Shown piece after piece: positions 1 to 64,000 of a stretch of 64,000 nt of DNA. The notes beneath the pieces are model-generated. The model made no database searches and was not told where the DNA came from. It saw only the letters and a list, made by a program, of their open reading frames with translations. The translations under genes and the position numbers were made by a program. The stretch covers positions 14,651 through 78,650 of the forward strand of contig JBDRPD010000001.1 of NCBI GenBank assembly GCA_043827405.1, read 5' to 3'. Source of the DNA: Elusimicrobiota bacterium (GTDB lineage: Bacteria; Elusimicrobiota; Elusimicrobia; UBA1565). Position 1 is the first letter of the stretch. The number at the start of each line of letters is the position of its first letter.

Positions 1-719
1 CAGGCGATGCGGACGCTGTCGCTGCGCTCTTTGGTGACGTCGAAGGCGGCGGTATGCGTGCGCTGCATGAGGTCGAAATCGAAGGAGGCGCCCATCCGGA
101 TATTGAGCGGCAGGTTCTCCTTGGCTCGTTCGAATTGCGTGGTCGAGCCGATGTTCTGGAGCGCGATGCCCAGGCGCAGATCGGGCACGTTGGAAATCTC
201 GTACAGGGCGCCCAGGTCGATCGCCCGGGCGGTGCCGACGGTATTGTCGACGCTTTCGCGGATGTACTTGACGCCCACGCCCAGGCTCAGCAGCTCGTGC
301 ACGACCCGGCCGTAGCCGACGGTGAAAGCGAAATCGGTCAGCGCCGCGCCGCCGAGCCCCGCGCCGCTGGGGTTGGATACCGTGGTGCGGGGGATGTCGC
401 GCATGCTTAGATAGTTGAGGTTCAGCCCCCAGCCCCGGCGCGCCGCGAAACCGAAGTACTCGCGCGTGATGCCGAGGATGTGGCTGTTGTGCATGAAGGT
501 CAGCTCATGGTCGGTAATCCGGCCGAGACCGGCGGGGTTGTACAGCAGGGCGTTCGAGTCGGTGGCCAGCGACGTGTAGGCGCCGCCCAAGGCGGCGGCG
601 CGGGCGTTGGCGTCGAGGAACAGGAAGGAGAAAGGCTCCCCGCCCGCGGCGGCGGCCGCGGCTTCGCGGCTCCCGCCCAGGAGCGTCAGCGCCAATATGA
701 GCAGTCGCAGTCCGTTCAT
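1..719 (-). CDS. PorV/PorQ-like (FadL-fold) outer-membrane beta-barrel, truncated by the window edge
   Basis: Not in the ORF track; translated by hand from ATG 719: MNGLRLLILALTLLGGSREAAAAAGGEPFSFLFLDANARAAALGGAYTSLATDSNALLYNPAGL. Has a signal peptide and the PorV-type 'AR..ALGGAY...NPAGL' motif. Paralog of 8486-9862. ATGA overlap with the upstream gene. Confidence 0.85.
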   Translation of the reverse strand, partial: MNGLRLLILALTLLGGSREAAAAAAGGEPFSFLFLDANARAAALGGAYTSLATDSNALLYNPAGLGRITDHELTFMHNSHILGITREYFGFAARRGWGLNLNYLSMRDIPRTTVSNPSGAGLGGAALTDFAFTVGYGRVVHELLSLGVGVKYIRESVDNTVGTARAIDLGALYEISNVPDLRLGIALQNIGSTTQFERAKENLPLNIRMGASFDFDLMQRTHTAAFDVTKERSDSVRIA

Positions 720-3700
720 CGTATGATCAGCAGCTTCCGTATGATCGCTTCCTGGCCGCCGCTCTTGATGACGGCGACGTACCCGCCGGTCGCCACGTCG
801 CGGCCGTCGCGGTTGCGGGCGTCCCACTGAATCCGGCCGGAAGCCACCGAATTGAGGTCGGTTACCAGCTGGCCCGCTAGGGTGTAAATCTTTATGCTGG
901 TCCCTTCCGGCAGCAGATCGAAGATGATGCCCGAGTTCGGGTTGCCGGAAGCGTACGGTACGCCGTCATCGGTGAGCGTGTTGTTCGGCCGGTACGGGAC
1001 GGGGTAGACCAGGATAGAGCCCAGGTCCGAATGCTTGGGCGCGAAAAGCGCGAAGATGCTGAAATGCGGCGTTTCGCCCGTGACGGTGCGGTTGCGGGTG
1101 TCCGCCGTCGATGCGAAATCACGCGTCCAGGAGCCCGCCGCCGCGTCGTAGTAGTAGATTTTCAGTTCGCTCGCCCGTACCGACGTGCCGTCGACGAAGC
1201 CGTCGCCGTCCTCGTCGGGGTAGCCGATGCTCAAAGTCGCCGTCTGCCCGCCGCTGAGGTCGGTCTGGCTGGGCGTCAGCGTGATCTCCACGCTGGTCCC
1301 GATCGGGGTAACATCGCTTCGCGCCGCCGGCGTGGTGGTCGGGTTGTTGGTTATGGTTACGGTTTTGGTGGACTCGTTGAGGGCGCCCGCCGGGATGCTC
1401 AGCCGGGTTACTTGGGCCTTGGACGGGTCGGCCGCCCGAACGCTGCTGAGCGCGCCGTTGTTGATCACCTGCTGCAGCTTGACGCGGGCGCCCCCCGCCT
1501 GGCTGTTCTCGTTGATGTCCCAGTTCGCCGGATCCACCTCGATCAGGACCGAGGGCGGGGCGGGATCGGCCGCGGCGCTCCGGTCGGTGGCGACCGCGCG
1601 CAGGTTGTAGCCGGTAGCGGGCAAAGGCAGGGTCTTTACGTCCCAGTGCACAAGGTACGGGTAGGTGGTGTCCGGATTGGGATTGCTGTCGCTCGCGGGA
1701 GGGATGTCGATCCACACCGTATCGGTCGAGTGCTTGTACTGGAACAGCACTTTGCTTACGCTTTCGGCCGCGCCCTGCGTGATGTCGGCGGCTATCGTCA
1801 CCCGGTCCCCCGCGATCTTCTGTCCGCTGCGGGGGGAGCGGATGGAGGCGCGCACGTCGGGCAGGGCGTCGGCCGCCCCGGCCGTGGCCGTGACGGTGAA
1901 ATTCGTCTCCTCCGTGCCGCAGGAGTTTTTCGCGCGCAGGCCGAAGGTGTAGGCGGCGCTCGACGTCAGCACATTCGTGGTGAACGTGGTGACCGTTGAG
2001 GTGAATACGGCGAGCGGCGCGGAGTAGTTGACGACTTCGGTTCCGCCGTCGAAGTACAAGCGGTACTGGGAGGCCAGCGCGTCCGGCGAGGGCGTCCAGT
2101 TGAGCGCTACCCGGCGTCCGGACAGGCTCTCGGCGGTCAGCCCGCTCGGCGCCAGCGGGGTCGAGCCCAAGGTCTGGAATTCGGCGATGGCGGCGAAATC
2201 CGTGGGTACGCCGTCGCCGTTGAGGTTGCGGATGCGGAAGTAATAGGTCGTGCAGCCGAGCAGGCCGAAGTCGGTATAGCTGGTGACGGCGCCGGTGGCG
2301 ATCGTCGTAAACGTCGCGTTGTCGGTCGAGCGCTGGATATCGGCGAGCGTATGCGCGGGGTTGGTGTTGCTGTTCCAGGAGAACGCCGCGCTGGAGCCTT
2401 CGATCTGGGTCGTCACCGCGCCGGTCGGCGGCATCGCCAGGGTATAAATCGTGGCGGTGGGCGTCAGCGGTCCCCCGCCCAGAACGTGCAGCGGCTCGAT
2501 GAATATCCCGTAGGCGGTATTTGTTTCGAGCGCCACCTCGTCGAGCGTCGTCACCGACGGGTTGGCGAGTAAAGTGGCCGGCTCGGACGCGCGGTAGACG
2601 TTGTAGCTGGCGGCGTCGGCGGATGCGGTCCATGACCAGGTAACCGACGAGATGCCCAAAGTGGTGCCGACCGGGGTGCCCGGACGGGTGGCGCCGTCGG
2701 CCCAGTTGATCAGCCCTCCCGGGTCGCCGTCGAAGCTCTCGCCCTTATAGGCGCCGGTGGACTGGAAGAACAGCCAGGCCAGCGCGGGGTTGGCGCCTTC
2801 CACCCGGACGTTGTAAGGGAAGGGAGCAGCCGTAAAGTCGCGCGACATTCCGAAAGCGATGCTGTAGAAGGTCGCGTTCGAGGTCAGGTTGCGGACGGTG
2901 AGGTAGCTATTGGTCGCGCCGGTGATGCCCAGATAGTCGAAGGCGGCGGTGGATATCAGGACCCCGGCGCTTCCGGAAAGCTGGATGCCGTTGCCGTCCA
3001 TATTCGTCATGGATGACAGGCGGGCGCTGAATGCTCCCGAGGAAACGAAGGAATAATAGGTCGCCGCGGAGTTGAGGCGGTCCATGACCGTATAGGCGGC
3101 GTTGGCGCCGAGGAGCTGCAGGCCGCCGCTCGGCGCTACCGTCAGCTTCGAACGGCCGGCATTTAAGGAAGAGGCCGCGGGCCCGAAGAGGAACCGCTTC
3201 TGCTTATTGGAATCCTGCGGTGTCGAGACCAGGGCGAACTCCAGCCGGTCGCCTTCGAGCGGCGTGGCGGCGCCGGTAAAATTGACCCTGAACAGCGGGC
3301 TGGCGGCCGGGATATCGATGCCCGAAAGGTTGCCGGCGAAGATATGCATGTCGACGCCTGAAGATGAGCCGTCGACATGCCACTGGTTGTCGCGGTACTC
3401 GAAGGTGATGAGCTGGCTGACGACCGTCGCGTCATAGGTCTGGGTGACGGCGAGGCTGTGGTTCGGTCCGCGCATCGCCCGGGGGACGGTCGCGGTTGAG
3501 GCGTAGAGCGGGGCGGTGTAGTCGAACGTCCAGGTCGAGCCGGATATCTCATGGCTGCCGTAGAAGCGCGCCGTGCCGGTGGCGTAATCCTGGTGGTAGG
3601 ACAGCAGGTAGGTCCCCTGAGTGTCGAAGCCCGTCGTAGCGATGCCGCCGGCGGGGTGAACCCGTGCGGCCTTGAGCGTCAAGTTCTCGACGCCGCCGGC

Positions 3701-6700
3701 ATTAAACATCACTTCGCCGGCGGTGTTGGGAAAGGCCGCGCCCTGCGCGTTGTAGCCGATACCGCCGTTCGCAAATACCGCGTTTGCCGCCCCGTCGATG
3801 AACAGCCCGGCGCCGCTGTTGGCGAAGGTATTGCCGCGCGCCAGCAGGTTCGCGCCGCCGGATATGCGCAGACCGTGGCTCGCATTGGCGAAGGTCGGGT
3901 TGCCGATAAGCATATTGTTGTCGGAGCCGCTGTCGGTAAGCAGCCCGGTGCTGGCATTGGTGTAGACGTTGTTGTCGAGCAGCGTGTTGCTGTCGGCGCT
4001 CTGCAGCCAGATTCCCTGGACCCCGTTGGCATATGAGCGGTTGCCGCGCAGGTGGTTGAAGCGGCTGTTGCTGACGAGAATGCCCGCGCTGGTATTCGAG
4101 AAGGCATGGTTGTTCGCCAGACGGTTGTGGTCGGCGCCGTTGGTCAGGAGAATGCCGTAGGCTCCGTTGCCGCCGGCGACGCTGCCGTAGACGTCGCTGC
4201 CGACGGAGGCGTTGTCGAAGACCAGCCCCGCATCGGCGCCGGCATGGAACACCAAGCCGACCAAGGTATGCGATGAGCTGCCGCTGAAGCGCAGGCCGTT
4301 GAAGCCGCCGCGAAACACCGCGCTGGAGATCGAGCCGGCGACGCCGCCGCCGTCGAACGTCACGCCGTATTTGCCGGAAGCGTTGGCGCCGAGCTCGCTG
4401 AAGAGGGCGTCGACAACCGCGAAGCTGGTGGCGTTGGTCGCCAGGTTGCGGACATAGGCGGCGTTCGCGGCGCTGTCGGTGCCCGCCGAGCGCACGCTGA
4501 CGTTGCGCGAAAGATTCGCCGCCACGATCGGCGTAGTGCTGCTTTGCGTTCTGGCGGCGGCAAGGCCGCCGCTCCAGGAGATGGTCAGCGGATTCGTTCC
4601 CGTTATCGACGTGATCGTCCGCGTCTCCGCCGTCGCCGTGCCGTTGCCCGCGGTCGGTCCGATTAGGATGTCGTCGCCGACGGCCCAGCCGGTGGCGCTC
4701 GAGGCCGCGATCAGCAGCCCCACCTCTCCCGCCGGCAGCGGGTTCACGGCGAAACCATAAGGATACTTGGCGGCGCCTCGCGCCGTGAAGTCGCCGCCGG
4801 GACTGACGATGAGGCCGAACTCGCCGGCGGTGGAGCCGAGCGCCAGGACGAGCTCCGCTTTAATGCCGGAAGGGATGGCGTCGCCGGAGGTCCCCATGTC
4901 GAGATGTCCGCCGGAGCCGACCGTCAGGTCGCCGGCGACTATGGTCAGGCTGCTGTTCTCTACGCGGTCGAAATAGAGGGTGCCGAGAATGGTGGTCGTG
5001 GAGGCGGTGCCCGTCGAGACGTCCAACGATACGATGTCGCCGGGCGAGACGGTGACGGCGTTGCAGGCGGTGGGGATAAACGGCGGATACCAGGTCGAGA
5101 GCGCCGACCAGGGTCCCGACTGGATGCTGGAGAGATCGCTGCAGGCCGAGGGCGGCGGCGCGATGGTGAAGGAGGATATCCAGATATCGGGATTGGCGGC
5201 GCCCCGCTGGCCGGCGACATAGGCGGTATTGGCGGTCGTGTCGAGCGCGACGGTATAGGCCGCGTCGGTCCCACCGGCGCCGTCAAAAGTGGCGCTCGAC
5301 TGCAGGACCAGGACGCGGCTGTACTCCGCGTACCAGGCATTGGCCGCGCCGGCCGATTCGGTCGCCTGGCCGGCCAGCACGACGTTGCCGGCGTTGCCGA
5401 TCTCGAGTTCGTAGGCGGCATCCGAACCGAGGGCGGCCGAGCCGTCTACCGTAATGCTTTGCTGCAGAGCGAGGCTCGCGTTGAAGCGTCCCAGCCAGGC
5501 GTCGAGGTTCGGCCCGCCGTTGTCGATCTCTCCGGCGGCGAAGACATCGCCGTTGGGACCGACGGCGACCGAGGCGCCGCCGTCCGCGGTGCCGCCGCCG
5601 CCGGCCTGGGTGGCGCTGGTGATGAAGACCAGACTGCTGTCGTACTTGCCGATCCAGATGTCGGTGGGCGCACCGGCCGACGGGGGCAGGTCGCCGGCAA
5701 GGTAAATATTGCCGCTCAGGTCGAGCGCCAGCCCGTGCCCGCTGGCGAGCGATGGGCTCAGGCCCGTATTGAAGGCGGCGCTGGCCTGGAAGACCAGCGC
5801 CTTATCGAACTGCGCCAGCCAGATGTCGGTGTTGGCGCCGTTGACGGCGGTGCCGGCCAGCAGCAGTTTGCCGGCGTCGGTATGCAGGAGCTCCGAGGCC
5901 TGCGCGGCGGTTTCTCCGACCGTCGTGCTGCTGATCAGGTTGAGATTGGCGTCAAAGGAGGCGAGCCAGGTCTGCAGCGTGCCGTTGCCCAGCGTCGTGT
6001 AGCCCGCCGCGAATACGATATTCTTGCTGTCCACGACCACCGAGTAGGCGACGTCGTGGCCGCTGCCGGCGTCGCCGTTGAAGGTTGTGCTGGAGACCAA
6101 AGCCATAGCCGCATCATAGCGGGCGATCAGGAAATCGAGTCCCGGCGGGCCGCGGCTGGACTGCCCGACCGCGTAGAGCGAGCCGTTGGGGGCCAGTGCG
6201 AGATCGTGGATACGGTCCTCCGGGTCGGCCGGCGCCGGCGGGGAGGTCGTGGTCGCGGAAGAGGCGGCGCAGCGCTCGCCCTGCACCCCGGCGTCGTTGA
6301 CGGCTTCCACGACGATCGAGTAAGCGACGTTGGGCGCGAGGCCGCCGATCTGGTAGGTCTCCGTCAGCGTCGGCTTTTGCGGCGTCAAGCCGTGGCTGAC
6401 GTTTACCGCGTCGGCAAACTTTATATCGGTGTCGATGGCGTTGGCTTGCGCGTAGCGGATGAGATACTGCGCGGCCGTTCCGGTCGAGTTCTCGACGTCG
6501 GCGTAGGGCGCCGTCCATTGGATGGAGAGGGTGCTTGAAGAAACGGCGGTGACGCTTAGGTCGCTGATGGTCGCGGGGAGAGGACGCTGGGCGGTATGGC
6601 CGCCGCCGCCGGAATAGCCGGTCGAGGTCTCGGAGGAGATGCCGACGGCCGGCGCCTCGCCGGTCTCGAGGTAGCTCGCCGAGGTCATGGCGCGGCCGGC

Positions 6701-6823
6701 TTGGCCGAGGTTGTTGACGCGGTCGATATAGCCGGCGCTCTGGCTGACGGTGGCGCGCATGGGCGCGGGGAGCAGCAGGGAAAGGGCGAGCGCCGCCGGC
6801 GCGGTCAGCCGCGCGGGGCGCAT
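716..6823 (-). CDS. Giant secreted protein: FN3, beta-propeller-like repeats, parallel beta-helix, FN3 modules, T9SS type-A-like C-terminal domain
   Basis: Start moved to ATG 6823 (AAAGG upstream, signal peptide follows). 'N...GI.L..S..N.L..N' beta-helix repeats. C-terminus 'VYPVPYRP...IKIYTLAGQLV...WDARNRDGRDVATGGYVAVIK...RKLLIIR' matches the CTD/FlgD-Ig pattern. Confidence 0.8.
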   Translation of the reverse strand: MRPARLTAPAALALSLLLPAPMRATVSQSAGYIDRVNNLGQAGRAMTSASYLETGEAPAVGISSETSTGYSGGGGHTAQRPLPATISDLSVTAVSSSTLSIQWTAPYADVENSTGTAAQYLIRYAQANAIDTDIKFADAVNVSHGLTPQKPTLTETYQIGGLAPNVAYSIVVEAVNDAGVQGERCAASSATTTSPPAPADPEDRIHDLALAPNGSLYAVGQSSRGPPGLDFLIARYDAAMALVSSTTFNGDAGSGHDVAYSVVVDSKNIVFAAGYTTLGNGTLQTWLASFDANLNLISSTTVGETAAQASELLHTDAGKLLLAGTAVNGANTDIWLAQFDKALVFQASAAFNTGLSPSLASGHGLALDLSGNIYLAGDLPPSAGAPTDIWIGKYDSSLVFITSATQAGGGGTADGGASVAVGPNGDVFAAGEIDNGGPNLDAWLGRFNASLALQQSITVDGSAALGSDAAYELEIGNAGNVVLAGQATESAGAANAWYAEYSRVLVLQSSATFDGAGGTDAAYTVALDTTANTAYVAGQRGAANPDIWISSFTIAPPPSACSDLSSIQSGPWSALSTWYPPFIPTACNAVTVSPGDIVSLDVSTGTASTTTILGTLYFDRVENSSLTIVAGDLTVGSGGHLDMGTSGDAIPSGIKAELVLALGSTAGEFGLIVSPGGDFTARGAAKYPYGFAVNPLPAGEVGLLIAASSATGWAVGDDILIGPTAGNGTATAETRTITSITGTNPLTISWSGGLAAARTQSSTTPIVAANLSRNVSVRSAGTDSAANAAYVRNLATNATSFAVVDALFSELGANASGKYGVTFDGGGVAGSISSAVFRGGFNGLRFSGSSSHTLVGLVFHAGADAGLVFDNASVGSDVYGSVAGGNGAYGILLTNGADHNRLANNHAFSNTSAGILVSNSRFNHLRGNRSYANGVQGIWLQSADSNTLLDNNVYTNASTGLLTDSGSDNNMLIGNPTFANASHGLRISGGANLLARGNTFANSGAGLFIDGAANAVFANGGIGYNAQGAAFPNTAGEVMFNAGGVENLTLKAARVHPAGGIATTGFDTQGTYLLSYHQDYATGTARFYGSHEISGSTWTFDYTAPLYASTATVPRAMRGPNHSLAVTQTYDATVVSQLITFEYRDNQWHVDGSSSGVDMHIFAGNLSGIDIPAASPLFRVNFTGAATPLEGDRLEFALVSTPQDSNKQKRFLFGPAASSLNAGRSKLTVAPSGGLQLLGANAAYTVMDRLNSAATYYSFVSSGAFSARLSSMTNMDGNGIQLSGSAGVLISTAAFDYLGITGATNSYLTVRNLTSNATFYSIAFGMSRDFTAAPFPYNVRVEGANPALAWLFFQSTGAYKGESFDGDPGGLINWADGATRPGTPVGTTLGISSVTWSWTASADAASYNVYRASEPATLLANPSVTTLDEVALETNTAYGIFIEPLHVLGGGPLTPTATIYTLAMPPTGAVTTQIEGSSAAFSWNSNTNPAHTLADIQRSTDNATFTTIATGAVTSYTDFGLLGCTTYYFRIRNLNGDGVPTDFAAIAEFQTLGSTPLAPSGLTAESLSGRRVALNWTPSPDALASQYRLYFDGGTEVVNYSAPLAVFTSTVTTFTTNVLTSSAAYTFGLRAKNSCGTEETNFTVTATAGAADALPDVRASIRSPRSGQKIAGDRVTIAADITQGAAESVSKVLFQYKHSTDTVWIDIPPASDSNPNPDTTYPYLVHWDVKTLPLPATGYNLRAVATDRSAAADPAPPSVLIEVDPANWDINENSQAGGARVKLQQVINNGALSSVRAADPSKAQVTRLSIPAGALNESTKTVTITNNPTTTPAARSDVTPIGTSVEITLTPSQTDLSGGQTATLSIGYPDEDGDGFVDGTSVRASELKIYYYDAAAGSWTRDFASTADTRNRTVTGETPHFSIFALFAPKHSDLGSILVYPVPYRPNNTLTDDGVPYASGNPNSGIIFDLLPEGTSIKIYTLAGQLVTDLNSVASGRIQWDARNRDGRDVATGGYVAVIKSGGQEAIIRKLLIIR

Positions 6824-6862
6824 TGGACTACCTTTCTCTTTGCTGTTCAAATTCCGGTTCCG

Positions 6863-8299
6863 TTAATGCCAGACCGTCCCGCCGACGCCTGCGCTATCGA
6901 AAGCGGAGAGGACGGTATTTGTCGAGACGACCATATTGACGCTGTTGCTGCAGTTCGAGCAGAAATACAGGATGCCCGCACGTCCCGGGATCATCGCTTC
7001 CAGCTGCGCCTGGGTGCGTGAATAGATGCCGATACCGCCGGCCACATCCAGCGCCGCGGCGGGAGTCGCTGTGCCGACGCCGACGCGTCCGCCGGTCACG
7101 ACCAAGGTCGATATGCCGACGGAAAAAGCCGCCGGATCGCCGTCCACGATGAGAGTTCCCGAGCTCATGTGCAGCAAGGACGCGGGAATCGCCGTGCCCA
7201 GACCGAGCCGCCCGGCGCTGGTCAGGATCATCGATGAGGCGCCGACCTGGAAGGCGACCGGCGCGTTGCCGTTGATGAACAGGGTGCCGGAGCTTACGTT
7301 GACGACGCCGGTGGCGGCGCCGAAGCCCGGAATCAGGACCACGCTGCCGCCGGGCGCGGTGCCGGAGCCGCCGCCGCCGGTGATGACGACGTGGCCGCCG
7401 GGGATATTGTTGCCCGCGCCCTGGGAGGCGCCGCTGCGTACCTGGATCTCGGCGCCGGAGGCATTGATGCCGGTGGAGGCGCCGCGGATAATGACCGTCG
7501 AAGTGCTGGCCGCCGGGGAGTCGACGTCGACGTTGCCGCTCTGGATCAGGACGTTGCCGCCGGCCGCGTTGTTGCCGTCGCCGGCCAGCAGGCGGATGTC
7601 GCCGCCGCGCGTGCCGTTGGAGATGCCGCCGTCGTTGCCTTTGCCGCCGATGATGGTGAAGGAGCTGCCGTCGACCGCCGAGCCGCTGCGCGGCAGGATG
7701 ATCTCGAGCGGCTTGGCCGTCGACTGCGTCAGGTCCTGGACGCGCGAGATGCCGCTCTCGGTGAGATGGTAGATCCCCGTTTTGAACCGCGCCGCGGTGA
7801 AGCTGGAGTTGGTATTGGTAAAGTCGTAGGTGCCGGCGAGGGTTCCGGTCGCGATATCGTTGGTGATCGTCGCGGTGTCGGCCCTAAGGGCTTGGAACGC
7901 GTAGCCGGCCGCCTGCACGCGCATGCGGGGGGCGAGCGCCTCGAAAGTGCCGACGCAGTCGCCGTCGGCGTCCACCTGCCGCTCGAGCCAGACGGCGTCA
8001 TTGTTCTGAAAGATCGCGGCGGTGATGCCGCCCGATGTCGAGCCGATCTCCACGTCGAAGCGTCCTTTGGTCACGCTCAAGTTGCAGCGCGTTTCCGTAA
8101 ACAGCGGCGCGGAGCAGTCGCCGCTTTCCGTGGCGCAGAGCAGGAACTTCATGTCCGTGGGCGTGTCCAGGGGCTGCAGCGTGGACTTGTCCAGGAGAAA
8201 TCCCTGGTAGTTGATGGTCGGCGTGATGCCGGCGCGTGCGGTGCCGGTCCACAGCAGCGACGCGGCCAGGATGAGAAATAGAGTGCTGTTCTTTTTCAT
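6863..8299 (-). CDS. Secreted fibre/adhesin-like protein (INYQG N-terminal domain, Gly-rich repeats)
   Basis: ATG 8299 with GAGGAG SD and a signal peptide. 'TINYQGFL..' domain and 'GRLGLGTAIP / GRVGVGTATP' repeats typical of tail-fibre-like trimeric proteins. Confidence 0.65.
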   Translation of the reverse strand: MKKNSTLFLILAASLLWTGTARAGITPTINYQGFLLDKSTLQPLDTPTDMKFLLCATESGDCSAPLFTETRCNLSVTKGRFDVEIGSTSGGITAAIFQNNDAVWLERQVDADGDCVGTFEALAPRMRVQAAGYAFQALRADTATITNDIATGTLAGTYDFTNTNSSFTAARFKTGIYHLTESGISRVQDLTQSTAKPLEIILPRSGSAVDGSSFTIIGGKGNDGGISNGTRGGDIRLLAGDGNNAAGGNVLIQSGNVDVDSPAASTSTVIIRGASTGINASGAEIQVRSGASQGAGNNIPGGHVVITGGGGSGTAPGGSVVLIPGFGAATGVVNVSSGTLFINGNAPVAFQVGASSMILTSAGRLGLGTAIPASLLHMSSGTLIVDGDPAAFSVGISTLVVTGGRVGVGTATPAAALDVAGGIGIYSRTQAQLEAMIPGRAGILYFCSNCSNSVNMVVSTNTVLSAFDSAGVGGTVWH

Positions 8300-8334
8300 C
8301 GTAGTGCTCCTCGACAAGCCATATATAACGGCAT

Positions 8335-8357
8335 CGGGCTAAATATATTTAAGCCCG
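8335..8357. promoter_or_regulatory. Near-perfect palindrome in an AT-rich intergenic region (possible operator)
   Basis: CGGGCT-AAATATATTT-A-AGCCCG, just upstream of the fibre-like gene. A TTGATT on the - strand lies at 8369-8374. Confidence 0.4.
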
Positions 8358-8485
8358 GAAAGAATAATAATCAAGATGCGGCGCTGCCCGCGAATTCCCC
8401 TTACTAAAGAGGAAGCGCGTCAATATTCTGGGATATCATCGTTACAGGCCCGTTACAGCCGTGTTGCGATTTTGCGCTATAAATT

Positions 8486-9862
8486 TCAGTCTTTCTGGTG
8501 GGTGCGCCGGCGTTTAAGCTGGCGGACGCTGCGGTTGATGTCGGCGCGGGAGGCGGCCGACGGTCCGGCCTGGAGGGCTTTGAGGAAGAACTGCAGGGCG
8601 CGGTCGAACTCGCCCTCTTTGACCAGGCACCGGCCGATGCCGGCGTAGGCGTCCGCGACCGCGGCGCCGCCGAGACTGAGCTGGATCGCGATCTTGATGC
8701 CTTCCTGATAGTACGTCTTCGCTTGGTAGAGGCGGTTGCGGCGCAAAGCGATCGTGCCCAGCCGCTCGCGGTAGCGCACGCGTTTGATATCGTCGGATCG
8801 AATATGCGGTTCGAGCGCCTCCAGCTCCTCTTGGGCCGCCTCCAGCATGCCCATCTCCATAAACTCGTCGACGACATCGAAGTCGTCGGACGCGGCGAGC
8901 TTGGCCGGACGCTCCAGGCGCTGGGAGCCGCGCTTGGGGAGGCGCCGCAGGGGGATGCCGCCTTCCCAGCGGGCCGTTACGCTGAAGCGGTGGGTGAGTC
9001 CCAGGTCGCCGTAGGGAGCGAAGGCGTAGTCGAAAGCGAAGTTCTTGTGAATCCAGCCGATGCCCGCCGTGACCCGCGGTCCGGTATCGCTGCGCGTGGT
9101 GAAGCCGAGGCGCAGCGGCATGGCCGGCGCCAGGCGGGTCTCGACGCCGAAGGCGACAAGCAGGGCGTCGGAGCGCTCCTTCGACAGGTCGAGAGATACC
9201 GTATGCTCTTTGTCGCGGTACAAGATGTCGTAGGCGGCGCCGAGCCGGACATTGAGCGGCAGGCTTTCGCGCTTATCGAGGAATTGGACGGTGGGTCCGA
9301 TGTTCTGGACCGCCGTTCCCAGCCGGAAATCGGGGTAGGACTGGCTGTTGTAGAGGACGCCCAGGTCCAGCGCGTAGCCTTCGGCCGAGATGCGGTCGAT
9401 GCTTTCGCGCACGAACTTCACGCCGGCTCCGAAATTGAAATCGTCGCTGTAGGCCCAGCCGTAGCCCGCTCCCGCCATAATGTCCGACATGCCGGTGCGC
9501 CCCAGCCCGGTGCCGGTGGGGTTGTCGAGCGTGGTGCGCTGCACGTCGCCGAAAGAGAGGTAGTTGAGGTGCAGCCCCCAGCCGCGCGGCGCGGCATAGC
9601 CGATGTAGTCCTGGAAGACGCCCTGCGCATGGCTGTTATGCATGAAGGTCAGCTCATGGCCGTCGGCCTTGCTCAGGCCCGCGGGGTTGTACTGCAGTGC
9701 GTTGGCGTCGACGGCCTGCGCCGTGTAGGCGCCGCCCAGCGCCGAGGCGCGGGCATTGGCGTCCAGGAAAAGGAAATCGAAGACCTCGCCGCCGGCGGCG
9801 CCCGCCGGCGAAAGGCGGGCCCCGCAGAACAGCAGCGCCATGCTGAGCAGTATCCTCTTCAT
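8486..9862 (-). CDS. PorV/PorQ-like beta-barrel with C-terminal TPR domain
   Basis: True start MKRILL at 9862 (ATGA overlap with the upstream stop). Motifs 'DANARASALGGAY..NPAGL' and 'DYAFAPYGDLGLTHRFS', followed by TPR helices such as 'ADAYAGIGRCLVKEGEFDRALQFFLKAL'. Confidence 0.85.
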   Translation of the reverse strand: MKRILLSMALLFCGARLSPAGAAGGEVFDFLFLDANARASALGGAYTAQAVDANALQYNPAGLSKADGHELTFMHNSHAQGVFQDYIGYAAPRGWGLHLNYLSFGDVQRTTLDNPTGTGLGRTGMSDIMAGAGYGWAYSDDFNFGAGVKFVRESIDRISAEGYALDLGVLYNSQSYPDFRLGTAVQNIGPTVQFLDKRESLPLNVRLGAAYDILYRDKEHTVSLDLSKERSDALLVAFGVETRLAPAMPLRLGFTTRSDTGPRVTAGIGWIHKNFAFDYAFAPYGDLGLTHRFSVTARWEGGIPLRRLPKRGSQRLERPAKLAASDDFDVVDEFMEMGMLEAAQEELEALEPHIRSDDIKRVRYRERLGTIALRRNRLYQAKTYYQEGIKIAIQLSLGGAAVADAYAGIGRCLVKEGEFDRALQFFLKALQAGPSAASRADINRSVRQLKRRRTHQKD

Positions 9863-12800
9863 CGTATGATCAGCAGCTTCCTCACGACCCGTTCCTGTCC
9901 GGGGCTTTTGATTACGGCAAAGTAGCCGCCGGAGGCCGCGTCGCGTCCCGAATCGCCGCGGACGTCCCACTGTGCCCGGCCCGAGTTCCCCGAGTTGAAG
10001 GCGGCCACGCGCCGCCCCGAGAGCGTATAGATCGTTATCTCCGTGCTTTCCGGCAGCTCGGAGAAGATGATTCCGGAGTTCGCATTGCCGGCACTGAAGG
10101 CGACTCCGTCGTTGGGGTCGTCGTTGCCGGGGACGAACGGCACCGGGAATACGTTGACCTCGTCGGCGCGCGCATGCGCCGGCGCGGCGAACAGCGCGAA
10201 GAAGCTGAAGTGCGGCGTGAGGCCGGTGACGGTATGGCTGGCCAGATCGACCGTCGAAACGATGTCATCCGTCCATTTCCCGGTCACGACGTCATAGGAG
10301 TACATGCGCAGGCTGCTGGCGCTGATGTTCAGCACGTCGACTCTCCCGTCGTCGTTGTCGTCCGGGTAGGTCAGCGTGATCGCGGCCATTTGGCCGCCGG
10401 CGAGGTCGGTCTGCTGGTTCGAGAGCGTGATCTCGACGCTGACCCCGGCCGACACCAGGTCCGTTCCCGTCGCCGGCAGGCTCGTCGGGTTATTGGTGAC
10501 GCTCGCCGTTACCGTGGAGGCGCTGAGCGCTCCGGCGGGAATGACGATTCTGACCAGCTTCTCGGACGACTTGTCCGCCGCCTGGATGGTGTTCTGCGTC
10601 CCGTTGTTGATGACCTGCTCGACGACGGTATCGCTGCCGTTGAAGCTCTCGCTGACGTCGAACTCCGCGCTCGCGGTTTTGCTGATCGTTATGCTGGGAG
10701 GCGTCGGGTCGGCGGTCAGCGCGATATCGGTCGCGACGGCGCGCAGATCGTACGCGGTGGCGGACATGGCGTCGATGTTCCACTGAACGAAGTAAGGGAA
10801 TATGCGGTCCGGGTTGGGATGCTCGGCATCGGCCGCCGGGATATTCCGCCATACGCTCTCCGTGGAGACCTTATACTGGAACAGAACCTCCCGCGTCTGC
10901 AGCGGAACGCCGAGGCGGAGCTCGGCGGCGACCGTCAGGCGGTTGCCCTTTACCCGCTGTCCGCTTAACGGCGAGCTGACGGCGGCGCGCACGGCGGGTA
11001 AAGTGTCAGCGGCCCCCGCCGCCGCGGTGACATGGGTGTTGGTCTCCTCCATCCCGCAGACGTTGAGGGCGCGCAGGCCGAAGACGTAGGCGGCGCTGGA
11101 TGCCAGGACGTTGGTCGTAAAGCTCGTCGCCGTCGAGGCCAGCACCGCCAGCGGCGCGCCGTAGTCGACGCTGCCGTCTCCCGCGTCGTAGTAGAGGCGG
11201 TAGGCCGCGATCTGCGAACTCGGCGAGGGCGTCCAGCCGAGCGCGATGCGCCGCCCCGTCAGGCTCTCGGCCGTAAGCGCCCCCGGCGCCGCCGGGGTGG
11301 AGTTCGCGGTCATGAATTGCAGCGTCGTGTCGTACGCCGTCGTGATGCCGTCGCCGTTGATGTTGCGCACACGGAAGTAATAGGTGGTGCACCCGAGCAG
11401 CCCGTAGTCGGTGTAGCCCGCCGCCGCCACGGAGGCCAGCAGGCCGAACGCCGCGTTGTCGGTCGACCGGTACAGCTGCGCCTGCGTCCCCGCCGGATTG
11501 CCGTTGAGCCCCCAGCTGAGCACGGCGCTCGAGCCTTCCACCGTATCGGCCGCGGTTCCCGTCGGCGGGGCGGCCAAGGTCGTTGCCGAGCCGCTCGCCG
11601 AGGCGGAACCTGTGCCGCCCGCGCCCCAGCCTTCGGCGTAGACCTGATACCGGGTGTTGGGGACGAGGTACGCCTGCGTGAGCGCGGCCGCCGCCGTCGT
11701 TCCGATCACGGTCGCATGATCGGTGGAGAGGCGCAGGCGGTAGCCGTCGGCGCGGGCGGCGGCCGACCAGGTCCAGCTGATCGAGGAGATGCCGAGCACG
11801 CTGCCCGCGGGCTGTCCGGGGGCGGCGGGGGGCGGCGGCAGGGTGGTGGTCGTCACCGCGGTATCGAACGCCGTGACGACGCCGCCGTTGCCGAGCGTTC
11901 GTACCTTGAAGAAATAGGAGGTCGTGGAGGCCAGGCCTTCCGCGAGGTGCGCGCTGGTGGTTACGACGGTCTTGACCGGCGCTGGGAAGGTGATGTTTTC
12001 GTCGCGCCAGACCTCGTAGGAGGTGCCCGGTTCGGCGTTGCCGTTGGGCGACCAGTCGATGTAGGCCGAGACGCCCGTTACGTACTGCGCCGCCGTGGCC
12101 GTCGGGGCGTTGGCCGCGGTGGAGGTCGAACCGAAATCGACATAGACGCTGATGCTGTTGAGGCCGACCGCGCGGACGCGCAGATAGTGGGTGGTGTTGG
12201 CCTGCAGGGCCGGGCCTTCGCCGCCGGCGCCGAAGGCGGCGCTGGTATTGCGGGTCATGGAGCTGGCGTTGATGGAGGTGAAGCCGTCGGTGGACAGCTG
12301 GGCTTCATAGGAAGTGCTCGGGCCGTTGCCGCCGGAGGTCCAGCGCCCGGACAGCGCGTTGGTTACGACGCCGGAGAATATCGTCGTGTCGACGCCCGGC
12401 GGCAGCAGCAAGGTCGCCGTCGTCGGCAGTACGGTGTAGAGCGAGCCGGAGCCGTTATGGCCGAGCGCCTGGACGCGGAAGGAATAGGTGGTGTTGGCCG
12501 TCAGTCCGCCGAACTCGACGGAGGTGTAGGGCGTGCGGCTGGAAGTGTGGAGCGTGGTGAATTCGTCGGTGGAAAGCTCGATATTGTAGAGCGTGCCGGC
12601 CGGGCTGCCGTCGGCGTCCCAACGCGCCGTGATCGTGCTGAAGGTGATGCCGGTGGGATCGAGCGGCAGCGGCCGCGCGGCCTTGGTCGGCGTGCCGGGC
12701 GGGCTCGCCGGCGCGCTGTACGTTCCGCCGTGATCGACGGCGCGGATGCGGACAAAATAAGTGGTGTTGGGGATGAGATCGCCGCCCGAGCCGCCGGAGC

Positions 12801-15800
12801 CGAACAGCACCGAGAGGTTGCGCGTCATCGAACTGACGTTGGCGGTCGTGAAGTCGTCGGTGGAGAGCGCGGCGTCGTAGAGCGTGCCGTCCGGATTGCC
12901 GTTCGCCGTCCAGGTCACGCTGATCGAGGTTACGTCCACGGCCGCCAGCGTTCCATTGTCGGGCGGACGGGCCAGCGTAAACGAGCGGCCGAGGTCGGTG
13001 TAGGGCGTCGCGGCGCCGTTGCGGTTGACGGCGCGGGCGCGGACGTAGTGCGTGGCGTTGGTCTGCAAATCTTCACCGGCGCCGCCCGCGCCGAAGAGCA
13101 CCGATGTTTCGCGCGTCGCGGAGGTGAGGTTGACGGTCGCGAAGCCGTCGGTCGAGAGCTGTACCTGATAGGATGTGCCGGCGGGATTGCCGCCGGCGTC
13201 CCAGTGGGCGCGGACGGCGTCGGCGGCGATATCGCTGAAATAGCCGGCGCCGGGAGCGGCGGCGAAGGTCGCGTCGGTCGCGCCGACGACGATGTAGTGG
13301 GCGCGGCCGCCGTGGCTGAGCGCGCCGACGCGGAAGTAGTACGACGTGTCGGGCGACAGCCCCGCCGCCGTCAGCGTGCTCAGCTCGACGTTGGCGGTAA
13401 TTGAGGAAATCAGGATGCCGCCGAAGGCCGTGTCCGTTCCCGCTTCCAGCACATAGCCTTCGCAGGTATCGGTAGGGGGGGCGGTCGGCAGCGGGACCCA
13501 GTTCAGGGTGACGCTGGTGATATGGAGCCCGGCGAACTGGCCGCCGCCGACGGGGTTCGGGAGAGTCGCGACGGTAATGGTAGCGGCGTAGACCAGCAGC
13601 GAGGAGTGGCCGGCGGCGACGCGCAGGTAATGGGTCGTATTGGTCTGCAGGTTGAACACGGTGAGAGATTCGACCAGGTCGTTGGCGGTCGACGATGATT
13701 CCACCGTGCCGCCGAAATCGGCGGCCGACGACGACTCCAGCAGGTAGCCGTTGTTGGCAAAGACGGAGAGCCAGGTGATGGTAATGCTCGAGGGGTAGAC
13801 GGCGCCGACGGCCGGCGAGTCCGGCGGCGGGTCGGTCGACAGGGTCGCGGCGTTCGGGAGAGCGGCGTAGCCGGTTTCGGCGTTCTCGCGGTTGCGCGCC
13901 TTAACGCGGAAGTAGTAGGTCGTGCTGTTTGTCAGGCCGGTGAAGCGGAAGTCGAAACCCGTGAGCCAGCCGCTGGCGGCGACGCCGGAGGTGAACCCTG
14001 CGTCGGCGGCGATCTCGGCGCTGTATTCGGTGCCGGCGGGGTTGCCGTTCGCGCCCCAGTGGGCGCGCAGCGCGGTCGGGGAAAAGCCGCTGTGCGGCTG
14101 CGGCTCCGGCAGCGCCGCCAGCGTGATCTCGGACGGGAGGGCCGCGGCCGCGGTGGTTCGTCCGGCGCCGTTGCGGGCGCGGACCCGGAAATAGTGCGTG
14201 GCGTTGGGCGCCAGGCCGGTGAACGCATGGGCCAGCGCGGCGGCCCAGCCGGAGTCCGCCTGTACCTGTGCGAAGCCTTGGTCGTCCGCTCTTTGCGCCT
14301 GGTACTCCACCGCCGACGGGTTGCCGTTCGCCGTCCACTGGACGGTAACCGATGCCGCCTGGACGTCGCTGGCGGCGGCGGCGCCGGGCGTATTGGCCAG
14401 GGTATAGGTGGTGACGGCGGCGGTGTAGGCGCTCGCGATGCCGCCGTGATTGACGGCTTGGATGCGGTACTGGTAGGAAGTGCCGGGGGTGAGCGCCGAG
14501 CCCTCGCCGCCGGCGCCGAAGAGGGCGGTGGAGCCGGAGGTGGCCGAGCTGGCGAAGACGCCGGCGAAGCCGTCGCTGGATATCTCGGCCGCGTAGCGGG
14601 TGCCGGCCGGGTTGCCGTTGGCGGTCCAGTTGACGGTCAGGGCGTCCGCGGCGGCCGCGGGGGGCGCGGCGGCCGGCGCTTTGGTCAGCGTGACCGCGTC
14701 CGGCAGCGACGCGAGCGTAGTTTCCTCGAGCTTGGCGCTGCGCGCCTTGACGCGGAAATAGTAGGTCGTGTTGACCGCCAGCCCGCCGAAGGCGTGGCTG
14801 GTCGCCGTGATCCAGCCGGAGTTCGCGGGCGAGGAGAAGCCCGGATCCGTGTCCCGCTCGGCGTAGTACTCCGTATTGGCCGCGTTGCCGTTGGCCGACC
14901 AGGCGGCGGTGACGTTGTTCTCCGTGATGCTCAGCGGCGGGGCGCTCACGGGCCGGGCGGCGTGGGTAAGTGTCGACGAGAGAACGGTCGCCGCGGACTC
15001 GGTCGCGGCGCCGTTGCGCGCGGCGACGCGGAAGTAGTAGGTGGCGTTGCTTACCAGGCCGGTGAAGGCATGGCTGGTGGTGTAGATCCAGCCGCTGGAG
15101 GTGCGGCCGAGCGTGAAGGCCGCGTCGTTGGCGCGCTCGGCGAGGAACTCGGTCATGTCCGGGTTGCCGTTCATCAGCCAGTTGGCGGTAACCGAGCTTT
15201 CGCCGACGCCGGATAAGGCGGCGGCCTCGGGGCTGGCGGCCAAAGTGTAGTCCGCGTTCAGCGGGACGCTGGAGGTTTCGACGCCCTGGTGGCTGCGCGC
15301 GCGTACCCGGAAATAATACGGGGTGTTGACCGTGAGGTCGGTGAACGCTTCGCTGGTATCCGTCGTCCAGGCTCCCGCGTTCAGGTTGGAGGTAAAGTCC
15401 GCGTCCTCGGCGATTTCGGCGAGATATTGCGTGCCCGCCGGATTGCCCGCGGCGCTCCAGTTGGCCGTCAGCGCGCTGTCGGTATGACCCGAGAACGCCG
15501 CCGCCTGCGGCGCCAGGGCGAGGGTCGCCGTCGTCGGCAGATCGAGCGCCGAGGTCTCGACCTGCGCCGCGCTCCGGGCCTTGACGCGGAGGTAGTAGGT
15601 GGTATTGACCGCCAGCCCCGCGAACTCGTAGCTCAGGGCCGTTGTCCAGCCGCTGCCGACGGCGTCGCCGTAGCCGCTGTCGGCGGCGCGCTCGGCGTAG
15701 TATTCGATGCCGGCGGGGTTGCTGTTGGCGGTCCAGTTGGCGGTCACGGCAACCGAAGAAACGCCGGTCGGTTCGGCCGATCCCGGTTGCGCGATGGTCG

Positions 15801-18800
15801 TCGCCTGCGCGGGCAGGGCGGTGACGGCGGTCTCGGCGCCGGCGGCATTGCGCGCGCGCACGCGGAAGGAGTAGCTCGTATTGGGGCTCAAGCCCGTGAA
15901 CTCATAGCTGACCGCGGTCGTCCATGGGGAAGAGACCAAATCGACGGTGAAAGCCGCGTCGTCGGCCTTTTCCGCGAGGTATTCAATGGTCCCCGGGTTG
16001 CCGTTGGCCTGCCAGTTGGCGGTGATGGCGACATCGGTCACTCCGCTGGGACTGGCGGAAAGCGGCGGCGCCGGCAAGGTCATGGTTTCCGGCAGGATCG
16101 TGGTCAGCGATACCAGCTGGCTCGAATTGCGCGCTTTGACGCGGAAGTAGTAGGTAGTGTTCAGCGTCAGGCCGGAGAAGGTATGACTGAGCGCCGAGAT
16201 CCAGCCCGAGTTCGCTTGTCCGGACGTATGGCCCGCGTCGTCCGCCTTTTCGGCATAGTACTGGGTGCCGCCGGGATTGTTGTTCGCCGTCCACAAAGCG
16301 GTGACGGAATGCGAGGCGACGTACAGCGGCGCCGCCGCGCCGGGCGGGGCGGCAAGAGACTGCGTTACGGGCAGATCCACGGGAGCCGTTTCGGTGCCGT
16401 AGCTGTTGCGCGCGCGGGCGCGGAAGTAATACGTCGTTCCCGGGGCCAGGCCGTTGAAGGTATGGCCGGTGGCGGTGATCCAGTTCGAGCTGCCGTAGCC
16501 GACGGTGTAGCCGGAGTTCCGCGCGTACTCGGCGCGGTACTCGGTGCCGCCGGGGTTGCTGTTGTCGAGCCAGCTGGCGGTGATGGAGGAGAACTCCACC
16601 GCCGACGGCAGCTGCGCGATGGGGGTGGTGGCCAGGGTGACCACGGAGCCGAGCGAGGCGTCGGCGGTCGGCAGCCCTCCCCAGTTGAGCGCGCGGGCGC
16701 GGAAGTACTGGGTCGTGTTGGGCTCGAGGTCTTCGCCCTCGCCCCCGCGGCCGAACGTCATGGCCGTCTGCTGGGTGAGGGTGCTGACGTTGGTGGTGGA
16801 GAAGGCGTCGGTGGAGCTCTCGACCGCGTAGCGGGTGCCCGCGGGATTGCTGCTGGTCGACCAGTTCGCGGTCACCGCGTTGTCGGCGGTGCCGCTGAAG
16901 GCCGCCGCTCCCGGCGCCGCCGCCAGCGTCGCCGTTTCGGGCAGGGTGGTGAACCCGCTCTCCACCCCCGCTCCGTTGCGGGCTTTGACGCGGAAGTAGT
17001 AGGTCGTGTTGCGAAACAGGGTGTCGAAGTTGAAGTTCAGGGCGGTGGTCCATTCGCCGCCGGTGGGGCCGGAAAAGCCGGGGTTCGCCGCGCGTTCGCA
17101 GTAATACTCCGTGCCCGCAGCGTTGCCGTTGGCCGTCCAGTTCAAGGTGATCGACGACAGGCTGATGTCGGAAGCGGCGGCCGAGGCCGGCGCCGCGGGG
17201 ACGGTGACGGCGTTGGGTAGGGAGGTCGTCGAGGTCTCGATGCCGGTGAAGCCGCGCGCCTTGACCCGGAAGTAGTAGGTCGTTCCCGACGAGAGACCGC
17301 TGAATACGTGGCTGGTCGACGTCGTCCAGCCCGAGTTCTCTAGCCCCGCGATGAAGTCGGGGGCGTTGGCTTTTTCGGCGTAGTACTGCGTCCCGCCGGG
17401 GTTGTCGACGGCGTCCCAGTTGGCGGTCACCGAGCCGATGAATACATTGGTGGGCGCGGCGGCGGCGGGGGGGCGGGGGTAGGTTAGAACGGCGGGCAGG
17501 CTGACCGTGGAGGTCAGCACGCCGACGCCGTTTTTGGCCCCGGCGCGGAGGTAGTAGGTGGTGTTGGGCGCGAGGCCGGTGAAGGCGTAGCTTTCCGCCG
17601 TGGTCCACCCGGAGTTGGCCAGGCCGCTGTTGAACAGGTTGTTGAGCGCGCGCTCGGCGCGGTACTGCGTCCCGGCGGGGTTGCCGTTGGCGGTCCAGGC
17701 GGCGGTGACGCTGGAGATGCCGAGGTCCAGGGCGGCGGCCGATGCGGGTACCTCGGCGCCGCTCATCGAGGACCAGACGAAGGTGGAGGACTGGACGAGG
17801 TCGGTGCGGCGCGCACGGCCGCGGAAGTAGTAGGTGGTGTTGACCGCCAGGCCGGTCACTCCCATGCTGAGCGCGGTGGTCCAGCCGCTGTCGGCCAGCC
17901 CGGCGGTGAAGTCGACGTCGTTCGCTTTCTCGACGAAAAACTCGGTGCCGCCGGGGTTGTCGTTCTCTCCCCAGTTGGCCGTCATGCTGGAGGTGGTCAC
18001 CCCGGTGGACGCCGCCGGGGCGGGATAGTCGGCGAGGGTGCGTATCGAGATGGCGGTGGAGGTCGCCGAGTCGACGGCGTTGCTGACGACGATGAAAGCG
18101 GAGTAGGAGGTATTGGGCAGGAGGTCGATCTCGCCCCAGTCCATGGTGTCGCCGGCCAAGTCGCCGGAGAGCATCTCCTCGTCGCCGGCGCGCAGCACCA
18201 GCACCCCCGAATTGTTAGTCGCGCCGGGCGACCAGGCCCAGACAACTTCCCGGGCCGTGGCCGTTGTCAGGCCGGCGTCCATCGCCGGGACGCCGTTGAG
18301 CGGCGGGGTGCCGAGGATCTTGCCGTAGCCCCATTCGTCGTTCGGGGTGCCCTGCGTGAAGCCGTCCTCGCGGCCGGCCTGCAGCTCGCTCATGATCTGC
18401 GCCGGGGTCAAGTTCGGATTGGCGGCCAGCTTGAGCGCGATGACGCTGGTGACCACCGCCGCCGCCATGCTCGTGCCCTCGGCGTAGCGGTGGAGGTTGT
18501 CCTGGGCGATGTACGTGTCGTCGGGCGGCTCGTCCATGTCGGCCGACATTGCCGACCCGACGCGCTCGCCCGGCGCCATGATGTCGGGCTTGTAGCGGCC
18601 GTCGCGGGTCGGCCCTTGGCCGCTGAAGCCGGAGAAGTCGCCGAAGTTGCAGTTGATGTCGGTCGCCGGGTTGTCGTTGAGGTCGAACCAGGAGAACTTG
18701 GAGCAGTAGGAGCCCGCCTGGATGACGTTGGCCGCCAGGCCCGGGCTGGCGACGGTGCCGAGGGTGCCCGCCGAGAAGGTGGCGAAGCCGGTCTCGCCGG

Positions 18801-20160
18801 TGGTGTAGCCGTTGACCGTGCCGCCCGGCGCGGTGGTGGTCAGCACGACCTCGTAGAAGGCGGCGGTGATGGGGTCGGCGGTGATCAGGACGCTGATGCG
18901 TTTGTCGCCCGCCGGATGGCCCGGATAGGCGCCGTTGGTGATTTGGATGAGATGGCCGTCGAGGGTGTCGGAGTTGTTGCTGCCGTCGGTCGCGCTGACG
19001 CTGCCGGCGACGCCGTCGAGGATGACCTCGACGGTATAGGCCTGGCTGCTGTCGAACCAGAACTCAGACCATGCGGCCGTCGCTTCGCTGATGAGGTCGA
19101 TCTGCACCGTCTCCGACGAGCTGTCGGTCATGTCGAGCTCGGCGTGCATGTCGTTTTCGGCGGAGTTGCCGGCGGCGAAGACGATGGGGGTGCTGATGCC
19201 CAGAGCTGAGAAGGACTGCTCCAGCGCCGTCGTGCCGTCATGCGGGCCATAGTCGGTCGTCCAGCTGATATTGATCACCAGCGGCATGCCGAGGGCGCCG
19301 GCTTTGGCGATGAGATAGTTGGCCGCGTCGAGGAGGCCGGTCTCGGTGCCGTCATGCTTGACCACCATGATGGCGGCGCTCGAGGCGAGGCTGGTGAAGG
19401 TGCCGGGGGGCTGCAGATCGTTGCCCGCGTTGCCGTTGCCGGCGGCGATGCCGGCGATATGGGTGCCGTGCCCGTCGGTGTCGGAGGAGCGCACGACCCC
19501 CGCCGGGATGCCGTCGAGCTCGTCGTTGATGTTCGCTTCGGTCCACTCCGAGCCGTAAGCGAAGCCGCTGGGGTTCGGGCCGCCGGCATCGCTCTGGTCC
19601 CAGATATTGCGGATGCGGGTGTAGGTCGTGACGTCGACGAAGGTGAAGTCGCTGTGGCGCCAGTCGATTCCCGTGTCGATGATGCCGACGATCACCCCCG
19701 CGCCGTCGATGCCGTTGAGGTCGGAGTTGGCGGCGAGGACGCCGAGGTAGCCGCCGGCGTACATGTTCGCCGAGGCCACGACGTCGAGCGCCGGTCGCAC
19801 CCGGTGGGAAATTTCGATCGACCGGATCAGCGGGCTCTGCGCGAGCTCGTCGAGCAGCGCCAGCGGGATGCGCGCCGTCACCACGCGGCCGGTCAGGCTG
19901 CCGATGCGGGCCTGCGGGAACCGTGCGCGCAGCGCTCCCATATCCGCATCCTGCTCCAGCCGGATGAAAACGTCCGCCATGGGCGTGGGCTGTTCGGGAT
20001 GAAGGGCGAAGCGGCTCTTGAGCCGCTGCAGTTCCTCGCGGGACGCGTCGCGCATTTGGCGCAGGTGGAAGTCGGCTTTATCGGGCGCCTGGGCGGAAAC
20101 AAGGGGCGCGCCGACCAGGCCGGCCGTCAGCACGATGCAGAGCGCACGAACAAATTGCAC
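9859..20160 (-). CDS. 3433-aa secreted S8 subtilase with roughly 25 FN3 repeats and a T9SS-like C-terminal domain
   Basis: GTG start with GAGGGG SD and a signal peptide. Triad motifs IIDTGID, HGTHIAG, GTSMAA. Repeated 'W.ANGNP.GT.Y...GL.PNTTYYFRV.ARN' units. C-terminus ends '...RKLLIIR'. Confidence 0.9.
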   Translation of the reverse strand: MQFVRALCIVLTAGLVGAPLVSAQAPDKADFHLRQMRDASREELQRLKSRFALHPEQPTPMADVFIRLEQDADMGALRARFPQARIGSLTGRVVTARIPLALLDELAQSPLIRSIEISHRVRPALDVVASANMYAGGYLGVLAANSDLNGIDGAGVIVGIIDTGIDWRHSDFTFVDVTTYTRIRNIWDQSDAGGPNPSGFAYGSEWTEANINDELDGIPAGVVRSSDTDGHGTHIAGIAAGNGNAGNDLQPPGTFTSLASSAAIMVVKHDGTETGLLDAANYLIAKAGALGMPLVINISWTTDYGPHDGTTALEQSFSALGISTPIVFAAGNSAENDMHAELDMTDSSSETVQIDLISEATAAWSEFWFDSSQAYTVEVILDGVAGSVSATDGSNNSDTLDGHLIQITNGAYPGHPAGDKRISVLITADPITAAFYEVVLTTTAPGGTVNGYTTGETGFATFSAGTLGTVASPGLAANVIQAGSYCSKFSWFDLNDNPATDINCNFGDFSGFSGQGPTRDGRYKPDIMAPGERVGSAMSADMDEPPDDTYIAQDNLHRYAEGTSMAAAVVTSVIALKLAANPNLTPAQIMSELQAGREDGFTQGTPNDEWGYGKILGTPPLNGVPAMDAGLTTATAREVVWAWSPGATNNSGVLVLRAGDEEMLSGDLAGDTMDWGEIDLLPNTSYSAFIVVSNAVDSATSTAISIRTLADYPAPAASTGVTTSSMTANWGENDNPGGTEFFVEKANDVDFTAGLADSGWTTALSMGVTGLAVNTTYYFRGRARRTDLVQSSTFVWSSMSGAEVPASAAALDLGISSVTAAWTANGNPAGTQYRAERALNNLFNSGLANSGWTTAESYAFTGLAPNTTYYLRAGAKNGVGVLTSTVSLPAVLTYPRPPAAAAPTNVFIGSVTANWDAVDNPGGTQYYAEKANAPDFIAGLENSGWTTSTSHVFSGLSSGTTYYFRVKARGFTGIETSTTSLPNAVTVPAAPASAAASDISLSSITLNWTANGNAAGTEYYCERAANPGFSGPTGGEWTTALNFNFDTLFRNTTYYFRVKARNGAGVESGFTTLPETATLAAAPGAAAFSGTADNAVTANWSTSSNPAGTRYAVESSTDAFSTTNVSTLTQQTAMTFGRGGEGEDLEPNTTQYFRARALNWGGLPTADASLGSVVTLATTPIAQLPSAVEFSSITASWLDNSNPGGTEYRAEYARNSGYTVGYGSSNWITATGHTFNGLAPGTTYYFRARARNSYGTETAPVDLPVTQSLAAPPGAAAPLYVASHSVTALWTANNNPGGTQYYAEKADDAGHTSGQANSGWISALSHTFSGLTLNTTYYFRVKARNSSQLVSLTTILPETMTLPAPPLSASPSGVTDVAITANWQANGNPGTIEYLAEKADDAAFTVDLVSSPWTTAVSYEFTGLSPNTSYSFRVRARNAAGAETAVTALPAQATTIAQPGSAEPTGVSSVAVTANWTANSNPAGIEYYAERAADSGYGDAVGSGWTTALSYEFAGLAVNTTYYLRVKARSAAQVETSALDLPTTATLALAPQAAAFSGHTDSALTANWSAAGNPAGTQYLAEIAEDADFTSNLNAGAWTTDTSEAFTDLTVNTPYYFRVRARSHQGVETSSVPLNADYTLAASPEAAALSGVGESSVTANWLMNGNPDMTEFLAERANDAAFTLGRTSSGWIYTTSHAFTGLVSNATYYFRVAARNGAATESAATVLSSTLTHAARPVSAPPLSITENNVTAAWSANGNAANTEYYAERDTDPGFSSPANSGWITATSHAFGGLAVNTTYYFRVKARSAKLEETTLASLPDAVTLTKAPAAAPPAAAADALTVNWTANGNPAGTRYAAEISSDGFAGVFASSATSGSTALFGAGGEGSALTPGTSYQYRIQAVNHGGIASAYTAAVTTYTLANTPGAAAASDVQAASVTVQWTANGNPSAVEYQAQRADDQGFAQVQADSGWAAALAHAFTGLAPNATHYFRVRARNGAGRTTAAAALPSEITLAALPEPQPHSGFSPTALRAHWGANGNPAGTEYSAEIAADAGFTSGVAASGWLTGFDFRFTGLTNSTTYYFRVKARNRENAETGYAALPNAATLSTDPPPDSPAVGAVYPSSITITWLSVFANNGYLLESSSAADFGGTVESSSTANDLVESLTVFNLQTNTTHYLRVAAGHSSLLVYAATITVATLPNPVGGGQFAGLHITSVTLNWVPLPTAPPTDTCEGYVLEAGTDTAFGGILISSITANVELSTLTAAGLSPDTSYYFRVGALSHGGRAHYIVVGATDATFAAAPGAGYFSDIAADAVRAHWDAGGNPAGTSYQVQLSTDGFATVNLTSATRETSVLFGAGGAGEDLQTNATHYVRARAVNRNGAATPYTDLGRSFTLARPPDNGTLAAVDVTSISVTWTANGNPDGTLYDAALSTDDFTTANVSSMTRNLSVLFGSGGSGGDLIPNTTYFVRIRAVDHGGTYSAPASPPGTPTKAARPLPLDPTGITFSTITARWDADGSPAGTLYNIELSTDEFTTLHTSSRTPYTSVEFGGLTANTTYSFRVQALGHNGSGSLYTVLPTTATLLLPPGVDTTIFSGVVTNALSGRWTSGGNGPSTSYEAQLSTDGFTSINASSMTRNTSAAFGAGGEGPALQANTTHYLRVRAVGLNSISVYVDFGSTSTAANAPTATAAQYVTGVSAYIDWSPNGNAEPGTSYEVWRDENITFPAPVKTVVTTSAHLAEGLASTTSYFFKVRTLGNGGVVTAFDTAVTTTTLPPPPAAPGQPAGSVLGISSISWTWSAAARADGYRLRLSTDHATVIGTTAAAALTQAYLVPNTRYQVYAEGWGAGGTGSASASGSATTLAAPPTGTAADTVEGSSAVLSWGLNGNPAGTQAQLYRSTDNAAFGLLASVAAAGYTDYGLLGCTTYYFRVRNINGDGITTAYDTTLQFMTANSTPAAPGALTAESLTGRRIALGWTPSPSSQIAAYRLYYDAGDGSVDYGAPLAVLASTATSFTTNVLASSAAYVFGLRALNVCGMEETNTHVTAAAGAADTLPAVRAAVSSPLSGQRVKGNRLTVAAELRLGVPLQTREVLFQYKVSTESVWRNIPAADAEHPNPDRIFPYFVQWNIDAMSATAYDLRAVATDIALTADPTPPSITISKTASAEFDVSESFNGSDTVVEQVINNGTQNTIQAADKSSEKLVRIVIPAGALSASTVTASVTNNPTSLPATGTDLVSAGVSVEITLSNQQTDLAGGQMAAITLTYPDDNDDGRVDVLNISASSLRMYSYDVVTGKWTDDIVSTVDLASHTVTGLTPHFSFFALFAAPAHARADEVNVFPVPFVPGNDDPNDGVAFSAGNANSGIIFSELPESTEITIYTLSGRRVAAFNSGNSGRAQWDVRGDSGRDAASGGYFAVIKSPGQERVVRKLLIIR

Positions 20161-20315
20161 GCAGTTGTCCCCTCGCCTGCGGAGCGGCGTTAGGTCCCGC
20201 GGGCGTGTCTATGTGTATATATACGTTAACTACTGCCTAAAAAGCATATAGCCCCGCCCAAGTTGTAAATCAAGATCATTTTTGTTACATAACTCCATCT
20301 CCGGCCGGCGAAAAC

Positions 20316-20344
20316 TTGTCGCGCCTTTCAGCGTAATGTAGAAT
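20316..20344 (+). promoter_or_regulatory. Putative sigma70 promoter for the ndk operon
   Basis: TTGTCG-17 nt-TAGAAT. Confidence 0.5.
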
Positions 20345-20395
20345 GAACAGGACGCCTGCCTGGCGCATCATTCAACTCAACGGAGCAGCATTGTT

Positions 20396-20854
20396 ATGGC
20401 GATAGAACGCACTTTAGTCCTCATCAAGCCGGATGGAGCGAAGCGGAAGCTGACGGGCCTGGTGATCGACCGCCTGGACGCGGCCGGGCTGACCATGGTC
20501 GGCGCGAAGGTGACGACCGTCACCGAGGAGCTCGCGCGCGAGCACTACAAAGAGCTGAAGGATAAGCCCTTTTTCGAGGACCTCATCAAGTATATTCGCG
20601 GCAAGTATCACGATATCCCCAACAGCCGCATCCTGGCCTTGGTCTACGAGGGCGAGGACGCCGTCAAGCTCACCCGCAAGGTGGCGGGGGCGACGCATCC
20701 TGAGGACGCCGAGCCGCATACCCTCCGCGGCTCGTTCGGCCGCGTCTCGCGCGCCGACCAGATCGAGAACGTGCTGCACGCCTCGGGGACCCTGCCCGAA
20801 GCGCAGCGCGAGATCGACCTGTGGTTCGCCAAGGAAGAGGTGCCGGCGGCCTGA
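20396..20854 (+). CDS. ndk: Nucleoside diphosphate kinase
   Basis: ERTLVLIKPDG, HY..LKDKPFF, GATHP..A.P.TLRG.FG and NVLHAS (catalytic His). Confidence 0.97.
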   Translation: MAIERTLVLIKPDGAKRKLTGLVIDRLDAAGLTMVGAKVTTVTEELAREHYKELKDKPFFEDLIKYIRGKYHDIPNSRILALVYEGEDAVKLTRKVAGATHPEDAEPHTLRGSFGRVSRADQIENVLHASGTLPEAQREIDLWFAKEEVPAA

Positions 20855-21804
20855 TGCGGCTTCTGCTGCTGGCCTGCGCGCTCCTGATCCCGTCCGTCGC
20901 CGCCGCTCAGGCGCCGGCCGGAGCCGGCGAAAAGCCGTTGGCGCCGGCGGTGAAGAAGAAGCCGGTGCGCAAGCAGCGGGAGCTTCCCGGCGATGTGGTC
21001 GAGATTAAGACCAAGGACGGGTGGACGCTCGCCGGGAGCTACCAGCCGGCGCGCGAGGATCAGCTGACCTTCATCCTGCTGCATGACGCGCACGGCCGCC
21101 GGCAGAACTGGTATTGGCTCACGCGCAGGATGGAGCGCAAGGGCCTCGGCTTTCTCGCCATCGATATGCGCGGCCATGGGCAGAGCCAGAACCCGCCCGA
21201 GGGCAAGGAGGCCAGCTGGCGCAAGTTCAAGCGGGCCAAGCGGGACAACGACTGGGAGAATATCCGCGAGGACGTGGAGGCGGCGGTCGCTTTTCTCGAG
21301 GAGCATGGCGTGCCTTCGGAGACGATCGCGCTGGGCGGCGCCGATGTCGGCGGCAGCATCGCGCTCAAGTACGCGGCGCTGCATGAGGAGATTGAGATGG
21401 TGTTTCTCCTGTCGCCCGGCTTCAGCTATCAAGAGGTGCTGACGGTCAACGCGATGCGCGCCTACCGCCGCCGTCCGATCCTGCTGGTGGTCGCCGACGA
21501 CGACCGCCGGTCCTCCACCGAAACGCCGATTCTGTTTCAGTTCGCCAGGAATGCGGCGGGTCCGGAAAACGCCACTTTGCTGCGGACCGAGAAGGGGCAC
21601 GGCACGCGCATGCTCTACTACAATAAGGGCGTTACCGATAAAATCGTCGGCTGGATCGAGGACCCGGTGGTGCCGCCGGAGATCGACATCTCTTCCGGGA
21701 CGACGATGAGCCCGTACGGCGAGAGCGGCGCGGACGACGGTTCGCTGCCGACCGACGGAGAGCTCGAGCGCCTCGACGAGCAGGTCCCGCCAGCGGACGA
21801 TTGA
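20854..21804 (+). CDS. Exported alpha/beta-hydrolase-fold protein with Asp at the nucleophile elbow
   Basis: ATG 20854 overlaps the ndk stop; signal peptide. Motifs 'IDMRGHGQS', elbow 'GGADVGG' and C-terminal 'GHGT'. Confidence 0.8.
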   Translation: MRLLLLACALLIPSVAAAQAPAGAGEKPLAPAVKKKPVRKQRELPGDVVEIKTKDGWTLAGSYQPAREDQLTFILLHDAHGRRQNWYWLTRRMERKGLGFLAIDMRGHGQSQNPPEGKEASWRKFKRAKRDNDWENIREDVEAAVAFLEEHGVPSETIALGGADVGGSIALKYAALHEEIEMVFLLSPGFSYQEVLTVNAMRAYRRRPILLVVADDDRRSSTETPILFQFARNAAGPENATLLRTEKGHGTRMLYYNKGVTDKIVGWIEDPVVPPEIDISSGTTMSPYGESGADDGSLPTDGELERLDEQVPPADD

Positions 21805-22721
21805 TGATCGAGGGGCGCTACCGCCGGCTTCCCACCGAGCAGCCGAACCCCGCTTCCCGGAATATCGACGCGCGCCGGACGCTGGATATCGTGCGCATTA
21901 TGCAGCGGGAAGATGCGCGCGTGCCGCGCGCGACGGCGCGCGCGGCGGCGAACATCGCCCGCGCCGTCGAGCTCATCGCGCGGTCGCTGCGGGACGGCGG
22001 GCGGCTGATATTCGTCGGCGCGGGAACGAGCGGCCGGCTCGGCGTGATCGAGGCGGCCGAGTGTCCCCCGACGTTCGGCACCCCCCCGGGGCTGGTCCGC
22101 GCGATCATGGCCGGCGGACGCGGAGCCGTTTTTCGCTCCAAGGAAGGGGCGGAGGATGATGCTCAGGACGGCGGGCGGCGGGCGCGCGCCGTCATCCGGC
22201 GCGGCGACGTCGTCGTCGGCATCGCCGCCAGCGGGATCACGCCGTTCGTGCGCGGCGCGCTGGCCGCGGCGCGGCGCGCGGGCTGCCGAACCGTCCTCGT
22301 GACTTCGAATACGCGCCGTCAGGCGCAGCCGGCGGATGTGCGCATCGCCGTCGGGGTCGGGCCGGAGGTGCTGACGGGTTCGACGCGGCTGAAAGCGGCC
22401 ACGGCCGCCAAGCTGGTGCTCAATACGCTCACCACCGCGGCGATGATCCGGCTCGGCAAGGTCTACGACCACTGGATGGTGGACCTGAAGCCGTCGTCGC
22501 GCAAGCTGCGGCAGCGGGCGCTGCGCATCCTCTGCGATTTGGGGCGCGTCGATGCGGCGCGGGCGAGGCGGCTGCTGCGCGACGCCGGCGGCAGCGTGAA
22601 AACCGCGGTGCTGATGTCCCGCCGCGGGCTGAGCGCGGCCGCGGCGAACCGGCGGCTGCGCGGCTGCGCGGGCTCGCTGCGCGCGGCCTTGGAGAATAAA
22701 AAACGGAAGGTGCGGCGATGA
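21804..22721 (+). CDS. murQ: N-acetylmuramic acid 6-phosphate etherase
   Basis: TEQPNP, GAGTSGRLG, ECPPTFG, EGAEDD, GPEVLTGSTRLKA and MIRLGKVY...MVDL. Confidence 0.95.
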   Translation: MIEGRYRRLPTEQPNPASRNIDARRTLDIVRIMQREDARVPRATARAAANIARAVELIARSLRDGGRLIFVGAGTSGRLGVIEAAECPPTFGTPPGLVRAIMAGGRGAVFRSKEGAEDDAQDGGRRARAVIRRGDVVVGIAASGITPFVRGALAAARRAGCRTVLVTSNTRRQAQPADVRIAVGVGPEVLTGSTRLKAATAAKLVLNTLTTAAMIRLGKVYDHWMVDLKPSSRKLRQRALRILCDLGRVDAARARRLLRDAGGSVKTAVLMSRRGLSAAAANRRLRGCAGSLRAALENKKRKVRR

Positions 22722-23725
22722 ACGGCAGAATTGTATGGGAGACGGTCGGCAGCGTCGTGCTCAAGGGCAATCCGCTGGGTGATCCGCGGCTGCGCGAGCT
22801 GCCGGTCTACCTGCCGCCGTCGTATAAGAACGAGCCGGAGCGGCGCTATCCGGTCATCTATTTCCTTACCGGCTTCACCGGCACGGCGCGCGGGCTGATC
22901 GAGACGCATCCGTGGAAGGAGAGCGTGGCGGAGCGCCTCGACCGGCTTATCGCCGCCCGCAAAATGCCGGAGTGCCTCCTCGTCGCGCCCGACTGCTTCA
23001 CCCGCTACGGCGGCTCTCAGTACCTGAACTCGGCGGGGACCGGCGCGTACGCGGATCACATCGTTTCCGAGCTGGTGCCTTATATGGACGCGCGCTACCG
23101 CACCAAAGCGGACGCGGAGGCGCGCGCGGTTATGGGGAAATCCAGCGGCGGCTACGGAGCGCTGATGTTCGGCCTGCGGTATCCGGAAGTGTTCCGGCAT
23201 GCCGTCAGCCACAGCGGCGACCTGTTCTTCGAAATCTGCTACGGACGCGACTTCCCCAAGTGCGTTAACGCGCTCGCCGCCTACAACGGCGGCTTCCAGC
23301 GCTTCGTCAAGGAATTCTCGCTGGCCCGGGAGAAGAGCGGCTTCCCGCAAGAGCTGGTCAATCTCGCCGGGATGGGCTCCTGCTATTCGCCCAACCGCCG
23401 CAGCCCGATCGGTTTTGATATCCCGTTCGACGAGCGTACCGGCGAGCTGATCCCCGCCGTATGGAAGCGCTGGCAGGCCTGCGATCCCGTCCGTCTCGCC
23501 GCGCGCTGCGTCCGCGCCCTGAACAAGCTTACGACCCTGTACTTCGACTGCGGCGTCAAAGACGAGTTTTTCCTGCACCTGGGGGCGCGCAAGTTCTCCC
23601 AGGTGCTCAAGAAGCTCGGGGTGCGCCATGTCTACGAGGAGCATGCGCGCGGGCACTTCGACATGAACGAACGCTACGACCGGTCGCTGGTGCGGCTCGG
23701 GCGCGAACTGCGGAAAACCGGATGA
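22718..23725 (+). CDS. Putative esterase (Fes/PF00756-like alpha/beta hydrolase)
   Basis: VYLPPSY...RYPVIYFL, GKSSGG nucleophile motif, ELVPYMD..YRT. Confidence 0.85.
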   Translation: MNGRIVWETVGSVVLKGNPLGDPRLRELPVYLPPSYKNEPERRYPVIYFLTGFTGTARGLIETHPWKESVAERLDRLIAARKMPECLLVAPDCFTRYGGSQYLNSAGTGAYADHIVSELVPYMDARYRTKADAEARAVMGKSSGGYGALMFGLRYPEVFRHAVSHSGDLFFEICYGRDFPKCVNALAAYNGGFQRFVKEFSLAREKSGFPQELVNLAGMGSCYSPNRRSPIGFDIPFDERTGELIPAVWKRWQACDPVRLAARCVRALNKLTTLYFDCGVKDEFFLHLGARKFSQVLKKLGVRHVYEEHARGHFDMNERYDRSLVRLGRELRKTG

Positions 23726-24816
23726 CGGGCCAGCCGTTCGCTCTCGGCCTGATGTCGGGGACCTCGGCCGACGGCGTTAGCCTGGCGCTTGTCGACGCGC
23801 GGCCGCGCGTCCTCGAGCATGCGACCTACGCCTACTCGCCGGCGCTGCGCCGGCGCGTCCTCGGGGCGGCCGCGCTTGCGGCCGCCGAGCTGTCGGCGCT
23901 GGATTTCGATCTCGGCCGCCTCTTCGCCCGGGCGGCGGTGCGGTTCCTGCGCCGCCGCCGCGTATCTCCGCGCCGGCTGGCGGCGGTCGGCTCGCACGGG
24001 CAGACGGTCGTGCACCGGCCTGCGAGGCCCCGGCCGTCGACGCTGCAGATCGGCGAGCCGTCGTTTTTGGCCGAGGCCCTCGGCGCGCCGGTGGTGGCGG
24101 ATTTTCGGCCGCGCGACATCGCGGCCGGCGGCGAGGGCGCGCCGCTGGTGGCGTTTTTCGACGAGGTGCTGTTCGGCGGCGGGCCGCCGGTCATCCTGCA
24201 GAATATCGGCGGGATCGGCAACGCGTCGTTTGTCGGCCGCGGGGTGCGTACGATCGCGTTCGATACCGGGCCGGGAAATGTCCTGATGGATCTCGCGGTG
24301 CGGCGCCTGACGAAAGGAGCGCTTCCGTATGACCGCGGCGGCCGGATCGCGGCCGGAGGGCGCGCCGATGAAGCGCGGGCCGCCCGGCTGCTGCGCGCTC
24401 CGTTTTTCCGCCGGCGGCCGCCGAAAAGCCTGGACCGTTCGGCGTTCGCCGAGGACTACCTGCGGCGGCATTTCCCGCCGGGCTGGGGACGCGGCGCGGA
24501 TACCGTTGCGACCTTGACCTACTTCACCGCGCTGTCGATCGCCGATGCCTGCCGGCGGCATCTGCCCTTTCGCCGTGCCCGCCGTCTCGTGCTCAGCGGC
24601 GGCGGCGCGCTCAACGCCGCGCTCGTCGGCCAGCTCCGCCGCTTGCTGGCGCCGCTTCCCGTGCAAACCAGCGCCGACTTCGGCGTTCCCGTGCTCGCCA
24701 AGGAGCCCGCGGCGATAGCGCTGATGGCGCTCTACGCCGTGCGGGGGAAGACCAACCACTGCCCGGAGGCGACCGGGGCGGCGCGGCCTCGAATCCTGGG
24801 CAAGATTACGTTCTAG
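23722..24816 (+). CDS. anmK: Anhydro-N-acetylmuramic acid kinase
   Basis: Start ATG 23722 (ATGA overlap). GLMSGTSADG, GSHGQTV.H, DFR.RDIAAGGEGAPL, NIGGIGN and FDTGPGN. Confidence 0.95.
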   Translation: MTGQPFALGLMSGTSADGVSLALVDARPRVLEHATYAYSPALRRRVLGAAALAAAELSALDFDLGRLFARAAVRFLRRRRVSPRRLAAVGSHGQTVVHRPARPRPSTLQIGEPSFLAEALGAPVVADFRPRDIAAGGEGAPLVAFFDEVLFGGGPPVILQNIGGIGNASFVGRGVRTIAFDTGPGNVLMDLAVRRLTKGALPYDRGGRIAAGGRADEARAARLLRAPFFRRRPPKSLDRSAFAEDYLRRHFPPGWGRGADTVATLTYFTALSIADACRRHLPFRRARRLVLSGGGALNAALVGQLRRLLAPLPVQTSADFGVPVLAKEPAAIALMALYAVRGKTNHCPEATGAARPRILGKITF

Positions 24817-24960
24817 CCCCGCCTTACGGCGGGACCAGCCGCCTTGATGGGCCAAGCATAGGAACTGCGGATTCCCGATAGGTTGCCAGCCCCGCCTTAC
24901 GGCGGGACCAGCCGCCTCGATGAACCGAGCATAGGAATTACGGATTCCCGATAGGCGGCT
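24815..24960. repeat. Two tandem 73-bp units with internal hairpins (REP/BIME-like)
   Basis: Units start at 24815 and 24888. Both begin AGCCCCGCCTTACGGCGGGACCAGCCGCCT and contain the hairpin CCCGCC-TTAC-GGCGGG. They fill the gap between convergent genes. Confidence 0.85.
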
Positions 24961-27214
24961 AGTACCCGAAGCGGAAGGACTTGAGGAAGCGCATGTACTC
25001 TTTGCGGTATTCGAGGAAGGTCTCTTCGGTCGTGGACAGCTTGACGACGGCGTAGGCGTCGCTGCTGGCGGGGATGAAGGCGTAGTAGTGGTGCAGCGTT
25101 ACGGTGGCGGCGGGCAGGCGACCATGCGGAAGCAGGCGCGATTCCCGTACCTCGAAGATGCGCGCCGCCCGCCCGGAGACGCGCAAAGAGCGCAGCGGCG
25201 TGGCCTCCTGTTTAGCCGGTCCTTCCCGGTCATGCAGCCGCTTGAGAAAATCCCGTGCGGGCAGATAGTCCTGGAAGTCCTTTTCATAGAAATGGACATG
25301 ATAGGCGGCGCGCCAGGCGCCCGCCGCTTCATCGGGTCCAAGAATATGGACGGAGATGCTGCGCGGCGTCTTCTCCTCGACCGTGTCCCAGCCCGCGGGG
25401 ATGTCGGCGGAAAAGCTGCGGCCGGGCGGCTGAAAATAGACATGCTTGGCGGGAGCGGCGCCGCCGTCGCGGCGGGCCGGCGCGGCTGCGAGGATGCCCG
25501 CTTGGTGCAGGATCGTGCGCGCGCCGTCCGGGGTTCCCGCCGCCGCCTGGGTGAGAAAATCGCGGAAGTCCTCGCTCCGGCTCTTCCACTCGTAAAACTG
25601 CGCCGCCCGTGCCGTCTCGAGCGCCGGGTCCTTGCCGGTATTTATACGCAGGAGGCTGTAGAATTGGAACTCCGCGAGGGTCGCCCGGTTCGCCGCCCCC
25701 GCCGCTGAAATCAGCGCATGCAGCAGCGCTCCGGCGAGCTGCTCGTCGGAGCGGGCCTTTTTGGGCCAGCTGTTGAGGTCCGGCGGCGGAACGCCGAGCC
25801 GCTCGTAAACGCCGGCCGCGGCGGGAAGCCGGTAGGTCTCGCGCCCCCGCATCAGCCGCCGCCGGGTGAGCTCGCGCACTCCGTCGTTTAAGGCGATCTG
25901 CCAGGCGCCGCCGCTGTCCGGTGCGGTTTTTTGATACCAGTCCCCGGCGCCGGAGAGGTTTTCATCGATAATGATCCCGGGGGAGCTGCGCATGAGCTCG
26001 CCGAGGGCGGCCGCCCGGTCTTCCGCCGCCGCATGACGGGCGATCAGCTCAAGCAGCTGCTTTACACGCGGCGCATACTGCGCGGTCTGCAGAAAGGCGG
26101 TGAATTTTTCGGCGTCAAAAGCCGGCGCGGGCGCGGGTTCTGCCTGAGAAGTCGCTGCCGGCGGTTCGTCTTCCGGCTCCAGGTCATCGGCCGGGCCGGT
26201 CGCCGGGGCCGTCCCGTCCGGCGGAGAGAACGGCAGCGGCAACGGCGGCGCCGGGCTCGCGGCTGCGGGCGGCGGCAGCTCCGCCGAGACCGTCGGCTTG
26301 AGAACTTCCTGCGCCAGATCAGAGTATGCCGTGGTCGTGGTGACCGGCGGCGGAACGGCGGATTCGGTTTTAAACGTCTCGGTCATCGAATGCTGCGGAG
26401 CGTCCGCCGCGCTGGGGGGGGCGACGGCCGGCGCCGAAGGGGCGGCTGCTGGCGGCGGCGCCGGAGATGCGGGCGGCGGCGCCGGAGGCGCGGGCGGCGG
26501 GGCTTCGGCGGGGGCGGAATCCGCCTGATCCAATTCTTCTTCCGTCGGCAGCGGCGGCGGACTCTCCGTTCCGCTCGCCGGCGCGGGTCGGCTCGCCGCG
26601 GCCGCGCGGGCAGCCGCGGGCTCTGCCGTCGCTACTTTAACGACGGTTGGGCTGATCCTGCTCGACAGCGGCATAAGCGGTCCGGCTAGAGTGTCGAGCG
26701 GCCGATCCCGCGGGAACGCGACGCCCCGGGGTACCGCGCTGGGGGCGAGGATGCGGCTGTCATTGGGCGGCGCCGGGCCCGCCGTCTCCGCCAGGCCGGC
26801 GTTAAGCTCGAAGGCTTCTTTGTCGGAGAAGAAGGGAGTGAGCTGGTCGCGCATGCTCTTCGACAGCAGCTTCCATTTTTTGCGGCCGATCTCCCGCAAT
26901 TCGTTCTTGTCCTCTTCAGGCAGGTCTGGCGTGAAGTTGCTGCGGTTGAAGATGAGGTTGATTCTCATCAGCGCGGTCAGCCGCGCCCCGCTGCGCAGCT
27001 CTTCGATGAGATAGAAGTAGTCGTCGGCGAGAACCGGGCTGGAGGTCTGCGGCCGCAGCAGCCGGCCTTCACTGTCGAACTGGTAGCCCTTTTCCGTAAG
27101 GAGGGTGAGATCCAGGTCGCGTACCGGCGTCTCGTTGAGGCTGAACAGGCGGCCGGGTTCGGCCTGGGCCGAGGCGAGCAGCAGTCCGGCGAGAGCGAGC
27201 GAAGCGGCGGTCAT
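24959..27214 (-). CDS. Exported hypothetical protein with a long Pro/Ala-rich linker and a PsbP-like C-terminal domain
   Basis: Signal peptide and a PAPP-rich centre. C-terminal 'FSADIPAGW...' alpha/beta domain ending 'FLKSFRF', a PsbP/DcrB-like pattern. Confidence 0.6.
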   Translation of the reverse strand: MTAASLALAGLLLASAQAEPGRLFSLNETPVRDLDLTLLTEKGYQFDSEGRLLRPQTSSPVLADDYFYLIEELRSGARLTALMRINLIFNRSNFTPDLPEEDKNELREIGRKKWKLLSKSMRDQLTPFFSDKEAFELNAGLAETAGPAPPNDSRILAPSAVPRGVAFPRDRPLDTLAGPLMPLSSRISPTVVKVATAEPAAARAAAASRPAPASGTESPPPLPTEEELDQADSAPAEAPPPAPPAPPPASPAPPPAAAPSAPAVAPPSAADAPQHSMTETFKTESAVPPPVTTTTAYSDLAQEVLKPTVSAELPPPAAASPAPPLPLPFSPPDGTAPATGPADDLEPEDEPPAATSQAEPAPAPAFDAEKFTAFLQTAQYAPRVKQLLELIARHAAAEDRAAALGELMRSSPGIIIDENLSGAGDWYQKTAPDSGGAWQIALNDGVRELTRRRLMRGRETYRLPAAAGVYERLGVPPPDLNSWPKKARSDEQLAGALLHALISAAGAANRATLAEFQFYSLLRINTGKDPALETARAAQFYEWKSRSEDFRDFLTQAAAGTPDGARTILHQAGILAAAPARRDGGAAPAKHVYFQPPGRSFSADIPAGWDTVEEKTPRSISVHILGPDEAAGAWRAAYHVHFYEKDFQDYLPARDFLKRLHDREGPAKQEATPLRSLRVSGRAARIFEVRESRLLPHGRLPAATVTLHHYYAFIPASSDAYAVVKLSTTEETFLEYRKEYMRFLKSFRFGY

Positions 27215-27250
27215 GCGGTCCTATTGTACATTCTTGCTCTTGCGTAAATA

Positions 27251-27279
27251 TTGCGCGTTCGCCGGGTATCACGCATAAT
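27251..27279 (+). promoter_or_regulatory. Putative sigma70 promoter giving a leaderless transcript
   Basis: TTGCGC-17 nt-CATAAT, 6 nt before GTG 27286. Confidence 0.5.
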
Positions 27280-27285
27280 AGGGCG

Positions 27286-28755
27286 GTGGCGGAATTAGGT
27301 AATAATCCTTTCCTGCTGTGGACCATCGGGACGCTCGCGGCTTTGGTCGTGATCGGCTTTGTGACTTCGCTGCGCGTGAAGAGCGCGTCCGATTTCTACC
27401 GCGCCGGCAAAAAGGTGCCGGCGTGGGCGGTCGCGATATCGCTGGTCGCCGCCGAGATGTCGGTCATCACCGTGCTCGGCCTCTCCGCTGAGGCCTATGC
27501 CAAGGACTGGCGCTATGTGCATTTCTTCCTCGGCGCGGCGGCCGGACGCGTCGTCGTCGCGGCGCTGTTCGTGCCGGCGTTCTATGCGGCGGGGGATCCG
27601 TCGATCTACCAGTACCTGCGCGGCCGTTTCGGACCGCCCGTGCAGTATGCCGCCTCCGGCCTGTTCTGCGCTACGCGGCTGACCGGCGGCGCGGTGCGGC
27701 TGCTGCTGGCGGCGATCACGGTTTCTATTCTGACCGGCGTGCCGCCCCACTTCATCCTTGTCCCGGTCTGCCTGGTGAGCGTATGCTATCTCGGCTTCGG
27801 CGGCGCGGCGGCGGCCGTATGGGGCGGCGTTCTGCAGGCGGCCGTTATCACGGGCGCGGGGCTCGCGCTGCTGGTATTTCTTCAGGGGCGCCTGCAGGGG
27901 GGCGTCGGCGAGCTGATGCATGTCGCGCGGGAGGCCGGACGGCTGGACCTGTGGGGGCGCGGCGCGGGAGACAGTATGGCGGCGGCCATGCTCGGGGCTT
28001 TTGTCGGCGCACTGTGGTCCTTCGGCGCCGACCAGGAGATGATGCAGCGGGTGCTGTGCGTGCGCGATATGCGGGCGGGACGGCGCGCCCTGCTGGCGAG
28101 CATCCCTTTGGCCGGCGCGGCGATGGCGGTCTTTCTCGCGGCCGGAACGGGAATCTTCCTCTATTATGAGCAGCATCCGGAGCTGGCGCTGCCCCCGCAT
28201 GCGAGCTATATCTTCTCGCACTTTTCGGTGCAGGTGCTGCCGGAGCCTCTGCTCGGGCTGCTGGCCGCCGCGATCCTGATGGCGGCGGTCGACCTGCCGC
28301 TGGTGGGGCTGGCGACGGTGGCGGTCAGGGATTTCCCGTTTTTCCGCCAGGCGCGCAAGAGGGGACAGTCCCAGCTGCTCAACGTATTTTCGGCCGTGCT
28401 CGCGGCCGGCGCGCTGTCCGCCGGGCTCGCCTTTCTGCTGCTCTCGCATACCGAGTGGATTTGGCGGGCGATCCGTGCTTCCGGGCTGCTGATGAGTCCC
28501 GTGCTCGGCGCTTTTGTCATCGGCATCTGCACGCGCTGGCGGGTGCCGCGCGCCTGCGCCTGGGTCGTTCCGTCGGTGGCCGGCGCTAATTTACTGCTGC
28601 TCGCCGGCTCGGAGTACGGGGCGCTTCCCCTGGGCTGGCGGGGTCTTATGGTATTCGGCGTGTTCGGTACGGTGATTCTTGTCCGGCTTCTGGGGCCCCT
28701 CCTCGACGGCCGCAAGTTCGCCAACAAAGGCACCAGTAAAGGTACCGGTTATTAA
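27286..28755 (+). CDS. Sodium:solute symporter (SSS) family transporter
   Basis: About 13 hydrophobic segments. 'DFYRAGKKVPAWAVAISLVAAEMS', 'SIYQYLRGRFG' and 'GADQEMMQRVL'. Confidence 0.9.
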   Translation: MAELGNNPFLLWTIGTLAALVVIGFVTSLRVKSASDFYRAGKKVPAWAVAISLVAAEMSVITVLGLSAEAYAKDWRYVHFFLGAAAGRVVVAALFVPAFYAAGDPSIYQYLRGRFGPPVQYAASGLFCATRLTGGAVRLLLAAITVSILTGVPPHFILVPVCLVSVCYLGFGGAAAAVWGGVLQAAVITGAGLALLVFLQGRLQGGVGELMHVAREAGRLDLWGRGAGDSMAAAMLGAFVGALWSFGADQEMMQRVLCVRDMRAGRRALLASIPLAGAAMAVFLAAGTGIFLYYEQHPELALPPHASYIFSHFSVQVLPEPLLGLLAAAILMAAVDLPLVGLATVAVRDFPFFRQARKRGQSQLLNVFSAVLAAGALSAGLAFLLLSHTEWIWRAIRASGLLMSPVLGAFVIGICTRWRVPRACAWVVPSVAGANLLLLAGSEYGALPLGWRGLMVFGVFGTVILVRLLGPLLDGRKFANKGTSKGTGY

Positions 28756-28864
28756 CTTTAACTTTTGATTTAAGAATGGGAAAACGTCAGCAAAAGTTAA
28801 TGTTAATAACCGGTACCGAAATAATGTTAAAAACCGGTACCGGATGGAGGGTGGTACCGGATGG
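28741..28864. repeat. AT-rich 27-bp inverted repeat plus GGTACC(G) direct repeats
   Basis: 28741-28767 and 28791-28817 are reverse complements with 1 mismatch. GGTACC occurs at 28741, 28812, 28836 and 28853. Confidence 0.8.
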
Positions 28865-28872
28865 GGGGCGCA

Positions 28873-28901
28873 TTGACAAATCACGGCCGGAGCCTAATAA
28901 T
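28873..28901 (+). promoter_or_regulatory. sigma70 promoter of the kinase pair
   Basis: TTGACA-17 nt-AATAAT, 9 nt before ATG 28911. Confidence 0.65.
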
Positions 28902-28910
28902 TATAGGGCC

Positions 28911-31229
28911 ATGACCCGCCGCCTGGTATTACTATCCGTTGCGGCCTTTTTGCTGAGCGCCGCGCTGCCGTTTCCCGCCCGGAGCTGGGTCCAGTGCGAT
29001 CAGCTTGAATATGATATCGGGCGGACCGCTCCGGACTGCGCGCGGAAGGAAAAGGCCAAAAACCAGGCCCAGACGGAATGGCAGAAATATCAGCGGCTGT
29101 GCGAGCGCAACTCGCAGCAAGATAGCGACAGCAACTACTGCGCGATCGCCAGCCGCAACAAAGCCGCCTACCTGCAGGCCAACGCTCTTTATGAGAAGTG
29201 CATTAAGGTCCTCAACGGCTACAAAAACACCCATGCCCAGAACGGCTGCGAGAGCAAAGAAGGCTGTTCGGGCGAGTGCTGCAACCCGTCGACCAGCGAG
29301 ATGCGCCGCCTGTGTCAGTTCAAGACGGGGCACAGCACCAGGGATCGTACAGTCGAGGAACAGGTGGCGCCCGGCCTGCAGGCGATTCCCACTTTCTCCT
29401 CCGGCGACGGAACGCTGTGTCACGACGGCCGCAAGCTGCGCAGCAGCAATAAGTGCGAGCGCCCCCCCGGGCAGGCGGAGGAGGCTTGGGAGCGGCCGCC
29501 GGACGAGGACCCCGGCAGCGGGGGGGGCGGCGACTACGCGGCGATCAAGAACGAGGAGAAGGGCTGGGAGCGGCTCAACGAGGACCGGGGGAAGTTCCGG
29601 GGCGGCCGCAGCGCCAGCAATGCCGGCGGCGGCAGCAGCGGCGTCGGCCGGGGCCGGCTGAAGGAGTTCGCCGCCGACGACTATATCAATAAAATGCGGC
29701 CGGACTTCGGCACCTTCGAGCAGGGAGAAGGCGGCAAGATGCTCGGCCCGAGCGCGGCGGACCGCGAGCGCTCGGATAAGTTCGTCGGCTATGCCCGGCA
29801 GCTGATTATGGGCGGCGACCCGAAGCAGGCGATAAAGTATCTGCTGCAGGCCATTCAGTCCAATCCCTTCAATGCCGAAGCGCATTACAAGCTGGCCCAG
29901 GCGTATAACATGACGAAGAATTATGCCGGCGCCGAGCGGGCCGCCCAGGAGGCGGTGCGCCTCGATCCGAACAACGCCAAGGCCTATGAGGAGCTGGCCT
30001 GGGCGCAGCTGCATCAAGGTAAATTCAAAGATGCCTTGAGCGCCGCCAAGCGGGCGGCCGAGCTTGCTCCCAACAGCGCTTGGGCGCATGCGCTCGCGGC
30101 GATGGCGTATGAGGGTATGGGCGATCACAGCCGGATGATCGCGGCGCTGGAGAGAGCCGCGGCGCTCGACACCGTCTTCCTCGGCCATTTGCAGCTCGCG
30201 CGGGCGCAGATGCGGATTTTCAATCCGAACCGCGACAATGAATTTCTCCGCGGGGCGATCCCGATGGCGCAGAGGAAGGGCAGCCTGTGGAAATTCCTGG
30301 CACTTGTAGCCCTGCTGACCGGTATGCTGGCTTTGGTCTGGTGGAAGTTCTCGCATATGCTCAAGCCTTTTAACGACGCATTGGCGCGTAAGCTGACGGG
30401 GAAAGCCTCGCCGGCGGTAACAAAGCAGGAAGAATTTATGGCGGAGGGCGGGCTCAAAGTCGGCAAGTTCGAGCTGACGCGCATTATTGGGAAAGGCTCG
30501 ATGGGCGTGGTATGGGAAGGCAAGGACCCGGCGCTTGACCGGGCCGTGGCGGTCAAGAAAATGGCGGCCGAGCTGGGGGAAAATGGCTCGCAGGCGCGGG
30601 CGCAGCTGGTGCAGTCGTTTAAGGCCGCGGCCGCGCTGCAGCATCCCGATATCGTGGAGATCTACGAGATCATCGACGACAAGACCGGGCTCTATGTCGT
30701 CTTTGAGCTGGTGCAGGGGCGGACGCTGCGCCGGATTATCGACGAGCACAAGACCATGCCGCTGCCGGCCGCGACCATGATCCTGCTCCCCGTCTGCCGG
30801 GCGCTGAGCTTCGTCCATGGGAAGGGCCTTTCCCACCGGGCCCTCAAGCCCTCGAATATAATGCTCAACGCGCAGGGACAGGCCAAGGTTACGGATTGCG
30901 GCATCGCGCATCCGGCGCAGAGCCCGTCGCTCTATACGGCGCCGGAGGCCGCTCAGGGCTTGGTGACGCCGCTGGCGGACGTGTATGCCCTGGGGTTGTG
31001 CTGCTATGAGATGCTCACCGGCGAGCGGCCTTATGGCGATGCTCCCGCTCATGCCAGCACCCATTTGGGCTATGTGCCGGCCAGCCAGCGGGTCGCCGGT
31101 CTGCCGCCGCAGCTCGACGTTCTCATCGATCGCGCGCTCAAGCCGCGAAAGGAAGAGCGGCTGCAAAGCGTCCAGGAATTCTACGCCCTGCTGGCGGCGG
31201 TACCGGGAGCCGTTACGCCGGCCGCCTGA
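28911..31229 (+). CDS. Receptor-like Ser/Thr pseudokinase: signal peptide, Cys-rich domain, TPR, TM helix, degenerate Hanks kinase
   Basis: Start moved to 28911. 12 Cys in the ectodomain, TPRs, TM 'FLALVALLTGMLALVWW'. Kinase motifs read GKGSMG, VAVK, HRALKPSN, DCG, YTAPE. Confidence 0.85.
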   Translation: MTRRLVLLSVAAFLLSAALPFPARSWVQCDQLEYDIGRTAPDCARKEKAKNQAQTEWQKYQRLCERNSQQDSDSNYCAIASRNKAAYLQANALYEKCIKVLNGYKNTHAQNGCESKEGCSGECCNPSTSEMRRLCQFKTGHSTRDRTVEEQVAPGLQAIPTFSSGDGTLCHDGRKLRSSNKCERPPGQAEEAWERPPDEDPGSGGGGDYAAIKNEEKGWERLNEDRGKFRGGRSASNAGGGSSGVGRGRLKEFAADDYINKMRPDFGTFEQGEGGKMLGPSAADRERSDKFVGYARQLIMGGDPKQAIKYLLQAIQSNPFNAEAHYKLAQAYNMTKNYAGAERAAQEAVRLDPNNAKAYEELAWAQLHQGKFKDALSAAKRAAELAPNSAWAHALAAMAYEGMGDHSRMIAALERAAALDTVFLGHLQLARAQMRIFNPNRDNEFLRGAIPMAQRKGSLWKFLALVALLTGMLALVWWKFSHMLKPFNDALARKLTGKASPAVTKQEEFMAEGGLKVGKFELTRIIGKGSMGVVWEGKDPALDRAVAVKKMAAELGENGSQARAQLVQSFKAAAALQHPDIVEIYEIIDDKTGLYVVFELVQGRTLRRIIDEHKTMPLPAATMILLPVCRALSFVHGKGLSHRALKPSNIMLNAQGQAKVTDCGIAHPAQSPSLYTAPEAAQGLVTPLADVYALGLCCYEMLTGERPYGDAPAHASTHLGYVPASQRVAGLPPQLDVLIDRALKPRKEERLQSVQEFYALLAAVPGAVTPAA

Positions 31230-31230
31230 G

Positions 31231-32724
31231 ATGCCTATCGCCGCGCTGCTGACGGCCCTGCTGACGGCGGCCGCAGCCGGCGTTTCCGGCGGCGCGTTCG
31301 ACGACTCCAACACCTATACCGAGCAGGCGCGTGCCGCGCTGCGGGCGGGAGACCTCCAGTCCGCGGTCGACCGCACGGGACAAGCGCTGGAGCTTTATCC
31401 CCGGAACGCCGAGGCCTACCGCGTTAGGGCTTCGGCCTTCAATGCGCAGGAGCGCTACAGCGAGGCGGAGATCGCCGCCCATGCGTCCCTGCGCCTGGAG
31501 CCGCGCAGCTCCTACGCCAATAATGAGCTGGCCTGGGCGCTGCTCCATCTGCGGCGCTACGCGGAGGCGGCGGAAAGCGCGTCGCGGTCGATCAGCGGCC
31601 GGCCCGACGGCGCGCAGGCTTATGCGCTGCGCGCCATGGCGCATGAAGGGCTCGGCCTCGGGAAGGAGTCGCTCGCCGATCTGCAGAAGGCCGCGGATCT
31701 GGATCCGCTCCGGCATGGGCAAAGCCTGCAAATCGTGCGCGAGGGCGGCTCGCTGCTCGGCGCCGGCAAGCGGCAGGTCTCGGAAGCGGCTTATGCCGTC
31801 GGGGCGGCGGCGCTGGTGCTGGTCGCGTTTGTCTTATGGGCGCTTTTTCGCAAATCCGCTTCCGCCGCGCGGCAGAAAGAAGAGGCCGCGGTGGAGGTGC
31901 GCGCGCCGCCGCCGCCGGGCCTCGAGGCCGGCGGCCTGATCGCCGGCCGGTACCAGCTCGTCCATATCATCGGCCGCGGCGGCATGGGGCAGGTATGGGA
32001 AGCGCGCGATACGTCGCTTGACCGTCCCGTGGCGGTCAAGGAGTTCTCGCGCGAGCTGGGTGAGCGCGGCTCGCAGCTGCGCGGGCTGTTCGTCCAGGAA
32101 GCGAAGACGGTGGCGGCCTTGAAGCACCGGCATATCGCCGACATCTACGAGATTCTGGACAGCCCGGAAGGGCTGTATATGATCTTCGAGTTCGTGCGCG
32201 GCCGGACCGTGCAGCATATCCTGGCGGAGAGAAAGACGCTCCCGGTTCCCGAGATCCTTACGGTGCTGCGGCCGGTATGCGAGGCGCTGGAATACGCGCA
32301 TCAGCACGGCGTCGTGCACCGCGATCTCAAGCCGTCCAATATAATGGTGGACGAACAGGGCTTTATCAAGCTGCTGGATTTCGGCATCGCCCGGCACCTG
32401 GGAGCGGCCGTCGAGCAGGAGAGCGCCGGAGCCGCGGTTCCCGGCGCGTCGCCGCTGCGTCTGGCGCATACGCGGACCGTCGTCGGCACGCCGGGCTATA
32501 TGCCGCCGGAGGCCGCTGCGGGAATCATCAGCCCCGCCGCCGATGTCTACGCGCTCGGCGTCTGCTTCTACGAAATGCTGACCGGGAATATCCCGCCCTC
32601 GCCGTTTCCGGGCGGGGTGTCTCCCGGGGTGGACGCGCTCATGGCGCGCTGCGTGCATCCGGACTACCGGTCCAGAATACACTCAGCCGGGGAGTTTCGG
32701 GCGATGCTGGAGCGGCTGGCTTAG
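31231..32724 (+). CDS. Receptor-like Ser/Thr protein kinase: signal peptide, TPR, TM helix, intact kinase
   Basis: Start ATG 31231. GRGGMG, VAVK, QEAK, HRDLKPSN, DFG, GTPGYMPPE and DVYALG. Confidence 0.92.
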   Translation: MPIAALLTALLTAAAAGVSGGAFDDSNTYTEQARAALRAGDLQSAVDRTGQALELYPRNAEAYRVRASAFNAQERYSEAEIAAHASLRLEPRSSYANNELAWALLHLRRYAEAAESASRSISGRPDGAQAYALRAMAHEGLGLGKESLADLQKAADLDPLRHGQSLQIVREGGSLLGAGKRQVSEAAYAVGAAALVLVAFVLWALFRKSASAARQKEEAAVEVRAPPPPGLEAGGLIAGRYQLVHIIGRGGMGQVWEARDTSLDRPVAVKEFSRELGERGSQLRGLFVQEAKTVAALKHRHIADIYEILDSPEGLYMIFEFVRGRTVQHILAERKTLPVPEILTVLRPVCEALEYAHQHGVVHRDLKPSNIMVDEQGFIKLLDFGIARHLGAAVEQESAGAAVPGASPLRLAHTRTVVGTPGYMPPEAAAGIISPAADVYALGVCFYEMLTGNIPPSPFPGGVSPGVDALMARCVHPDYRSRIHSAGEFRAMLERLA

Positions 32725-34151
32725 TTTTTACAGGCGTCGTTCATCTGGCGGCCTTGACCCGCGCAGTCGATGGGCACTGAGCTGTCGCCGCCGCGCAGAT
32801 CCGCGCAGGCGGCGCCGATGGCCGCGCCGTGCGTGTTGGCTTTGTCGCAGTAAGAAGTCACTACGGCGACTTTCTGCGCCAGCGTACTTTTGCTTCTTTG
32901 CCAACGGCGTCTCGAAGCGCCGCAGTTGAAGGCCAGGCAGTCCATCAAGGCGTTCCAGAAATCATGCTTCTTGTCGACGCAGTCGCGGATCTGCGCCTGC
33001 GCGACCTTGATCGCCTCGCCCATGCTGTCGAGGGCTTCCTGCTGCGGCGTCTTGTGCGCTTCCGTGGCATCGGTGCATTTCTTGATCTTGCGCTCCTGCT
33101 CTTCAGCCTGCTCTTTGAGCGCCTCGACGTCGCCGGTGCCCGGCAGGGTGCCGCCGCCGCCCATGCCCTGCAGGGAGTCTTTGCTGCCGGGTTCGCGGCC
33201 GCCGTCAAATACCAGGCCGGCCGTGTCCTTCATCAGCGTGCCGCCCGCCTCTTCGGTTTCGCTGGAGCCTTGTGCGGCATGGCTGAAGGCCTGGGCCACG
33301 GTAAGCTGGTACATCACCGTGGACTCGGCGCTCGGCGGTTGGGCGAGCGCTTTCTGGTCGCCGAGGAACTTGCGCGAATTGCGCATCTCGTTGGAGCTGC
33401 CGTGCCTGCCGCCGGTCTTTTGCCCCTTGCCCGCTCCCGGCGCCTGCATATTGCGCAAAGTTTTGTCGACCATGCCGTCGCCCAGATTAACGGGCTTGGC
33501 CTTTACTCCGTCCCGTTTCACCAGCAGGCCGGGGTCCATCATGATATTTGAGTGCTCGCCGGCTCCCGAGCCGCCGCCCGCGCCGGAGTGGTCGCCGGCG
33601 CCGCCGCCTGAATGGCGGATGGACTCGGCGAAGGCCGTATTGACCAGCCCTTCGACCAGCGAGCCTTCATCGACCGGCATCGCGTCGCCGGCCTTCTTCG
33701 CGTCTTCCGGCGTCATGACGCCCTTGATCGACTTGCCGCGTTCCTTGCCGACGCCGTCGTAGGTATACTGGCGCTCATCCTCCATCAGGTAGGCGCCCGA
33801 TACCATCTTGACGCGCGAATGCTTGGGGTTCGGCTTATAGTTGTTCATCGCGGCCAGGCGGCGGCGGATATAGCCGGGGACGCCCTGGTACATCTGGTTG
33901 AGCGCTTCCTGATACGCCTTGAGCTCCACGCCTTCCTGCTTGTTCCTATTGAGAAGCGCCGTGACGCCCAGCTTCTCGGCGACATAGGAGACGCCGGGAA
34001 TCTTGAGGACGACGGAAGGCTTCATGGCGAACAGAATGAGCGCGAGGGAGGCGACCACGACGACGGGACCGGAGCTTCGTCCTTGGCGGAAAGTGAAAAG
34101 CACCGCGGCCAGAAATCCCTTTTTCCTATTTTTTTCCAGGAATTTGCTCAT
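32721..34151 (-). CDS. Membrane-anchored Gly-rich hypothetical protein with a Cys-rich helical C-terminus
   Basis: N-terminal hydrophobic segments after 'EKNRKKG', Gly-rich middle, coiled coil, 8 Cys in the last ~120 aa. AAGGAG and a promoter lie upstream. Confidence 0.7.
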   Translation of the reverse strand: MSKFLEKNRKKGFLAAVLFTFRQGRSSGPVVVVASLALILFAMKPSVVLKIPGVSYVAEKLGVTALLNRNKQEGVELKAYQEALNQMYQGVPGYIRRRLAAMNNYKPNPKHSRVKMVSGAYLMEDERQYTYDGVGKERGKSIKGVMTPEDAKKAGDAMPVDEGSLVEGLVNTAFAESIRHSGGGAGDHSGAGGGSGAGEHSNIMMDPGLLVKRDGVKAKPVNLGDGMVDKTLRNMQAPGAGKGQKTGGRHGSSNEMRNSRKFLGDQKALAQPPSAESTVMYQLTVAQAFSHAAQGSSETEEAGGTLMKDTAGLVFDGGREPGSKDSLQGMGGGGTLPGTGDVEALKEQAEEQERKIKKCTDATEAHKTPQQEALDSMGEAIKVAQAQIRDCVDKKHDFWNALMDCLAFNCGASRRRWQRSKSTLAQKVAVVTSYCDKANTHGAAIGAACADLRGGDSSVPIDCAGQGRQMNDACKN

Positions 34152-34173
34152 GGCCGTCTAATACTCCTTTTTC

Positions 34174-34207
34174 AGTATAGACCCGGCCCCTGGACCCGTC
34201 AAGGGCC
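34174..34207 (-). promoter_or_regulatory. sigma70 promoter with GGCCC abutting the -35
   Basis: On the - strand: GGCCC-TTGACG-17 nt-TATACT. Confidence 0.7.
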
Positions 34208-34216
34208 TTCCTCAAA

Positions 34217-34296
34217 GGCCTAATATTTTTTAGGCCGATTAACCAGGTTATTAAGGCTTTTTGACCCATGCAGAAAAGCGGCAGGGCGGCTAGAAT
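34217..34296 (+). promoter_or_regulatory. Conserved promoter architecture, copy 1
   Basis: GGCCTA-N8-TAGGCC-N24-TTGACCCATGC-N19-TAGAAT, 8 nt before the ATG. Confidence 0.75.
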
Positions 34297-34304
34297 CAAG
34301 GTAC

Positions 34305-37300
34305 ATGAACTTGCGCTGGCCGCCAGCTCCGCCCGGACTGCTTCGGAAGTGCCTCGCTTCCGCCGTCGCCGCCTCCCTGCTGGTAACCCAGCAGGGATTT
34401 TTCTTTTATGAGGCGATGGCCGCGCAGTTCGTCGCGCCGAAGGTCGGCGCGGCCGGCATGGGAACCGGCAATGCCGCGGCCGGCGCCGGCGCCGCCGCCA
34501 AGGTGCCCGGCATCCGGCTTGATAATTTCGGCCTGAATCTCTCGGGAGTCAATGCCGCCTCGGTGCTGCCGGCGAATACCGCGATCAACTCTGTCGCGCC
34601 CCAGCTCTCATCCGTCTTGTCGAGCCCGCATGCTCAAACCGTCACCGCGGAAGCGCCCGGTTTGCCGGCCGGCGTGAAGCAGGTCGCGGTCACGCCGAGC
34701 AAGGATATTGAACCGGCGAAAACCGCGGTCTCGCTGCGCGCGGGACTCTCCCAGCTCGGAAGCGCCCTGGTCAAGCCGGCGCGCGGCAAGCGCTCCGGGA
34801 TTCTTGGACGATTCTTCGACCAGGGGAAAAAGCATGACGGCTCCCCCGCTCCGCTCGGGGTCGGCGGTGCCGCGCGCCGGATGACGGGCCTCAGGCCCGG
34901 CGCGGACTTTAGCGTCGATCATTACCAGCGGCTAAAAGAACTCAAGCAGGTCCTGGGCGAAGGAACGCCCGAGGGTGCGGGCTGGATCCGCGCCTTCCGC
35001 TTCCGCGACCCGCAAAACGGCTGGCGCACCGCGCGCTCCGCCGGGCTGGAGGGCTTTTTCTTCACCAAGATCGAGCATGAGCAGACCTGGGGCGGGCTGA
35101 TCTCGTCCGGGCAGCTCGGAGACTACTTCAACTATCTCGACGCTTTGCTGACGCCGGTCGCCTGGACGGCGGACATTCGCCGCGAGCTGGCGGCGCTGCG
35201 CGACGACGCGTCCGTGCCGCTGGTGGAGAAGAACGATCGCCTCAACAAGCTCCTTATCCGTACCTTAGATAGGCTGCGGGCGGAGCTCAAGGAGCTCGAT
35301 AAGGCGCAGTGGGGGCGCAGCGCTCATACCTACGCCATTTTCTCGCGCGCCTACAACCGTTTGCGGCCCGGGAAGAATTTCTTCGATTCCCTCGACGATG
35401 AGGAACTGGCGCGCATCCGCGAGGAGGTCCAGGTCGACCAGCTGTGGCTGCTCGACATCTTCGAGATCGGCGACGTCAAGCGCTGGGGCACCGGCGGCGG
35501 CTCGCCCTACGCCATCAAGGGGTACCGGAAGATAAAGGAAGAGCTGGGCGGCGCGGAGGCTTTCGGCCGCTTCGTGCAGCGCGCGCATGCGCTGGGCTTC
35601 AAGGTCCGCACCGACTTTATCCCGAACCATACCTCGCTTGACAGCGAGCTGGCGCAGCGGCACCCCGAGGCCTTTATTCATCTCCTGCCGCCCCAGCATC
35701 TGTCCGATGACGAGATCTGGGCGCAGACGCCGCGCGAGGCGCAGGGGAACCGTCATCCCAACTTTTACCTGATCAAGACGCGAAGCTACCCGGGACGGGA
35801 GGGAATCGAGACCAAGGTTCTGATCCACCATCCGGTGTCCGACTTCGGGCTGTGGATCGACATGGGACAGATCGACTACAGCCAGAAGACCGCGCGCGCC
35901 TGGTTCATCGAGCAGGCCATGCACCTTTTCGGCGACAAGGGGGTCGACTCCATCCGGCGCGACATGGCCTACTACGTCATTAACGAGAACTACTACGACC
36001 GCTGGCTGAATATCCTGGAGGGAGAAAAGAACGGCGCCGGGGGCTGGGTGCGCGAAGCGCTGGAGCGCACGATCCGCGAGTTCCGCGAGCGCCGCGCGGC
36101 GCTCAACGGCGCCGAGGTGCTCGAGGAATTGACCGATACGGTGAAGCGCCGCTACCCGTCGGCGGTCATGGACGATGAGGTCTATGCCTTCTTCACCGGC
36201 ATGAGCCGCCTGGGGGCCGACGGCATCTACGGCAAGAACACGCAGGACGCGGAGATGGGGCAGTTCGGCCTCTTCGACGCCCTGAAGAGCTTCAACGCGG
36301 GCGCCATCCGCCGGGCCCTGCGCAACAACTTCTTCCGCTTCTGGCAGAAAGGCGGCGCCAGCACGGTGAACTTTGTCGGCAACCACGACGAGGCGAATCC
36401 CGTTGATGTTTTCGGGGTGCGCTTGCGGGCGGCGGCCGCCATGGCGCTCTTGGGCGGGCCGATTTTGACCTATAACGGCTTCGAGCTCGGCACCGGCCAG
36501 CGCGAGATGGTGGGCGACCTGCCGAACTCGGTCGACCGCAACAAGGCCATCCCGTTCGATGTGCCGGTGATGATTCGCTGGGAGACCGTCAACCGGGAGA
36601 ACCGGCTCTTTATCCGGGATCTGCTGCGGGCGCGCCGGCGCAATATCGGCTTGTTTGAGAACGGCGCGGCGTCCGTGCTCGAGCCCTATCAAGACACCCC
36701 GATCGTGGCCTGGTCGGCGAGCCGCCGCGAGGCCGGCCGGCAGGAGACCCTGCTCGTCGCCGGGAACTTTAATCATGATTGGGCCTGGGGGCACTTCAAG
36801 TTCAGCGCGCCGATCCTCGGCGAGTTCGGCGCCTTCCGGCCGCGCGCCGACCGGAACTACATCCTGCGCGACGCCGTGCACCGGGGCGAAGACGGCCGGC
36901 CGCTGACCTTCGAACGCACCGGCAAAGAGCTGCAGGAACAGGGGCTCTTCGTGCACCTGGCTCCCGGCGACGCGCATATCTTCGAGGTCGAAGAGCTCGA
37001 TCCGAGCGCTCCGGCGACCGGGCCGCCTGCCCGCTCGGTCATCAGCCGCCTGCGCGACGCCGCCGTCAGCGGCATCGAAGAGCCGCTGGCCTTCAAGTTT
37101 ACCGGCATCCGCGAGGAGCTCTGGGGACCGCACCATGAAGCGAGGAAGCCGCAGACCTGGGATGCCCTGACCAAATGGCTCACCGACTCGGCCATCCTCG
37201 CCTTCCTGCCGCTGCAGGTGCCGCAGATCATCAAGAACTTCCTGCTGATCTCCGCCGGAACGCTGGCGCCGATCTCGATTCTTCCGTGGATGGGCTATAC

Positions 37301-38096
37301 GACGGGAATTCTCGGCAATATGCTGCTGCTCTCCTATTTCGTCTCCAAGAAAGAGGCGGGGGCCGCCCGGGTGCAGGCGGTCGGCGTAATCACCAGCGGC
37401 ATCGTGCTGGCGCAGATATTCTACGCCGGCTTCATGCCGGCATTCGCTTTTTGGGGCATCGCGGCGATGATGGCGGGCGGGCTGACGCTGAACCTGCTGA
37501 AGTACCTGGGCGTCTTCAACGGCAATATCTGGAAGGCGTGGACCATGATCAGCGGACTGACCGGGCTGGGAGTGCTGCCCACCGTGTTATGGTCGACCTT
37601 CATGCCGCAGATGTCGGTTTGGCCGGCGGTGGTGACCCTGGCGGGAGGACTCATCTTCCTCCTGCTGCAGCGGCTCGGCAAGCTTCCCAAGGGACTGGAG
37701 AACACCTGGTCCAAGCTCTCGGCCTGGACGGCGACCATGCTCTTTATGTTCGGCCCCATCGCCCAGCTGGTCAGCAACTTCGCCAATCCCGCCAATATCG
37801 CGGGGCTCTCGCTGCTCACCCTCATGCTGGCGACCGCGGGCAATGCCTTGATGCTGCCCCGCGCGATCCTGACCAAGGACCGCATCTGGCTCACCGGGAG
37901 CTTGTGGGCGGTGGCGATGGGCGGCTGGGCGGTGATGCTCAGCATGCTGCTTTACGGCGCCGTCTCGCCGCTGTTCTTCGCGGGTTTTTCCGTCATTCTG
38001 CCGGTCTACCTGGCCTTCATTATCCGCCAAGCCATGAAGCATCACGGGGCGACTTTCCGCGAGCTCCTGCGCTCGCTGGTTAAAGGCGGCGCCTAA
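34305..38096 (+). CDS. Leader-tagged GH13 alpha-amylase-family enzyme fused to a MEX1-like maltose transporter domain
   Basis: GH13 motifs GSPYAI, DFIPNH, DSIRRDMA (nucleophile), DEVY and NHDE. The C-terminal ~310 aa are multi-pass, with 'WD.LT...FL.LQVPQII.N', 'PWMGYTTGILGNMLLLSYF', 'WTATMLFM', 'GNALMLPRA' and 'D.IWLTGSLWA', matching recalled plant MEX1 motifs. Confidence 0.85.
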   Translation: MNLRWPPAPPGLLRKCLASAVAASLLVTQQGFFFYEAMAAQFVAPKVGAAGMGTGNAAAGAGAAAKVPGIRLDNFGLNLSGVNAASVLPANTAINSVAPQLSSVLSSPHAQTVTAEAPGLPAGVKQVAVTPSKDIEPAKTAVSLRAGLSQLGSALVKPARGKRSGILGRFFDQGKKHDGSPAPLGVGGAARRMTGLRPGADFSVDHYQRLKELKQVLGEGTPEGAGWIRAFRFRDPQNGWRTARSAGLEGFFFTKIEHEQTWGGLISSGQLGDYFNYLDALLTPVAWTADIRRELAALRDDASVPLVEKNDRLNKLLIRTLDRLRAELKELDKAQWGRSAHTYAIFSRAYNRLRPGKNFFDSLDDEELARIREEVQVDQLWLLDIFEIGDVKRWGTGGGSPYAIKGYRKIKEELGGAEAFGRFVQRAHALGFKVRTDFIPNHTSLDSELAQRHPEAFIHLLPPQHLSDDEIWAQTPREAQGNRHPNFYLIKTRSYPGREGIETKVLIHHPVSDFGLWIDMGQIDYSQKTARAWFIEQAMHLFGDKGVDSIRRDMAYYVINENYYDRWLNILEGEKNGAGGWVREALERTIREFRERRAALNGAEVLEELTDTVKRRYPSAVMDDEVYAFFTGMSRLGADGIYGKNTQDAEMGQFGLFDALKSFNAGAIRRALRNNFFRFWQKGGASTVNFVGNHDEANPVDVFGVRLRAAAAMALLGGPILTYNGFELGTGQREMVGDLPNSVDRNKAIPFDVPVMIRWETVNRENRLFIRDLLRARRRNIGLFENGAASVLEPYQDTPIVAWSASRREAGRQETLLVAGNFNHDWAWGHFKFSAPILGEFGAFRPRADRNYILRDAVHRGEDGRPLTFERTGKELQEQGLFVHLAPGDAHIFEVEELDPSAPATGPPARSVISRLRDAAVSGIEEPLAFKFTGIREELWGPHHEARKPQTWDALTKWLTDSAILAFLPLQVPQIIKNFLLISAGTLAPISILPWMGYTTGILGNMLLLSYFVSKKEAGAARVQAVGVITSGIVLAQIFYAGFMPAFAFWGIAAMMAGGLTLNLLKYLGVFNGNIWKAWTMISGLTGLGVLPTVLWSTFMPQMSVWPAVVTLAGGLIFLLLQRLGKLPKGLENTWSKLSAWTATMLFMFGPIAQLVSNFANPANIAGLSLLTLMLATAGNALMLPRAILTKDRIWLTGSLWAVAMGGWAVMLSMLLYGAVSPLFFAGFSVILPVYLAFIIRQAMKHHGATFRELLRSLVKGGA

Positions 38097-38150
38097 AGCG
38101 AACACCGTCCGGCCGGCGTCGTCCTTTGTATATAATCACTGAGCGCAACC

Positions 38151-39161
38151 ATGGAACACGCACTCACCCGCTTTATTGAAAGCATTTCCCTGATCCACCC
38201 GATTCTTGTATTCGGTCTGATCGCGGTCTGCTTGGGCCTCGTCGGCAAGAGCGCCGACATCCTGGTCGATGAGGCGGTGCTGCTGGCGCGGCGCTCCGGG
38301 GTGTCCACCGTTATCATCGGCGCGACCGTGGTCAGCCTCGGCACCACCATGCCGGAAGCCGCGATCTCGGTATTCGCCGCCATCCAGGGCAAGCCGGGTC
38401 TGGCGCTGGGCAACGCCGTCGGCTCGGTGATCTGCGATACCGGCCTGATCCTGGGTTTGGCCTGCATGCTGGGCGAGCTGCCGCTGGACCGCAGAACGGT
38501 GAACCGCCAGGGCTGGATCCAGCTGGGAGCGGGGATTCTCCTGGTGGCCGTGACCCTGGCCTTCGGCCGCCGCTTGCCGCGGGGCGCCGGCTTCGTATTT
38601 CTCGGTCTTCTTGCCGTCTATATCTGGCTGTCGGTCCGCTGGGGCAAGTCGGCCGGCTGCGAAGAGGGGGGAGAGGTGCCGCAGGAGTCGGCGGGATATA
38701 TCCTGCTCAAACTCGCGGGTGCGATCACTCTCCTTATTATCGGCTCACGGATCCTGATCCCCGCGGTCATGCATGTGGCGCTGCTCTTCGGCGTGCCCGA
38801 GGATATCATCGCCGCGACCTTGGTCGCCTTCGGCACTTCGCTCCCCGAGCTGATTACGGCGGTGACCGCCGTGCGCAAGGGCGAGGGGGGGCTGGCGGTC
38901 GGCAATATCATCGGCGCCGATATCCTGAACATCCTGTTCGTCTCGGGTGCGGCCTGCGCGGTGACGGCGGGCGGCCTGGCGGTGCCGGACACTTTCTTCA
39001 AGCTGCACTTCCCCGCGATGATCGCCATCCTGGTTATCTTCCGTCTGGGAATATTCTTCTCCGGCAAGCAGCTCAAGCGGCCTTTCGGCTTTCTGCTGCT
39101 CGCCTCCTATGCCGTGTATCTGATTCTGCAGTACACCCTGCTCGGCCGCGTCGGCGGCTGA
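38151..39161 (+). CDS. Calcium/sodium antiporter (CaCA, YrbG-like)
   Basis: Alpha-repeats 'GTTMPE...GNAVGS' and 'GTSLPE...GNIIGADI.N'. TATAAT at 38131. Confidence 0.92.
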   Translation: MEHALTRFIESISLIHPILVFGLIAVCLGLVGKSADILVDEAVLLARRSGVSTVIIGATVVSLGTTMPEAAISVFAAIQGKPGLALGNAVGSVICDTGLILGLACMLGELPLDRRTVNRQGWIQLGAGILLVAVTLAFGRRLPRGAGFVFLGLLAVYIWLSVRWGKSAGCEEGGEVPQESAGYILLKLAGAITLLIIGSRILIPAVMHVALLFGVPEDIIAATLVAFGTSLPELITAVTAVRKGEGGLAVGNIIGADILNILFVSGAACAVTAGGLAVPDTFFKLHFPAMIAILVIFRLGIFFSGKQLKRPFGFLLLASYAVYLILQYTLLGRVGG

Positions 39162-39175
39162 GCGCCCTGTCCTTG

Positions 39176-39255
39176 GTCCTAATAAAATTTGGGTCCAATT
39201 CCTGTGAAATGCGGTCTGGTTGACCCATGCGTATTCGCTGTTTTCCCAATAAGAT
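39176..39255 (+). promoter_or_regulatory. Conserved promoter architecture, copy 2
   Basis: GTCCTA-N8-TGGGTC-N24-TTGACCCATGC-N19-TAAGAT, 7 nt before ATG 39263. Confidence 0.75.
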
Positions 39256-39262
39256 CATAGAG

Positions 39263-40561
39263 ATGAGCGTTTTCCTTAGAAAGCTTCTGGCGTCCGTCAT
39301 CACCGCTTCCCTGCTGGTGGCCCAGCAGGGTTTTTCTTTTAGCGCTCAGGCGGCGATCAAGGTGAACCTCGCGGCGACGAGCGGCGGCTCCAGCGCGGCG
39401 GCGGCGGCGGGCGGCGTTATCGGCGCCAATAGCGCGCTCAACAATCTTAAACTTTCCGCCCAGGGCTTGAACCTTAAGACCGGCGTCCTGCCGTCGGTGA
39501 ATATGCCGAATGTCTCGGTGAACGGCGCCGTCGGTAATGTCGAAACCGTGCTGCCGCTGTCGGTGGCGGCGCCGACTATGGAAGCCAAGAAAGCCCAGGG
39601 AGTCGGGACCGTCTCCGCCGCTGAGGTTCCGGCCGCCGCGCCGGCGCTGGCAAGGAACGGGCACCAGAAAACGGTGATGCGCCGGGCCGCTCGCATCCAG
39701 CAGGCGCTGGGCAAAAAGACTGCCACCGAACTGCATCAGCTTTTCGATAATGCGCGCCAGGCCGGCGCGGAAAACTTCGTCGGGGCGGAAGAAAGCGGCG
39801 CGAAAAAGCCGGCGGTGAAGCTTAAGCCGGCCGCGGAAGCCCCGGTCAAGAAACGCCGGCTCATCGAGTTCCGTCCCGAGGTCATCAAGGGCATCAAGGA
39901 AGCTTTCCGCAGTTCGTGGACCCGGCCCAACAAGCAGGACTATACCTACCTGGTCACCAAGACTTTCGGCGTCAACCTGGCGGTGCGGCTCGGCTTTGTC
40001 ATCCAGGGCGTCATGGGCGGCACTTTGCCGCTGCTGCGGGCCATTCTGTCGACCACCTGGTATCAGGCGCAGGACGCGGTCTTCACCGTTTTCGGGCAGA
40101 CCTATATGAAGTTCCTCAACAAGATGACGGGTCTGCTGCGCATCCATAACGCCGAGGTCGGCGACTTCCTCTTCATCTATACCCAGCTCGTCTTCTTCGA
40201 ATTCCTTAACCGGCTCGTGCTCGGTCCCTTGGGCGCCAATCCGCTGGTCTATAGCTGGGCCGGCATAGGGCTGATTTTCCTCAATATCATACAGGGCATG
40301 ATCGCCGGCGGTCCGCTCATCCCGGCCATCAACAAGATGCACAAGGCGGGCGTGATCAAGCACTCCACCATGATGCATCTCTACCAGATATCCAGCCTGA
40401 CCATGCATCTGGGGCTGTTCGCGACCTTCGGCTTTCAGTCGATCTTTACCTTGCTCAGCACCATCCTCATGTTCATATCGTGGGGGCTTTACCTCTACTT
40501 TACGGCCTTCTACAAGCCGCCTCCCGGCGCCGTATTGCCCGACGAGTCCAACGGCCTCTGA
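39263..40561 (+). CDS. Leader-tagged multi-pass membrane protein of unknown family
   Basis: Start moved to ATG 39263. Leader is homologous to those of 34305 and 40664. The C-terminal ~210-aa membrane domain is paralogous to 45628-46833. Confidence 0.8.
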   Translation: MSVFLRKLLASVITASLLVAQQGFSFSAQAAIKVNLAATSGGSSAAAAAGGVIGANSALNNLKLSAQGLNLKTGVLPSVNMPNVSVNGAVGNVETVLPLSVAAPTMEAKKAQGVGTVSAAEVPAAAPALARNGHQKTVMRRAARIQQALGKKTATELHQLFDNARQAGAENFVGAEESGAKKPAVKLKPAAEAPVKKRRLIEFRPEVIKGIKEAFRSSWTRPNKQDYTYLVTKTFGVNLAVRLGFVIQGVMGGTLPLLRAILSTTWYQAQDAVFTVFGQTYMKFLNKMTGLLRIHNAEVGDFLFIYTQLVFFEFLNRLVLGPLGANPLVYSWAGIGLIFLNIIQGMIAGGPLIPAINKMHKAGVIKHSTMMHLYQISSLTMHLGLFATFGFQSIFTLLSTILMFISWGLYLYFTAFYKPPPGAVLPDESNGL

Positions 40562-40575
40562 CCTCCCGTCCGTTG

Positions 40576-40655
40576 GGCCTATTATTTTTTGGGTCCTATT
40601 TCATCCGAATCAGACCTTGTTGACCCATGCGGGCCCGGCGCTTCGCGGTTAATAT
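40576..40655 (+). promoter_or_regulatory. Conserved promoter architecture, copy 3
   Basis: GGCCTA-N8-TGGGTC-N24-TTGACCCATGC-N19-TAATAT, before GTG 40661 / ATG 40664. Confidence 0.75.
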
Positions 40656-40663
40656 TAATAGTG

Positions 40664-43213
40664 ATGATACGCTTTAAGAAGATTCTCGCCTCGCTTCTCT
40701 CAGCCTCCCTGCTGATCGCCCAGCAGGGCTTTTTATTCCGGGCGGACGCGGCGGTCAAGGTCAATGTCGCGGGAACCGCGAGCGGCGGCGGCGCGGCCGC
40801 GGCGGCCGGGGGCTCTCTCGGCGTCAACAATGCATCGCTTAACAGCCTCCAGCTTTCCAATCAGGGCCTGAACCTCAAGACCGGCGTCCTGCCTTCGGTC
40901 GGCAACATTCAGGCGGAGATAAATCCGCAGTCGTTAATAAAGTCGGTCGCCCTTCCCAAGGCGGTCGCCGCGCAGGGGATCGCCGGCAAAGTCAAAGCCG
41001 CTGAATCGATTGCGCAGCCGGGAGCGGAGACCAAGGAAGCGAAGGTTTCTCCCTCCGCGCAGGCCCGGACGCTGTCGCGCGAGCTCGCAAAGAGCTCTAA
41101 GAAGGAGCGCGGCGGCCTGCTCAGCAAGTTTTTCGACAGCTCCAAGCACGGCCTGTCGCATAAGGATGCGGCGGTCGAGCCGGGCGAGGGCGATTTCGGC
41201 GGCGGCCGCAGCGGGCTCAATAAGAAGCCCGGCCTCAAAGAGCTGCGCACGCTGCTCGTTGACGGTACGGTCGCCGAGGACGGTCCGCTCCAGCCTTTCG
41301 GCTTCCGGACGCCGGATGGGACTTATGTCGCGGCGCCGACGGCGGGTCTGGAATCCTTCTTTGAAGCCAAGCAGACCCATGAATGGCGCCATGGTGAGGC
41401 GAACTCGTCCGGACAGGTCAACGATTACTTCAACTATCTCGACGCGCTTCTCGCGCCGCTGGCCTGGACGGTAGAGATTCGACGCGATCTGAGGACCCTC
41501 AAGCTTTTGGCGATGGATGACCTGGCGAAAAACCGCGCGCTTAACGAGCTTCTTATAAAGACCGTCGGCCGGATTCAGAGCATGGAGGTCAAGGAAATTC
41601 TGGCCGGCTCCAAGGCGCCGAACTCTTTGGAAGAGGCGACGCTGGATATCGATCCGAACCGGGAGTACTACCCCTCGCCGGAAGATTGGCGCGACGAGGT
41701 CATCTACTTCTCCATGATCGACCGCTTTTCACGGAGCAAGAAGGGGATGCCGCGCGGCGACCCTAAAGACGGCGGCTCCCGTCATGGCGGCGACATCCGG
41801 GGCATCATCGACCGCCTGGACTACATCAAGGAGTCCGGCGTTACTTCAATCCTTTTCACCCCGGTTACCATGGGATTGCCCAAGGCCTATCATGGCTACG
41901 CTCCCCTGCATCTCCTCGAAGTCGATCCCCATCTGGGCACCATGGAGGATTACAAGGAGATGGTCCGCGAGGCGCATAAGCGCGGCATCCGGGTTATTAT
42001 GGACCTGGTCCTCAACCATACCGGGCCGGTTTTCGAGTACAAAGACGGCAGCCGCTGGTCGGGTGTCGATAAGCCGCGCAAAGAGATCGACGATTGGACC
42101 TTTGACCTGAAGCCCGTTGAGCTTAAGGACGCGGGACGCTTCTCGCGGCGGGGCGTCATCGACGACTGGCAGCATCCGGACCAGGTGACCAAGGGCGACT
42201 TCCCGCCCAACTACCGGCACTTCCGGACCGACGATCCCAAGACGCGCAAGATGCTGACCCAGGTGGCGCTGTGGTGGCTCAAAGAAACCGATGTCGACGG
42301 TTTCCGCCTCGATGCCATTCGCCATGTCGATCCCTCTTTCTGGCCGGAGTTCAACCGCGCGGTGCGGCAATACGCCGCCAAGCTCGGCAAGAAGAACTTC
42401 TTCCTGCTGGGCGAGAACTCGACCGGGGTGGACTGGGAGCTGCTGCAGTATATGGGGAAGGACCAGTTTGACAGCACCTACAACTATCCGTCTTACCGCC
42501 GAGACAATAAGGCGCTGCACGGCGCCGCGCCGACGAAAGCGCTCGAAGACAGCATTAAGGCCAACCTCTCGGTTCTCGGCGGCTTTGCCGGGTACTTATT
42601 ACGCTTCATCGATCTGCACGACACCTACCGCTTCCTGCGCTCGCGCGAGCCCATCAACATCCTCAAGCTGGGGATGACCTACCTGATGTTCTCGCTCGGC
42701 ATCCCGATCGTCTACGCCGGCACGGAGCAGGCCATGCGGCAGTACGTCGACAGCCTGGACCCGGAGGGGCCGCACCAGCCGGCCGACCCGCAGAACCGTG
42801 AGGACATGTTCCCCGAGGGGCAGTTTAAGTCCGAGAGCTCCAAGGGCGATATGTTTAATGCGGAATCGGACACTTTTAAGTTCCTGCGCCGGCTCGCGGA
42901 CCTGCGGCAAAAGCATCCGGCCCTGCGCCGCGGCGAACACCAACCGCGCTGGGTCGATCCTTACGGCCCCGGCATCTATGCATTCAGCCGCATCTACGGT
43001 GACGAGGAGGTCCTGGTGGTTATGAACACCTCCGGCGTCGAGCGCTCGGCCTCCATGTACGTTGACGCCGAGCGCAGCCCGGGCGGCACCCGGTTCGCCG
43101 ACGAGCTCGACCGCGCCTACACGGGCGTCGCCAAGACCCACCCCGAAGGCGGCTCCATGCTCGACGTCACCGTCCCCGCCAACGGCGTGCGCGTCCTCGT
43201 CCGCCGCCGCTAA
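40664..43213 (+). CDS. Leader-tagged GH13 alpha-amylase-family glycosidase
   Basis: DWRDEVIYF..IDRF, GGDIRGIIDRLDYI, YHGY, DLVLNH, DGFRLDAIRH, GEN and DLHD. Start could be 40661. Confidence 0.92.
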   Translation: MIRFKKILASLLSASLLIAQQGFLFRADAAVKVNVAGTASGGGAAAAAGGSLGVNNASLNSLQLSNQGLNLKTGVLPSVGNIQAEINPQSLIKSVALPKAVAAQGIAGKVKAAESIAQPGAETKEAKVSPSAQARTLSRELAKSSKKERGGLLSKFFDSSKHGLSHKDAAVEPGEGDFGGGRSGLNKKPGLKELRTLLVDGTVAEDGPLQPFGFRTPDGTYVAAPTAGLESFFEAKQTHEWRHGEANSSGQVNDYFNYLDALLAPLAWTVEIRRDLRTLKLLAMDDLAKNRALNELLIKTVGRIQSMEVKEILAGSKAPNSLEEATLDIDPNREYYPSPEDWRDEVIYFSMIDRFSRSKKGMPRGDPKDGGSRHGGDIRGIIDRLDYIKESGVTSILFTPVTMGLPKAYHGYAPLHLLEVDPHLGTMEDYKEMVREAHKRGIRVIMDLVLNHTGPVFEYKDGSRWSGVDKPRKEIDDWTFDLKPVELKDAGRFSRRGVIDDWQHPDQVTKGDFPPNYRHFRTDDPKTRKMLTQVALWWLKETDVDGFRLDAIRHVDPSFWPEFNRAVRQYAAKLGKKNFFLLGENSTGVDWELLQYMGKDQFDSTYNYPSYRRDNKALHGAAPTKALEDSIKANLSVLGGFAGYLLRFIDLHDTYRFLRSREPINILKLGMTYLMFSLGIPIVYAGTEQAMRQYVDSLDPEGPHQPADPQNREDMFPEGQFKSESSKGDMFNAESDTFKFLRRLADLRQKHPALRRGEHQPRWVDPYGPGIYAFSRIYGDEEVLVVMNTSGVERSASMYVDAERSPGGTRFADELDRAYTGVAKTHPEGGSMLDVTVPANGVRVLVRRR

Positions 43214-45619
43214 ATGAGCCCGCAGTCCTGGCTCGGAAAATCCATTTACTTCATTCTGACCGACCGCTTCTACAACGGCGACAAGTCCAATGACGACTTC
43301 GGCCAAGGTGAGTACGATCCCCAGAGCGACGATTGCTTCCAGGGCGGCGATCTTAATGGCATAACGCGCAAGCTCCCGCATATCAGGAAGCTGGGCTTCG
43401 ACGCGATCTGGCTCACTCCGCCGGTGCATAACCAGTGGATCAACCCCTATATCGCGACCCGGGGCTTCCACGGCTACTGGGCCTACGATTTTACCCGGGT
43501 CGATCCCCATTTCGGCACCTTGGAGGATTACAAGAGGCTGGTGCGCGAGGCGCATAAGCTCGGCCTCAAGGTGATCCAGGATATCGTCGTTAACCACACG
43601 GGCAACTTCTTTACGGTCGACGACAAAGGCTACGATCCCCGGAAGCCGGAAAAGAACTGGCGCGGCGTGATCAAGAAGGGCGCCAAGGCGCCGCGTGATC
43701 CGGTCTTCAAGCTGAACAACCCGAACAATCCCGCGCACAAGAAGGCGGGCGTCTACAACTTCACGCCCAATATCTCCGATTTCAAGAGCCGTGAGCAGAC
43801 CTTGACCTACTCCATGGGCGACCTCGACGACATCAACCTGCGCAGCCCGCTGGCCGCCAACCGGATGAAGGAGATCTACCGCTACTGGATCGAGGAAGTG
43901 GGGATCGACGGCTACCGGGTCGATACCGTCTACTACACGCCGGAGGATTTCTACGAGGGCTTTCTCTACGATGATTCGCCGCAGCACCCCGGCATCAAGC
44001 GGGGGAACAAGGACTTCTTCGTCTTCGGCGAGGTGTGGTCCTACGACTATAAGGCGATAAATAAATATCTCAAAGACGGACGGACAAAGCGGCTGGACTC
44101 CGCGATCGACCTGCCGCTCAACGAGGCCCTGACCCAGGTATTCTATCGCAAGACCCCGACCGAGGACCTGCGCAAAGCGCTGTCCGCCCGGCGGCACAAC
44201 CGGAACCTGTGGGTCAATTTCCTCGACAACCACGACGTCGAACGGATGAACAGCCGCGCCAACTGGCGCAGCGTCCGGCAGTCCTTGGTCGCGCTGTTTA
44301 CGCTGCCCGGCATCCCCTGCGTTTACTACGGCACCGAAGCCGGCTTCAAGGCGGCGCGGCAGAATATGTTCAAGGACAGCTGCTACGATGAGAAATCGAA
44401 GTATTGCCGGTTTCTGCGCCAACTGCTTCGCTTGCGCAAACAGCATCCGGCCCTGAGCCGCGGCGCCTGCTCGGTCGAGCGGGCCTCGTTCTCCTGCGGG
44501 GTGCTGTCCTATGCGGTCGAGCATGCCGGAGAGCGCTACCTGATGGTCTTTAATACGGCGCCGGACCGCATGTTCTATGAGCTGGAGGAGGGGCGGTCTT
44601 ATCAGGTGCTGCTGTCATCCGAGAAGGATCGAGCGGCCGGCGGTGCAATGATATTAGCGCCGGAGTCGTACTACGTGCTCAAGGCCGGGGGACGCAAGGA
44701 GAAAGCCGGGAAGGGCCGGCCGAATATCCGCATGCGTCCGCTGCGTCCGGGAACATACTCCGACGACATCGGCATCCGCTTCCGGCTCGACAAGCCCGGG
44801 AAGATCAGCGGCCTGTATCTGCTCTCTAACGACAACTTCGATAAGAGGGTCAAGATCGCACAGCCCCGGGACGGCAAGCTTAGTCTACGCGCCGCCGAGC
44901 TTGATAACGGCAAGCATCGTCTGCGCCTGCTGGCGAAGACCGGGACCCAAAGCTTCAGTGCGTCCGCCAGCTCGGAGATCACGGTGCGCAACGCTTACCG
45001 GCGGCTGACGGATTTTACGCTGCCGGCGGGAAATAAGGGCGGCCTGGACTGCGAGCTTCATATTCCCGCGGACCCGAGCTATGACCGGCAGTGCTCAATC
45101 GAACGCGTCAGCGTCTATTCGAGCGGCAGGGATTTGCGGCTGCAGCTGAAGATGGCCAATGTCACCGATGATTGGAACCCGCCGCACGGCTACGATCACG
45201 TCTACTTTAATGTGCTCTTCGACTTCCCCGGGGAAAAGGGCCGGTGCTTTTTCCCGAAGATGAACTACCGGTGCCGGGATTTCGCGTTCAATGCCGGCTT
45301 TCTGCTTTACGGCTGGGGCGCCCAGTCCTACGGGACGAAAGGTGCGTCGGAGGACGCCTACGGCGAGCCGCTGTTCGGGGAGATCGTGCAGGCCGCTGAT
45401 TTAAAGACGCAAACGATCACTTTTACGTTTTCCAGCAAGTTCTTCGATTCCCTGAAGACGCTCGACGGGGTAAAGATCTTCCTCTCCACCTGGGACGGCT
45501 ATCTCGCGGATTTCCGCAAGATCGCGAACCGGAAATCGGACTGGGAATTCTATACCCTCAAAAGCGGGCGCATCGAGGATGTTCCCCGCATCTTCGATTA
45601 TGCGATAATCCGTATCTAG
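43214..45619 (+). CDS. GH13 alpha-amylase-family glycosidase with no signal or leader, and a C-terminal glucodextranase/DOMON-like domain
   Basis: IYFILTDRFYNGD, FHGYW, DIVVNH, DGYRVDT, GEVW and FLDNHD. C-terminal 'WNPPHGYDHV' motif. Confidence 0.9.
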   Translation: MSPQSWLGKSIYFILTDRFYNGDKSNDDFGQGEYDPQSDDCFQGGDLNGITRKLPHIRKLGFDAIWLTPPVHNQWINPYIATRGFHGYWAYDFTRVDPHFGTLEDYKRLVREAHKLGLKVIQDIVVNHTGNFFTVDDKGYDPRKPEKNWRGVIKKGAKAPRDPVFKLNNPNNPAHKKAGVYNFTPNISDFKSREQTLTYSMGDLDDINLRSPLAANRMKEIYRYWIEEVGIDGYRVDTVYYTPEDFYEGFLYDDSPQHPGIKRGNKDFFVFGEVWSYDYKAINKYLKDGRTKRLDSAIDLPLNEALTQVFYRKTPTEDLRKALSARRHNRNLWVNFLDNHDVERMNSRANWRSVRQSLVALFTLPGIPCVYYGTEAGFKAARQNMFKDSCYDEKSKYCRFLRQLLRLRKQHPALSRGACSVERASFSCGVLSYAVEHAGERYLMVFNTAPDRMFYELEEGRSYQVLLSSEKDRAAGGAMILAPESYYVLKAGGRKEKAGKGRPNIRMRPLRPGTYSDDIGIRFRLDKPGKISGLYLLSNDNFDKRVKIAQPRDGKLSLRAAELDNGKHRLRLLAKTGTQSFSASASSEITVRNAYRRLTDFTLPAGNKGGLDCELHIPADPSYDRQCSIERVSVYSSGRDLRLQLKMANVTDDWNPPHGYDHVYFNVLFDFPGEKGRCFFPKMNYRCRDFAFNAGFLLYGWGAQSYGTKGASEDAYGEPLFGEIVQAADLKTQTITFTFSSKFFDSLKTLDGVKIFLSTWDGYLADFRKIANRKSDWEFYTLKSGRIEDVPRIFDYAIIRI

Positions 45620-45627
45620 AGTCCCCC

Positions 45628-46833
45628 ATGCCTTTACCTGCGAACAAGGATGTGGTCGTCATCGCCCTCGACACCGCGGCGGATAAGCGTGAGTACTTTC
45701 TGTGCTCCGGCTCGGATCTCGGCGGCGGAGACGGCTTTAAGAAGGTGCGGCCCGGCACCCTCTTCGCGCCGGAGAACGACGCCTTTTTCGCGTCGTTGGC
45801 GGACGGCGGCAGGGTTCACATTATCGTCTATCCGACGCGTACCTACTCCGAAGGTTTCGGCGGCAGCATGTTCTCGGACATCGCCCCCGAGGATCGCCGG
45901 ATGATTCGCAAGATAAGGGCGCGCTACGAGGATAGAACGGACTGCTGCAAGGTTCCGCTCAGCGATACGCTGCTGTTCGAGGGGCTGGAGAAGTATTTCG
46001 CCGGCGACGAGGAGCGGGCGCGGTACCGCAGTGAGAAAAGCGCGCCGGTCGAGAAGAAGCAGGAGCGGATCAAGAGGGAGGGGAAGCGCGGCTTTTTTAC
46101 GGTCGATCCGAAGTATCTCATCAACATCAAAGAAATATTTGTCAGCTGCATGACCCGCCCCAACCGCCAGGACTATATGTGGCTGGCGACCAAGACCTTT
46201 GGGCTGAACCTGGTGGTCCGGCTCTTCTTTGTCTGCAAGGGGGTGATGAGCGGAGACCTGTCGATGGTCCGCGCCGTTCTTTCCACGACCTGGTACCAGA
46301 TCCAGGACGCCGTCTTCACGGTCTTCGGCCAGACCTATATGAAGTTCCTTGGCAAGATGACCGGGCTTATCCGCATTCGCAACGCGCAGGTCGGGGACTT
46401 CGTCTTCGTCTACTTCCAGCTCTGCGGCTTCGAGTTCCTCAACCGTCTGCTGCTGGGCCCTCTTGGAGAGAACCCGCTCGTCTATACCGGGTTCGGCATC
46501 GGGCTCATCTTCGTCAATATCCTGCAGGGCATGCTCTCCGGCGGTCCGCTTATTCCCGCGATCAATAAGATGCGGCGGGCCGGAGTCATCAGCCACCCGG
46601 TGATGATGCATCTCTATCAGGCCTCGAGCTTGACCATGCAGTTCGGCCTGTTGGCGAGCTTCGGCTACCAGACCTTCTACGCGATACTAACCGGCGCCGT
46701 GCTGGTCTTCTCTTGGTCGAGCTACGTGATCTTCTCGACCTTCTTCAAGGACCCGGAGTTTTCCGGCGTCACCGACCGGGAGCTGATGGCCAAGCTCGAC
46801 GGTCTCGCCGCCAAGTGCTACGCCTCCTCCTGA
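45628..46833 (+). CDS. Multi-pass membrane protein; untagged paralog of 39263-40561
   Basis: Shares 'RPN.QDY..L.TKTFG.NL.VRL', 'STTWYQ.QDAVFTVFGQTYMKFL', 'FEFLNRL.LGPLG.NPLVY' and 'GGPLIPAINKM'. Has a different soluble N-terminal domain. Confidence 0.8.
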   Translation: MPLPANKDVVVIALDTAADKREYFLCSGSDLGGGDGFKKVRPGTLFAPENDAFFASLADGGRVHIIVYPTRTYSEGFGGSMFSDIAPEDRRMIRKIRARYEDRTDCCKVPLSDTLLFEGLEKYFAGDEERARYRSEKSAPVEKKQERIKREGKRGFFTVDPKYLINIKEIFVSCMTRPNRQDYMWLATKTFGLNLVVRLFFVCKGVMSGDLSMVRAVLSTTWYQIQDAVFTVFGQTYMKFLGKMTGLIRIRNAQVGDFVFVYFQLCGFEFLNRLLLGPLGENPLVYTGFGIGLIFVNILQGMLSGGPLIPAINKMRRAGVISHPVMMHLYQASSLTMQFGLLASFGYQTFYAILTGAVLVFSWSSYVIFSTFFKDPEFSGVTDRELMAKLDGLAAKCYASS

Positions 46834-46835
46834 GC

Positions 46836-46940
46836 GCTGCTCTCTGAGCTCGCCGCTTCCGTCGACTGTCTTTCCTCCGCGCTGGGCAAGGTCTACGCTT
46901 CGTCAAGACAGTCGACGGAATCGGCTTGGCCGGGAGCAGC
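46836..46940. repeat. Long inverted repeat between convergent genes
   Basis: Perfect 16-bp arms TTCCGTCGACTGTCTT (46857-46872) and AAGACAGTCGACGGAA (46905-46920), extendable imperfectly to GCTGCTCTC/GGGAGCAGC. Confidence 0.75.
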
Positions 46941-46966
46941 CAGGTCCGGCCGTCGGCGCGCACGGA

Positions 46967-48181
46967 TCAGTAGAGGAGGAAGGCGGCGCGCTCGTTGACG
47001 AAGCGCCGGGCTTCGGTGGTGAAGAACTTATTGATATCGGCGGCGCTGGCCCCGCTGTCGTAGAGCTTGTTGAACACGGGGCTCCCCGTCATCAGCGTCA
47101 TGCGCTCCGGCTGGAGCGTAAACTGCTCGGGGTGGGCGTCGCGCAGCGCCGTGACGAGATGGGCGAAGACGGCGAGCGGCTCTACGGCGCCGCGGTCGGT
47201 GACGATGATGCGTATCCCGTGCGTTTTCTCGCCGGCGTAGACGCTCTTCTCCGGAGTGAGCGTCTGCGGCTTGAACTCGACGCCCTTGAGGCCGGCCTTT
47301 TTCAGCCGCTTGATTACGCGTTTGGGCTTGAGCCATGGCGCGCCGAGCCAGCGGAACGGCACCGGCGTCCCCCGGCCGACCGACAGGTTGCTGGCCTCGA
47401 AGCAGCCCGTCCCCGGATACAGCGCCGCCGAGTCAAGGTCCGGCATATTGGGCGACGGCCGCACCCAGAGCAGGTCCGTCTGGTCATGCCACATCTCCCG
47501 GCGCCAGCCCTTGAGCGCGATGACCTGTAGCTTGGCGCCCAGGCGGGCGTGGAAGTTGAAGATGCGTGCGAGCTCGCCCATGGTCATGCCGTGACGGACC
47601 GGGACGGGCATGTAGGCGATGAAGTGCCGGATGCCGGGCTCGAGCACGGGCCCTTCGACGGCCGTGCCGCCGATGGGGTTGGGCCGGTCGAGGACGAAGA
47701 ACTCGATATTCTGCCGCTTCGCGGCTTCGAGAGCCATGGCCATGGTCGTGGAATAGGTGTAGAAGCGCGCGCCGATCCCCTGAATGTCGAAGACCAGCGC
47801 GTCGAGTCCCTTGAGCATATCGGCTGTCGGGGCCCGCGTCGAGCCGTAGAGGCTGTGCAGGGGAATCTTCCGGCCGTCCGGGAGGATGTATTGGCCGGAT
47901 TCGACGGATTCCTGTTCCATCGTGCCGGCGAAGCCGTGCTCCGGAGAAAACAGCGCCTTAAGCTCCAGCCCGGGGGCATTGGCGAGGATTGAGACGGTGG
48001 TGCGGCCCTTGCGATCGATGCCCGTCTGATTTGTGATCAGGCCGATGCGCTTGTCTTTGAGTTCACGGAAACCGTTGTCTTCGAGGACGTCGATGCCCGC
48101 GAGAACTTCCGCCGGCGCGGCCGCCGAATGCGCCGGAGGAGCCCATAACGCGAATAGGAGTAAAAAGCACGCGCCTCTCAT
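46967..48181 (-). CDS. namZ: Exo-beta-N-acetylmuramidase NamZ (DUF1343/YbbC family)
   Basis: Signal peptide. GLITNQTG, LFSPEHG, SLYG, FDIQGIGARFYTY, VLDRPNP, RHGMTMGELA and PSPNMP. Confidence 0.92.
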   Translation of the reverse strand: MRGACFLLLFALWAPPAHSAAAPAEVLAGIDVLEDNGFRELKDKRIGLITNQTGIDRKGRTTVSILANAPGLELKALFSPEHGFAGTMEQESVESGQYILPDGRKIPLHSLYGSTRAPTADMLKGLDALVFDIQGIGARFYTYSTTMAMALEAAKRQNIEFFVLDRPNPIGGTAVEGPVLEPGIRHFIAYMPVPVRHGMTMGELARIFNFHARLGAKLQVIALKGWRREMWHDQTDLLWVRPSPNMPDLDSAALYPGTGCFEASNLSVGRGTPVPFRWLGAPWLKPKRVIKRLKKAGLKGVEFKPQTLTPEKSVYAGEKTHGIRIIVTDRGAVEPLAVFAHLVTALRDAHPEQFTLQPERMTLMTGSPVFNKLYDSGASAADINKFFTTEARRFVNERAAFLLY

Positions 48182-49395
48182 CGCTGTCTTCCCGGCAGCT
48201 TCTTAAGCAGAACGTACATGTCCCCCTGGTCCCAGACGCTGTGCGCCGTGGCCTTTGCCTGCGGCCCATGCCCCATGTAAAGGTCGACGCGGCCCGGGCC
48301 CTTGATCGCGCCCCCCGTATCCTGGCAGTGGACGAAGCGGCGCGCGGGATTCTTGCCGAGCCAGCCGCCCTTGCCGTCGGCTTGGATCATGGTCAGGGAG
48401 ACGTAGGCTACCGCTCCGAGTGGGACGAACTCCGGGTCGACCGCGATCGAGCGGCCGGGCGTCAGCGGCTGCCCGATGGAGCCGGAGGGCTCTCCGTCTT
48501 TGGTCATGGGCTGGACCGAAAAAAACGTGTAGCGCGGATTCTGGCTGATGAGCCAGGCCTCGCCTTCCGGGTGCTGCGCCAGGTAGCGGCGGAGCGTCTC
48601 GGCCTTGATCTCCTCCCGGGTCATTGCGCCGGCGCCGACGACGGTCAGGCCCACGCTTTTATAGGGCCGGGCGTTGGTCGCGGCGAACAGGGCGAGCGCT
48701 TCGCCGCCGTCGGGATAGCGCAGGATGCCGGAGCCCTGGATGTGGAGGTCCAGCCGGTCGAACTCGTTTTTGAGCCAGGCAACCTCCAGATTCTTGCCGG
48801 CGAGCTGCTTGCGGATATCGATGTCGCGCCGGTCGAAGTAGGGGACGAAGCGGCCGGTCTCGTCCACGCGGCCGATTAGGGTGCTTCCCTTATACTGGTC
48901 GCTGAAATCCTCGAGCCGCGCCTCGATCATGTCGGGCGGCTTGCGGTAGAGCGGATAGGGATACTCCTCGGTGCGTACGCGGCTCGCTTCCAGGACGGGC
49001 TGGTAATAGGACGAATAGTGCGCGGAGTGCGGTGTCGTCGAGCGGTTGAGGCGGAAAAGCTCAAAATCTTCCTTAAGGCGGCGGTCAAATTCGTCCTGCG
49101 GCAGGCGCCGGTCGAGTAGCCGGCCAAGCTCCTCGATGGTGTCGATGAGCCGCTGGGTGCCGACGCGGATATCGCCCAACCGGTAGAGCGCGTCTCCCTT
49201 GCCGCGCAGGTAGGCGATGCTGCGCTCGCCGGCCTGCGCAAAAGTGGCGGGCTCAAGGTCATCGGCGAGCTGCGGCCAGCTCTCCGGGGCGAGACGCTCG
49301 ACGGCATTTAGCCGGGGCGGAGTTCTGCGTACGGCCGGCGTTCGGCATGCAGCGGGCAGCGCCGCCGCGAGCAGCAAAAGGGCGGTTTTTCGCAT
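48178..49395 (-). CDS. mltA: Membrane-bound lytic murein transglycosylase A (lipoprotein)
   Basis: Lipobox-like LPAAC. YYQP, LHIQGSG, NPRYTFF, RSIAVD and QDTGGAIKGPGRVDLY.G.G (3D domain). Confidence 0.92.
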   Translation of the reverse strand: MRKTALLLLAAALPAACRTPAVRRTPPRLNAVERLAPESWPQLADDLEPATFAQAGERSIAYLRGKGDALYRLGDIRVGTQRLIDTIEELGRLLDRRLPQDEFDRRLKEDFELFRLNRSTTPHSAHYSSYYQPVLEASRVRTEEYPYPLYRKPPDMIEARLEDFSDQYKGSTLIGRVDETGRFVPYFDRRDIDIRKQLAGKNLEVAWLKNEFDRLDLHIQGSGILRYPDGGEALALFAATNARPYKSVGLTVVGAGAMTREEIKAETLRRYLAQHPEGEAWLISQNPRYTFFSVQPMTKDGEPSGSIGQPLTPGRSIAVDPEFVPLGAVAYVSLTMIQADGKGGWLGKNPARRFVHCQDTGGAIKGPGRVDLYMGHGPQAKATAHSVWDQGDMYVLLKKLPGRQR

Positions 49396-49401
49396 GGCCG
49401 G

Positions 49402-49444
49402 AGTATAGCAATTCTCCTCCTAAAGAACGCCGGAATGGTATGAT
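49402..49444. promoter_or_regulatory. Back-to-back extended -10 promoters for leaderless mltA and nagZ
   Basis: TGcTATACT on the - strand lies 6 nt before ATG 49395. TGgTATGAT on the + strand lies 6 nt before GTG 49451. Confidence 0.6.
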
Positions 49445-49450
49445 GCCCGG

Positions 49451-51049
49451 GTGCGGTGCTTGCTGCTGCTGACTCTGTTAACGGCGATGACAACGGGAGC
49501 TTCCTCGATGCCGGATTCCGCCGACGGCGTACAGGATATGCCGTTGGAGGTGCGCGTCGGCCGCCTGCTGTGGCCTGTTCTCGACGAACGCGCGGCCGAG
49601 CGCTACGCTCCGGCGGTGCGGGCGGGGCGGCTCGGCGGCGGCATCCTGCGCTGGCATATGCCGCGCGGCTCCGCCGCCGGCTTCATCAAGCAGCTGCGCG
49701 CCTGGGCGCGGCAGGCTCCGGGGCGCCCTCCGTTCTTCATCTCCGTCGATCACGAAGGCGGACCGCTGTTCACGCAGCCGGAGCTCGGGACCATGCTGCC
49801 CGGAAATATGGCGCTGGGCGCCGCGGGTTCCGCGGAGCTGGCGGAGTTGGCGGCGCGCGCCAGCGCGGGCGAGCTGCGCGCGCTGGACGTTGACATCAAC
49901 TTCGCGCCGGTCGTCGACGTCAACAGCAATCCGGATAATCCCATTATCGGCGTCCGTTCGTTCGGCGAGGACCCCGCGGCCGTTGCCGCGCTGGGCGCGG
50001 CCGCCGTCCGCGGCTATCTGCGGGGCGGCATCCTTCCCGCCGCCAAGCACTTCCCGGGACATGGCGATACCTCGACGGACTCGCACGCGGCTTTGCCGAC
50101 CGTGGCCTATAAGCGGACGCGCTGGGAGCAAATCGATTTACCGCCGTTCCGGGCGGCGATCGCCGCGGGTGTTCCCATGATTATGACCGCTCATGTCGCC
50201 ATGCCGGCTCTCGGCACCGGCGATCTGCCGGCCACCTTGTCATCGGCGGCGCTGCAGGGCGTGCTGCGCGAAGAGCTGGGATACGAAGGCGTCATCGTGT
50301 CCGACAGCCTCGATATGGGCGCGATCACTAAAGCCTATGGCGCCGAGGAAGCCGCGATTTCGGCGATCCTCGCGGGCTGCGATGTCCTGCTGCTGGGCAA
50401 AGGGGGGCATAAACATATTCATGCCGCGCTTATGCGCGCGGTGCGGGAGGGCCGCATTTCCGAGAAGCGGCTTAACGCTTCGGTGCGACGCATCCTCGCG
50501 CTGCCGGCGCGCGCGGACCAGAGCGGGGATCCCGTCGTGATGCCGGACCGGCGCATCGCCGAAGCCTCGATCACGCTGCTGCGCAACGAGGACGGTCTGG
50601 TGCCGCTGCGGCTGCAAAAAGGCCAGCGGCTGCTGGCGCTCTCCTTCGAGCACCCGATGTTCGGGCCGGCCTTTGACCTGCTGGTTAAGGAGCTGCGCGA
50701 GCGGCATGCGGACACGGACTCGCTGCTGCTGCGGGAGGATGTCGGTGCGGCGTTAACGCGCGCCGGCGGAGCCGATGTTATAATCGTCGGCACCTATCAG
50801 TGGGGAGGCGGCGTTCAGGCGCGGCAGAAAGAGCTGCTGGCGCGGCTGCGGCCGCTGGGCAAGAGCGTCATACAGCTAAGCCTTCTTAACCCCTACGAGA
50901 TGCGTGATTATCCCGCCGCCCGTACGGTACTGCTGACTTACGGCACGGCGCCCGCCTCCCTGCGGGCGGCGGTCAGCTTGCTGTTCGGCGAGAGCCCCTT
51001 TCGAGGGCATGTTCCTGTCACCTTTGACGATCGCCGCCCCCGGCGATAA
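49451..51049 (+). CDS. nagZ: GH3 beta-N-acetylhexosaminidase (two-domain, exported)
   Basis: VDHEGG, NFAPVVD, IGVRSFG, KHFPGHGDT..DSH, MTAH and SDSLDM. N-terminal signal-like segment. Confidence 0.9.
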   Translation: MRCLLLLTLLTAMTTGASSMPDSADGVQDMPLEVRVGRLLWPVLDERAAERYAPAVRAGRLGGGILRWHMPRGSAAGFIKQLRAWARQAPGRPPFFISVDHEGGPLFTQPELGTMLPGNMALGAAGSAELAELAARASAGELRALDVDINFAPVVDVNSNPDNPIIGVRSFGEDPAAVAALGAAAVRGYLRGGILPAAKHFPGHGDTSTDSHAALPTVAYKRTRWEQIDLPPFRAAIAAGVPMIMTAHVAMPALGTGDLPATLSSAALQGVLREELGYEGVIVSDSLDMGAITKAYGAEEAAISAILAGCDVLLLGKGGHKHIHAALMRAVREGRISEKRLNASVRRILALPARADQSGDPVVMPDRRIAEASITLLRNEDGLVPLRLQKGQRLLALSFEHPMFGPAFDLLVKELRERHADTDSLLLREDVGAALTRAGGADVIIVGTYQWGGGVQARQKELLARLRPLGKSVIQLSLLNPYEMRDYPAARTVLLTYGTAPASLRAAVSLLFGESPFRGHVPVTFDDRRPRR

Positions 51050-51063
51050 AAGCATAGAAAATA

Positions 51064-51092
51064 TTGACTTTCTCGACGAGACTTGTTAAAAT
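51064..51092 (+). promoter_or_regulatory. sigma70 promoter of smc
   Basis: TTGACT-17 nt-TAAAAT with a TGn extension. Confidence 0.7.
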
Positions 51093-51167
51093 AGCAAGCC
51101 TGTCCGGCATTTATTGGACACTAGATGATAAAACATGGACGCTTTTGCGCCCATGGGGGATTTATTA

Positions 51168-54100
51168 ATGTACCTCAAAACCATCGAAATAGTTGGTTTC
51201 AAATCATTCGCCGACAAGACCCGGATCGATCTGCAGCCCGGCATTACGGGAATCATCGGTCCCAACGGCTGCGGCAAATCCAACATTATGGAATCCGTGC
51301 GTTGGAGCATCGGCGAGATGTCCTGGAAGTCCCTGCGCTCGGACTCCATGATCAGCATCATTTTTGCGGGCACGGCGCGCCGCAATGCGATGAACCTTTC
51401 CGAGGTCACCCTCACATTCGACAATGCCCAGAGCCAGCTGCCGGTGCAGTATTCCGAGGTTCAGGTTTCGCGCCGCATCTACCGGTCCGGCGATTCCGAG
51501 TACTACATCAACAAGACGCAATGCCGCCTGCGCGACATCCGGGAGCTCTTCCTGGATACGGGTATCGGCAATACCGGCTACGCGATTATCGACCAGGGCG
51601 GCGTTGATTTCATCCTCAACTCCAAACCGGAAGACCGCCGCACCCTGTTCGAGGAGGCCGCCGGCGTTTCCAAGTACAAGGCCAAGCGCCAGGAAGCGCT
51701 GCGCAAGCTCGATCGCGTGGAGATCGATCTGGGCCGCCTGCAGGACTCGGTAGCGCTCATCAAGGAACAGATCAAGAAGCTCGATGCGGACGCGCGCAAG
51801 GCCCGGCTCTACGAGAAGTACGAGGTCGAGCTGGCCGCGATGGAGGCCGGGCAGGTTATCAAGGATGTCGGCGAGCTGGAAGGCCGCTCCGGGGAGCAGG
51901 AGAAGCTCGTCGCTCCCAAGAAGCAAAGTTTAACCGAGCTGCATACGGCGGTCGAGGCGGACGAGGCGCGGCTGGCCGCTCTCGATCTCGAAAGGACGCA
52001 GCAGGAGAAAAACGTCCTCGCGGCCAGTCAGAAGGTATCCGACTGCAAGTCCGAGATCGCCCAGCTCGAAGAGCGGCGCAAAGGCGATCAGGCGCTGGCG
52101 CAGAACCTGGAAGAGCAGATCGCGGCGTCGAAGCAGGAATCCGAGCAGGAGGCGCAGCGCGAGAAGGATTTGTCGCCTGAGCTGGAGAAGGCCGCCGCGG
52201 CGCTGGCGGCCGCCGAGACCGAATGGGAGAAGGCGCGCCGCGCGTGCGACGCTTTCAGCGCGGACTTCGATCGGGTCGAGAGCGACCTCAAGACGACGGA
52301 AGCGAGCCGCCGGGAGCTCAGCGAGAAGCTGCTGCGGGTCACCGAGACCTGCCAGTCGACGACGCGCCGGCTGTCCGAATGCGAGACGCGCGTCAATCAG
52401 CTCGAGTTTGAAGCGGCGCGCAGCGGCAAGGAATTGGAAAAGAAGCTCGGGCGCGTCGCGGCGATGAACGCCGTCTGCGGCCAGGCGAACGAGACGCTGG
52501 AGGCTCAGCGGCGGGCCGTCGCGGAGGCTGCGCGGGCCGCGGTCGCGCGGGAGCAGGCGCTGGGGAACGCCCGCACGAAGCTGGAAGATCTCGGCGAGCG
52601 TCTATTGGACCGCCGCGCCGCCGTGGCCAGCCAGCAAGCCAAGGTTGAAGCGCTCGAGATCCAGGGCCAGCGCGATCCGTACTGGGTCGGCGCGCATGCC
52701 GTGGTCAACGCGGATTTGCCGGGGGTGCTCGGAACGGTGCGCTCTCTTATCGAGGTCGATGAGGCGTACCGGGCGCAGGTTGAAGACCTGCTGGGCGAGC
52801 GGCTCTATGCCGTGGTCTGCAGCGACTCGGCGGCGGCCAAGGCGGGCGTCGCGTTTCTGCGCGAGAGCGGCAAGGGGCGTGCGCGCTTTCTCGTCGCGAG
52901 TACTCTGCCCGAGCCGCTGCCGGCGGCGAGCCTGCCGCCGGGGGCGCAGCCGGTCGCCGACCGCGTGCGGTATCAGCCCGATCACGACAAGACTATCCGC
53001 TATTTGCTCGGGGAAGCGTACGCCGCGGAAGGCAGCGTATTCGGCCGGCACTGGATTTGCGGCGGCGCAACCGAGAGCGAGACACCGCGGCTCAAGCTTT
53101 CCGACATCGGGACGCTGCGCGAGGAGCTCGCGCGGATGGAACAGGAGCGGGACGCTCTGGCCGCCGAGAAGAAAGCGCATGAGGAGGGGCTCCCCGGGCT
53201 GGCGCAGGCGATCTCGGCCGCGCAGAGCGAGCACCAGGATTGCATGGGCACGCTGCAGCGTCTTGAGGCCGAGCAGCATCAGCGCCAGGCCAGCTTGCGC
53301 AACGATCAGGAAGAAGTCGGCGTACTTGAAGAAGAGGTCGCCCGTATACGGGAGGACGCGGCCAAGACGCGGGCGGAGATGGACGAGCGCGGGCGGACGT
53401 TGGAGCAGGGGCGGCTGGATGAGAATGAGCTGCGCTCCCATGACAGCGCATGTGCGCAGCGCCTCGACGGTCTGCGGCTGGATGTCGCCGGCAAGCGCGT
53501 CGAGAAGAGTCATTTGGAGAAGAACCTCGAGTCCGCGGAGAAGGAAAAGAATTTGTATCAGTCGCAGAAGAATCGCGTCGAAACCGATCGCGAGACTTTG
53601 CTGCGCTCTATCGAGCGGCGCAGCGAGCAGCAGTTCGATTGGGAGCGCCGCATCCGTGAGCTGTCCGACGCCAGCGCAACTTCGGTCCGGCGCATCGACG
53701 AAGTTCGCACCAGCCTGGCGGGCTTCGAGAAGGAGAACGCGGCGCTGTTCGCGACCCTGCAGAAGATGCAGCTCGAGTTTACCGACCTCAGCCGGAGCGT
53801 GCATGAGCGGCAGGGTGAGGCGGAAAGCCTGCAGGCGGAGATCCATACCGTCGAGATGGAGATTAACCAGATGCGGACCCGCCGGCAGATGCTCCTCGAG
53901 CAGCTGGCCGAAAAGTGGAAGCTGACCTACGAGGACGCCCTGGCGCAGTACAAGGATCAGCCGGTCGACAAGGAGCGTATGGAATTTCTCCGCCGGCGGA
54001 TGGCGAACCTCGGCAACATCAATAAGGCGGCGCCGGAGGAGTACGAGGAGCTGAGCCGGAAGCACGACGGCCTGCAGAGCCAGATCGACGATCTGCTCAG

Positions 54101-54668
54101 CGCCAAGAAGGACCTGCATTCCGCGATCGCCAAGATCAACGCGACGACGCGCGAGAACTTCCGGCAGACCTTCGCCGAGGTGCGCGAGCACTTCCGCAAG
54201 CTCTACGGCACCTTGTTCGAGGGCGGCGAGGCCGACCTGCTCCTGACCGACAAGGATAATATGCTCGAGTCCGGTATCGACATCGTCGCCCAGCCGCCGG
54301 GCAAGAAGCTGCAGAGCATCTCGCAGCTGTCGGGCGGCGAGAAGACGCTGACGGCGATCGCGCTGCTGTTCGCGTTCTTCATGGTGAAGCCCTCGCCGAT
54401 GTGCATGCTCGATGAGGCGGACGCCGCGCTCGACGACGCGAACGTCGAACGTTTCGTCTCGCTGATTCGCGAGTTCGGCGCCAAGACGCAGTTCCTGATC
54501 GTGAGCCACAACAAGCTGACGATGGAGGCCTGCGACGCCATTTACGGCGTCACGATGGAGGAGTCCGGGGTCAGCCAGCTGATCTCAATCGACTTCAAAA
54601 AGCGGGGCACCGGCGTCGAGGACGCCCGCTTCGCCGAGCCTGACGAATCCGCCCTCTCCTCCGCCTAG
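51168..54668 (+). CDS. smc: Chromosome segregation protein SMC
   Basis: Start MYLK at 51168 (GGGGGA SD). GFKSF, GPNGCGKSN, coiled coils, hinge, LSGGEK, LDEADAALD and VSHN. Confidence 0.97.
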   Translation: MYLKTIEIVGFKSFADKTRIDLQPGITGIIGPNGCGKSNIMESVRWSIGEMSWKSLRSDSMISIIFAGTARRNAMNLSEVTLTFDNAQSQLPVQYSEVQVSRRIYRSGDSEYYINKTQCRLRDIRELFLDTGIGNTGYAIIDQGGVDFILNSKPEDRRTLFEEAAGVSKYKAKRQEALRKLDRVEIDLGRLQDSVALIKEQIKKLDADARKARLYEKYEVELAAMEAGQVIKDVGELEGRSGEQEKLVAPKKQSLTELHTAVEADEARLAALDLERTQQEKNVLAASQKVSDCKSEIAQLEERRKGDQALAQNLEEQIAASKQESEQEAQREKDLSPELEKAAAALAAAETEWEKARRACDAFSADFDRVESDLKTTEASRRELSEKLLRVTETCQSTTRRLSECETRVNQLEFEAARSGKELEKKLGRVAAMNAVCGQANETLEAQRRAVAEAARAAVAREQALGNARTKLEDLGERLLDRRAAVASQQAKVEALEIQGQRDPYWVGAHAVVNADLPGVLGTVRSLIEVDEAYRAQVEDLLGERLYAVVCSDSAAAKAGVAFLRESGKGRARFLVASTLPEPLPAASLPPGAQPVADRVRYQPDHDKTIRYLLGEAYAAEGSVFGRHWICGGATESETPRLKLSDIGTLREELARMEQERDALAAEKKAHEEGLPGLAQAISAAQSEHQDCMGTLQRLEAEQHQRQASLRNDQEEVGVLEEEVARIREDAAKTRAEMDERGRTLEQGRLDENELRSHDSACAQRLDGLRLDVAGKRVEKSHLEKNLESAEKEKNLYQSQKNRVETDRETLLRSIERRSEQQFDWERRIRELSDASATSVRRIDEVRTSLAGFEKENAALFATLQKMQLEFTDLSRSVHERQGEAESLQAEIHTVEMEINQMRTRRQMLLEQLAEKWKLTYEDALAQYKDQPVDKERMEFLRRRMANLGNINKAAPEEYEELSRKHDGLQSQIDDLLSAKKDLHSAIAKINATTRENFRQTFAEVREHFRKLYGTLFEGGEADLLLTDKDNMLESGIDIVAQPPGKKLQSISQLSGGEKTLTAIALLFAFFMVKPSPMCMLDEADAALDDANVERFVSLIREFGAKTQFLIVSHNKLTMEACDAIYGVTMEESGVSQLISIDFKKRGTGVEDARFAEPDESALSSA

Positions 54669-54676
54669 AGAGACGC

Positions 54677-55417
54677 ATGCTCTGGGGGGTTCTTTCCGAC
54701 ATCCACTCAAACTACGCGGCGCTTGACGCCGTTCTTAAAGCTCTGGAGCAGCGCGGAGCGCGGAGCTTCATCTGCTGCGGCGACGTGGTCGGCTACGGCC
54801 CGGAGCCTAATGAGGTCGTCGAGCGCATGGCGGAGCTGCCGTCTCTGCGCTGCGTTCGGGGCAACCACGATTTGGCGGTTTTAGGGCGGATGGATATTTC
54901 CTGGTTCAACGCGCCGGCGAAAGCGGCCGTGATGTACGCCCGTGAAGTGCTCAAGAAAGAGAACCTGGCCTGGCTCAAGGAGCTGCCGCCGGTGGTGGAA
55001 GATGAGAACTTTACGGTGGTGCACGGCTCGCCGCGCAACACCGCCGAGGAGTATCTGGTGACCGTGCAGCAGTTTCACGATAACTGCGCGTACTTCAAAA
55101 CCTCGCCCTGCTTCGTCGGGCACAGTCATCTGCCCGTCTGTTTCCTCATGAGAGAACCGGTGTCCTATGTCGAGGCGGGAACGCTCGGCGAGAACCAGGA
55201 ACTGCGCACCCCGGAGGGAACGCGCAGCGTGATCAACCCGGGCTCCGTCGGCCAGCCGCGGGACCAGGACAACCGCTCCGCCTGCGGCGTCTACGACGAC
55301 CAGCGCCGCACCTTCACGCTGTATCGTGTGCCCTACGATATAGCCTCGACGCAGCAAAAGATCATCAAGGCAGGGATTCCGGAATTCCTGGCCGCCCGCC
55401 TCGACTACGGTCAGTAA
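54677..55417 (+). CDS. Calcineurin-like metallophosphoesterase
   Basis: SDIHSN, GDVVGYG, GNHD, HGSP, GHSH and NPGSVGQPRD. Confidence 0.93.
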   Translation: MLWGVLSDIHSNYAALDAVLKALEQRGARSFICCGDVVGYGPEPNEVVERMAELPSLRCVRGNHDLAVLGRMDISWFNAPAKAAVMYAREVLKKENLAWLKELPPVVEDENFTVVHGSPRNTAEEYLVTVQQFHDNCAYFKTSPCFVGHSHLPVCFLMREPVSYVEAGTLGENQELRTPEGTRSVINPGSVGQPRDQDNRSACGVYDDQRRTFTLYRVPYDIASTQQKIIKAGIPEFLAARLDYGQ

Positions 55418-55466
55418 TAGCCCGCCGTCTCGATCGAATTTATTAATAAATATATGAGTTCCCGGG

Positions 55467-55510
55467 GGGCGGACAGGGCCCTTGAATTCGTAACATCTCC
55501 GTTCTATATT
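55467..55510 (+). promoter_or_regulatory. sigma70 promoter with GGCCC abutting the -35 (tad genes)
   Basis: GGGCG-N5-GGCCC-TTGAAT-17 nt-TATATT. Confidence 0.6.
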
Positions 55511-55530
55511 TAGGGTAGGCGGACGCTGTT

Positions 55531-56727
55531 ATGGTATTTATGCGTCGGTGCGTTGATGCTTTATTGAGGCTGCTTCGCAATAGGCGAGGGCAGCTGGCCA
55601 TCCCGTCTCTGTTTGTGCTCCCGTCGCTGTTTTTGTTTGTCTACTTGATCTTCGAGACGGCGAAGGTTTCCCGCGAGAAGATCCGCCACCAGTTCGCGAT
55701 CGACGCGGCGGCCTTTATTGAGATGACCAACTATTCGGACTTCCTCAACCGTTCGGCCTACGTCAACGGGGCTTTTCCCCAGCGCATCTTCGAAGAGGGC
55801 TTCTACGGGACCCCGATCGAGACCAAGAAGAATACTTCCGGCACGCTGCCCAATAATATGGGGATGGCAGGTGACCGGCTTTACGAGATTTTGTACAAGA
55901 ACGGAGCGTTTCCCGCGGATCCGGATGAGCCGGCGAAGGCCTCGCTCGACGGACGCCCGAGCTGGTTTCTCAAGTTCAAGGGGCCGGGGGCCGGCGGCAA
56001 GAACGACTCCAGCCCGACGCTTGACCCGCGGCTCAATCTGCTGACTATGGACGACGCGCTCGATTACTGGATCAGCTGGGACGACGCGCAGGACATCTAC
56101 AAGCTCTACGTGCAGATATATCAGCTGCTGGGCTCGGTCGAAGACGCGCAGTACTCGGTCTTCTGCCGCCTGACCGGGGCGAGCGGCTGTCCGAACTCCG
56201 ACGGCAAGCATAACTTTTTCCGCAAGTCCTACTGGCTTAATACCAATGATCCGATCGACGACGCTTTTGACGGGGCGCAGGCCTTCAATAAATATCCGTT
56301 CAACCCGCGTCCGCACTGCATCCAGGAGATCATGATTCACGGCAATAAGCCGACCAACAACGCCTTCCAGCCCTATCAGATCTGGGCGCCCAGCGATCCG
56401 GTGCAGATGCCCAAGACCATTGAGAACTGCGTGGAGGGCGACGGCCTGTTCCAGATGGAATCAATTGACCCGGGACATCTGCGCGCTATGGCGGAGCCGC
56501 ATGAGGATTCGCCATGGCCCGGTTACCCGGTGGTCCAGCATTGGGACGTGGAGCAGTCGGTGCTGGGCAGCAACTATTTCAACGTTAATTTCCACAACAT
56601 GATACGCTGTCAGGACGGCGGCGGTCCCTGCGTGCACGCGACGGTGGGCTTGTCCAACCCCTCCGGGCCCGGCAAGGGGCTGTGGCCCAATCCGACGCCC
56701 AAGTTCCAGACGAGGCTATATCCATGA
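55531..56727 (+). CDS. TadG-like pseudopilin (Tad N-terminal domain)
   Basis: 'RRGQ' prepilin-type site, hydrophobic helix and 'Q.AIDAAA' motif. Cys-containing exported domain. Start may be 55540. Confidence 0.75.
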   Translation: MVFMRRCVDALLRLLRNRRGQLAIPSLFVLPSLFLFVYLIFETAKVSREKIRHQFAIDAAAFIEMTNYSDFLNRSAYVNGAFPQRIFEEGFYGTPIETKKNTSGTLPNNMGMAGDRLYEILYKNGAFPADPDEPAKASLDGRPSWFLKFKGPGAGGKNDSSPTLDPRLNLLTMDDALDYWISWDDAQDIYKLYVQIYQLLGSVEDAQYSVFCRLTGASGCPNSDGKHNFFRKSYWLNTNDPIDDAFDGAQAFNKYPFNPRPHCIQEIMIHGNKPTNNAFQPYQIWAPSDPVQMPKTIENCVEGDGLFQMESIDPGHLRAMAEPHEDSPWPGYPVVQHWDVEQSVLGSNYFNVNFHNMIRCQDGGGPCVHATVGLSNPSGPGKGLWPNPTPKFQTRLYP

Positions 56728-57212
56728 GATCAAGAAACACGCTGCTCAAATTGCGCAACGCGCGCGGCGGTCAGGCCACGACCGAGGTCGTGCTGCTGCT
56801 GCCGCTGTTTATGTTTTTCCTCTTCGCTTTCTCCAAGACTTTCGCGCTTCTGGTTCTGGTGCAGAAGATGGAAGTGGCGTCCTATTACGCGGCGCGACGC
56901 TGGCAGCTCGAGTCGCACCGCAACGTCCAGTACGAGCCCTGGGACAACAACGATCTATGCTTCGACATCGAGGACAAAGTGAAGGAGTACCTCGGCTTCG
57001 GCACCGCCGCCCAGCAGTTCCTGGGTCTGCAGTCGGTCTCCGTCTGCCCGGTGCAGCGCACCCAGGTGTGGAACGTCGTCACGCTGACCGTCAATACCAA
57101 GCCGGTCAATATCCCGCTGTTCCAGAACGACGGTTTCGAGTTCGAGGTGGTGAAGTATGTGCCGAACCGGGACCGGCCGATCGCCTTCGTGCTCCCGGGT
57201 TTGTCACCCTGA
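56724..57212 (+). CDS. TadE-like pseudopilin
   Basis: Start ATG 56724 (ATGA overlap). 'RGGQATTEVVLLLPLF...ASYYAAR' is a G/Q..E+5 prepilin motif followed by AAR. Confidence 0.82.
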   Translation: MRSRNTLLKLRNARGGQATTEVVLLLPLFMFFLFAFSKTFALLVLVQKMEVASYYAARRWQLESHRNVQYEPWDNNDLCFDIEDKVKEYLGFGTAAQQFLGLQSVSVCPVQRTQVWNVVTLTVNTKPVNIPLFQNDGFEFEVVKYVPNRDRPIAFVLPGLSP

Positions 57213-57257
57213 TGGAACTTCTGTTAAGCTATGGTGTCCTAATGCTGGGGCCGACAA

Positions 57258-58988
57258 ATGCTACGAGCTAAATTCAAACTTTTCTGGCAGCGCTACTGGC
57301 TCTGGATCGTCATCGTCATCGGCGGCGCGTTCGCGCTGCTGATGCCTCTGTGGTACCTCTCCCGCATGGAGGAGAGCATCCGGCGCTACATCGTCGGCAT
57401 CAACATCGCGTCGCTGCCTTTCGGCGTCCTGCAGACCATGATCTTCGTCGGTTTCCTGTACCTGCTGCAGTTCGGCGGCGGCTTCGCCCGTTTCAAGAAG
57501 TCGGCCGTAAAGGCCGGCGCGGTCAAAGTCGGGTTTTCCGACGTCATCGGCCTGAGCGAGGCCAAGCGGGAAGCGATTGAGGTCGTGCAGCTCATTAACG
57601 ACCGCTCCAAGCTGCGCCAGGTCGGGGGCAGCATCATGCGGGGCCTGCTGCTGCTGGGACCGCCGGGCTGCGGCAAGACGCTGCTGGCCAAGGCGATCGC
57701 AACCGAGGCGAAGATCCCTTTCCTCTCGGTGGCGGGCTCCGAGTTCGTCGAGATCTTCGTCGGCGTCGGGGCGTCCCGCGTGCGCAAGCTTTTTAAGCAG
57801 GCGCGGCAGTACGCCGAGGCCTATGGCGGCTGCATCATATTCATCGACGAAATCGAGGTCTTGGGCCGTAAACGGGTATTCTACGACGCCTTCGGCGGCT
57901 CCTCGGAGGGCAATTCGACGCTCAACCAACTGCTGGTGGAGATGGACGGCCTGACCGATTCGGACGCCCATGTCGTGGTTATGGGGGCGATGAATGCGGC
58001 CGAAGACGTCCTCGATGCCGCTCTTCTGCGTCCCGGACGCTTCGATCGCAAGCTGCAGATAACGCGGCCGAACCTCGAGGAGCGCCAGGAGCTCTTCGAG
58101 TACTACGCGCGCAAGATTAAAATGGAGCCGCAGATGGATTTCGCGCGCTTGGCGCGCAAGTCGGTGCACAAGACGCCGGCCGACATCGAGAACCTTCTTA
58201 AGGAAGCGGCGCTCATCGCCACCCGCAACAAGCATGATCTCGTCGGCTATAAGGACATCTCCGAGGCGATCGAGCGCATCGCGCTCGGGATAGCCCACAA
58301 GCTCAATATGACCGACCGTGAACGGGAGATGACCGCCTATCATGAGGCGGGTCATCTGGTCATGCTCTTTTTGACCCATCCGACCGACGACGTGTTTAAG
58401 GCCTCGATCATTTCGCGCGGCGGCGCCCTCGGGGTCGTCCACCATAACCCCGCGGAAGAGATTTATTGTCATGACTCTAATACGCTGCTCGCCAATGTCC
58501 GCGTCGCGCTCGCCGGGTACGTCGCGGAAAAGTTTAAGTACGGGGTTACTTCCGACGGCGTAGGCTCCGATTTCGCCAGCGCGATGCAGCATGCTCATAC
58601 CATGGTCTGGCGTTTGGGCATGGGGCCCAATGGCTATGTCGGCGACTACACCGTGGTGCCCAGTGAACAGCTCTCCGATGGGATCAAGGCCCAGCTCAAT
58701 GCCGGCACCCACCGGGTGCTCAAAGATGCGATGGCGGACGTGGAGAAAACCCTTAAGGCCGAATGGCGCATCGTCGAACGTTTTGTCCAAGAGCTCCTGC
58801 GCAGGGACGAGCTCGACTACGACGAGATCGCCGCGATATTCAAGGAGTTCGGCAAGGAGCCGCCCAAGCGGCTGTTCGGCTATTCCAATCCCGTAGCCGT
58901 GCCGCCTGTCGCCGGCCAGACGCAGTCGCATCTAAAGCCGCCCTTCGCGTCTCCAGACATCCCGGAGCCGCCCACACCTTCCCGCTGA
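57258..58988 (+). CDS. FtsH-like AAA+ zinc metalloprotease (M41)
   Basis: Two N-terminal TM helices with a very short loop. GPPGCGKT, FVG pore loop, IFIDE, LLRPGRFDR and HEAGH. Confidence 0.92.
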   Translation: MLRAKFKLFWQRYWLWIVIVIGGAFALLMPLWYLSRMEESIRRYIVGINIASLPFGVLQTMIFVGFLYLLQFGGGFARFKKSAVKAGAVKVGFSDVIGLSEAKREAIEVVQLINDRSKLRQVGGSIMRGLLLLGPPGCGKTLLAKAIATEAKIPFLSVAGSEFVEIFVGVGASRVRKLFKQARQYAEAYGGCIIFIDEIEVLGRKRVFYDAFGGSSEGNSTLNQLLVEMDGLTDSDAHVVVMGAMNAAEDVLDAALLRPGRFDRKLQITRPNLEERQELFEYYARKIKMEPQMDFARLARKSVHKTPADIENLLKEAALIATRNKHDLVGYKDISEAIERIALGIAHKLNMTDREREMTAYHEAGHLVMLFLTHPTDDVFKASIISRGGALGVVHHNPAEEIYCHDSNTLLANVRVALAGYVAEKFKYGVTSDGVGSDFASAMQHAHTMVWRLGMGPNGYVGDYTVVPSEQLSDGIKAQLNAGTHRVLKDAMADVEKTLKAEWRIVERFVQELLRRDELDYDEIAAIFKEFGKEPPKRLFGYSNPVAVPPVAGQTQSHLKPPFASPDIPEPPTPSR

Positions 58989-58992
58989 GCCT

Positions 58993-59112
58993 GGGCCTTT
59001 TGGTCCCAAGCGAAATGCCGCATATTCATAAAGTCCTTATAAAATAATCATTTTCATATAGGCCCTTGGGGGCGCTCAGTCCCTTGACAAACCATGGGGT
59101 GGTCTTTACACT
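58993..59112 (+). promoter_or_regulatory. Palindromic sites and sigma70 promoter of the Gly-rich array
   Basis: GGGCC-N5-GTCCC at 58993. GGGGC-N5-GTCCC-TTGACA-17 nt-TACACT at 59069-59112. Confidence 0.72.
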
Positions 59113-59136
59113 TTGTTTAACATACAGGGGAAGCAA

Positions 59137-60204
59137 ATGCCTGCGATTGTCGGCCGCTCAAGCGGAGCATATAAAGGATACGGGTGGATGCTGTTGGTCG
59201 CCGCGCTCCTTGTGGGGTGGTGGCTGACGGCGCCCATGATGGGCGGAATGGGTTCTGATTCCGTTGATATTCCGTTGACCGCCGAGGTCAACGAGCAGAG
59301 CCTGCGCGCGCTCGATCCCGTTGACAATCCCCAGGGCGCGCCCGGCGCCTTGGTCGGCGCGCAAGCGGCGGACAGCGCGCATTCCGGTACCGAAGGAAGC
59401 CTCCTGACGTCATCGCTCTATCAGGCTCCCGGCGCCGCCGCGGGAGAGCCCATTACCAAAGAGCGCGCCGAAGAAATCAAAGAGGAAGGCGGCGCCCTGG
59501 CGGAGGCCATGGCGCGGGTCGCCGACGCCGGCAAGGCGCCCGACAATTCCTGGGGCGGTAAAGCCGCGCGCTCCGGCATGTCCGGTCCCCGGGCGCAGTT
59601 CGGCAAGGTCGGCGCGACGCGCGAAGGCGGCAGCGGGTCGACGAGCGCGCAGTTCGCCGTGGTCAAGAAGGCGTTCGGGACCGGCGGCGATCCGGGCCTC
59701 GATATCGCCCCGTCCGGCGGCTTCGCGCAAGGCGCGCGCCGCGGGATGCAGTCGGCGGGCGGCGGGGTGAGCCGGGGGCTCAACGAACTCAAGAAGATGA
59801 ACGAGGTCAGCCTGGCCGCGCTCAAGGGGAAAGACGAGACGGCGGCCGGCGGCGGCCGCCGGACTTTTGATGCCAGCGGCAGCCGCGGCGGCAAATCGGC
59901 GATGGACGCTTTGGCCTCGGCGGGAGGTTCCGCCGGCATAGGCAACGACGCCGGGGTGCCGCAGAACCTTAAAGCCAATGATCCCAAGCAGCTGAACAAA
60001 AAGGAATTTAAGCCGCCGGAGGTCAATGCCGGCGAGGTGAAGAACAGCGACAATCAGCGCTACATGGAGCAGCAGATGATGCAGATGATGCTCCAAGCCG
60101 TGCTGACCGGAATTATGGGACCGATGGGCGGCGCGGTCGGCGGCATGATGAGCATGGCGATGCAGATGGACGGTCCGTCTGACGGAAATATGAACAAGCT
60201 GTAG
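59137..60204 (+). CDS. Gly-rich membrane-anchored hypothetical protein with a Met-rich hydrophobic C-terminus
   Basis: ATG 59137 with AGGGG SD. N-terminal TM; C-terminus 'MMQMMLQAVLTGIMGPMGGAVGGMM'. Confidence 0.75.
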   Translation: MPAIVGRSSGAYKGYGWMLLVAALLVGWWLTAPMMGGMGSDSVDIPLTAEVNEQSLRALDPVDNPQGAPGALVGAQAADSAHSGTEGSLLTSSLYQAPGAAAGEPITKERAEEIKEEGGALAEAMARVADAGKAPDNSWGGKAARSGMSGPRAQFGKVGATREGGSGSTSAQFAVVKKAFGTGGDPGLDIAPSGGFAQGARRGMQSAGGGVSRGLNELKKMNEVSLAALKGKDETAAGGGRRTFDASGSRGGKSAMDALASAGGSAGIGNDAGVPQNLKANDPKQLNKKEFKPPEVNAGEVKNSDNQRYMEQQMMQMMLQAVLTGIMGPMGGAVGGMMSMAMQMDGPSDGNMNKL

Positions 60205-60223
60205 GGATGTGCCGGGGGAGACT

Positions 60224-61690
60224 ATGGATAATAAAATTTCACACAAGCCCCAGTTGATGCGCGATGAGGAGAAAAAGGGAGGCGGCTTCATCGCTTCTCT
60301 TATGGCCAAGCTCGGCCTTGGCGGCACCGCCGCCGGCGGGGCGGCCATCGGCGGCGCGGGCGTCGGGGCCGGGATATCTTCCTCCGGTGCGGCCGCGACC
60401 GGCATCGGCCTGCTCTTGTCCAAGACCGGGATAGTGGCGCTTCTCACTATGGGGACCGCGGCGGCGGTGGGCATCAACGCTCTGCGCTCGCCTTCTGTGA
60501 GCATGCCGAAAGCCGGCGGCAGCGTGTTTCGCACCCAGGACGCGGCATCCGCCGGCGACTCCATGGCGAGCACGGGCGCAGCCGGCGCGGCCGGCGAGGA
60601 GGGCGACGCGGCGGCGGGCGGGGTGTCCAATTCGCTCGACTATTTCAATAAGGCGAACCAGGGGGCGGTGCAGGACCCGACCAAATTGGGAGAAGAAGGC
60701 GTCGCCGTAGCCGATGCGCCGGCGGAGGATGCCGAGGAGGTTTCCTCCGGCGTCGAAGCTCCGGATAACAGCAACAGCAAGGGCGGCGCCGCCGGTGCGA
60801 CGCGGCCGCAGATGATCAAGGCCACCAAGTCCTTCAAGGGCAAGTCCGAGAAGTCGACCAATGTTACGCTCCTGGCGCAGGCCGGAGCCGCGGGGGGAAT
60901 CGGCGGCGGCTTCGACAAGACCTACAAGAAGACGGCCGCGATGTCGACCGGAAACCGCAGCGCGCGCGGCGCCCGGCAGGCGCAGTCGATCAGCCGCGGC
61001 CGCGGCACCTCGGCGATCAACCAAGCCAAAGCCGTGCGCAAGAGCAACCGCAATGCGCTGCTGGGTAAAAATTTATCGAGCGCCAGCGCCGGACTGCCTT
61101 ATGACAGCGCCGGCGCCCCCAGCGGCAGCATCGGCGGACCGGCGGGGGTCAGCAATGCCGGCGTGGGCACCGGCGGGGCCGGCGTGGGCGACGCGCGCTT
61201 CAAGCCCAATCGCTCGCTCGATACGCGCGAGCTGCCCGAGCCCAAGAAAGTCGAGAAGACCAAGAACTCGACGCCGTACCAGGAGACCATGCAGCATGCG
61301 ATGCTGGCGGTGATGGCGGCCGGGGCGCTGCTCATGATCGCCGGCATGATCCGCAAGCAGAACGATCCGAAGCTGACGCCTCTGGTCCAGCTGTTCGCGG
61401 GGCTGGCGATAGCGGCGGCGGGCTTGGCGGTCATGAAGGGCATGGAGCTGATGAATGCCTGGGGCCAGAACATGCAGGGCATGATGTTTATGGGCATGGG
61501 CGGCATCATCATGATCCAGGCGGCGATGATCCTTATGAAGCCCGAGTCCGCCGAGGCGGCGCAAGCGGGCGTGGACGCTAAATCGGCGGCGGCCAAAACA
61601 GCGACTGAACAGAGCTTAAAGGGTGCGTCAACGACAGTGACGCCAGAAGTGACGCCGGCGAAGGTGATTAATAATCCGACTAATCCGTGA
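60224..61690 (+). CDS. Gly/Ala-rich membrane protein, array member
   Basis: ATG 60224 with GGGGAG SD. 'DEEKKGGG', hydrophobic Gly-rich segment, 'NSL...ANQG', 'TPYQ', then three C-terminal hydrophobic helices. Confidence 0.78.
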   Translation: MDNKISHKPQLMRDEEKKGGGFIASLMAKLGLGGTAAGGAAIGGAGVGAGISSSGAAATGIGLLLSKTGIVALLTMGTAAAVGINALRSPSVSMPKAGGSVFRTQDAASAGDSMASTGAAGAAGEEGDAAAGGVSNSLDYFNKANQGAVQDPTKLGEEGVAVADAPAEDAEEVSSGVEAPDNSNSKGGAAGATRPQMIKATKSFKGKSEKSTNVTLLAQAGAAGGIGGGFDKTYKKTAAMSTGNRSARGARQAQSISRGRGTSAINQAKAVRKSNRNALLGKNLSSASAGLPYDSAGAPSGSIGGPAGVSNAGVGTGGAGVGDARFKPNRSLDTRELPEPKKVEKTKNSTPYQETMQHAMLAVMAAGALLMIAGMIRKQNDPKLTPLVQLFAGLAIAAAGLAVMKGMELMNAWGQNMQGMMFMGMGGIIMIQAAMILMKPESAEAAQAGVDAKSAAAKTATEQSLKGASTTVTPEVTPAKVINNPTNP

Positions 61691-61746
61691 TGCCGTAAAT
61701 ATACGTTTTCTATTCATGCCGTATCGTTGACGCAAGGAGAACCGTC

Positions 61747-63555
61747 ATGAGCGAGCAAAACAAGGACGATAAAGAACGCAAAGGCGTCGGCGCCGGCATC
61801 GGCACGGGCGGCGGCAGCGGCGGAGCGGCCCCTTCCTGGATGTCGGGAGCGGCGAAAGTCGGCGGCGGCTCTCCGGGCGGTTTGCTGCGCAGTGCGGCCG
61901 GCAAGGGTGGCTTCCTTCTTAAGATGAAGTCCGTTCTATTGTCCAAGGCTTTGATGTTTACCACCGCCACCGGCGGCATGCTTCTGGGCGGCAGCGGCCT
62001 GATGGATATGAATCAGCGCGGCTTCGGCGTGGAGCCGGTCCAGCAGGAGGTCCGCGCCTTCAGCGGCCGATCGAGCTCCGGTTCATCGTCAGCGGCGAAT
62101 GTCCCCGGGGCCGAGCCCTACGGCAAGAGCGCGCTGGAACTGGCCCGGGAGGCCAATGAGGGCGCTTATGGTCAGACGCCGGCGGCGACGGCGGACGCTC
62201 CCAAAGCGACGGAGGGGGCTGAGGAAGATGACGCGGAAGCTCCCGAGGCCAGCGGCGCGGCGGCCGGCATGGATCCCAATGCCATGGCCAACGGCATGCT
62301 GGAGGGGGCGCTCGGCGGGGAGGAGGATTCCAAAGCCAAGCAGGCCCTGGGCAAGAAGTTCGGGAACCTCAGTTCGAATATCGGCGGCGGCGGCACCAAG
62401 GCGCAGCTCTCCGGCGGCGGCGGCATGTCGGGCGGCATCGGCAAGGACTTTAAGCGCAGCGCGCTGAGCAATAAGCGGCTGCAGGCCATGGCCAGGGACC
62501 AAAAGGCGTCCACGAGCCGGGCCATGCAGTCGGCCAACGTAAAGGGCAATGCGGTTAAGCATGGCAAGTTCAGCGGCGGCGCCAACTCCGCCAAGCTCGA
62601 CAAGATGAATAAGTCGATGAAGGGAGCGAAAGGGATGGGAGGGGCCTCCGAGGCGGCGACCCATACCGCGCAATGGTCCGGCGCCGACGGCGGCGGCCAG
62701 GCGCTCTCGGGCGCGGGCGCGAGCTCTCCCGGTTTCGACGACAATGAAGGCACCGGCGGCGGCGGTCCCGCGGGCAGCGGCAGCGGCGGCGGAGGCGGCA
62801 ACTACAACGACGGCTATGACGACGGCTACGGCGACGGGACCGGCACCCAGGCGCCTCCCGGCGGCAATGTTACGCCGTATCAGCAGATGGTGGATATGGC
62901 GCAGGCGATGATCATGCTGGCGTCGGCGCTGCTGCTTATAGCGGGACTGCTCGGTCTGCTCGGCCGGTCGCTGATGAAATCGATCTATCCGGCGACGGTG
63001 GCCTGGGGCGTACTGATGTATAAGATGGCGAAATTTATCGCCTATGCGGCTTGCGCCTGTGCGGCGATCGCGACTTTGTGCGGTCTCGGCATCATGATGC
63101 AGGGGCAGAGTTTGCAAGGCGGCCTGTTTACGGGGATCGGTGCGCTGCTGACCGGTATCTCGTATTATGCGGCGGAAAGCTATGGCGAAGCCGCGACTGG
63201 CGGTGCTAAGGCTACCGCAGCGGCTAATGTCGCAGCGACTAAGGCCGGGACGGCATTGGGAACGACGGCGAGCAATGCGTCTCTGGCGGGGACGGGGGCC
63301 ATTTCGGGTGCCGGCGGCGCCGCCGCCGGCGGCGGCATGATGTCGGGTCAGGAAGGCTGGGAGGGCGACTACAACGAGGACCAGGGCCTCAACCGCGACG
63401 GTTCGGTCAAGACCAACAATACCTCCTCTCAATCAAGCAGCAGCTCGAGTTCCAGTTCGAGCAGTTCGTCGAGTTCGACGGCGTCCACTTCGCAGTCGAA
63501 CCCGTATACGCAGCCGCAGCAGCCTACCAATCCCAACGACAATACCTACGGTTGA
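61747..63555 (+). CDS. Gly/Ala-rich membrane protein, array member, with a poly-Ser tail
   Basis: AAGGAG SD. 'DDKERKG', 'SAL...ANEG', 'TPYQ', three hydrophobic helices and 'GQSLQGGLF'. Confidence 0.78.
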   Translation: MSEQNKDDKERKGVGAGIGTGGGSGGAAPSWMSGAAKVGGGSPGGLLRSAAGKGGFLLKMKSVLLSKALMFTTATGGMLLGGSGLMDMNQRGFGVEPVQQEVRAFSGRSSSGSSSAANVPGAEPYGKSALELAREANEGAYGQTPAATADAPKATEGAEEDDAEAPEASGAAAGMDPNAMANGMLEGALGGEEDSKAKQALGKKFGNLSSNIGGGGTKAQLSGGGGMSGGIGKDFKRSALSNKRLQAMARDQKASTSRAMQSANVKGNAVKHGKFSGGANSAKLDKMNKSMKGAKGMGGASEAATHTAQWSGADGGGQALSGAGASSPGFDDNEGTGGGGPAGSGSGGGGGNYNDGYDDGYGDGTGTQAPPGGNVTPYQQMVDMAQAMIMLASALLLIAGLLGLLGRSLMKSIYPATVAWGVLMYKMAKFIAYAACACAAIATLCGLGIMMQGQSLQGGLFTGIGALLTGISYYAAESYGEAATGGAKATAAANVAATKAGTALGTTASNASLAGTGAISGAGGAAAGGGMMSGQEGWEGDYNEDQGLNRDGSVKTNNTSSQSSSSSSSSSSSSSSSTASTSQSNPYTQPQQPTNPNDNTYG

Positions 63556-63567
63556 TAGAGCGCAACG

Positions 63568-64000
63568 ATGAGCCCAGCAAACGAAGACGAGAAAAAGGAA
63601 AAGCAAGGCGCCGGGGCGGTGCTGCCGGGCGCGGCGCCGGTCCTGATGAAGTCCGTATCCACCGGCAGCGGCCTGTTCGGCATGGCGGGCGGGGGCTTCA
63701 AGGCGTTTCTGCTGGGAAAGATCGGCATCGCGGCGGCGGCGCTGGGTGTCGGCATGGTGGGAATGGCGGGATATCAGGCGGTCACGCAGAAAAAAACGCC
63801 CGCGGCGAAGCAGGTCCTCGCGGCGGCGCAGGTCGCGCGTCCCGGCTTCGATGTAAGGGAGTCCAAGCGCGACGCGCAGGGCAGTAATTCCTTGGCGCTG
63901 ATGGAGCAGGCCGGACAGGGCGAGATCAATTGGGCCGGCGCCGGCGGCGCGGGTCAGGACGGCGCGGCGGCGGATGCTCCCGCCGGCGAGGGCGAGGGCG
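63568..64000 (+). CDS. Gly/Ala-rich membrane protein, array member (runs off the window)
   Basis: Not in the ORF track; translated by hand: MSPANEDEKKEKQGAGAVLPG...FLLGKIGIAAAALGVGMVG...NSLALMEQAGQG. Same motifs as the two preceding genes. Confidence 0.75.
   Translation, partial: MSPANEDEKKEKQGAGAVLPGAAPVLMKSVSTGSGLFGMAGGGFKAFLLGKIGIAAAALGVGMVGMAGYQAVTQKKTPAAKQVLAAAQVARPGFDVRESKRDAQGSNSLALMEQAGQGEINWAGAGGAGQDGAAADAPAGEGEG

Follow-up and report, generated by a model that had tools for sequence, protein, structure and literature searches.

This Elusimicrobiota genome encodes a family of 39 proteins that share an N-terminal leader and are nearly devoid of cysteine, and three of them lie in the window analyzed here (the whole 64,000-nucleotide stretch of DNA). 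Judged from their sequences, the tagged proteins seem made to be exported past the producer's own inner membrane. We lean slightly toward delivery of this cargo into another cell by some route. More tentatively, we propose as the best explanation that the roughly 40 near-Cys-free proteins are exported whole into another cell through a Tad machine and associated Gly-rich proteins, and that they digest and drain that cell.

The leader family and its loss of cysteine

The family was delimited by profile search, with 33 proteins at E<1e-3 and six borderline members; the best match in a reversed-sequence control had an E of 0.13, and a lipoprotein-like false positive (C105), a duplicate fragment (C92), and PilQ (C34) were pruned by hand. 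In the window, the leader is common to the genes at 34305..38096, 39263..40561, and 40664..43213, all on the + strand. Tagged proteins range from 420 to 5,433 aa. The leader is present in 40 of 301 genomes and in 39 relatives, most of which carry several copies; no divergent leaders were found in five leader-negative genomes checked. A large protein database returned seven matches, of which the two with an organism name were both Elusimicrobia, a result that is weak on range. A literature search of main texts found no description of the leader, the Gly-rich family, or a bacterial MEX1. An aromatic-Asp motif at aa 126-200 was rejected as a defining trait; it occurs in 22 of 39 tagged proteins versus 35 of 338 in this genome, yet in only 6 of 39 proteins from relatives.

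By alignment, the leader is Sec-type, with a basic n-region, a hydrophobic h-region that contains a conserved Pro-Gly, and an AxA-type c-region. The PG...AxA pattern is found in 27/39 tagged proteins versus 37/511 other signal-like proteins; in relatives, which were themselves chosen via the leader profile, an AxA-type site follows the PG in 38/39 leaders and a Gln at +1 is frequent. A pattern search recovered the twin-arginine (Tat) consensus in none of the 39 leaders. The leader resembles a Sec/SPase I signal peptide and would be translocated and cleaved as one.

Cysteine makes up 12 of 38,713 residues in tagged proteins (0.03%). Its share is 1.03% in cytoplasmic proteins and, averaged per protein, 0.51% in other signal-peptide proteins and 0.96% in membrane proteins. 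The depletion extends to transmembrane segments, which hold no Cys in 3,781 tagged residues versus 652 in 44,650 untagged residues (1.46%), and it recurs in tagged/untagged pairs within the window (0 versus 9 for GH13 proteins; 0 versus 6 for the 39263 product and its paralogue at 45628). Twelve tagged MFS proteins carry 297 Lys/Arg on the leader side versus 16 on the opposite side, which places the leader on the cytoplasmic face; because of this bias, a cleaved signal peptide clashes with an MFS protein that stays in the producer membrane. Helices of the tagged 12-helix proteins are modestly less hydrophobic, a comparison that is confounded by family. Taken together, the Sec-type signal, the loss of Cys, and the charge bias suggest that whole proteins are sent into the cytoplasm and membrane of a foreign cell.

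Two other readings address the same observations. The leader could be a tether rather than an export signal, a possibility that would remove both the topology clash and the need to account for ATP, and a turn could form at the Pro-Gly conserved in its hydrophobic segment. We regard this as improbable since it leaves unexplained the 30-fold Cys loss, the AxA-type site after the PG (at the frequencies given above, in this genome and in relatives) with its frequent +1 Gln, the secreted-type cargo, and the duplicated housekeeping enzymes. Alternatively, the cargo might stay in the producer's own envelope. Soluble enzymes would then work in a periplasm that receives prey cytoplasm or lysate, ATP and polyphosphate included, and transporters would sit inverted in the inner membrane, where exporters would act as importers. 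Periplasmic amylases and proteases are ordinary, a cleavable-looking signal peptide requires no extra machinery, and an oxidizing compartment fits the Cys loss; however, the positive-inside bias is fully kept and should oppose inverted insertion, and ordinary inner-membrane helices and ordinary exported proteins both retain Cys at the levels above while tagged helices have none. We consider this own-envelope placement unlikely, if worth keeping in view.

Amylases, a MEX1-like domain, and the wider cargo

The tagged genes of the window form a cluster. It begins with gly0 (32721..34151, - strand), a detached paralogue of a Gly-operon gene that encodes an N-terminal basic stretch and hydrophobic helix, a Gly-rich middle, and a Cys-rich C-terminus; its homologues are located within the Gly operon in two relatives (L001 and L005) and on this genome's own contig C22. 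It shares one divergent promoter region with the first tagged gene (34305..38096), the product of which joins the leader to a GH13 alpha-amylase-family domain and, from about aa 950, a MEX1/RCP1-like domain, with no Cys beyond the signal peptide. An untagged Na/Ca exchanger family protein (38151..39161, + strand; PF01699) appears to be a bystander. It is followed by a tagged membrane protein without Cys (39263..40561) that matches no Pfam or NCBIfam family, and by a tagged GH13 alpha-amylase/neopullulanase-like protein, likewise Cys-free (40664..43213). Two untagged counterparts come next on the + strand: a GH13 protein with a C-terminal glucodextranase-like module and nine Cys (43214..45619), which would act inside the cell, and a paralogue of the 39263 product (45628..46833; 66% identical over 216 aa) with six Cys, for which an ESM Atlas search returned nothing usable. 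PF00128 exceeds its cut-off in all three GH13 proteins, and the RxD and (N/L)HD Asp motifs are present; the two tagged ones also match PDB alpha-amylases. The block from 46967 to 55417, which encodes NamZ, MltA, GH3, smc, and metallophosphoesterase, is syntenic in close relatives and is not assigned to the system.

The C-terminal domain of the 34305 product is a MEX1 homologue and, by homology, a predicted maltose-transporter-like domain; it matches named algal and moss proteins at 40-45% identity across 92-99% of the query, with E values between 1e-55 and 1e-64. Green algal proteins are 45% identical to it, a moss cluster includes a member named Root cap 1, and cyanobacterial homologues also exist. 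Of the 39 leader-positive relatives, 12 have the domain, and 9 of these 12 have a tagged GH13-MEX1 fusion. In a 44-row tree, from which seven long-branch or long-stem rows (six Elusimicrobia, one unlabelled) and 12 more rows, mostly near-duplicates, were left out, the bacterial sequences are not nested within green algae; the p-AU for Elusimicrobia monophyly after row removal is 0.31. The plastid maltose exporter MEX1/RCP1 is classed as Plantae-specific in the available text of its description (PMC2246286). Homology to it spans the whole membrane domain, but the version here is bacterial, leader-tagged, Cys-free, and frequently fused to GH13, and its transport function is a prediction.

Amylases account for only 2/39 tagged proteins. 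The remaining cargo includes ClpA/B, LonB, PPK2, RNase R, proteases (M48, M50, Rce1, S8, and M3, with M28 also represented), MFS and ABC exporters, and MscS. Two tagged ClpA/B proteins keep both Walker A/B sets, the tagged RNase R keeps the RNase II acidic motif, and the tagged PPK2 scores over the NCBIfam cut-off. Many of these are normally intracellular enzymes and transporters that need cytoplasmic cofactors, and housekeeping counterparts without the leader coexist in the genome. The identified transporters are mostly exporter or leak types (H+ antiporter-like and EntS-like MFS, MsbA-type ABC, MscS, and MEX1), with SDF and PHO4 importers also among them. In eight tested genomes of the group f5, which have Gly genes and no leader, the tagged-MFS family is absent and Clp frames are all normal-sized.

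An earlier note on this DNA had proposed a system for harvesting alpha-glucan, possibly from an algal or protist host. Its leader-tagged amylases are borne out by the two tagged GH13 proteins, set beside one untagged, with their catalytic Asp motifs; its tagged transporters are half so, since the MEX1-like C-terminus is callable and the 39263 product is not. The recurrence of the GH13-MEX1 fusion and the resemblance of MEX1 to green algal proteins both favor dedicated harvesting of host starch. Set against these are the two amylases in 39 cargoes, the absence of amylase-family matches in 39 sampled cargoes of relatives (E<=1e-8), the restriction of MEX1 to 12 leader-positive relatives, and the position of bacterial MEX1 outside the green clade; this genome and a second study both come from groundwater, which also speaks against the algal or protist host. 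We find a dedicated alpha-glucan system very improbable. The framing was too narrow though its parts are real: about 40 proteins are tagged, and the alpha-glucan module is an accessory among them.

The Tad locus and the Gly-rich operon

Downstream, the window encodes a TadG-like large pseudopilin candidate (55531..56727, + strand) with an N-terminal G|Q cleavage-like site and a long helix. It has no Pfam match (a paralogue matches PF13400 at E 0.077), and its structure model, at a pLDDT of 42 with a long N-terminal helix, is too weak for structure search; TadG-like genes occupy four paralogous loci in the genome. A TadE-like pseudopilin follows (56724..57212, + strand; PF07811 at E 9.8e-4, under the curated cut-off). 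A second FtsH-like AAA+/M41 protease with an intact HEAGH (57258..58988, + strand) has a conserved place between tadE and the Gly array; another FtsH homologue is on contig C93. Four Gly-rich genes then occupy 59137-64000 on the + strand, of which the window contains three in full: gly1 (59137..60204), gly2 (60224..61690), gly3 of the same family (61747..63555), and the start of gly4 (63568..64000), where the operon goes on in contig C22 (141-bp overlap). That continuation holds further Gly genes, genes for 883-, 1,080-, and 3,018-aa proteins, one unrelated gene, and then the 5,433-aa tagged gene; the 3,018-aa protein bears the same SPG-type signal. Gly2 combines a basic N-terminus, one hydrophobic helix, a long disordered Gly-rich region, an NxTPYQ motif, and a confidently modelled C-terminal hydrophobic bundle of three to four helices. 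Weighed as a possible T3SS-translocator-like fold, the bundle is generic, with no Foldseek match at E<=1e-3, a designed bundle as the top VIA match (Z 12.6), and only unnamed clusters in an ESM Atlas search; a predicted complex of TadG with the C-terminal half of gly2 scored 0.05.

No core tad genes are in the window, as the earlier note had observed. They are located at C83:127961-134562 and comprise RcpC/CpaB, the RcpA secretin, the TadA(Z) ATPase, TadB, and TadC, with PF16976, PF00263, PF00437, and two PF00482 matches over Pfam cut-offs; a 73-aa gene upstream of tadE/rcpC is a candidate Flp major pilin (PF16982 at E 1e-6, under cut-off). One relative (G252) has contiguous homologues in the order rcpC-tadC-regulators-tadG-tadE-ftsH-Gly-883-1080-3018, and rcpC, tadG, and Gly matches share a contig in six genomes. 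In relatives, therefore, the Gly array and the pseudopilin-like genes belong physically to the Tad locus, an association the earlier note had suggested. Its array with C-terminal hydrophobic helices likewise stands, while its TadG/TadE-like pseudopilins remain candidates, adjoining core tad in relatives but under or outside Pfam thresholds. The amylase cluster does not adjoin the tad block within the fetched flanks of five relatives (L001 and L003-L006).

The claim that all of these genes carry the same promoter element did not survive. Inverted GGNC dyads precede all three tagged window genes and the divergent gly0 (two within 34203..34236, at 34204 and 34217; one at 39176..39195; one at 40576..40595), and 20/39 tagged promoters have one versus 70/1,242 others. 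TadG and gly1 have a single GGNCC beside an ordinary -35 box and no dyad; at gly1, the site precedes a sigma70-type -35/-10 promoter (59061..59112, + strand) conserved in 4/5 relatives, and single GGNCC sites occur in 311/1,242 background promoters. A scan of the core tad promoter found no GGNC site. A promoter shared by tagged genes, tadG, and the core tad operon was thus rejected.

Co-occurrence is similarly mixed. Every one of the 39 leader-positive relatives has RcpC, 37 have tadG, and 33-34 have a Gly gene, so the expectation that the leader does not occur apart from Tad holds for RcpC and is weakened for Gly, which went undetected in 5-6. RcpC is found in 255/301 genomes and tadG in 166/301, against 40 with the leader, so their co-occurrence with it is not specific. 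Given also that 33 genomes have Gly genes and no leader, a Tad/Gly delivery route is unproven.

The same cargo could enter another cell by a different route, leaving the Tad/Gly operon to attachment or a separate job. Candidates are the type IVa/T2SS-like loci on C66, C34, and C108, vesicles, and fusion of membranes at a local site. The genome has two type IVa/T2SS-like loci, and secretins and PilB-type ATPases other than those of Tad are present. The export and topology evidence does not favor any route, the groups f4 and f5 have Tad and Gly but no leader, and the dyad is not common to core tad genes. Yet the 3,018-aa protein with its SPG-type signal sits in the Gly operon with the 5,433-aa tagged gene close behind, and genus g12 (two genomes) has neither detected leader nor Gly genes while keeping RcpC, a single and weak event. 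We rate this other route as a minority prospect.

Proposed delivery into another cell

The Tad-based proposal would proceed as follows. The signal peptide would direct the chain through Sec; the chain would be kept unfolded in the oxidizing periplasm, and Cys may be missing, even from membrane helices, because of this proposed state. A Tad pilus with a TadG/TadE tip would touch the target, and Gly-rich proteins with hydrophobic C-terminal bundles would form or line an entry path, possibly assisted by the FtsH-like ATPase. Once in the target, ClpA/B, Lon, M48/M50/Rce1/S8/M3 proteases, RNase R, and amylases would degrade protein, RNA, and glycogen, PPK2 would make ATP again from polyphosphate, and MFS/ABC exporters, MscS, and the MEX1 domain, in normal orientation, would leak products out. 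Against this proposal, 12-helix proteins would have to escape being released sideways from SecYEG. S8, M28, amylases, and SDF/PHO4 importers also fit an ordinary periplasmic or own-membrane role, and the leader-free Gly genomes, the widespread RcpC and tadG, the single site at tadG with no dyad at core tad, and the type IVa/T2SS-like loci all weigh against it. Predation, a host, and delivery are all proposed from genome sequence.

Known systems offer partial parallels. With YSIRK-type and SecA2/Y2 signals, a class of exported proteins is set apart by an extended, conserved signal, and Legionella and Chlamydia effectors include membrane-spanning proteins inserted in another cell. These systems differ from the one here; the genome has a single SecA, no VirB4, and, although 98% complete, no match to PF00771 for a T3SS export apparatus. 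TcpF and CofJ are Tad/T4bP-secreted proteins. The pilus-secreted substrates known to us are soluble, and we know of no polytopic transporters or AAA+ rings among them. TcpF is treated as pilus-secreted in the available text on the Myxococcus xanthus Kil (Tad) system (PMC12075869), for which contact-dependent delivery into prey with Tip minor-pilin complexes is proposed. The complete Tad core and the four loci of large TadG-like candidate minor pilins resemble Kil. In contrast, Kil works with a needleless T3SS and no FHIPEP is present here, and the same text describes no cargo leader, Gly array, or FtsH-like partner, all of which are present. Predation has also been proposed for Omnitrophota, which have giant proteins and Tad loci (bioRxiv 10.1101/2023.11.21.568195, PMC10066038, 10.64898/2026.06.07.730766); as far as the available portions of these sources describe them, the likeness lies in groundwater, large membrane or secreted proteins, signal peptides, enzyme domains, and proximity to pilus/secretion genes. 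There, a few proteins exceed 10,000 aa, whereas here about 40 separate proteins share one leader, none is as long as 10,000 aa, and no C39 or SecA domain was matched in the cargo.

The finding of MEX1 homologues in bacteria raises anew the question of where this transporter, described as plant-specific, came from. More broadly, it is possible, though doubtful, that a free-living Elusimicrobia clade lives by epibiotic predation. With Sec, a Tad pilus, and a dedicated Gly-rich translocon, its members would inject into prey a complete duplicate set of cytoplasmic machines together with polytopic exporters, so that the prey's cytoplasm and inner membrane would serve to digest it and export the products. 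On this reading, plastid MEX1 may share ancestry with one such injected drain. If true, this would be a protein-delivery route without a described counterpart, in which whole 12-helix transporters and AAA+ machines leave by means of a signal peptide and are installed in another cell; it would also suggest a lifestyle for abundant uncultured groundwater Elusimicrobia and a model of nutrient extraction by epibiotic predators.

Leader-tagged proteins and their families

An N-terminal segment is common to three genes of the window, named by start position: 34305 (GH13 amylase fused to a MEX1 domain), 39263 (membrane protein), and 40664 (GH13). Iterated HMM searches of the genome (4.33 Mb, 98% complete; gene starts beyond the window are from a crude, purpose-made caller) returned 35 leader matches at E<1e-3, with a best reversed-sequence E of 0.13. 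Removal of one false positive and one duplicate fragment, and addition of 6 borderline matches, gave 39 tagged proteins of 420–5,433 aa, which take up roughly 3% of the genome; a 3,018-aa member resembles the others only in the signal part. A composition filter yielded 19 further candidates, of which about a dozen resemble diverged leaders. The leader opens with a segment that resembles a signal peptide and has a conserved Pro-Gly, continues as a near-uncharged Ala/Gly/Pro-rich stretch (charged residues 8% vs 21%) that carries an S/T-x-LP motif, and ends in a linker.

The earlier note described the tagged cargo as alpha-glucan-harvesting. Most of it is not, as GH13 accounts for only 2 of the 39 proteins, both in the window. 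By Pfam and NCBIfam, the remainder include enzymes (2 ClpA/B, LonB, PPK2, RNase R-like), proteases (M3, M28, 2 M48, 2 M50, 3 S8, Rce1), membrane proteins (5–6 MFS, SDF, MsbA-type ABC exporter, MscS), and others (Fic, HD-CE, vWA/DUF58, ATP-grasp); about one third match neither database. Among 39 tagged proteins from 6 relatives, a sample made up of the best leader matches listed, there were 8 MFS, 6 S8, 3 M48, 3 M50, and one each of ClpB, ABC, SDF, PHO4, and vWA, with 15 lacking an assigned family and no amylase at E<=1e-8. Catalytic motifs are preserved in every tagged protein inspected for them. The same genome also has paralogues without the leader for Clp, RNase R, PPK2, M3, SDF, ABC, and DUF58.

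The best-matching sequencing run and a second study are both from groundwater; the latter contains a close strain in pieces of 500–1,800 bp, mostly 97–99% alike.

Promoter element and Tad-linked operon

T(A/G)GGNC half-sites, commonly an inverted pair (dyad), are over-represented in front of tagged genes (dyad at 20/39 vs 70/1,242), the motif having been derived from this same gene set. A related pattern precedes 28/39 relatives' genes vs 10/39 coding controls. The dyad also precedes many other genes whose products are secreted, which suggests a regulon wider than the tagged genes. The claim that tagged, Gly-rich, and tad genes all share this element stands for the tagged genes and for gly0, whose dyad lies in a shared divergent promoter. 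For gly1, a GGNCC immediately upstream of the -35 box is conserved in 4/5 relatives; a single site of this kind precedes tadG, and a scan of the core tad promoter found none. Separately, several small secreted proteins (C76:2440, C83:191066, C83:188491, C54:105597, C54:33541, C53:180309) share a second N-terminal motif, FDQG-x-DV-K, just past the signal peptide, and also have GGNC promoter sites.

The core tad genes, which the earlier note placed outside the window, are on contig C83. The suspected Tad association of the TadG/TadE-like and Gly-rich genes is supported by the relative G252, where a single locus runs from rcpC to tadC through a regulator block, tadG, tadE, an FtsH-like gene, Gly genes, and homologues of 883-, 1,080-, and 3,018-aa proteins; part of this order recurs in G280, G248, L007, and L008. 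Eight of nine relatives of the TadG-like gene come from Elusimicrobiota MAGs. The window ends contig C1, which overlaps C22 by 141 bp; therefore, the Gly array extends onto C22. The Gly family has 18 matches in this genome, some of them fragments, and 602 representatives at E<=1e-10; in its protein model, a bundle at the C-terminus (aa 353–469) is predicted with confidence and has a non-specific fold.

Several neighboring features were also observed. Predicted exported proteins of 3,018 and 5,433 aa without Pfam match (C22:51959-61015 and C22:34432-50739) lie toward the end of the Gly operon, and the former has homologues in the same place in G252. Three more tadG-like paralogues (C108:66644-84746, C28, and C91:33473-35900), two adjoined by Gly-rich genes, suggest possible exchangeable tips by analogy with Myxococcus. 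In close relatives, the peptidoglycan-recycling genes NamZ, MltA, and GH3 (window 46967-51049) and AnmK with a SIS-domain gene (21801-24816) still neighbor smc and tadG. A tandem pair of genes at 28776-32724 combines TPR, transmembrane, and Ser/Thr kinase regions, and a related kinase comes after ftsH in L007. At 716-20160, large Fn3/beta-helix/S8 proteins (2,044 and 3,433 aa) adjoin a PorV-like gene; CHU_C is matched weakly, and the proteins are candidate type IX-like cargo in Elusimicrobiota.

Across 301 genomes of the phylum, RcpC was found in 255, tadG in 166, Gly in at least 65, and the leader in at least 40, scoring the best 17 candidates per genome for the leader and the best 5 for Gly. 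Among 39 leader-positive relatives, RcpC is present in 39 and tadG in 37. The association with Gly is partial: 31/39 carry it, or 33–34 with a deeper profile, and no Gly was detected in the remainder. Gly without leader in 33 genomes counts against specificity, and 8 genomes tested in group f5 have neither giant Clp frames nor the tagged-MFS family. Because kin are not independent, the nesting is compatible with a shared system rather than proof of one. RcpC also occurs in 92/92 f4 and 56/70 f16 genomes, mostly small (1–2.6 Mb), so the Tad locus is near-universal in the phylum.

The amylase-MEX1 module

The alpha-glucan module is genuine. Over its C-terminal 314 aa, 34305 shares 45% identity with Chlorella and Bryopsis proteins and 40% with a Sphagnum cluster, one member of which is named Root cap 1; MEX1, the maltose exporter of plastids, is listed as Plantae-specific by Tyra et al. 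(PMC2246286). A starch-specific algal system is highly improbable. A clade of MEX1 homologues also occurs in cyanobacteria (P0022-P0024, P0208-P0219; named members Prochlorotrichaceae, Nodosilinea, and Picosynechococcus), and the N-termini listed for it show no signal-peptide leader. In a 25-row tree, the green sequences group as a single clade (94/98) whose branching relative to Elusimicrobia is not resolved; the tree thus shows neither algal capture nor a bacterial donor. The domain occurs in 13/301 genomes, every one leader-positive, and is fused to a GH13 matching that of 34305 in 9/12 relatives. Of these 12 N-termini, 2 pass the leader profile, 6 are variant Ala/Pro/Ser-rich, and 4 show no leader in the fetched DNA.

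Where the tagged proteins work

Past position 200, cysteine makes up 12/38,713 residues in this genome's tagged proteins and 37/32,095 in relatives', compared with 1,640/159,876 in cytoplasmic proteins and an average of 0.51% in other signal-peptide proteins. Predicted membrane helices contain 0/3,781 (own tagged), 14/6,023 (relatives' tagged), and 652/44,650 (untagged). Leader-side loops of 12 tagged MFS proteins hold 297 K/R vs 16 opposite, with helix limits hand-set on one reference, so the leader lies on what has to be the cytoplasmic face. Yet the leader's front segment looks, by sequence, like a cleavable Sec signal and would place that face outside. A cytoplasmic tether accounts for the K/R bias only, and a protein inverted in the bacterium's own membrane accommodates the cysteine loss and Sec-like signal but conflicts with that bias. 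All three observations are explained if the whole chain is exported and then inserted from within another cell, although this leaves unaccounted for how hydrophobic helices would escape SecYEG. Tagged helices are only modestly less hydrophobic (median strongest-segment hydropathy -0.34 in 39 tagged proteins vs -1.07 in 161).

No description of the leader or Gly family was found in the available portions of literature on Kil tips and T3SS* (Herrou 2025, PMC12075869), Omnitrophota Tad and giant proteins (Seymour 2023, PMC10066038; West-Roberts 2023; a 2026 preprint), Bdellovibrio (review, PMC13689555), or groundwater Elusimicrobia (Meheust 2020, 10.1101/765248, whose main text as available lacks "pili", "secret-", "predat-", and "symbio-").

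Overall, the earlier note's observations are confirmed in part and its interpretation is supported in part. Delivery through the Tad/Gly apparatus is a tentative reading that we consider rather doubtful; we lean slightly toward cargo being delivered into another cell by whatever route. The tagged proteins are an undescribed, clade-wide class of almost Cys-free, cytoplasm-type proteins beside an operon that is linked to Tad and encodes uncharacterised, putatively membrane-active proteins.

Follow-up and report, generated by a model that had tools for sequence, protein, structure and literature searches.

A gene in an Elusimicrobiota genome almost certainly encodes a genuine fusion of a GH13 hydrolase with a membrane domain of the MEX1 family, the family of the inner-envelope maltose exporter of green-algal and plant plastids. 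MEX1 is the main night route for leaf starch out of the chloroplast. On our overall reading, which we regard as probable, an intact Elusimicrobiota gene specifies one polypeptide in which the GH13 module is tethered to the N-terminus of a 10-helix, uniporter-type MEX1-family domain, and hydrolysis and transport would be coupled.

Gene architecture and genomic setting

The window, by which we mean the whole stretch of 64,000 nucleotides that was analysed, belongs to the metagenome-assembled genome of a groundwater Elusimicrobiota bacterium (98% complete, 0.5% contamination). An initial annotation of this DNA had described an ORF with a multi-pass domain in frame behind a GH13 domain, and this description holds: the frame at 34305..38096 is open throughout, encodes 1263 aa plus the stop at which that annotation had ended it, and closes with a 10-helix domain. 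In the database copy of the protein (P0004; 1226 aa) the start is called at M38. The main features are the following.

34305..38096, plus strand: whole ORF, with leader, N-region, GH13, linker and MEX1-type domain
34305..34421, plus strand: N-terminal leader, residues 1-39, with a basic n-region, a short hydrophobic stretch, LLVTQQGFFFYE and AMA
34374..34407, plus strand: 10-bp inverted repeat with a T-run inside the leader codons, a terminator-like hairpin or palindromic site
34422..35291, plus strand: pre-GH13 N-domain and Ala/Gly/Ser/Pro-rich low-complexity stretch, residues 40-329, with similarity to the N-region of a neighbour
35292..37004, plus strand: GH13 module, residues 330-900, TIM barrel and C-terminal beta domain (PF00128; AF2 model)
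35961..35963, plus strand: codon of D553, catalytic nucleophile (RRD), invariant in 19/19 aligned fused homologues
36177..36179, plus strand: codon of E625, general acid/base (DDE), invariant in 19/19
36387..36389, plus strand: codon of D695, transition-state stabiliser (NHD), invariant in 19/19
37005..37133, plus strand: flexible linker, residues 901-943, with pLDDT <50 where the GH13 model ends, without hydrophobic segment
37134..38093, plus strand: MEX1-type membrane domain, residues 944-1263, ten long helices and a C-terminal amphipathic helix
37221..37238, plus strand: first PQ motif PQIIKN, residues 973-978, helix 1; P, Q and N invariant in 30/30
37755..37766, plus strand: second PQ-like motif PIAQ, residues 1151-1154, helix 7; Q nearly invariant, register as in the first motif
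40589..43213, plus strand: second GH13 (listed length 874 aa), which shares leader and N-domain and has no membrane domain
43214..45619, plus strand: third GH13, carrying DUF3459 and Glucodextran_C, part of the window context

The N-region is 36% identical over 273 residues to that of the neighbouring GH13 at 40589, whose probable start is the Met of MIRFKK, and the N-domain is also found in a leaderless paralogue on contig C32. The ATG of the third GH13 directly follows the TAA of the preceding ORF in the same frame. Genes for a GH77 4-alpha-glucanotransferase and for a glycogen phosphorylase, which could use maltose or maltodextrin, are also present in the genome. Among related loci, collected by a search with a 6-sequence alignment, three have two GH15 glucoamylase genes downstream (L016, L017, L020), four have sugar-type ABC transporter genes nearby (L006, L009, L010, L015) and one has a GH13 upstream (L003).

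Family membership of the membrane domain

Sequence comparison confirmed the C-terminal domain as a full-length member of the MEX1 family. A phmmer search of the full protein library with residues 932-1263 (332 aa) returned 423 cluster representatives at E<=1e-3, 98 of them at E<=1e-30; a word-indexed search with the membrane domain alone gave one fragment only, and the whole-library search was required. Full-length homology to MEX1, which the initial annotation had named among its checks, was found with a protein of Klebsormidium nitens (P0018; about 49-50% identity, E 1.4e-86, query 14-316) and with the “maltose excess protein 1-like, chloroplastic” of Cucurbita maxima (P0048; 39-40% identity, E 6e-55, query 14-321 of 332). 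Chance alone would not come near similarity of this degree. Every Arabidopsis MEX1/RCP1 motif that the initial annotation had listed is present and coincides with the consensus of 30 aligned MEX1-type sequences, and the window protein keeps all columns of that alignment that are invariant (8) or nearly so (18). PF28566, named MEX1_N in the Atlas, is precomputed on the database copy.

With plastid MEX1 the domain has 39-50% identity over its whole length, colinear motifs, the invariant residues, the 10-helix layout and an alternating K/R pattern in common. The window protein differs in being bacterial, in having no transit peptide and in carrying about 940 extra N-terminal residues with GH13; its domain falls outside the plastid MEX1 clade, from which a 100/100 split separates it together with the other bacterial domains, and is a family member rather than part of the eukaryotic orthologue group. 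Further bacterial members are hypothetical cyanobacterial proteins of about 365-380 aa from Nodosilinea nodulosa PCC 7104, Limnothrix, Picosynechococcus and Myxosarcina, which group with the window clade in the ML tree (99/91) on a long stem branch. They are 33% identical to the window domain and, unlike the window protein, stand alone without leader or GH13.

According to the accessible text of a 2007 survey, MEX1 had no homologue outside the green lineage and its origin was called unknown (PMC2246286). Bacterial homologues are not wholly unknown, since a 2026 preprint, in the part available, includes cyanobacteria in its MEX1 tree (10.64898/2026.09.25.754361) and Pfam 38.1 includes a MEX1_N model. 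Our literature search found no description of a GH13–MEX1 fusion and no paper with MEX1 and Elusimicrobia together; by their titles, papers on Elusimicrobia with maltose, amylase or transporter were gut and rumen surveys only. The family of plastid MEX1 has a bacterial branch that is both deep and diverse and has 40-50% identity with the MEX1 proteins of plants and algae. Its proteins are intron-free, have the enzyme built in and may be easier than the plant protein for transport or structural work.

Predicted fold of the membrane domain

MEX1 had initially been described as unrelated to classical sugar carriers, which is wrong at the level of the fold: the domain is predicted to have the SWEET/PQ-loop fold and MEX1 would therefore have relatives among sugar carriers of a known class. 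The AF2 model (pLDDT 91.5, 10 long helices) aligned by VIA-align with OsSWEET2b (5ctg_A) at Z 15.1 over 207/214 residues, with AtSWEET13 at Z 13.7, with cystinosin at Z 13.6/12.9 and with the KDEL receptor at Z 10.7, against a background in which the best unrelated row reached Z 10.2. A Foldseek search of the PDB gave no match at E<=1e-3, its top rows being SWEET and cystinosin, and a PDB sequence search gave 0 matches, i.e. no solved relative. The PQ-loop Pfam model scores 16-17 bits at the first PQ motif of the window protein (cut-off 22) and appears at E<=0.1 in 14/30 family members. In the accessible parts of papers that mention MEX1 with PQ-loop or MtN3, the terms are not connected.

Like SWEET/SemiSWEET and PQ-loop carriers (OsSWEET2b 5ctg, AtSWEET13 5xpd, cystinosin 7zk1/8dke), the domain has two parallel triple-helix bundles that each begin with a PQ-type motif (PQ 973-974, PxxQ 1151-1154), and nearly the whole 7-helix target is aligned at Z 15.1-12.9. 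It lacks the 7-helix 3+1+3 architecture, and neither PF04193 nor PF03083 scores above cut-off. Judging from the AF2 model and the alignment, it would have ten helices instead of the seven of SWEETs, with three linker helices in place of one and an extra C-terminal helix. The K/R pattern suggests insertion opposite to the orientation of SWEETs. SWEET/PQ-loop carriers are regarded as facilitators, and the predicted fold offers a structural frame for MEX1 mutagenesis.

The GH13 module

The module has the features of the GH13 family: PF00128 (Alpha-amylase) matches residues 374-733 at 46 bits (cut-off 22), the AF2 model (pLDDT 81.8) has the (beta/alpha)8 fold, and the conserved regions are found as DFIPNH (437-442), RRD (D553), DDE (E625) and NHD (H694-D695). 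The three catalytic acids had been judged intact from the window alone; in the alignment of 19 fused homologues D553, E625 and D695 are indeed invariant, as is H694 (CSR-IV) in 19/19, and H442 (CSR-I) is nearly so. A PDB fold search gave at least 500 GH13-type matches at E<=1e-3, the best being the maltogenic amylase AmyB (4gkl_A; E 4.2e-19, TMt 0.75), and a PDB sequence search gave 3dhu_A (2.4e-20) and 4gkl_A (4.7e-14). The best NCBIfam match, MalA, remained at 39.5 bits, far under its cut-off of 875.

By sequence and fold, AmyB of Thermotoga neapolitana (GH13_48) and the Lactobacillus plantarum amylase 3dhu are closest to the module, which shares with them CSR-I, the nucleophile region, NHD and the Asp directly before the acid/base. 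It differs from both in R552 and in having about 75 additional residues inserted between CSR-II and CSR-III. It is also joined to a membrane domain, whereas titles in reference lists term the characterised enzymes intracellular. The available text of a study of these subfamilies describes GH13_48/49 as typically having Cys directly before the nucleophile and Asp directly before the acid/base (PMC11239784). Filing the module under GH13_48/49 was rejected on account of R552, an invariant R in the 19 fused homologues at the place of this Cys. The hydrolase is nearest to the “maltogenic/intracellular amylase” groups of GH13_48/49 and non-canonical; because R552 replaces the typical Cys, the label “maltogenic” is only an analogy.

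Recurrence and integrity of the fusion

Of 57 bacterial rows (proteins or open frames), 31 have the same GH13 type ahead of the MEX1 domain, at a distance of 20-60 residues, as against 0 eukaryotic rows. This recurrence shows that the junction is real, as the initial annotation had supposed. All named carriers are Elusimicrobiota MAGs, and the fused set includes giant proteins of 2048-2792 aa which also have S8, HEAT or M50 domains. The remaining 26 bacterial members (13 Elusimicrobial-type, 13 cyanobacterial-type) are without GH13, and the carrier therefore does not need the enzyme.

It is extremely improbable that the fusion arose as a chimera during assembly or reflects eukaryotic contamination of the bin, and we consider this reading effectively refuted. 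It could appeal to the metagenomic assembly of the genome and to the read data: the sole contig spanning 35800-38300 in one piece comes from run X1, possibly the source run, whereas the independent run X2 of another study contains the region at 95-100% identity in two pieces (36809-37055 and 37077-38086) that do not bridge the GH13–membrane junction; runs X3 and X5 contain short pieces of the region only. Against it stand the GH13–linker–MEX1 order in 30 further open frames from other assemblies and the long database homologues, 12/13 of which carry both Pfam families while the 13th shows GH13 on rescanning. Within the contig (>78 kb), the gene is a single uninterrupted frame of even GC (0.63-0.65, matching the flanks) and bacterial genes adjoin it on both sides.

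Topology and proposed function

Evidence on the side of the membrane occupied by the enzyme is contradictory. The leader, with a hydropathy peak of 1.48 at residue 16, looks like a Sec signal peptide, and signal-peptide-like leaders open all Elusimicrobial family members. Since the leader is export-like and 8 fused proteins showed no further membrane segment on the way from it to the MEX1 domain, even when thresholds were lowered, GH13 would lie outside. In contrast, K+R alternates strictly loop by loop in the 57 bacterial rows (means: N-flank 1.9, then 0.25, 1.7, 0.1, 2.5, 0.25, 3.5, 0.2, 2.4, 0.1, C-tail 2.3), and this positive-inside pattern would put the N-terminus of the domain, hence GH13, in the cytoplasm. 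We lean slightly towards a cytoplasmic enzyme, which would trap sugar metabolically after uptake or, as in chloroplasts, supply maltose from glycogen for export; there is close to an even chance that it is periplasmic, in which case the product would be made at the entrance of the carrier and then imported.

Judged from the domains, the protein probably hydrolyses alpha-glucan and couples this to the facilitated diffusion of maltose or a malto-oligosaccharide, where we infer substrate, coupling, direction and the side of the enzyme. Positioned at the carrier mouth, the GH13 module would cleave alpha-1,4-glucan or maltodextrin, the MEX1-type domain would pass the small product or substrate (maltose or short malto-oligosaccharide) down its gradient across the cytoplasmic membrane, and the fusion would hold the local gradient steep. 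We hold this coupled mechanism to be fairly likely. An unlikely alternative is that the domain carries another solute, such as glucose, trehalose or longer dextrins, or mainly anchors the amylase at the membrane, with no enzyme–transport coupling. By their PDB entry titles, SWEET-fold relatives handle solutes or ligands as different as sugars, cystine and KDEL peptides, a GH13 that has no membrane domain bears the same leader and N-domain, and the enzyme is missing from nearly half of the bacterial members examined (26/57), all of which would fit this alternative. It accords poorly with the 40-50% identity to plastid MEX1 and the retention of all family-invariant residues, with an alpha-glucan enzyme as partner in 31/31 fused rows and with the alpha-glucan genes next door; moreover, a pure anchor would not require 10 conserved helices. 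As a “Rosetta-stone” protein, the fusion provides a link between the carrier and alpha-glucan breakdown that does not depend on plant genetics.

Phylogeny and the origin of MEX1

Trees were built with FastTree (119 rows) and with IQ-TREE under LG+G4 (65 rows chosen to represent clades, 54 rows left out). The unrooted ML tree separates 34 eukaryotic from 31 bacterial rows at 100/100, and in it the clade of bacterial domains is sister to all plastid MEX1. No crown green group contains the bacterial rows (100/100; all of 200 bootstrap trees), and recent capture is therefore excluded; they attach basally, between the groups of streptophytes and chlorophytes, and a short branch separates the two sides. 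The gene had been proposed to bear on the origin of MEX1, either as a bacterial source or as a capture from an alga. Placement outside crown Chloroplastida argues against capture from a modern alga, and narrows the question. AU tests rejected neither a clade of cyanobacteria and eukaryotes (p 0.30) nor monophyly of Elusimicrobiota (p 0.27), and we therefore claim no donor. A cyanobacterial source, an Elusimicrobial source and transfer from a stem green alga are all compatible with the tree.

We give some preference to a bacterial origin of the family, either Elusimicrobiota-type or cyanobacterial via the plastid, with acquisition by the green-algal ancestor and the fused protein as a relative of the source. 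Eukaryotes form one side of the 100/100 branch with bacteria at the base of the green groups, the bacterial side comprises two phyla, several Elusimicrobial families and many architectures, midpoint rooting places eukaryotes inside bacterial diversity, and the AU test leaves cyanobacteria with eukaryotes standing. However, the tree is unrooted, Elusimicrobiota monophyly is likewise not rejected, and the family is sparse in bacteria: a match was found in 22/401 genomes of the Elusimicrobiota phylum sample, all of one class though of several families, and few cyanobacteria have a MEX1-type protein. The preprint cited above, in its accessible part, also deems a cyanobacterial origin unlikely. It is possible, though rather doubtful, that MEX1 arose in a stem or early green alga and that one ancient bacterial capture was followed by fusion to GH13 and by passage between Elusimicrobiota and cyanobacteria. 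The family is universal in the green lineage and patchy in bacteria, the window domain is more similar to Klebsormidium (49% identity) than Klebsormidium is to Cucurbita (42%), and the short branch between the two sides would also suit such a capture. The position of the bacterial rows outside every crown green group speaks against it, and transfer from eukaryote to bacterium with spread across two phyla takes more steps than the bacterial origin that we prefer.

A bolder proposal, which we regard as doubtful, is that plastid MEX1, for long regarded as an invention of the green lineage, derives from a bacterial SWEET-fold carrier that in Elusimicrobiota became hard-wired to a maltogenic-type GH13 on the cytoplasmic face, that such fusions form a new class of “hydrolase-coupled facilitators”, and that the leader with its conserved hairpin serves regulation or anchoring at this locus specifically and is no ordinary signal peptide. 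If so, the protein could export maltose from internal glycogen, as the chloroplast night pathway in one polypeptide, or alternatively achieve uniport uptake driven by immediate hydrolysis. Besides the fusion gene, the leader occurs on the ORFs at 39227 and 40589; genome-wide it is restricted to these 3 ORFs, all in the fusion-gene locus. The inverted repeat in its codons is kept in 7 instances, with 2 compensatory changes.

The GH13 and MEX1 halves of a fused gene

The open reading frame at 34305-38096 on the plus strand (1263 uninterrupted codons) joins a GH13 domain to a C-terminal membrane domain of the type of MEX1, the maltose exporter of green algal and plant plastids. The observation is confirmed, and the central part of its interpretation stands. 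The novelty of the gene is a new architecture joining two known families, and its worth lies in the light it throws on the origin and mechanism of MEX1. The window has the GC content of bacterial high-GC DNA (0.60-0.70) and lies on contig C1 of a 4.33 Mb genome (108 contigs, 98% complete, 0.5% contaminated), in which the MEX1-type domain is present in a single copy. Sequencing runs labelled groundwater metagenome contain this stretch.

Residues 932-1263, searched with phmmer against 1.84 billion representative sequences, returned 423 matches at E<=1e-3; 245 of these reach E<=1e-10 and 98 reach E<=1e-30. Names were looked up for 30 of them, and the named eukaryotes comprise Klebsormidium nitens, a JGI 'Mesen1' protein, Ceratodon purpureus, Spirogloea muscicola, Cucurbita, Neomeris, Botryococcus, Chlorokybus, a Pedinophyceae species and an MMETSP transcript; the Cucurbita match is annotated 'maltose excess protein 1-like, chloroplastic'. 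In an alignment of 30 sequences (A1), colinearity extends from the W..T motif ahead of helix 1 through helix 10, and the window protein keeps all 8 columns that are invariant and all 18 that are nearly so. The homology and colinearity with MEX1 proposed in the initial annotation are thus confirmed. In addition, Atlas groups the domain with clusters bearing the Pfam model PF28566 'MEX1_N' (score 0.93-0.90).

The AF2 model of the membrane domain (pLDDT 91.5) shows ten long helices followed by an amphipathic one at the C-terminus. Foldseek by itself gave no match at E<=1e-3 for this domain. VIA-align, searched against 48,161 chains, ranked OsSWEET2b first (Z 15.1, 207/214 residues aligned, rmsd 4.2, model residues 18-287), followed by AtSWEET13 (13.7), two cystinosins (13.6 and 12.9) and the KDEL receptor (10.7), with generic helical bundles beginning at Z 10.2; since helical models score high by chance in this ranking, the fold assignment rests on the near-complete coverage of five related targets. 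The PQ-loop Pfam model is matched by 14/30 family members at E<=0.1 (best 1.4e-7). We infer from the model and its fold matches a layout of two bundles, helices 1-3 and helices 7-9, which three linker helices would join, with helix 10 as an addition.

The GH13 half matches PF00128 at residues 374-733 (46 bits against a cut-off of 22), with the conserved regions DFIPNH (437-442), RRD (D553), DDE (E625) and NHD (H694-D695). Across 19 aligned fused homologues, R551, R552, D553, D624, E625, H694 and D695 are invariant, and D437, N441 and H442 nearly so; the three catalytic acids D553, E625 and D695 are therefore intact, as first read from the sequence. The AF2 model of residues 301-952 (pLDDT 81.8) matches GH13 structures, led by 4gkl_A (E 4.2e-19, TMt 0.75), whose PDB entry is titled 'noncanonic maltogenic alpha-amylase AmyB from Thermotoga neapolitana', and then by trehalose synthases, GlgE and 3dhu. 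The leading sequence matches are 3dhu_A (2.4e-20) and 4gkl_A (4.7e-14). In the available text of PMC11239784, the T. neapolitana enzyme is the type of subfamily GH13_48, and a Cys immediately before the nucleophile is common to GH13_48 and GH13_49. The window protein instead carries R552 at this position and was therefore filed in neither subfamily.

Recurrence and distribution of the fusion

PF28566 and PF00128 occur together on 12 of 13 long database proteins, and in the thirteenth (P0011, 2048 aa) a GH13 was seen on rescanning. When a profile of this GH13 type was run over the proteins and open frames with a MEX1 domain, it found a GH13 of the same type 20-60 residues upstream, in frame, in 31 of the 57 bacterial rows with a full MEX1 domain and in none of the eukaryotic rows. 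Of the 26 bacterial rows without GH13, 13 are cyanobacterial-type proteins that begin at the MEX1 domain; the other 13 are of Elusimicrobial type and have a leader and a low-complexity N-region of 150-300 aa. Because the same order recurs across separate assemblies, an assembly chimera is effectively ruled out. The fused reading of the initial annotation is thus upheld by recurrence, whereas read-level support for the junction is partial: one contig spans it, from a run that is possibly the source itself, and an independent run gave only pieces, none bridging the junction. Three Elusimicrobial giants of 2048-2792 aa (P0011, P0021 and P0022, at the related loci L004, L008 and L015) also carry subtilase S8, HEAT repeats, HSP20 or an M50 peptidase region and keep the GH13-MEX1 end.

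A one-genome-per-species scan with two peptide patterns, which can miss further loci, found 22 loci, by title 18 from Elusimicrobia/Elusimicrobiota, three from a 'bacterium' and one from Nodosilinea nodulosa PCC 7104. Within the window's phylum, 22 of 401 genomes match at E<=1e-3, counting the genome itself and one doubtful case (G090; E 5e-4, stops present). By family, matches were found in 4/9 genomes of f1, 1/2 of f2, 13/48 of f3, 2/4 of f8 and 1/1 of f11, and none in the searched genomes of f4 (118), f16 (89) and the remaining families. Further cyanobacterial members come from Limnothrix, Synechococcus moorigangaii, Myxosarcina and Picosynechococcus.

In the available text of a 2007 study, MEX1 is Plantae-specific, with no identifiable homologues beyond this group (PMC2246286). 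A preprint (10.64898/2026.09.25.754361) describes it, in the text available, as a new transporter that green algae and plants evolved, and mentions that its MEX1 tree contains a limited number of cyanobacteria; 'Elusimicrob' is absent from its main text as available. The literature searched contained no description of bacterial GH13-MEX1 fusions or of a SWEET-type fold for MEX1.

Phylogeny and origin of MEX1

The starting set was 136 proteins or frames covering at least 240 profile positions; without exact duplicates and six near-copies it came to 119 rows. FastTree separated these into a bacterial side of 57 rows and a eukaryotic side of 62 (support 99), the latter made up of one group with all named streptophytes and one with all named chlorophytes. 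With IQ-TREE (LG+G4) on 65 hand-chosen rows, the split received 100/100 and appeared in 100% of 200 bootstrap trees, a test that is not fully independent, since the FastTree split that supplied its labels was made on these very data. These labels agree with every named row (10/34 eukaryotic and about 15/31 bacterial rows carry names). The five cyanobacterial rows join the database protein P0039 and the window's clade (99/91). In AU tests of two groups chosen after the tree had been seen, a clade of cyanobacteria and eukaryotes (delta lnL 12.9, p 0.30) and an Elusimicrobiota-only clade (delta lnL 12.8, p 0.27) both stay unrejected. Identity over kept columns is 49% between the window and Klebsormidium, 42% between Klebsormidium and Cucurbita, 37% between Cucurbita and Neomeris and 33% between the window and Nodosilinea.

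The initial annotation had named a bacterial source of MEX1 and capture from an alga as alternatives and called for a phylogeny with algal, plant and bacterial matches. Such a phylogeny is now available, and capture of the bacterial genes from a crown green alga is excluded by its bacterial/eukaryotic split; the ancient transfer may have run in either direction.

Gene neighbourhood

Features of the window around the GH13-MEX1 gene
9859-20160, minus strand: 3433-aa open reading frame
28776-32724: two neighbouring genes for TPR-containing Ser/Thr protein kinases, upstream
32721-34151, minus strand: 476-aa unannotated ORF, divergent from the GH13-MEX1 gene
34305-38096, plus strand: GH13-MEX1 gene
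39227-40561, plus strand: leader-bearing membrane protein
43211-43213: TAA of an 874-aa GH13 ORF
43214: ATG of the next GH13 ORF, same frame
45628-46833, plus strand: membrane-protein paralogue with a leaderless soluble N-region of ~150 aa

Downstream, the same strand carries first a gene of the Na/Ca-exchanger family and the leader-bearing membrane protein. Two GH13 genes come next, one with the leader and the other with a Glucodextran_C module, and then the leaderless paralogue; MurNAc-recycling genes lie on the flanks of the region. The two membrane proteins are 53% identical over 295 residues and belong to no Pfam family. The junction of the two GH13 ORFs at 43205-43220 could reflect stop-start coupling or a split/readthrough pair, and the genome search gave a single 1685-aa open frame across it. 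Among 45 flanking ORFs scanned from 10 related loci, the fused gene has beside it GH15 glucoamylase pairs (L016, L017, L020), sugar-type ABC transporter genes (L006, L009, L010, L015) or a GH13 (L003). The host genome also encodes a GH77 enzyme, a glycogen phosphorylase and about eight GH13 genes.

Sidedness of the enzyme

As judged from sequence features, the GH13 may be periplasmic: every Elusimicrobial member opens with a basic n-region, a hydrophobic stretch of 12-15 residues and an AxA-like site, and this leader is the sole hydrophobic segment ahead of the MEX1 domain. The distribution of charges conflicts with the leader and suggests that the enzyme may be cytoplasmic, since K+R per loop alternates strictly across all ten helices, both in the bacterial rows (57) and in the eukaryotic ones (62), and the helix 1 N-flank and the C-tail fall on the positive side. 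Several relatives also point to the cytoplasm. The leaderless cyanobacterial members begin at the helix 1 N-flank, and the membrane domain of the leader-bearing ORF 39227-40561 has its 53% identical counterpart in the leaderless 45628-46833. Titles in the reference list of PMC11239784 call the characterised GH13 relatives of T. neapolitana and Haloarcula japonica 'intracellular'. A paralogue of the enzyme module (N-domain and GH13) exists without a leader in the same genome, as a 666-aa open frame on contig C32 (E 1.6e-82, GH13 profile). The T. neapolitana title presumably concerns AmyB. Speculatively, a monotopic or hairpin anchor would reconcile both sets of evidence.

Leader and inverted repeat

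The bipartite leader, a signal-peptide-like part followed by an Ala/Gly-rich KVN...AAAAAGG...QGLNLKTGVLPSV, is confined to three ORFs of the host genome, all at this locus (34305-34600, 39227-39560 and 40664-41000). Their passengers differ: GH13-MEX1, a membrane domain without a Pfam family, and GH13. An inverted repeat of 9-11 bp, CCCTGCTGG-N4-CCAGCAGGG, encodes the conserved leader peptide (S)LLVxQQGFFF, and a terminator-like T-run follows it in four of the first six cases.

Positions of the inverted repeat
Window: 34374-34407; 39309-39340; about 40697-40740
Related loci: L001 near 3943; L005 near 3220; L011 near 2456; L014 near 68

The stem is kept by paired changes, in L014 by a synonymous CTG>TTG with CAG>CAA, and in L005 by CTG>CTC with CAG>GAG, which replaces Q by E. 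A nucleic-acid element, which could be an attenuator hairpin or else a palindromic operator, therefore seems to be under selection within the first 35 codons. The GH13-MEX1 gene has, directly past the T-run, an in-frame ATG with GAGG ahead of it, and the database gene call begins at this ATG.

What the first reader, a model, noticed from the sequence alone, without database searches (positions are those of the whole stretch)
34305..41137. Shared ~160-170 aa N-terminal leader ending in an 'FD' motif on three different cargo proteins
Seen: 34305, 39263 and 40664 begin with K.LAS...ASLL..QQG, followed by an Ala/Gly-rich 'AAA.AG' stretch, 'GLNL..(G)VLP', a low-complexity spacer and a terminal GRFFD / QLFD / SKFFD at aa ~158-172. 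39461-39498 and 40862-40899 are also near-identical in DNA. The downstream cargo differs: amylase+MEX1, an unknown membrane domain, an amylase. Inference: conservation extends far beyond a Sec signal peptide, so the leader may be a portable second-step targeting tag. A long disordered leader on a polytopic membrane protein is hard to explain by normal inner-membrane insertion.
Basis: partly seen in the sequence, partly recalled or inferred. Interest (0 to 1): 0.85.

Follow-up and report, generated by a model that had tools for sequence, protein, structure and literature searches.

The report
Shared export tag on Elusimicrobia proteins
About sixty unrelated enzymes and transporters of an uncultured groundwater bacterium start with the same 160-residue tag and have lost almost all their cysteines, which points to an undescribed route that ships cytoplasm-type and membrane proteins out of the cell, most likely into a prey or host cell.

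Summary
The leader is real and not local. It heads 63 of 3,191 called genes in this Elusimicrobiota genome and occurs in 73 of 80 genomes of the order, mostly in several copies. It is a Sec-type signal peptide, a GAAG block, an LP block, a disordered basic linker and a helix ending in (L/F)FD(G). Cargo includes adenylate kinase, PPK2, glycogen synthase, ClpB-like and MoxR ATPases, RNase II, MFS/ABC/MscS transporters, proteases, amylases and a MEX1 homologue. Leaderless copies of the cytoplasm-type cargo are kept. Cargo holds 12 cysteines in 48,452 residues; paralog pairs 1 against 60. A signal-peptide-bearing giant with a SecA-family motor lies in an operon that starts in this window and shares the leader's distribution. 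Best reading (0.55): a two-step address tag for delivery into another cell's cytoplasm and inner membrane. Destination, route and binding are untested. I found no description in print; the scan had noted only this same stretch before.

The parts
34305..34820 (+). Leader 1 (signal peptide, GAAG block, LP block at 34566, linker, FD at 34815-34820)
   Evidence: recovered by the foreign-only model at E 2e-14
34821..38096 (+). Cargo 1: GH13 alpha-glucan hydrolase fused to a C-terminal MEX1 (maltose exporter) homologue; no cysteine
   Evidence: GH13 catalytic-type motifs found by pattern
39263..39748 (+). Leader 2 (FD at 39743-39748); 74% DNA identity to leader 3 over 224 nt
   Evidence: foreign-only model E 1e-8
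39749..40561 (+). Cargo 2: membrane domain of no known family ('X'); no cysteine
40664..41137 (+). Leader 3 (FD at 41132-41137); AlphaFold2: helix 2-20, no fold 21-129, helices 130-147 and 153-156
   Evidence: foreign-only model E 1e-15
41138..43213 (+). Cargo 3: GH13 alpha-glucan hydrolase; no cysteine
43214..45619 (+). Leaderless GH13 paralog (6 cysteines in the stretch where cargo 3 has 0)
45628..46833 (+). Leaderless paralog of cargo 2 (57% identity; 3 cysteines where cargo 2 has 0)
32721..34151 (-). Paralog of the 453-aa gene of the candidate apparatus operon, divergent from leader 1
   Evidence: N-terminal match, E 1.6e-5; role not tested
55531..56727 (+). Conserved first gene of the candidate apparatus operon; prepilin/TadE-like N-terminus by eye, no Pfam hit
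57258..58988 (+). FtsH-like AAA+/M41 protein, conserved in the operon
59113..60204 (+). Conserved unknown membrane protein of the operon, no cysteine
60209..61690 (+). 'EKKG...TPYQ...hairpin' family member (candidate pilus-tip or pore part; unproven)
61747..63555 (+). 'EKKG...TPYQ...hairpin' family member
63568..64000 (+). Start of a further family member; the contig end overlaps contig C22 by 141 bases, where the operon continues to the SecA-like giant (G000:C22:51959-61135) and a 5,400-aa leader protein (G000:C22:34432-50814)

Best explanation
The leader is a portable, two-part address tag of an undescribed protein-delivery system of one Elusimicrobiota order. Step 1 (inferred from sequence features): the signal peptide sends the chain through Sec, membrane segments included. 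Step 2 (inferred): the basic, acid-poor, disordered remainder with its LP block and closing FD(G) helix keeps the chain unfolded and is read by a dedicated apparatus that threads it, leader first, into the cytoplasm and inner membrane of another cell (prey or host, most likely a bacterium). A giant protein with a similar signal peptide, one weak membrane segment and a cysteine-free SecA-family ATPase is the likely motor, working on the ATP-containing side. The cargo then acts there: proteases, nucleases and phospholipase digest; ADK and PPK2 regenerate ATP for AAA+ enzymes; glycogen synthase, amylases and MEX1, MFS and other carriers convert and release nutrients. Shown: the family, its spread, cargo classes, kept paralogs, cysteine purge, the SecA fold and co-occurrence. 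Inferred: export, the second step, the motor's role, the destination.
For: Family of 63 with a gap from E 2e-8 to 2e-4; a model from 102 foreign proteins alone recovers 52 of 63, with 0 reversed and 0 internal hits; all 150 listed hits of 193 among 1.84 billion proteins lie at the N-terminus. Sec features: basic n-region 59 of 63, hydrophobic core 62 of 63, A-x-A 54 of 63. Leader after the signal peptide is net positive in 56 of 63; D+E 0.9% up to the LP block. ADK, PPK2, GlgA, LonB-like, RNB and Fic cargo have no membrane segment by hydropathy yet need cytoplasmic substrates (established knowledge); ADK, PPK2, GlgA, ClpB-like and MoxR keep their motifs; leaderless copies exist for ADK, PPK2, GlgA, ClpC, MoxR, RNase R, ABC and SDF (24 of 63 cargoes have a non-member paralog). 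In five MFS-type cargoes the first helix follows the leader with no extra helix and the large basic loops keep their usual places (hydropathy only), which does not fit a cleaved signal peptide plus normal insertion in the cell's own membrane. Cysteine: 12 in 48,452 cargo residues against 1.28% in soluble proteins without and 0.53% with an ordinary signal peptide; 21 paralog pairings 1 against 60; 96 foreign cargoes 24 in 55,755; MFS domains 0 in 6 against a mean of 5.15 in 13; polytopic proteins 0.02% against 0.99%. Motor: fold search ranks 1-14 are all SecA; Walker A 28, DExD 28, QxxGR 33 of 33 full-length giants; no cysteine after residue 431 of 3,058. Co-occurrence in 80 genomes of the order: both 69, neither 4, leader only 4 (all 80-88% complete), motor only 3; Fisher p 0.0014, kin not independent. 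G014 (97% complete) has no leader hit and keeps the operon with a truncated giant lacking the motor. Outside the order, two genomes carry 4,200-6,100-aa proteins with the leader-type signal peptide, a weak SecA_DEAD/DEAD match and GGDEF, MFS or PPDK domains, the domain mix reported for giant proteins of predatory Omnitrophota (10.1101/2023.11.21.568195, passages and section 7).
Against: Nothing shows that these proteins are made, exported or enter another cell; the lifestyle of the order is unknown (PMC9476967, whole text: aerobic heterotroph from a mixed amoeba culture, no predation reported). Cysteine loss shows exposure to an oxidising space, not transit through it: 71 of 946 long non-member proteins are also nearly cysteine-free, many of them surface or outer-membrane types, and no DsbB or VKOR was found, so the 'avoid Dsb-made loops' version lacks support. 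MFS cargo helices are not less hydrophobic than those of ordinary MFS (p 0.58), so how they would escape Sec insertion is unexplained. The FD(G)-type motif is in only 39 of 63 members and 53 of 102 foreign leaders (control 125 of 1,237), and neither block alone recovers the family. The ABC cargo has a degenerate signature and Walker B, and no Walker A was found in the LonB-like cargo. Many cargoes (S8, S41, EndA, PLD, amylases) work in a periplasm anyway, and 23 of 63 have no Pfam family. No pore or conduit is identified: Tad RcpC is in 126 of 151 phylum genomes, the EKKG family also occurs in 6 of 7 genomes of a family without leader or motor hits, and the motor also occurs in other orders (7 of the 53 outside-order genomes). 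Three motor-positive genomes have no leader hit.
Confidence: 0.55

Rival explanations
1. The cargo stays in the cell's own periplasm, on its surface or in vesicles; the leader is an intramolecular chaperone, spacer or tether for an exported digestive kit, with PPK2 and ADK making ATP from polyphosphate outside the cytoplasm.
For: Sec-type signal peptides; many hydrolases among the cargo; cysteine exclusion is a known trait of exported proteins where no disulfide system exists (PMC2823432, abstract) and DsbB and VKOR were not found; amylase plus MEX1 makes sense as a periplasmic hydrolase with an inward carrier (inference).
Against: Glycogen synthase needs ADP-glucose; MFS, ABC, MscS, AcrB, FtsH and MutS-type cargo have their leader on the side that is normally cytoplasmic (established topology); ordinary exported proteins keep 0.53% cysteine, 20 times the cargo; it does not explain the co-distributed motor.
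Confidence: 0.18
2. The tag addresses a second compartment of the same cell (an internal membrane-bounded space, an enlarged energised periplasm, or an engulfed or periplasmic partner), which needs its own ATP supply, proteases, storage enzymes and carriers.
For: The cargo looks like a maintenance kit (ADK, PPK2, GlgA, Clp, Lon, FtsH, PspA, MscS); the two-part layout resembles organelle signals; N-terminal extensions go with an internal membrane in Atribacter laminatus (PMC7736352, passages).
Against: The Atribacter extensions are 10-73 aa, gene-specific and on essential proteins such as FtsZ; here no replication, translation or division proteins were among 63 cargoes and 50 foreign ones; nucleases, phospholipase D and a Fic protein fit attack better; no ultrastructure of this order was found in the papers seen.
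Confidence: 0.17
3. The N-terminal helix is not a working Sec signal; cargo remains in the cell's own cytoplasm and inner membrane, gathered by the leader at a polar or membrane-bound complex built on the SecA-like giant.
For: It removes the topology problem for MFS, ABC and ATP-dependent cargo; the giant has one weak membrane segment before the motor, which could place the motor in the own cytoplasm; SignalP could not be run.
Against: n-, h- and c-regions are regular; cytoplasmic and inner-membrane proteins of this genome keep 1.0-1.3% cysteine while cargo and motor have almost none; housekeeping copies already serve the cytoplasm.
Confidence: 0.08
4. Compositional look-alikes or local duplicates with no common function.
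For: The leader is low-complexity (Ala 17.6%, Gly 10.6%, Ser 9.1%, Pro 7.2%); leaders 2 and 3 share recent DNA ancestry.
Against: Reversed and internal controls give 0 hits; the foreign-only model recovers the family; the cysteine purge lies in the cargo, which the model does not score.
Confidence: 0.02

Closest known systems
Archaeovorin-type giant proteins of Omnitrophota (10.1101/2023.11.21.568195; 10.64898/2026.06.07.730766; PMC10066038)
   Same: Signal peptide, membrane helices, cytoplasm-type enzyme domains (PPDK, GGDEF, AAA, starch synthase) and a divergent SecA DEAD domain; Tad/T2SS genes nearby; tied to predation.
   Different: There cargo and motor are fused in one 10,000-147,000-aa chain read as surface-anchored; here about 60 separate cargoes carry one shared leader and the motor is a separate 2,400-3,400-aa protein. 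No shared leader or cysteine purge was reported in the passages seen; direct homology to Omnitrophota sequences was not tested.
Bipartite organelle signals: Paulinella crTP (10.1101/2025.01.15.633182, abstract); signal-plus-transit peptides of secondary plastids (recalled)
   Same: Long two-part N-terminal tag on many unrelated proteins: a secretory part, then a second-step part; basic and acid-poor like transit peptides (recalled).
   Different: crTP part 2 is folded and has a conserved cysteine pair; this leader is predicted disordered and cysteine-free, and it is bacterial.
Trafficking domains of polymorphic effectors: T6SS WHIX and RIX (PMC12135965, PMC10435454; search listing only), T4SS and T3SS signals (recalled)
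   Same: Portable N-terminal module fused to interchangeable cargo for one delivery machine.
   Different: Those routes skip Sec and carry toxins; here a Sec-type signal leads, cargo includes 12-helix transporters and metabolic enzymes, and TssC, VirB4 and FlhA were not found.
Accessory SecA2/SecY2 export (recalled)
   Same: A second SecA-family ATPase with substrates that have unusual N-termini.
   Different: The SecA-like protein has its own signal peptide, a 1,000-aa insert between motifs II and III and 11-15% identity to SecA structures; only one SecY motif hit.
Tad-like Kil system of Myxococcus and Tad pili of Bdellovibrio (PMC12428579, passages; PMC8460266, PMC12075869, listing)
   Same: Tad cluster beside the operon in the complete genome CP096137; contact-dependent delivery of unknown effectors is hypothesised there.
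   Different: No effector signal is known for Kil; Tad is phylum-wide here, so linkage is by position only.

Membership tests
Sec (signal peptidase I) substrate | basic n-region, hydrophobic core, A-x-A | tested here: met
   59, 62 and 54 of 63 by pattern; SignalP not available
Sec (signal peptidase I) substrate | cleavage and export shown | not testable with these tools
   needs N-terminomics or fusions
Tat substrate | twin-arginine consensus | tested here: not met
   0 of 63 consensus; RR at the basic pair in 11 of 63
Lipoprotein | lipobox cysteine | tested here: not met
   0 of 63
Type III effector | FlhA/SctV export gate in the genome | tested here: not met
   PF00771 not found in a 98% complete genome
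Type IV effector | VirB4 ATPase in the genome | tested here: not met
   PF03135 not found; divergent forms could be missed
Type VI cargo tag (MIX, RIX, WHIX) | T6SS sheath in the genome | tested here: not met
   PF05943 not found
Type IX cargo | C-terminal sorting domain | tested here: not met
   no such family listed for the 63 (only the best 5 families shown for five long proteins); the tag is N-terminal
Accessory SecA2/SecY2 system | second SecA-family ATPase | tested here: met
   motifs, profile match to own SecA E 9e-5, probability 59%, fold search; PDB sequence search gave only weak DEAD-box hits
Accessory SecA2/SecY2 system | cytoplasmic SecA2 without signal peptide, with SecY2 | tested here: not met
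   the giant starts with a signal peptide; one SecY motif hit only
Archaeovorin giant proteins | SecA DEAD domain fused with enzyme domains and membrane helices in one chain | tested here: inconclusive
   seen in two genomes outside the order (SecA_DEAD E 0.005 with GGDEF and MFS; DEAD with PPDK); not in the modular system of G000
Archaeovorin giant proteins | length of 30,000 aa or more | tested here: not met
   longest member 5,460 codons
Archaeovorin giant proteins | homology of the motor to the Omnitrophota SecA-like clade | not tested
   the pattern scan found 52 loci, 48 titled Elusimicrobia(ota), Endomicrobium in 1 of these titles, 4 'bacterium'; it reaches close relatives only
Paulinella crTP | folded part 2 with cysteine pair | tested here: not met
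   pTM 0.21, no fold over residues 21-129; cysteine 0.0% after the signal peptide
Any Pfam or NCBIfam family for the leader | profile match | tested here: not met
   no Pfam stretch in a leader; 0 NCBIfam families for 6 isolated leaders; nearest Atlas clusters are unnamed, score under 0.9

The most novel reading that the evidence does not exclude
A new type of bacterial secretion: the cell first plants its own SecA-family motor across the membrane of a target cell and then uses the target's ATP to pull in dozens of leader-tagged enzymes and multi-pass transporters, installing a 'farming' kit (glycogen synthase, amylase, MEX1 maltose export, ATP regeneration, osmotic and membrane repair) rather than only toxins. 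It would be the modular form of the giant SecA-bearing polyproteins of predatory Omnitrophota, and a candidate source of the plastid maltose exporter MEX1.
Probability: 0.3. Interest if true: 0.97.

Novelty: categorically new. Interest (0 to 1): 0.88.

Why it matters
If true, a widespread uncultured lineage has a protein-import route into other cells that handles 12-helix transporters and housekeeping-type enzymes, something known from organelle biogenesis but not from bacterial secretion. It would give order UBA1565-type Elusimicrobiota a lifestyle (predator or parasite), give a testable reading for the puzzling cytoplasm-type domains and divergent SecA domains of Omnitrophota giant proteins, and offer a sequence-defined tag plus a candidate motor for experiments. 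It also places bacterial, leader-bearing MEX1 next to plant MEX1, a transporter once called plant-specific and of unknown origin (PMC2246286, passages).

Tried and rejected
Complex prediction of the leader (residues 30-166) with the C-terminal motor part: no answer, score 0.00; no evidence either way, and the likely binding insert was not in the job. RNA: no RNA holder listed; two RNA runs laid gave 0 and 1 contig piece. DNA contigs of the probable source run cover the stretch evenly in two long pieces. Lower helix hydrophobicity of cargo: not seen for MFS (p 0.58); slightly lower over all polytopic proteins (2.05 against 2.15, p 0.002) but confounded by family. Even-number cysteine bias in ordinary exported proteins: none, 89 of 194. 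Loop-charge sums from hydropathy were unreliable where helices were missed; only the order leader-then-helix-1 and the places of the large loops are used. Block-wise models (residues 36-100 or 115-190) found 5 and 6 hits and missed the window leaders. Repeated gain of the leader on domain X: 7 of 120 homologues carry it; a quick tree of 45 of them needs 3 changes, 2 forced by strong branches, but one clade is not rejected (p-AU 0.054). Tad and the EKKG family as specific partners: too widespread. Atlas searches for the leader and for domain X gave leads under the bar only. PDB sequence search with the whole giant: 0 hits. Earlier-finding searches by words, sequence and relatives found nothing on this system. 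PMC7785019 (groundwater Elusimicrobia, 2020) is not held; the primary Velamenicoccus paper was not seen; no supplements were read, and those of the two Omnitrophota preprints could bear on novelty.
Full report
Observation. The three genes start at 34305, 39263 and 40664 and carry FD at residues 171, 161 and 157. 34305 and 40664 are GH13 enzymes that are also alike beyond the leader. The C-terminal domain of 34305 is a MEX1 homologue. The domain of 39263 has no family. The organism is an Elusimicrobiota: relatives of the proteins are named so. Its order is probably UBA1565, because the marker and 14 leader hits (E up to 0.01) occur in CP096137, which PMC9476967 (whole text) places there; this placement is an inference.

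A genome-wide family. A model seeded with the three leaders grew to 9, 31, 54, 60 and 64 hits and stopped; 63 of 3,191 called genes score below E 1e-6, the next at 2e-4, and reversed N-termini gave none. They lie on 31 contigs and make up 4.4% of coding residues. About six weaker candidates, one a leader-only 190-codon ORF, were left out of all counts. The layout is: signal peptide often closed by PG or QG (35 of 63), a GAAG-type block (41 of 63), an LP block near residue 70 (56 of 63), a linker, and an FD-type motif at median residue 159, range 134-186 (39 of 63). Median pairwise identity is 21%. AlphaFold2 gives a signal helix, no fold over residues 21-129 and helices at 130-147 and 153-156. 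After the signal peptide the leader is net positive in 56 of 63 and almost free of acidic residues up to the LP block. No Pfam or NCBIfam family matches it.

Independent recovery and spread. Against 1.84 billion representatives the model found 193 proteins; all 150 listed matches are N-terminal, 28 of them from this genome. A model from 102 of the foreign ones alone recovered 52 of the 63, with no reversed or internal hits; without the signal peptide it still gave 33 hits, 31 of them members. The leader is in 19 of 20 relatives and 73 of 80 genomes of the order (at most 44 candidates scored per genome, so copy counts are floors). In a phylum sample of 150 it hit 5 of 6 genomes of the order and 3 of 144 others, the latter weakly and over the signal peptide only.

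Cargo. 40 of 63 cargoes have a Pfam family: adenylate kinase, PPK2, glycogen synthase, two ClpB-like and one MoxR ATPase, vWA/DUF58, LonB-like, RNB, HD, Fic, nucleotidyltransferase, ATP-grasp; six MFS, SDF, ABC, MscS; M50, M48, Rce1, S8, S41, DegP and M28 peptidases; EndA, EEP nuclease, PLD, two GH13. Fifty foreign cargoes add AcrB, FtsH, Lon, MutS, PspA, rhomboid and ankyrin-DnaJ (50 of 96 long ones scanned). For ADK, PPK2, GlgA, ClpC, MoxR, RNase R, ABC, SDF, a GH13 and domain X the genome keeps a leaderless copy, so the tagged copies are extra. Two such pairs lie in the window (43214, 45628). ADK, PPK2, GlgA, ClpB-like and MoxR motifs are intact; the ABC cargo is degenerate and the LonB-like one lacks a recognisable Walker A. 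In five MFS-type cargoes the first helix follows the leader directly, putting an exported leader on the face that is normally cytoplasmic.

The cysteine purge. This signal lies outside what the model scores. Cargo has 12 cysteines in 48,452 residues; 55 of 63 have none. Soluble proteins without a signal peptide have 1.28% (625 proteins), those with an ordinary one 0.53% (307 proteins; both sets by crude rules). In 21 pairings with leaderless paralogs (7,497 columns; one ClpC copy used twice) the counts are 1 against 60; 96 foreign cargoes have 24 in 55,755. Tagged MFS domains have 0 in 6, untagged a mean of 5.15 in 13; tagged polytopic proteins 0.02%, untagged 0.99%. For domain X, 7 tagged homologues average 0.7 and 109 untagged 2.0. 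Cysteine exclusion is known as an adaptation of exported proteins to oxidising surroundings (PMC2823432, abstract), and an autotransporter passenger is nearly cysteine-free (PMC3564066, passage). So even the membrane and cytoplasm-type parts seem to leave the cytoplasm. The purge does not tell transit from residence; 71 of 946 long non-members are also nearly cysteine-free, and DsbB and VKOR were not found.

Candidate apparatus. FlhA, VirB4 and TssC were not found; there are three secretins over the cut-off, seven PilB/GspE-type and nine PilT-type ATPases by score class, and a Tad cluster. One gene with a leader-like signal peptide, G000:C22:51959-61135 (3,018 aa), carries SecA-type motifs in order with a long insert. 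A model of its C-terminal part from a relative matches SecA at ranks 1-14 of the PDB (E 2e-6 to 3e-5, TM 0.32-0.39 by query); the profile match to the genome's own SecA is weak (E 9e-5). Motifs are kept in 28-33 of 33 full-length copies; cysteines are confined to the N-terminal 431 residues, before one weak membrane segment. The gene sits in an operon that begins in this window: 55531, an FtsH-like gene at 57258, 59113, a run of 'EKKG' paralogs from 60209, three unknown genes, the giant, a Y1-family gene and a 4,600-5,400-aa leader protein; the order is kept in G157, G007 and G013, and contigs C1 and C22 overlap by 141 bases. In CP096137 the Tad cluster lies just upstream. Across 80 genomes of the order the motor is in 72; both traits are present in 69 and absent in 4, while 4 have only the leader (80-88% complete) and 3 only a divergent motor (p 0.0014, but two of the four double negatives share a genus and the motor model was built from some of these genomes). 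G014 keeps the operon with a 776-aa remnant that lacks the motor and has no leader hit. Against specificity: RcpC is in 126 of 151 phylum genomes, the EKKG family in 6 of 7 genomes of a family without leaders, and the motor in several other orders.

Link to giant proteins. In G109 and G143, outside the order, 4,200-6,100-aa proteins begin with the leader-type signal peptide and hold a weak SecA_DEAD or DEAD match with GGDEF and MFS, or PPDK. Omnitrophota giants are described with divergent SecA DEAD domains, such enzyme domains, membrane helices and neighbouring Tad/T2SS genes (10.1101/2023.11.21.568195, passages and section 7; 10.64898/2026.06.07.730766, passages and section 21; PMC10066038, passages). 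Those papers read them as surface-anchored. My reading, an inference, is that fused giants and the modular leader system are two forms of one delivery principle.

Mechanism and odds. That the leader marks a shared non-standard export route I put at about 0.85. Destination: another cell 0.55, own periplasm or surface 0.18, an own second compartment 0.17, no export 0.08. The cargo suggests digestion and nutrient release, with ATP regeneration by ADK and PPK2 and a glycogen synthase-amylase-MEX1 route for carbon; secretion of glycogen enzymes into a host by chlamydiae is a recalled parallel, not checked here.

Novelty. Paper searches for this in Elusimicrobiota listed nothing that describes it; the 2026 Omnitrophota preprint has no occurrence of 'Elusimicrobi' or 'leader'. 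The 2020 survey of groundwater Elusimicrobia was not available, and most subscription papers are not held. Membership in Tat, lipoprotein, T3SS, T4SS, T6SS, T9SS, SecA2/SecY2 and crTP classes was tested and not met; it works like a bipartite organelle signal. The scan had noted this same stretch once before (e1-7074052, report withheld) and nothing on other DNA.

Noticed in passing
window 37170-38093: The MEX1 domain is 36-51% identical to 22 plant and algal-type proteins and 31-36% to 12 cyanobacterial-type ones; in a 45-row tree the plant clade and the Elusimicrobiota-type rows lie on one side of a 100/100 branch, cyanobacterial-type rows on the other (midpoint root, no outgroup, selected rows). 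Relatives fuse MEX1 directly to the leader. MEX1 was called Plantae-specific in PMC2246286 (passages).
   Followed up: partly
G000:C22:50879-51907: A 300-aa Y1 transposase-like gene with a DnaA-type HTH sits near the motor gene in 29 of 52 loci; possibly a domesticated regulator.
   Followed up: partly
window 60209-64000; G000:C22, C1, C14, C23, C30, C52, C60: Family of 15 paralogs with a basic N-terminus ending in KKG, Gly-rich linker, TPYQ and a hydrophobic hairpin; no Pfam family; present in the order and in one other family.
   Followed up: partly
G000:C23:17647-18219: A 190-codon ORF that is a leader with no cargo: adaptor, decoy or donor cassette.
   Followed up: no
G000:C52:49796-54775 and C56:9538-15303: Two related large proteins, the first with a signal peptide, a YDG motif near residue 220 and almost no cysteine; possibly a second leader class.
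   Followed up: no
window 46967-51049: Peptidoglycan-processing cluster: NamZ, MltA and a GH3, next to the leader cluster.
   Followed up: no
window 28776-32724: Two TPR-plus-Ser/Thr-kinase membrane proteins in tandem.
   Followed up: no
window 716-20160: Two giant fn3 proteins with a PorV-TPR gene between them; covered by an earlier scan note.
   Followed up: no
window 24959-27214: Cysteine-free protein with signal peptide and long Pro-rich linker, no family.
   Followed up: no
window 38151-39161: Leaderless Na/Ca exchanger gene lying between leader genes 1 and 2.
   Followed up: no
G000 whole genome: Neither DsbB nor VKOR found, though a DsbA-like motif exists.
   Followed up: partly
window 46866-46911: A short intergenic stretch matched by two other long contigs of the probable source run; likely a dispersed repeat.
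   Followed up: no
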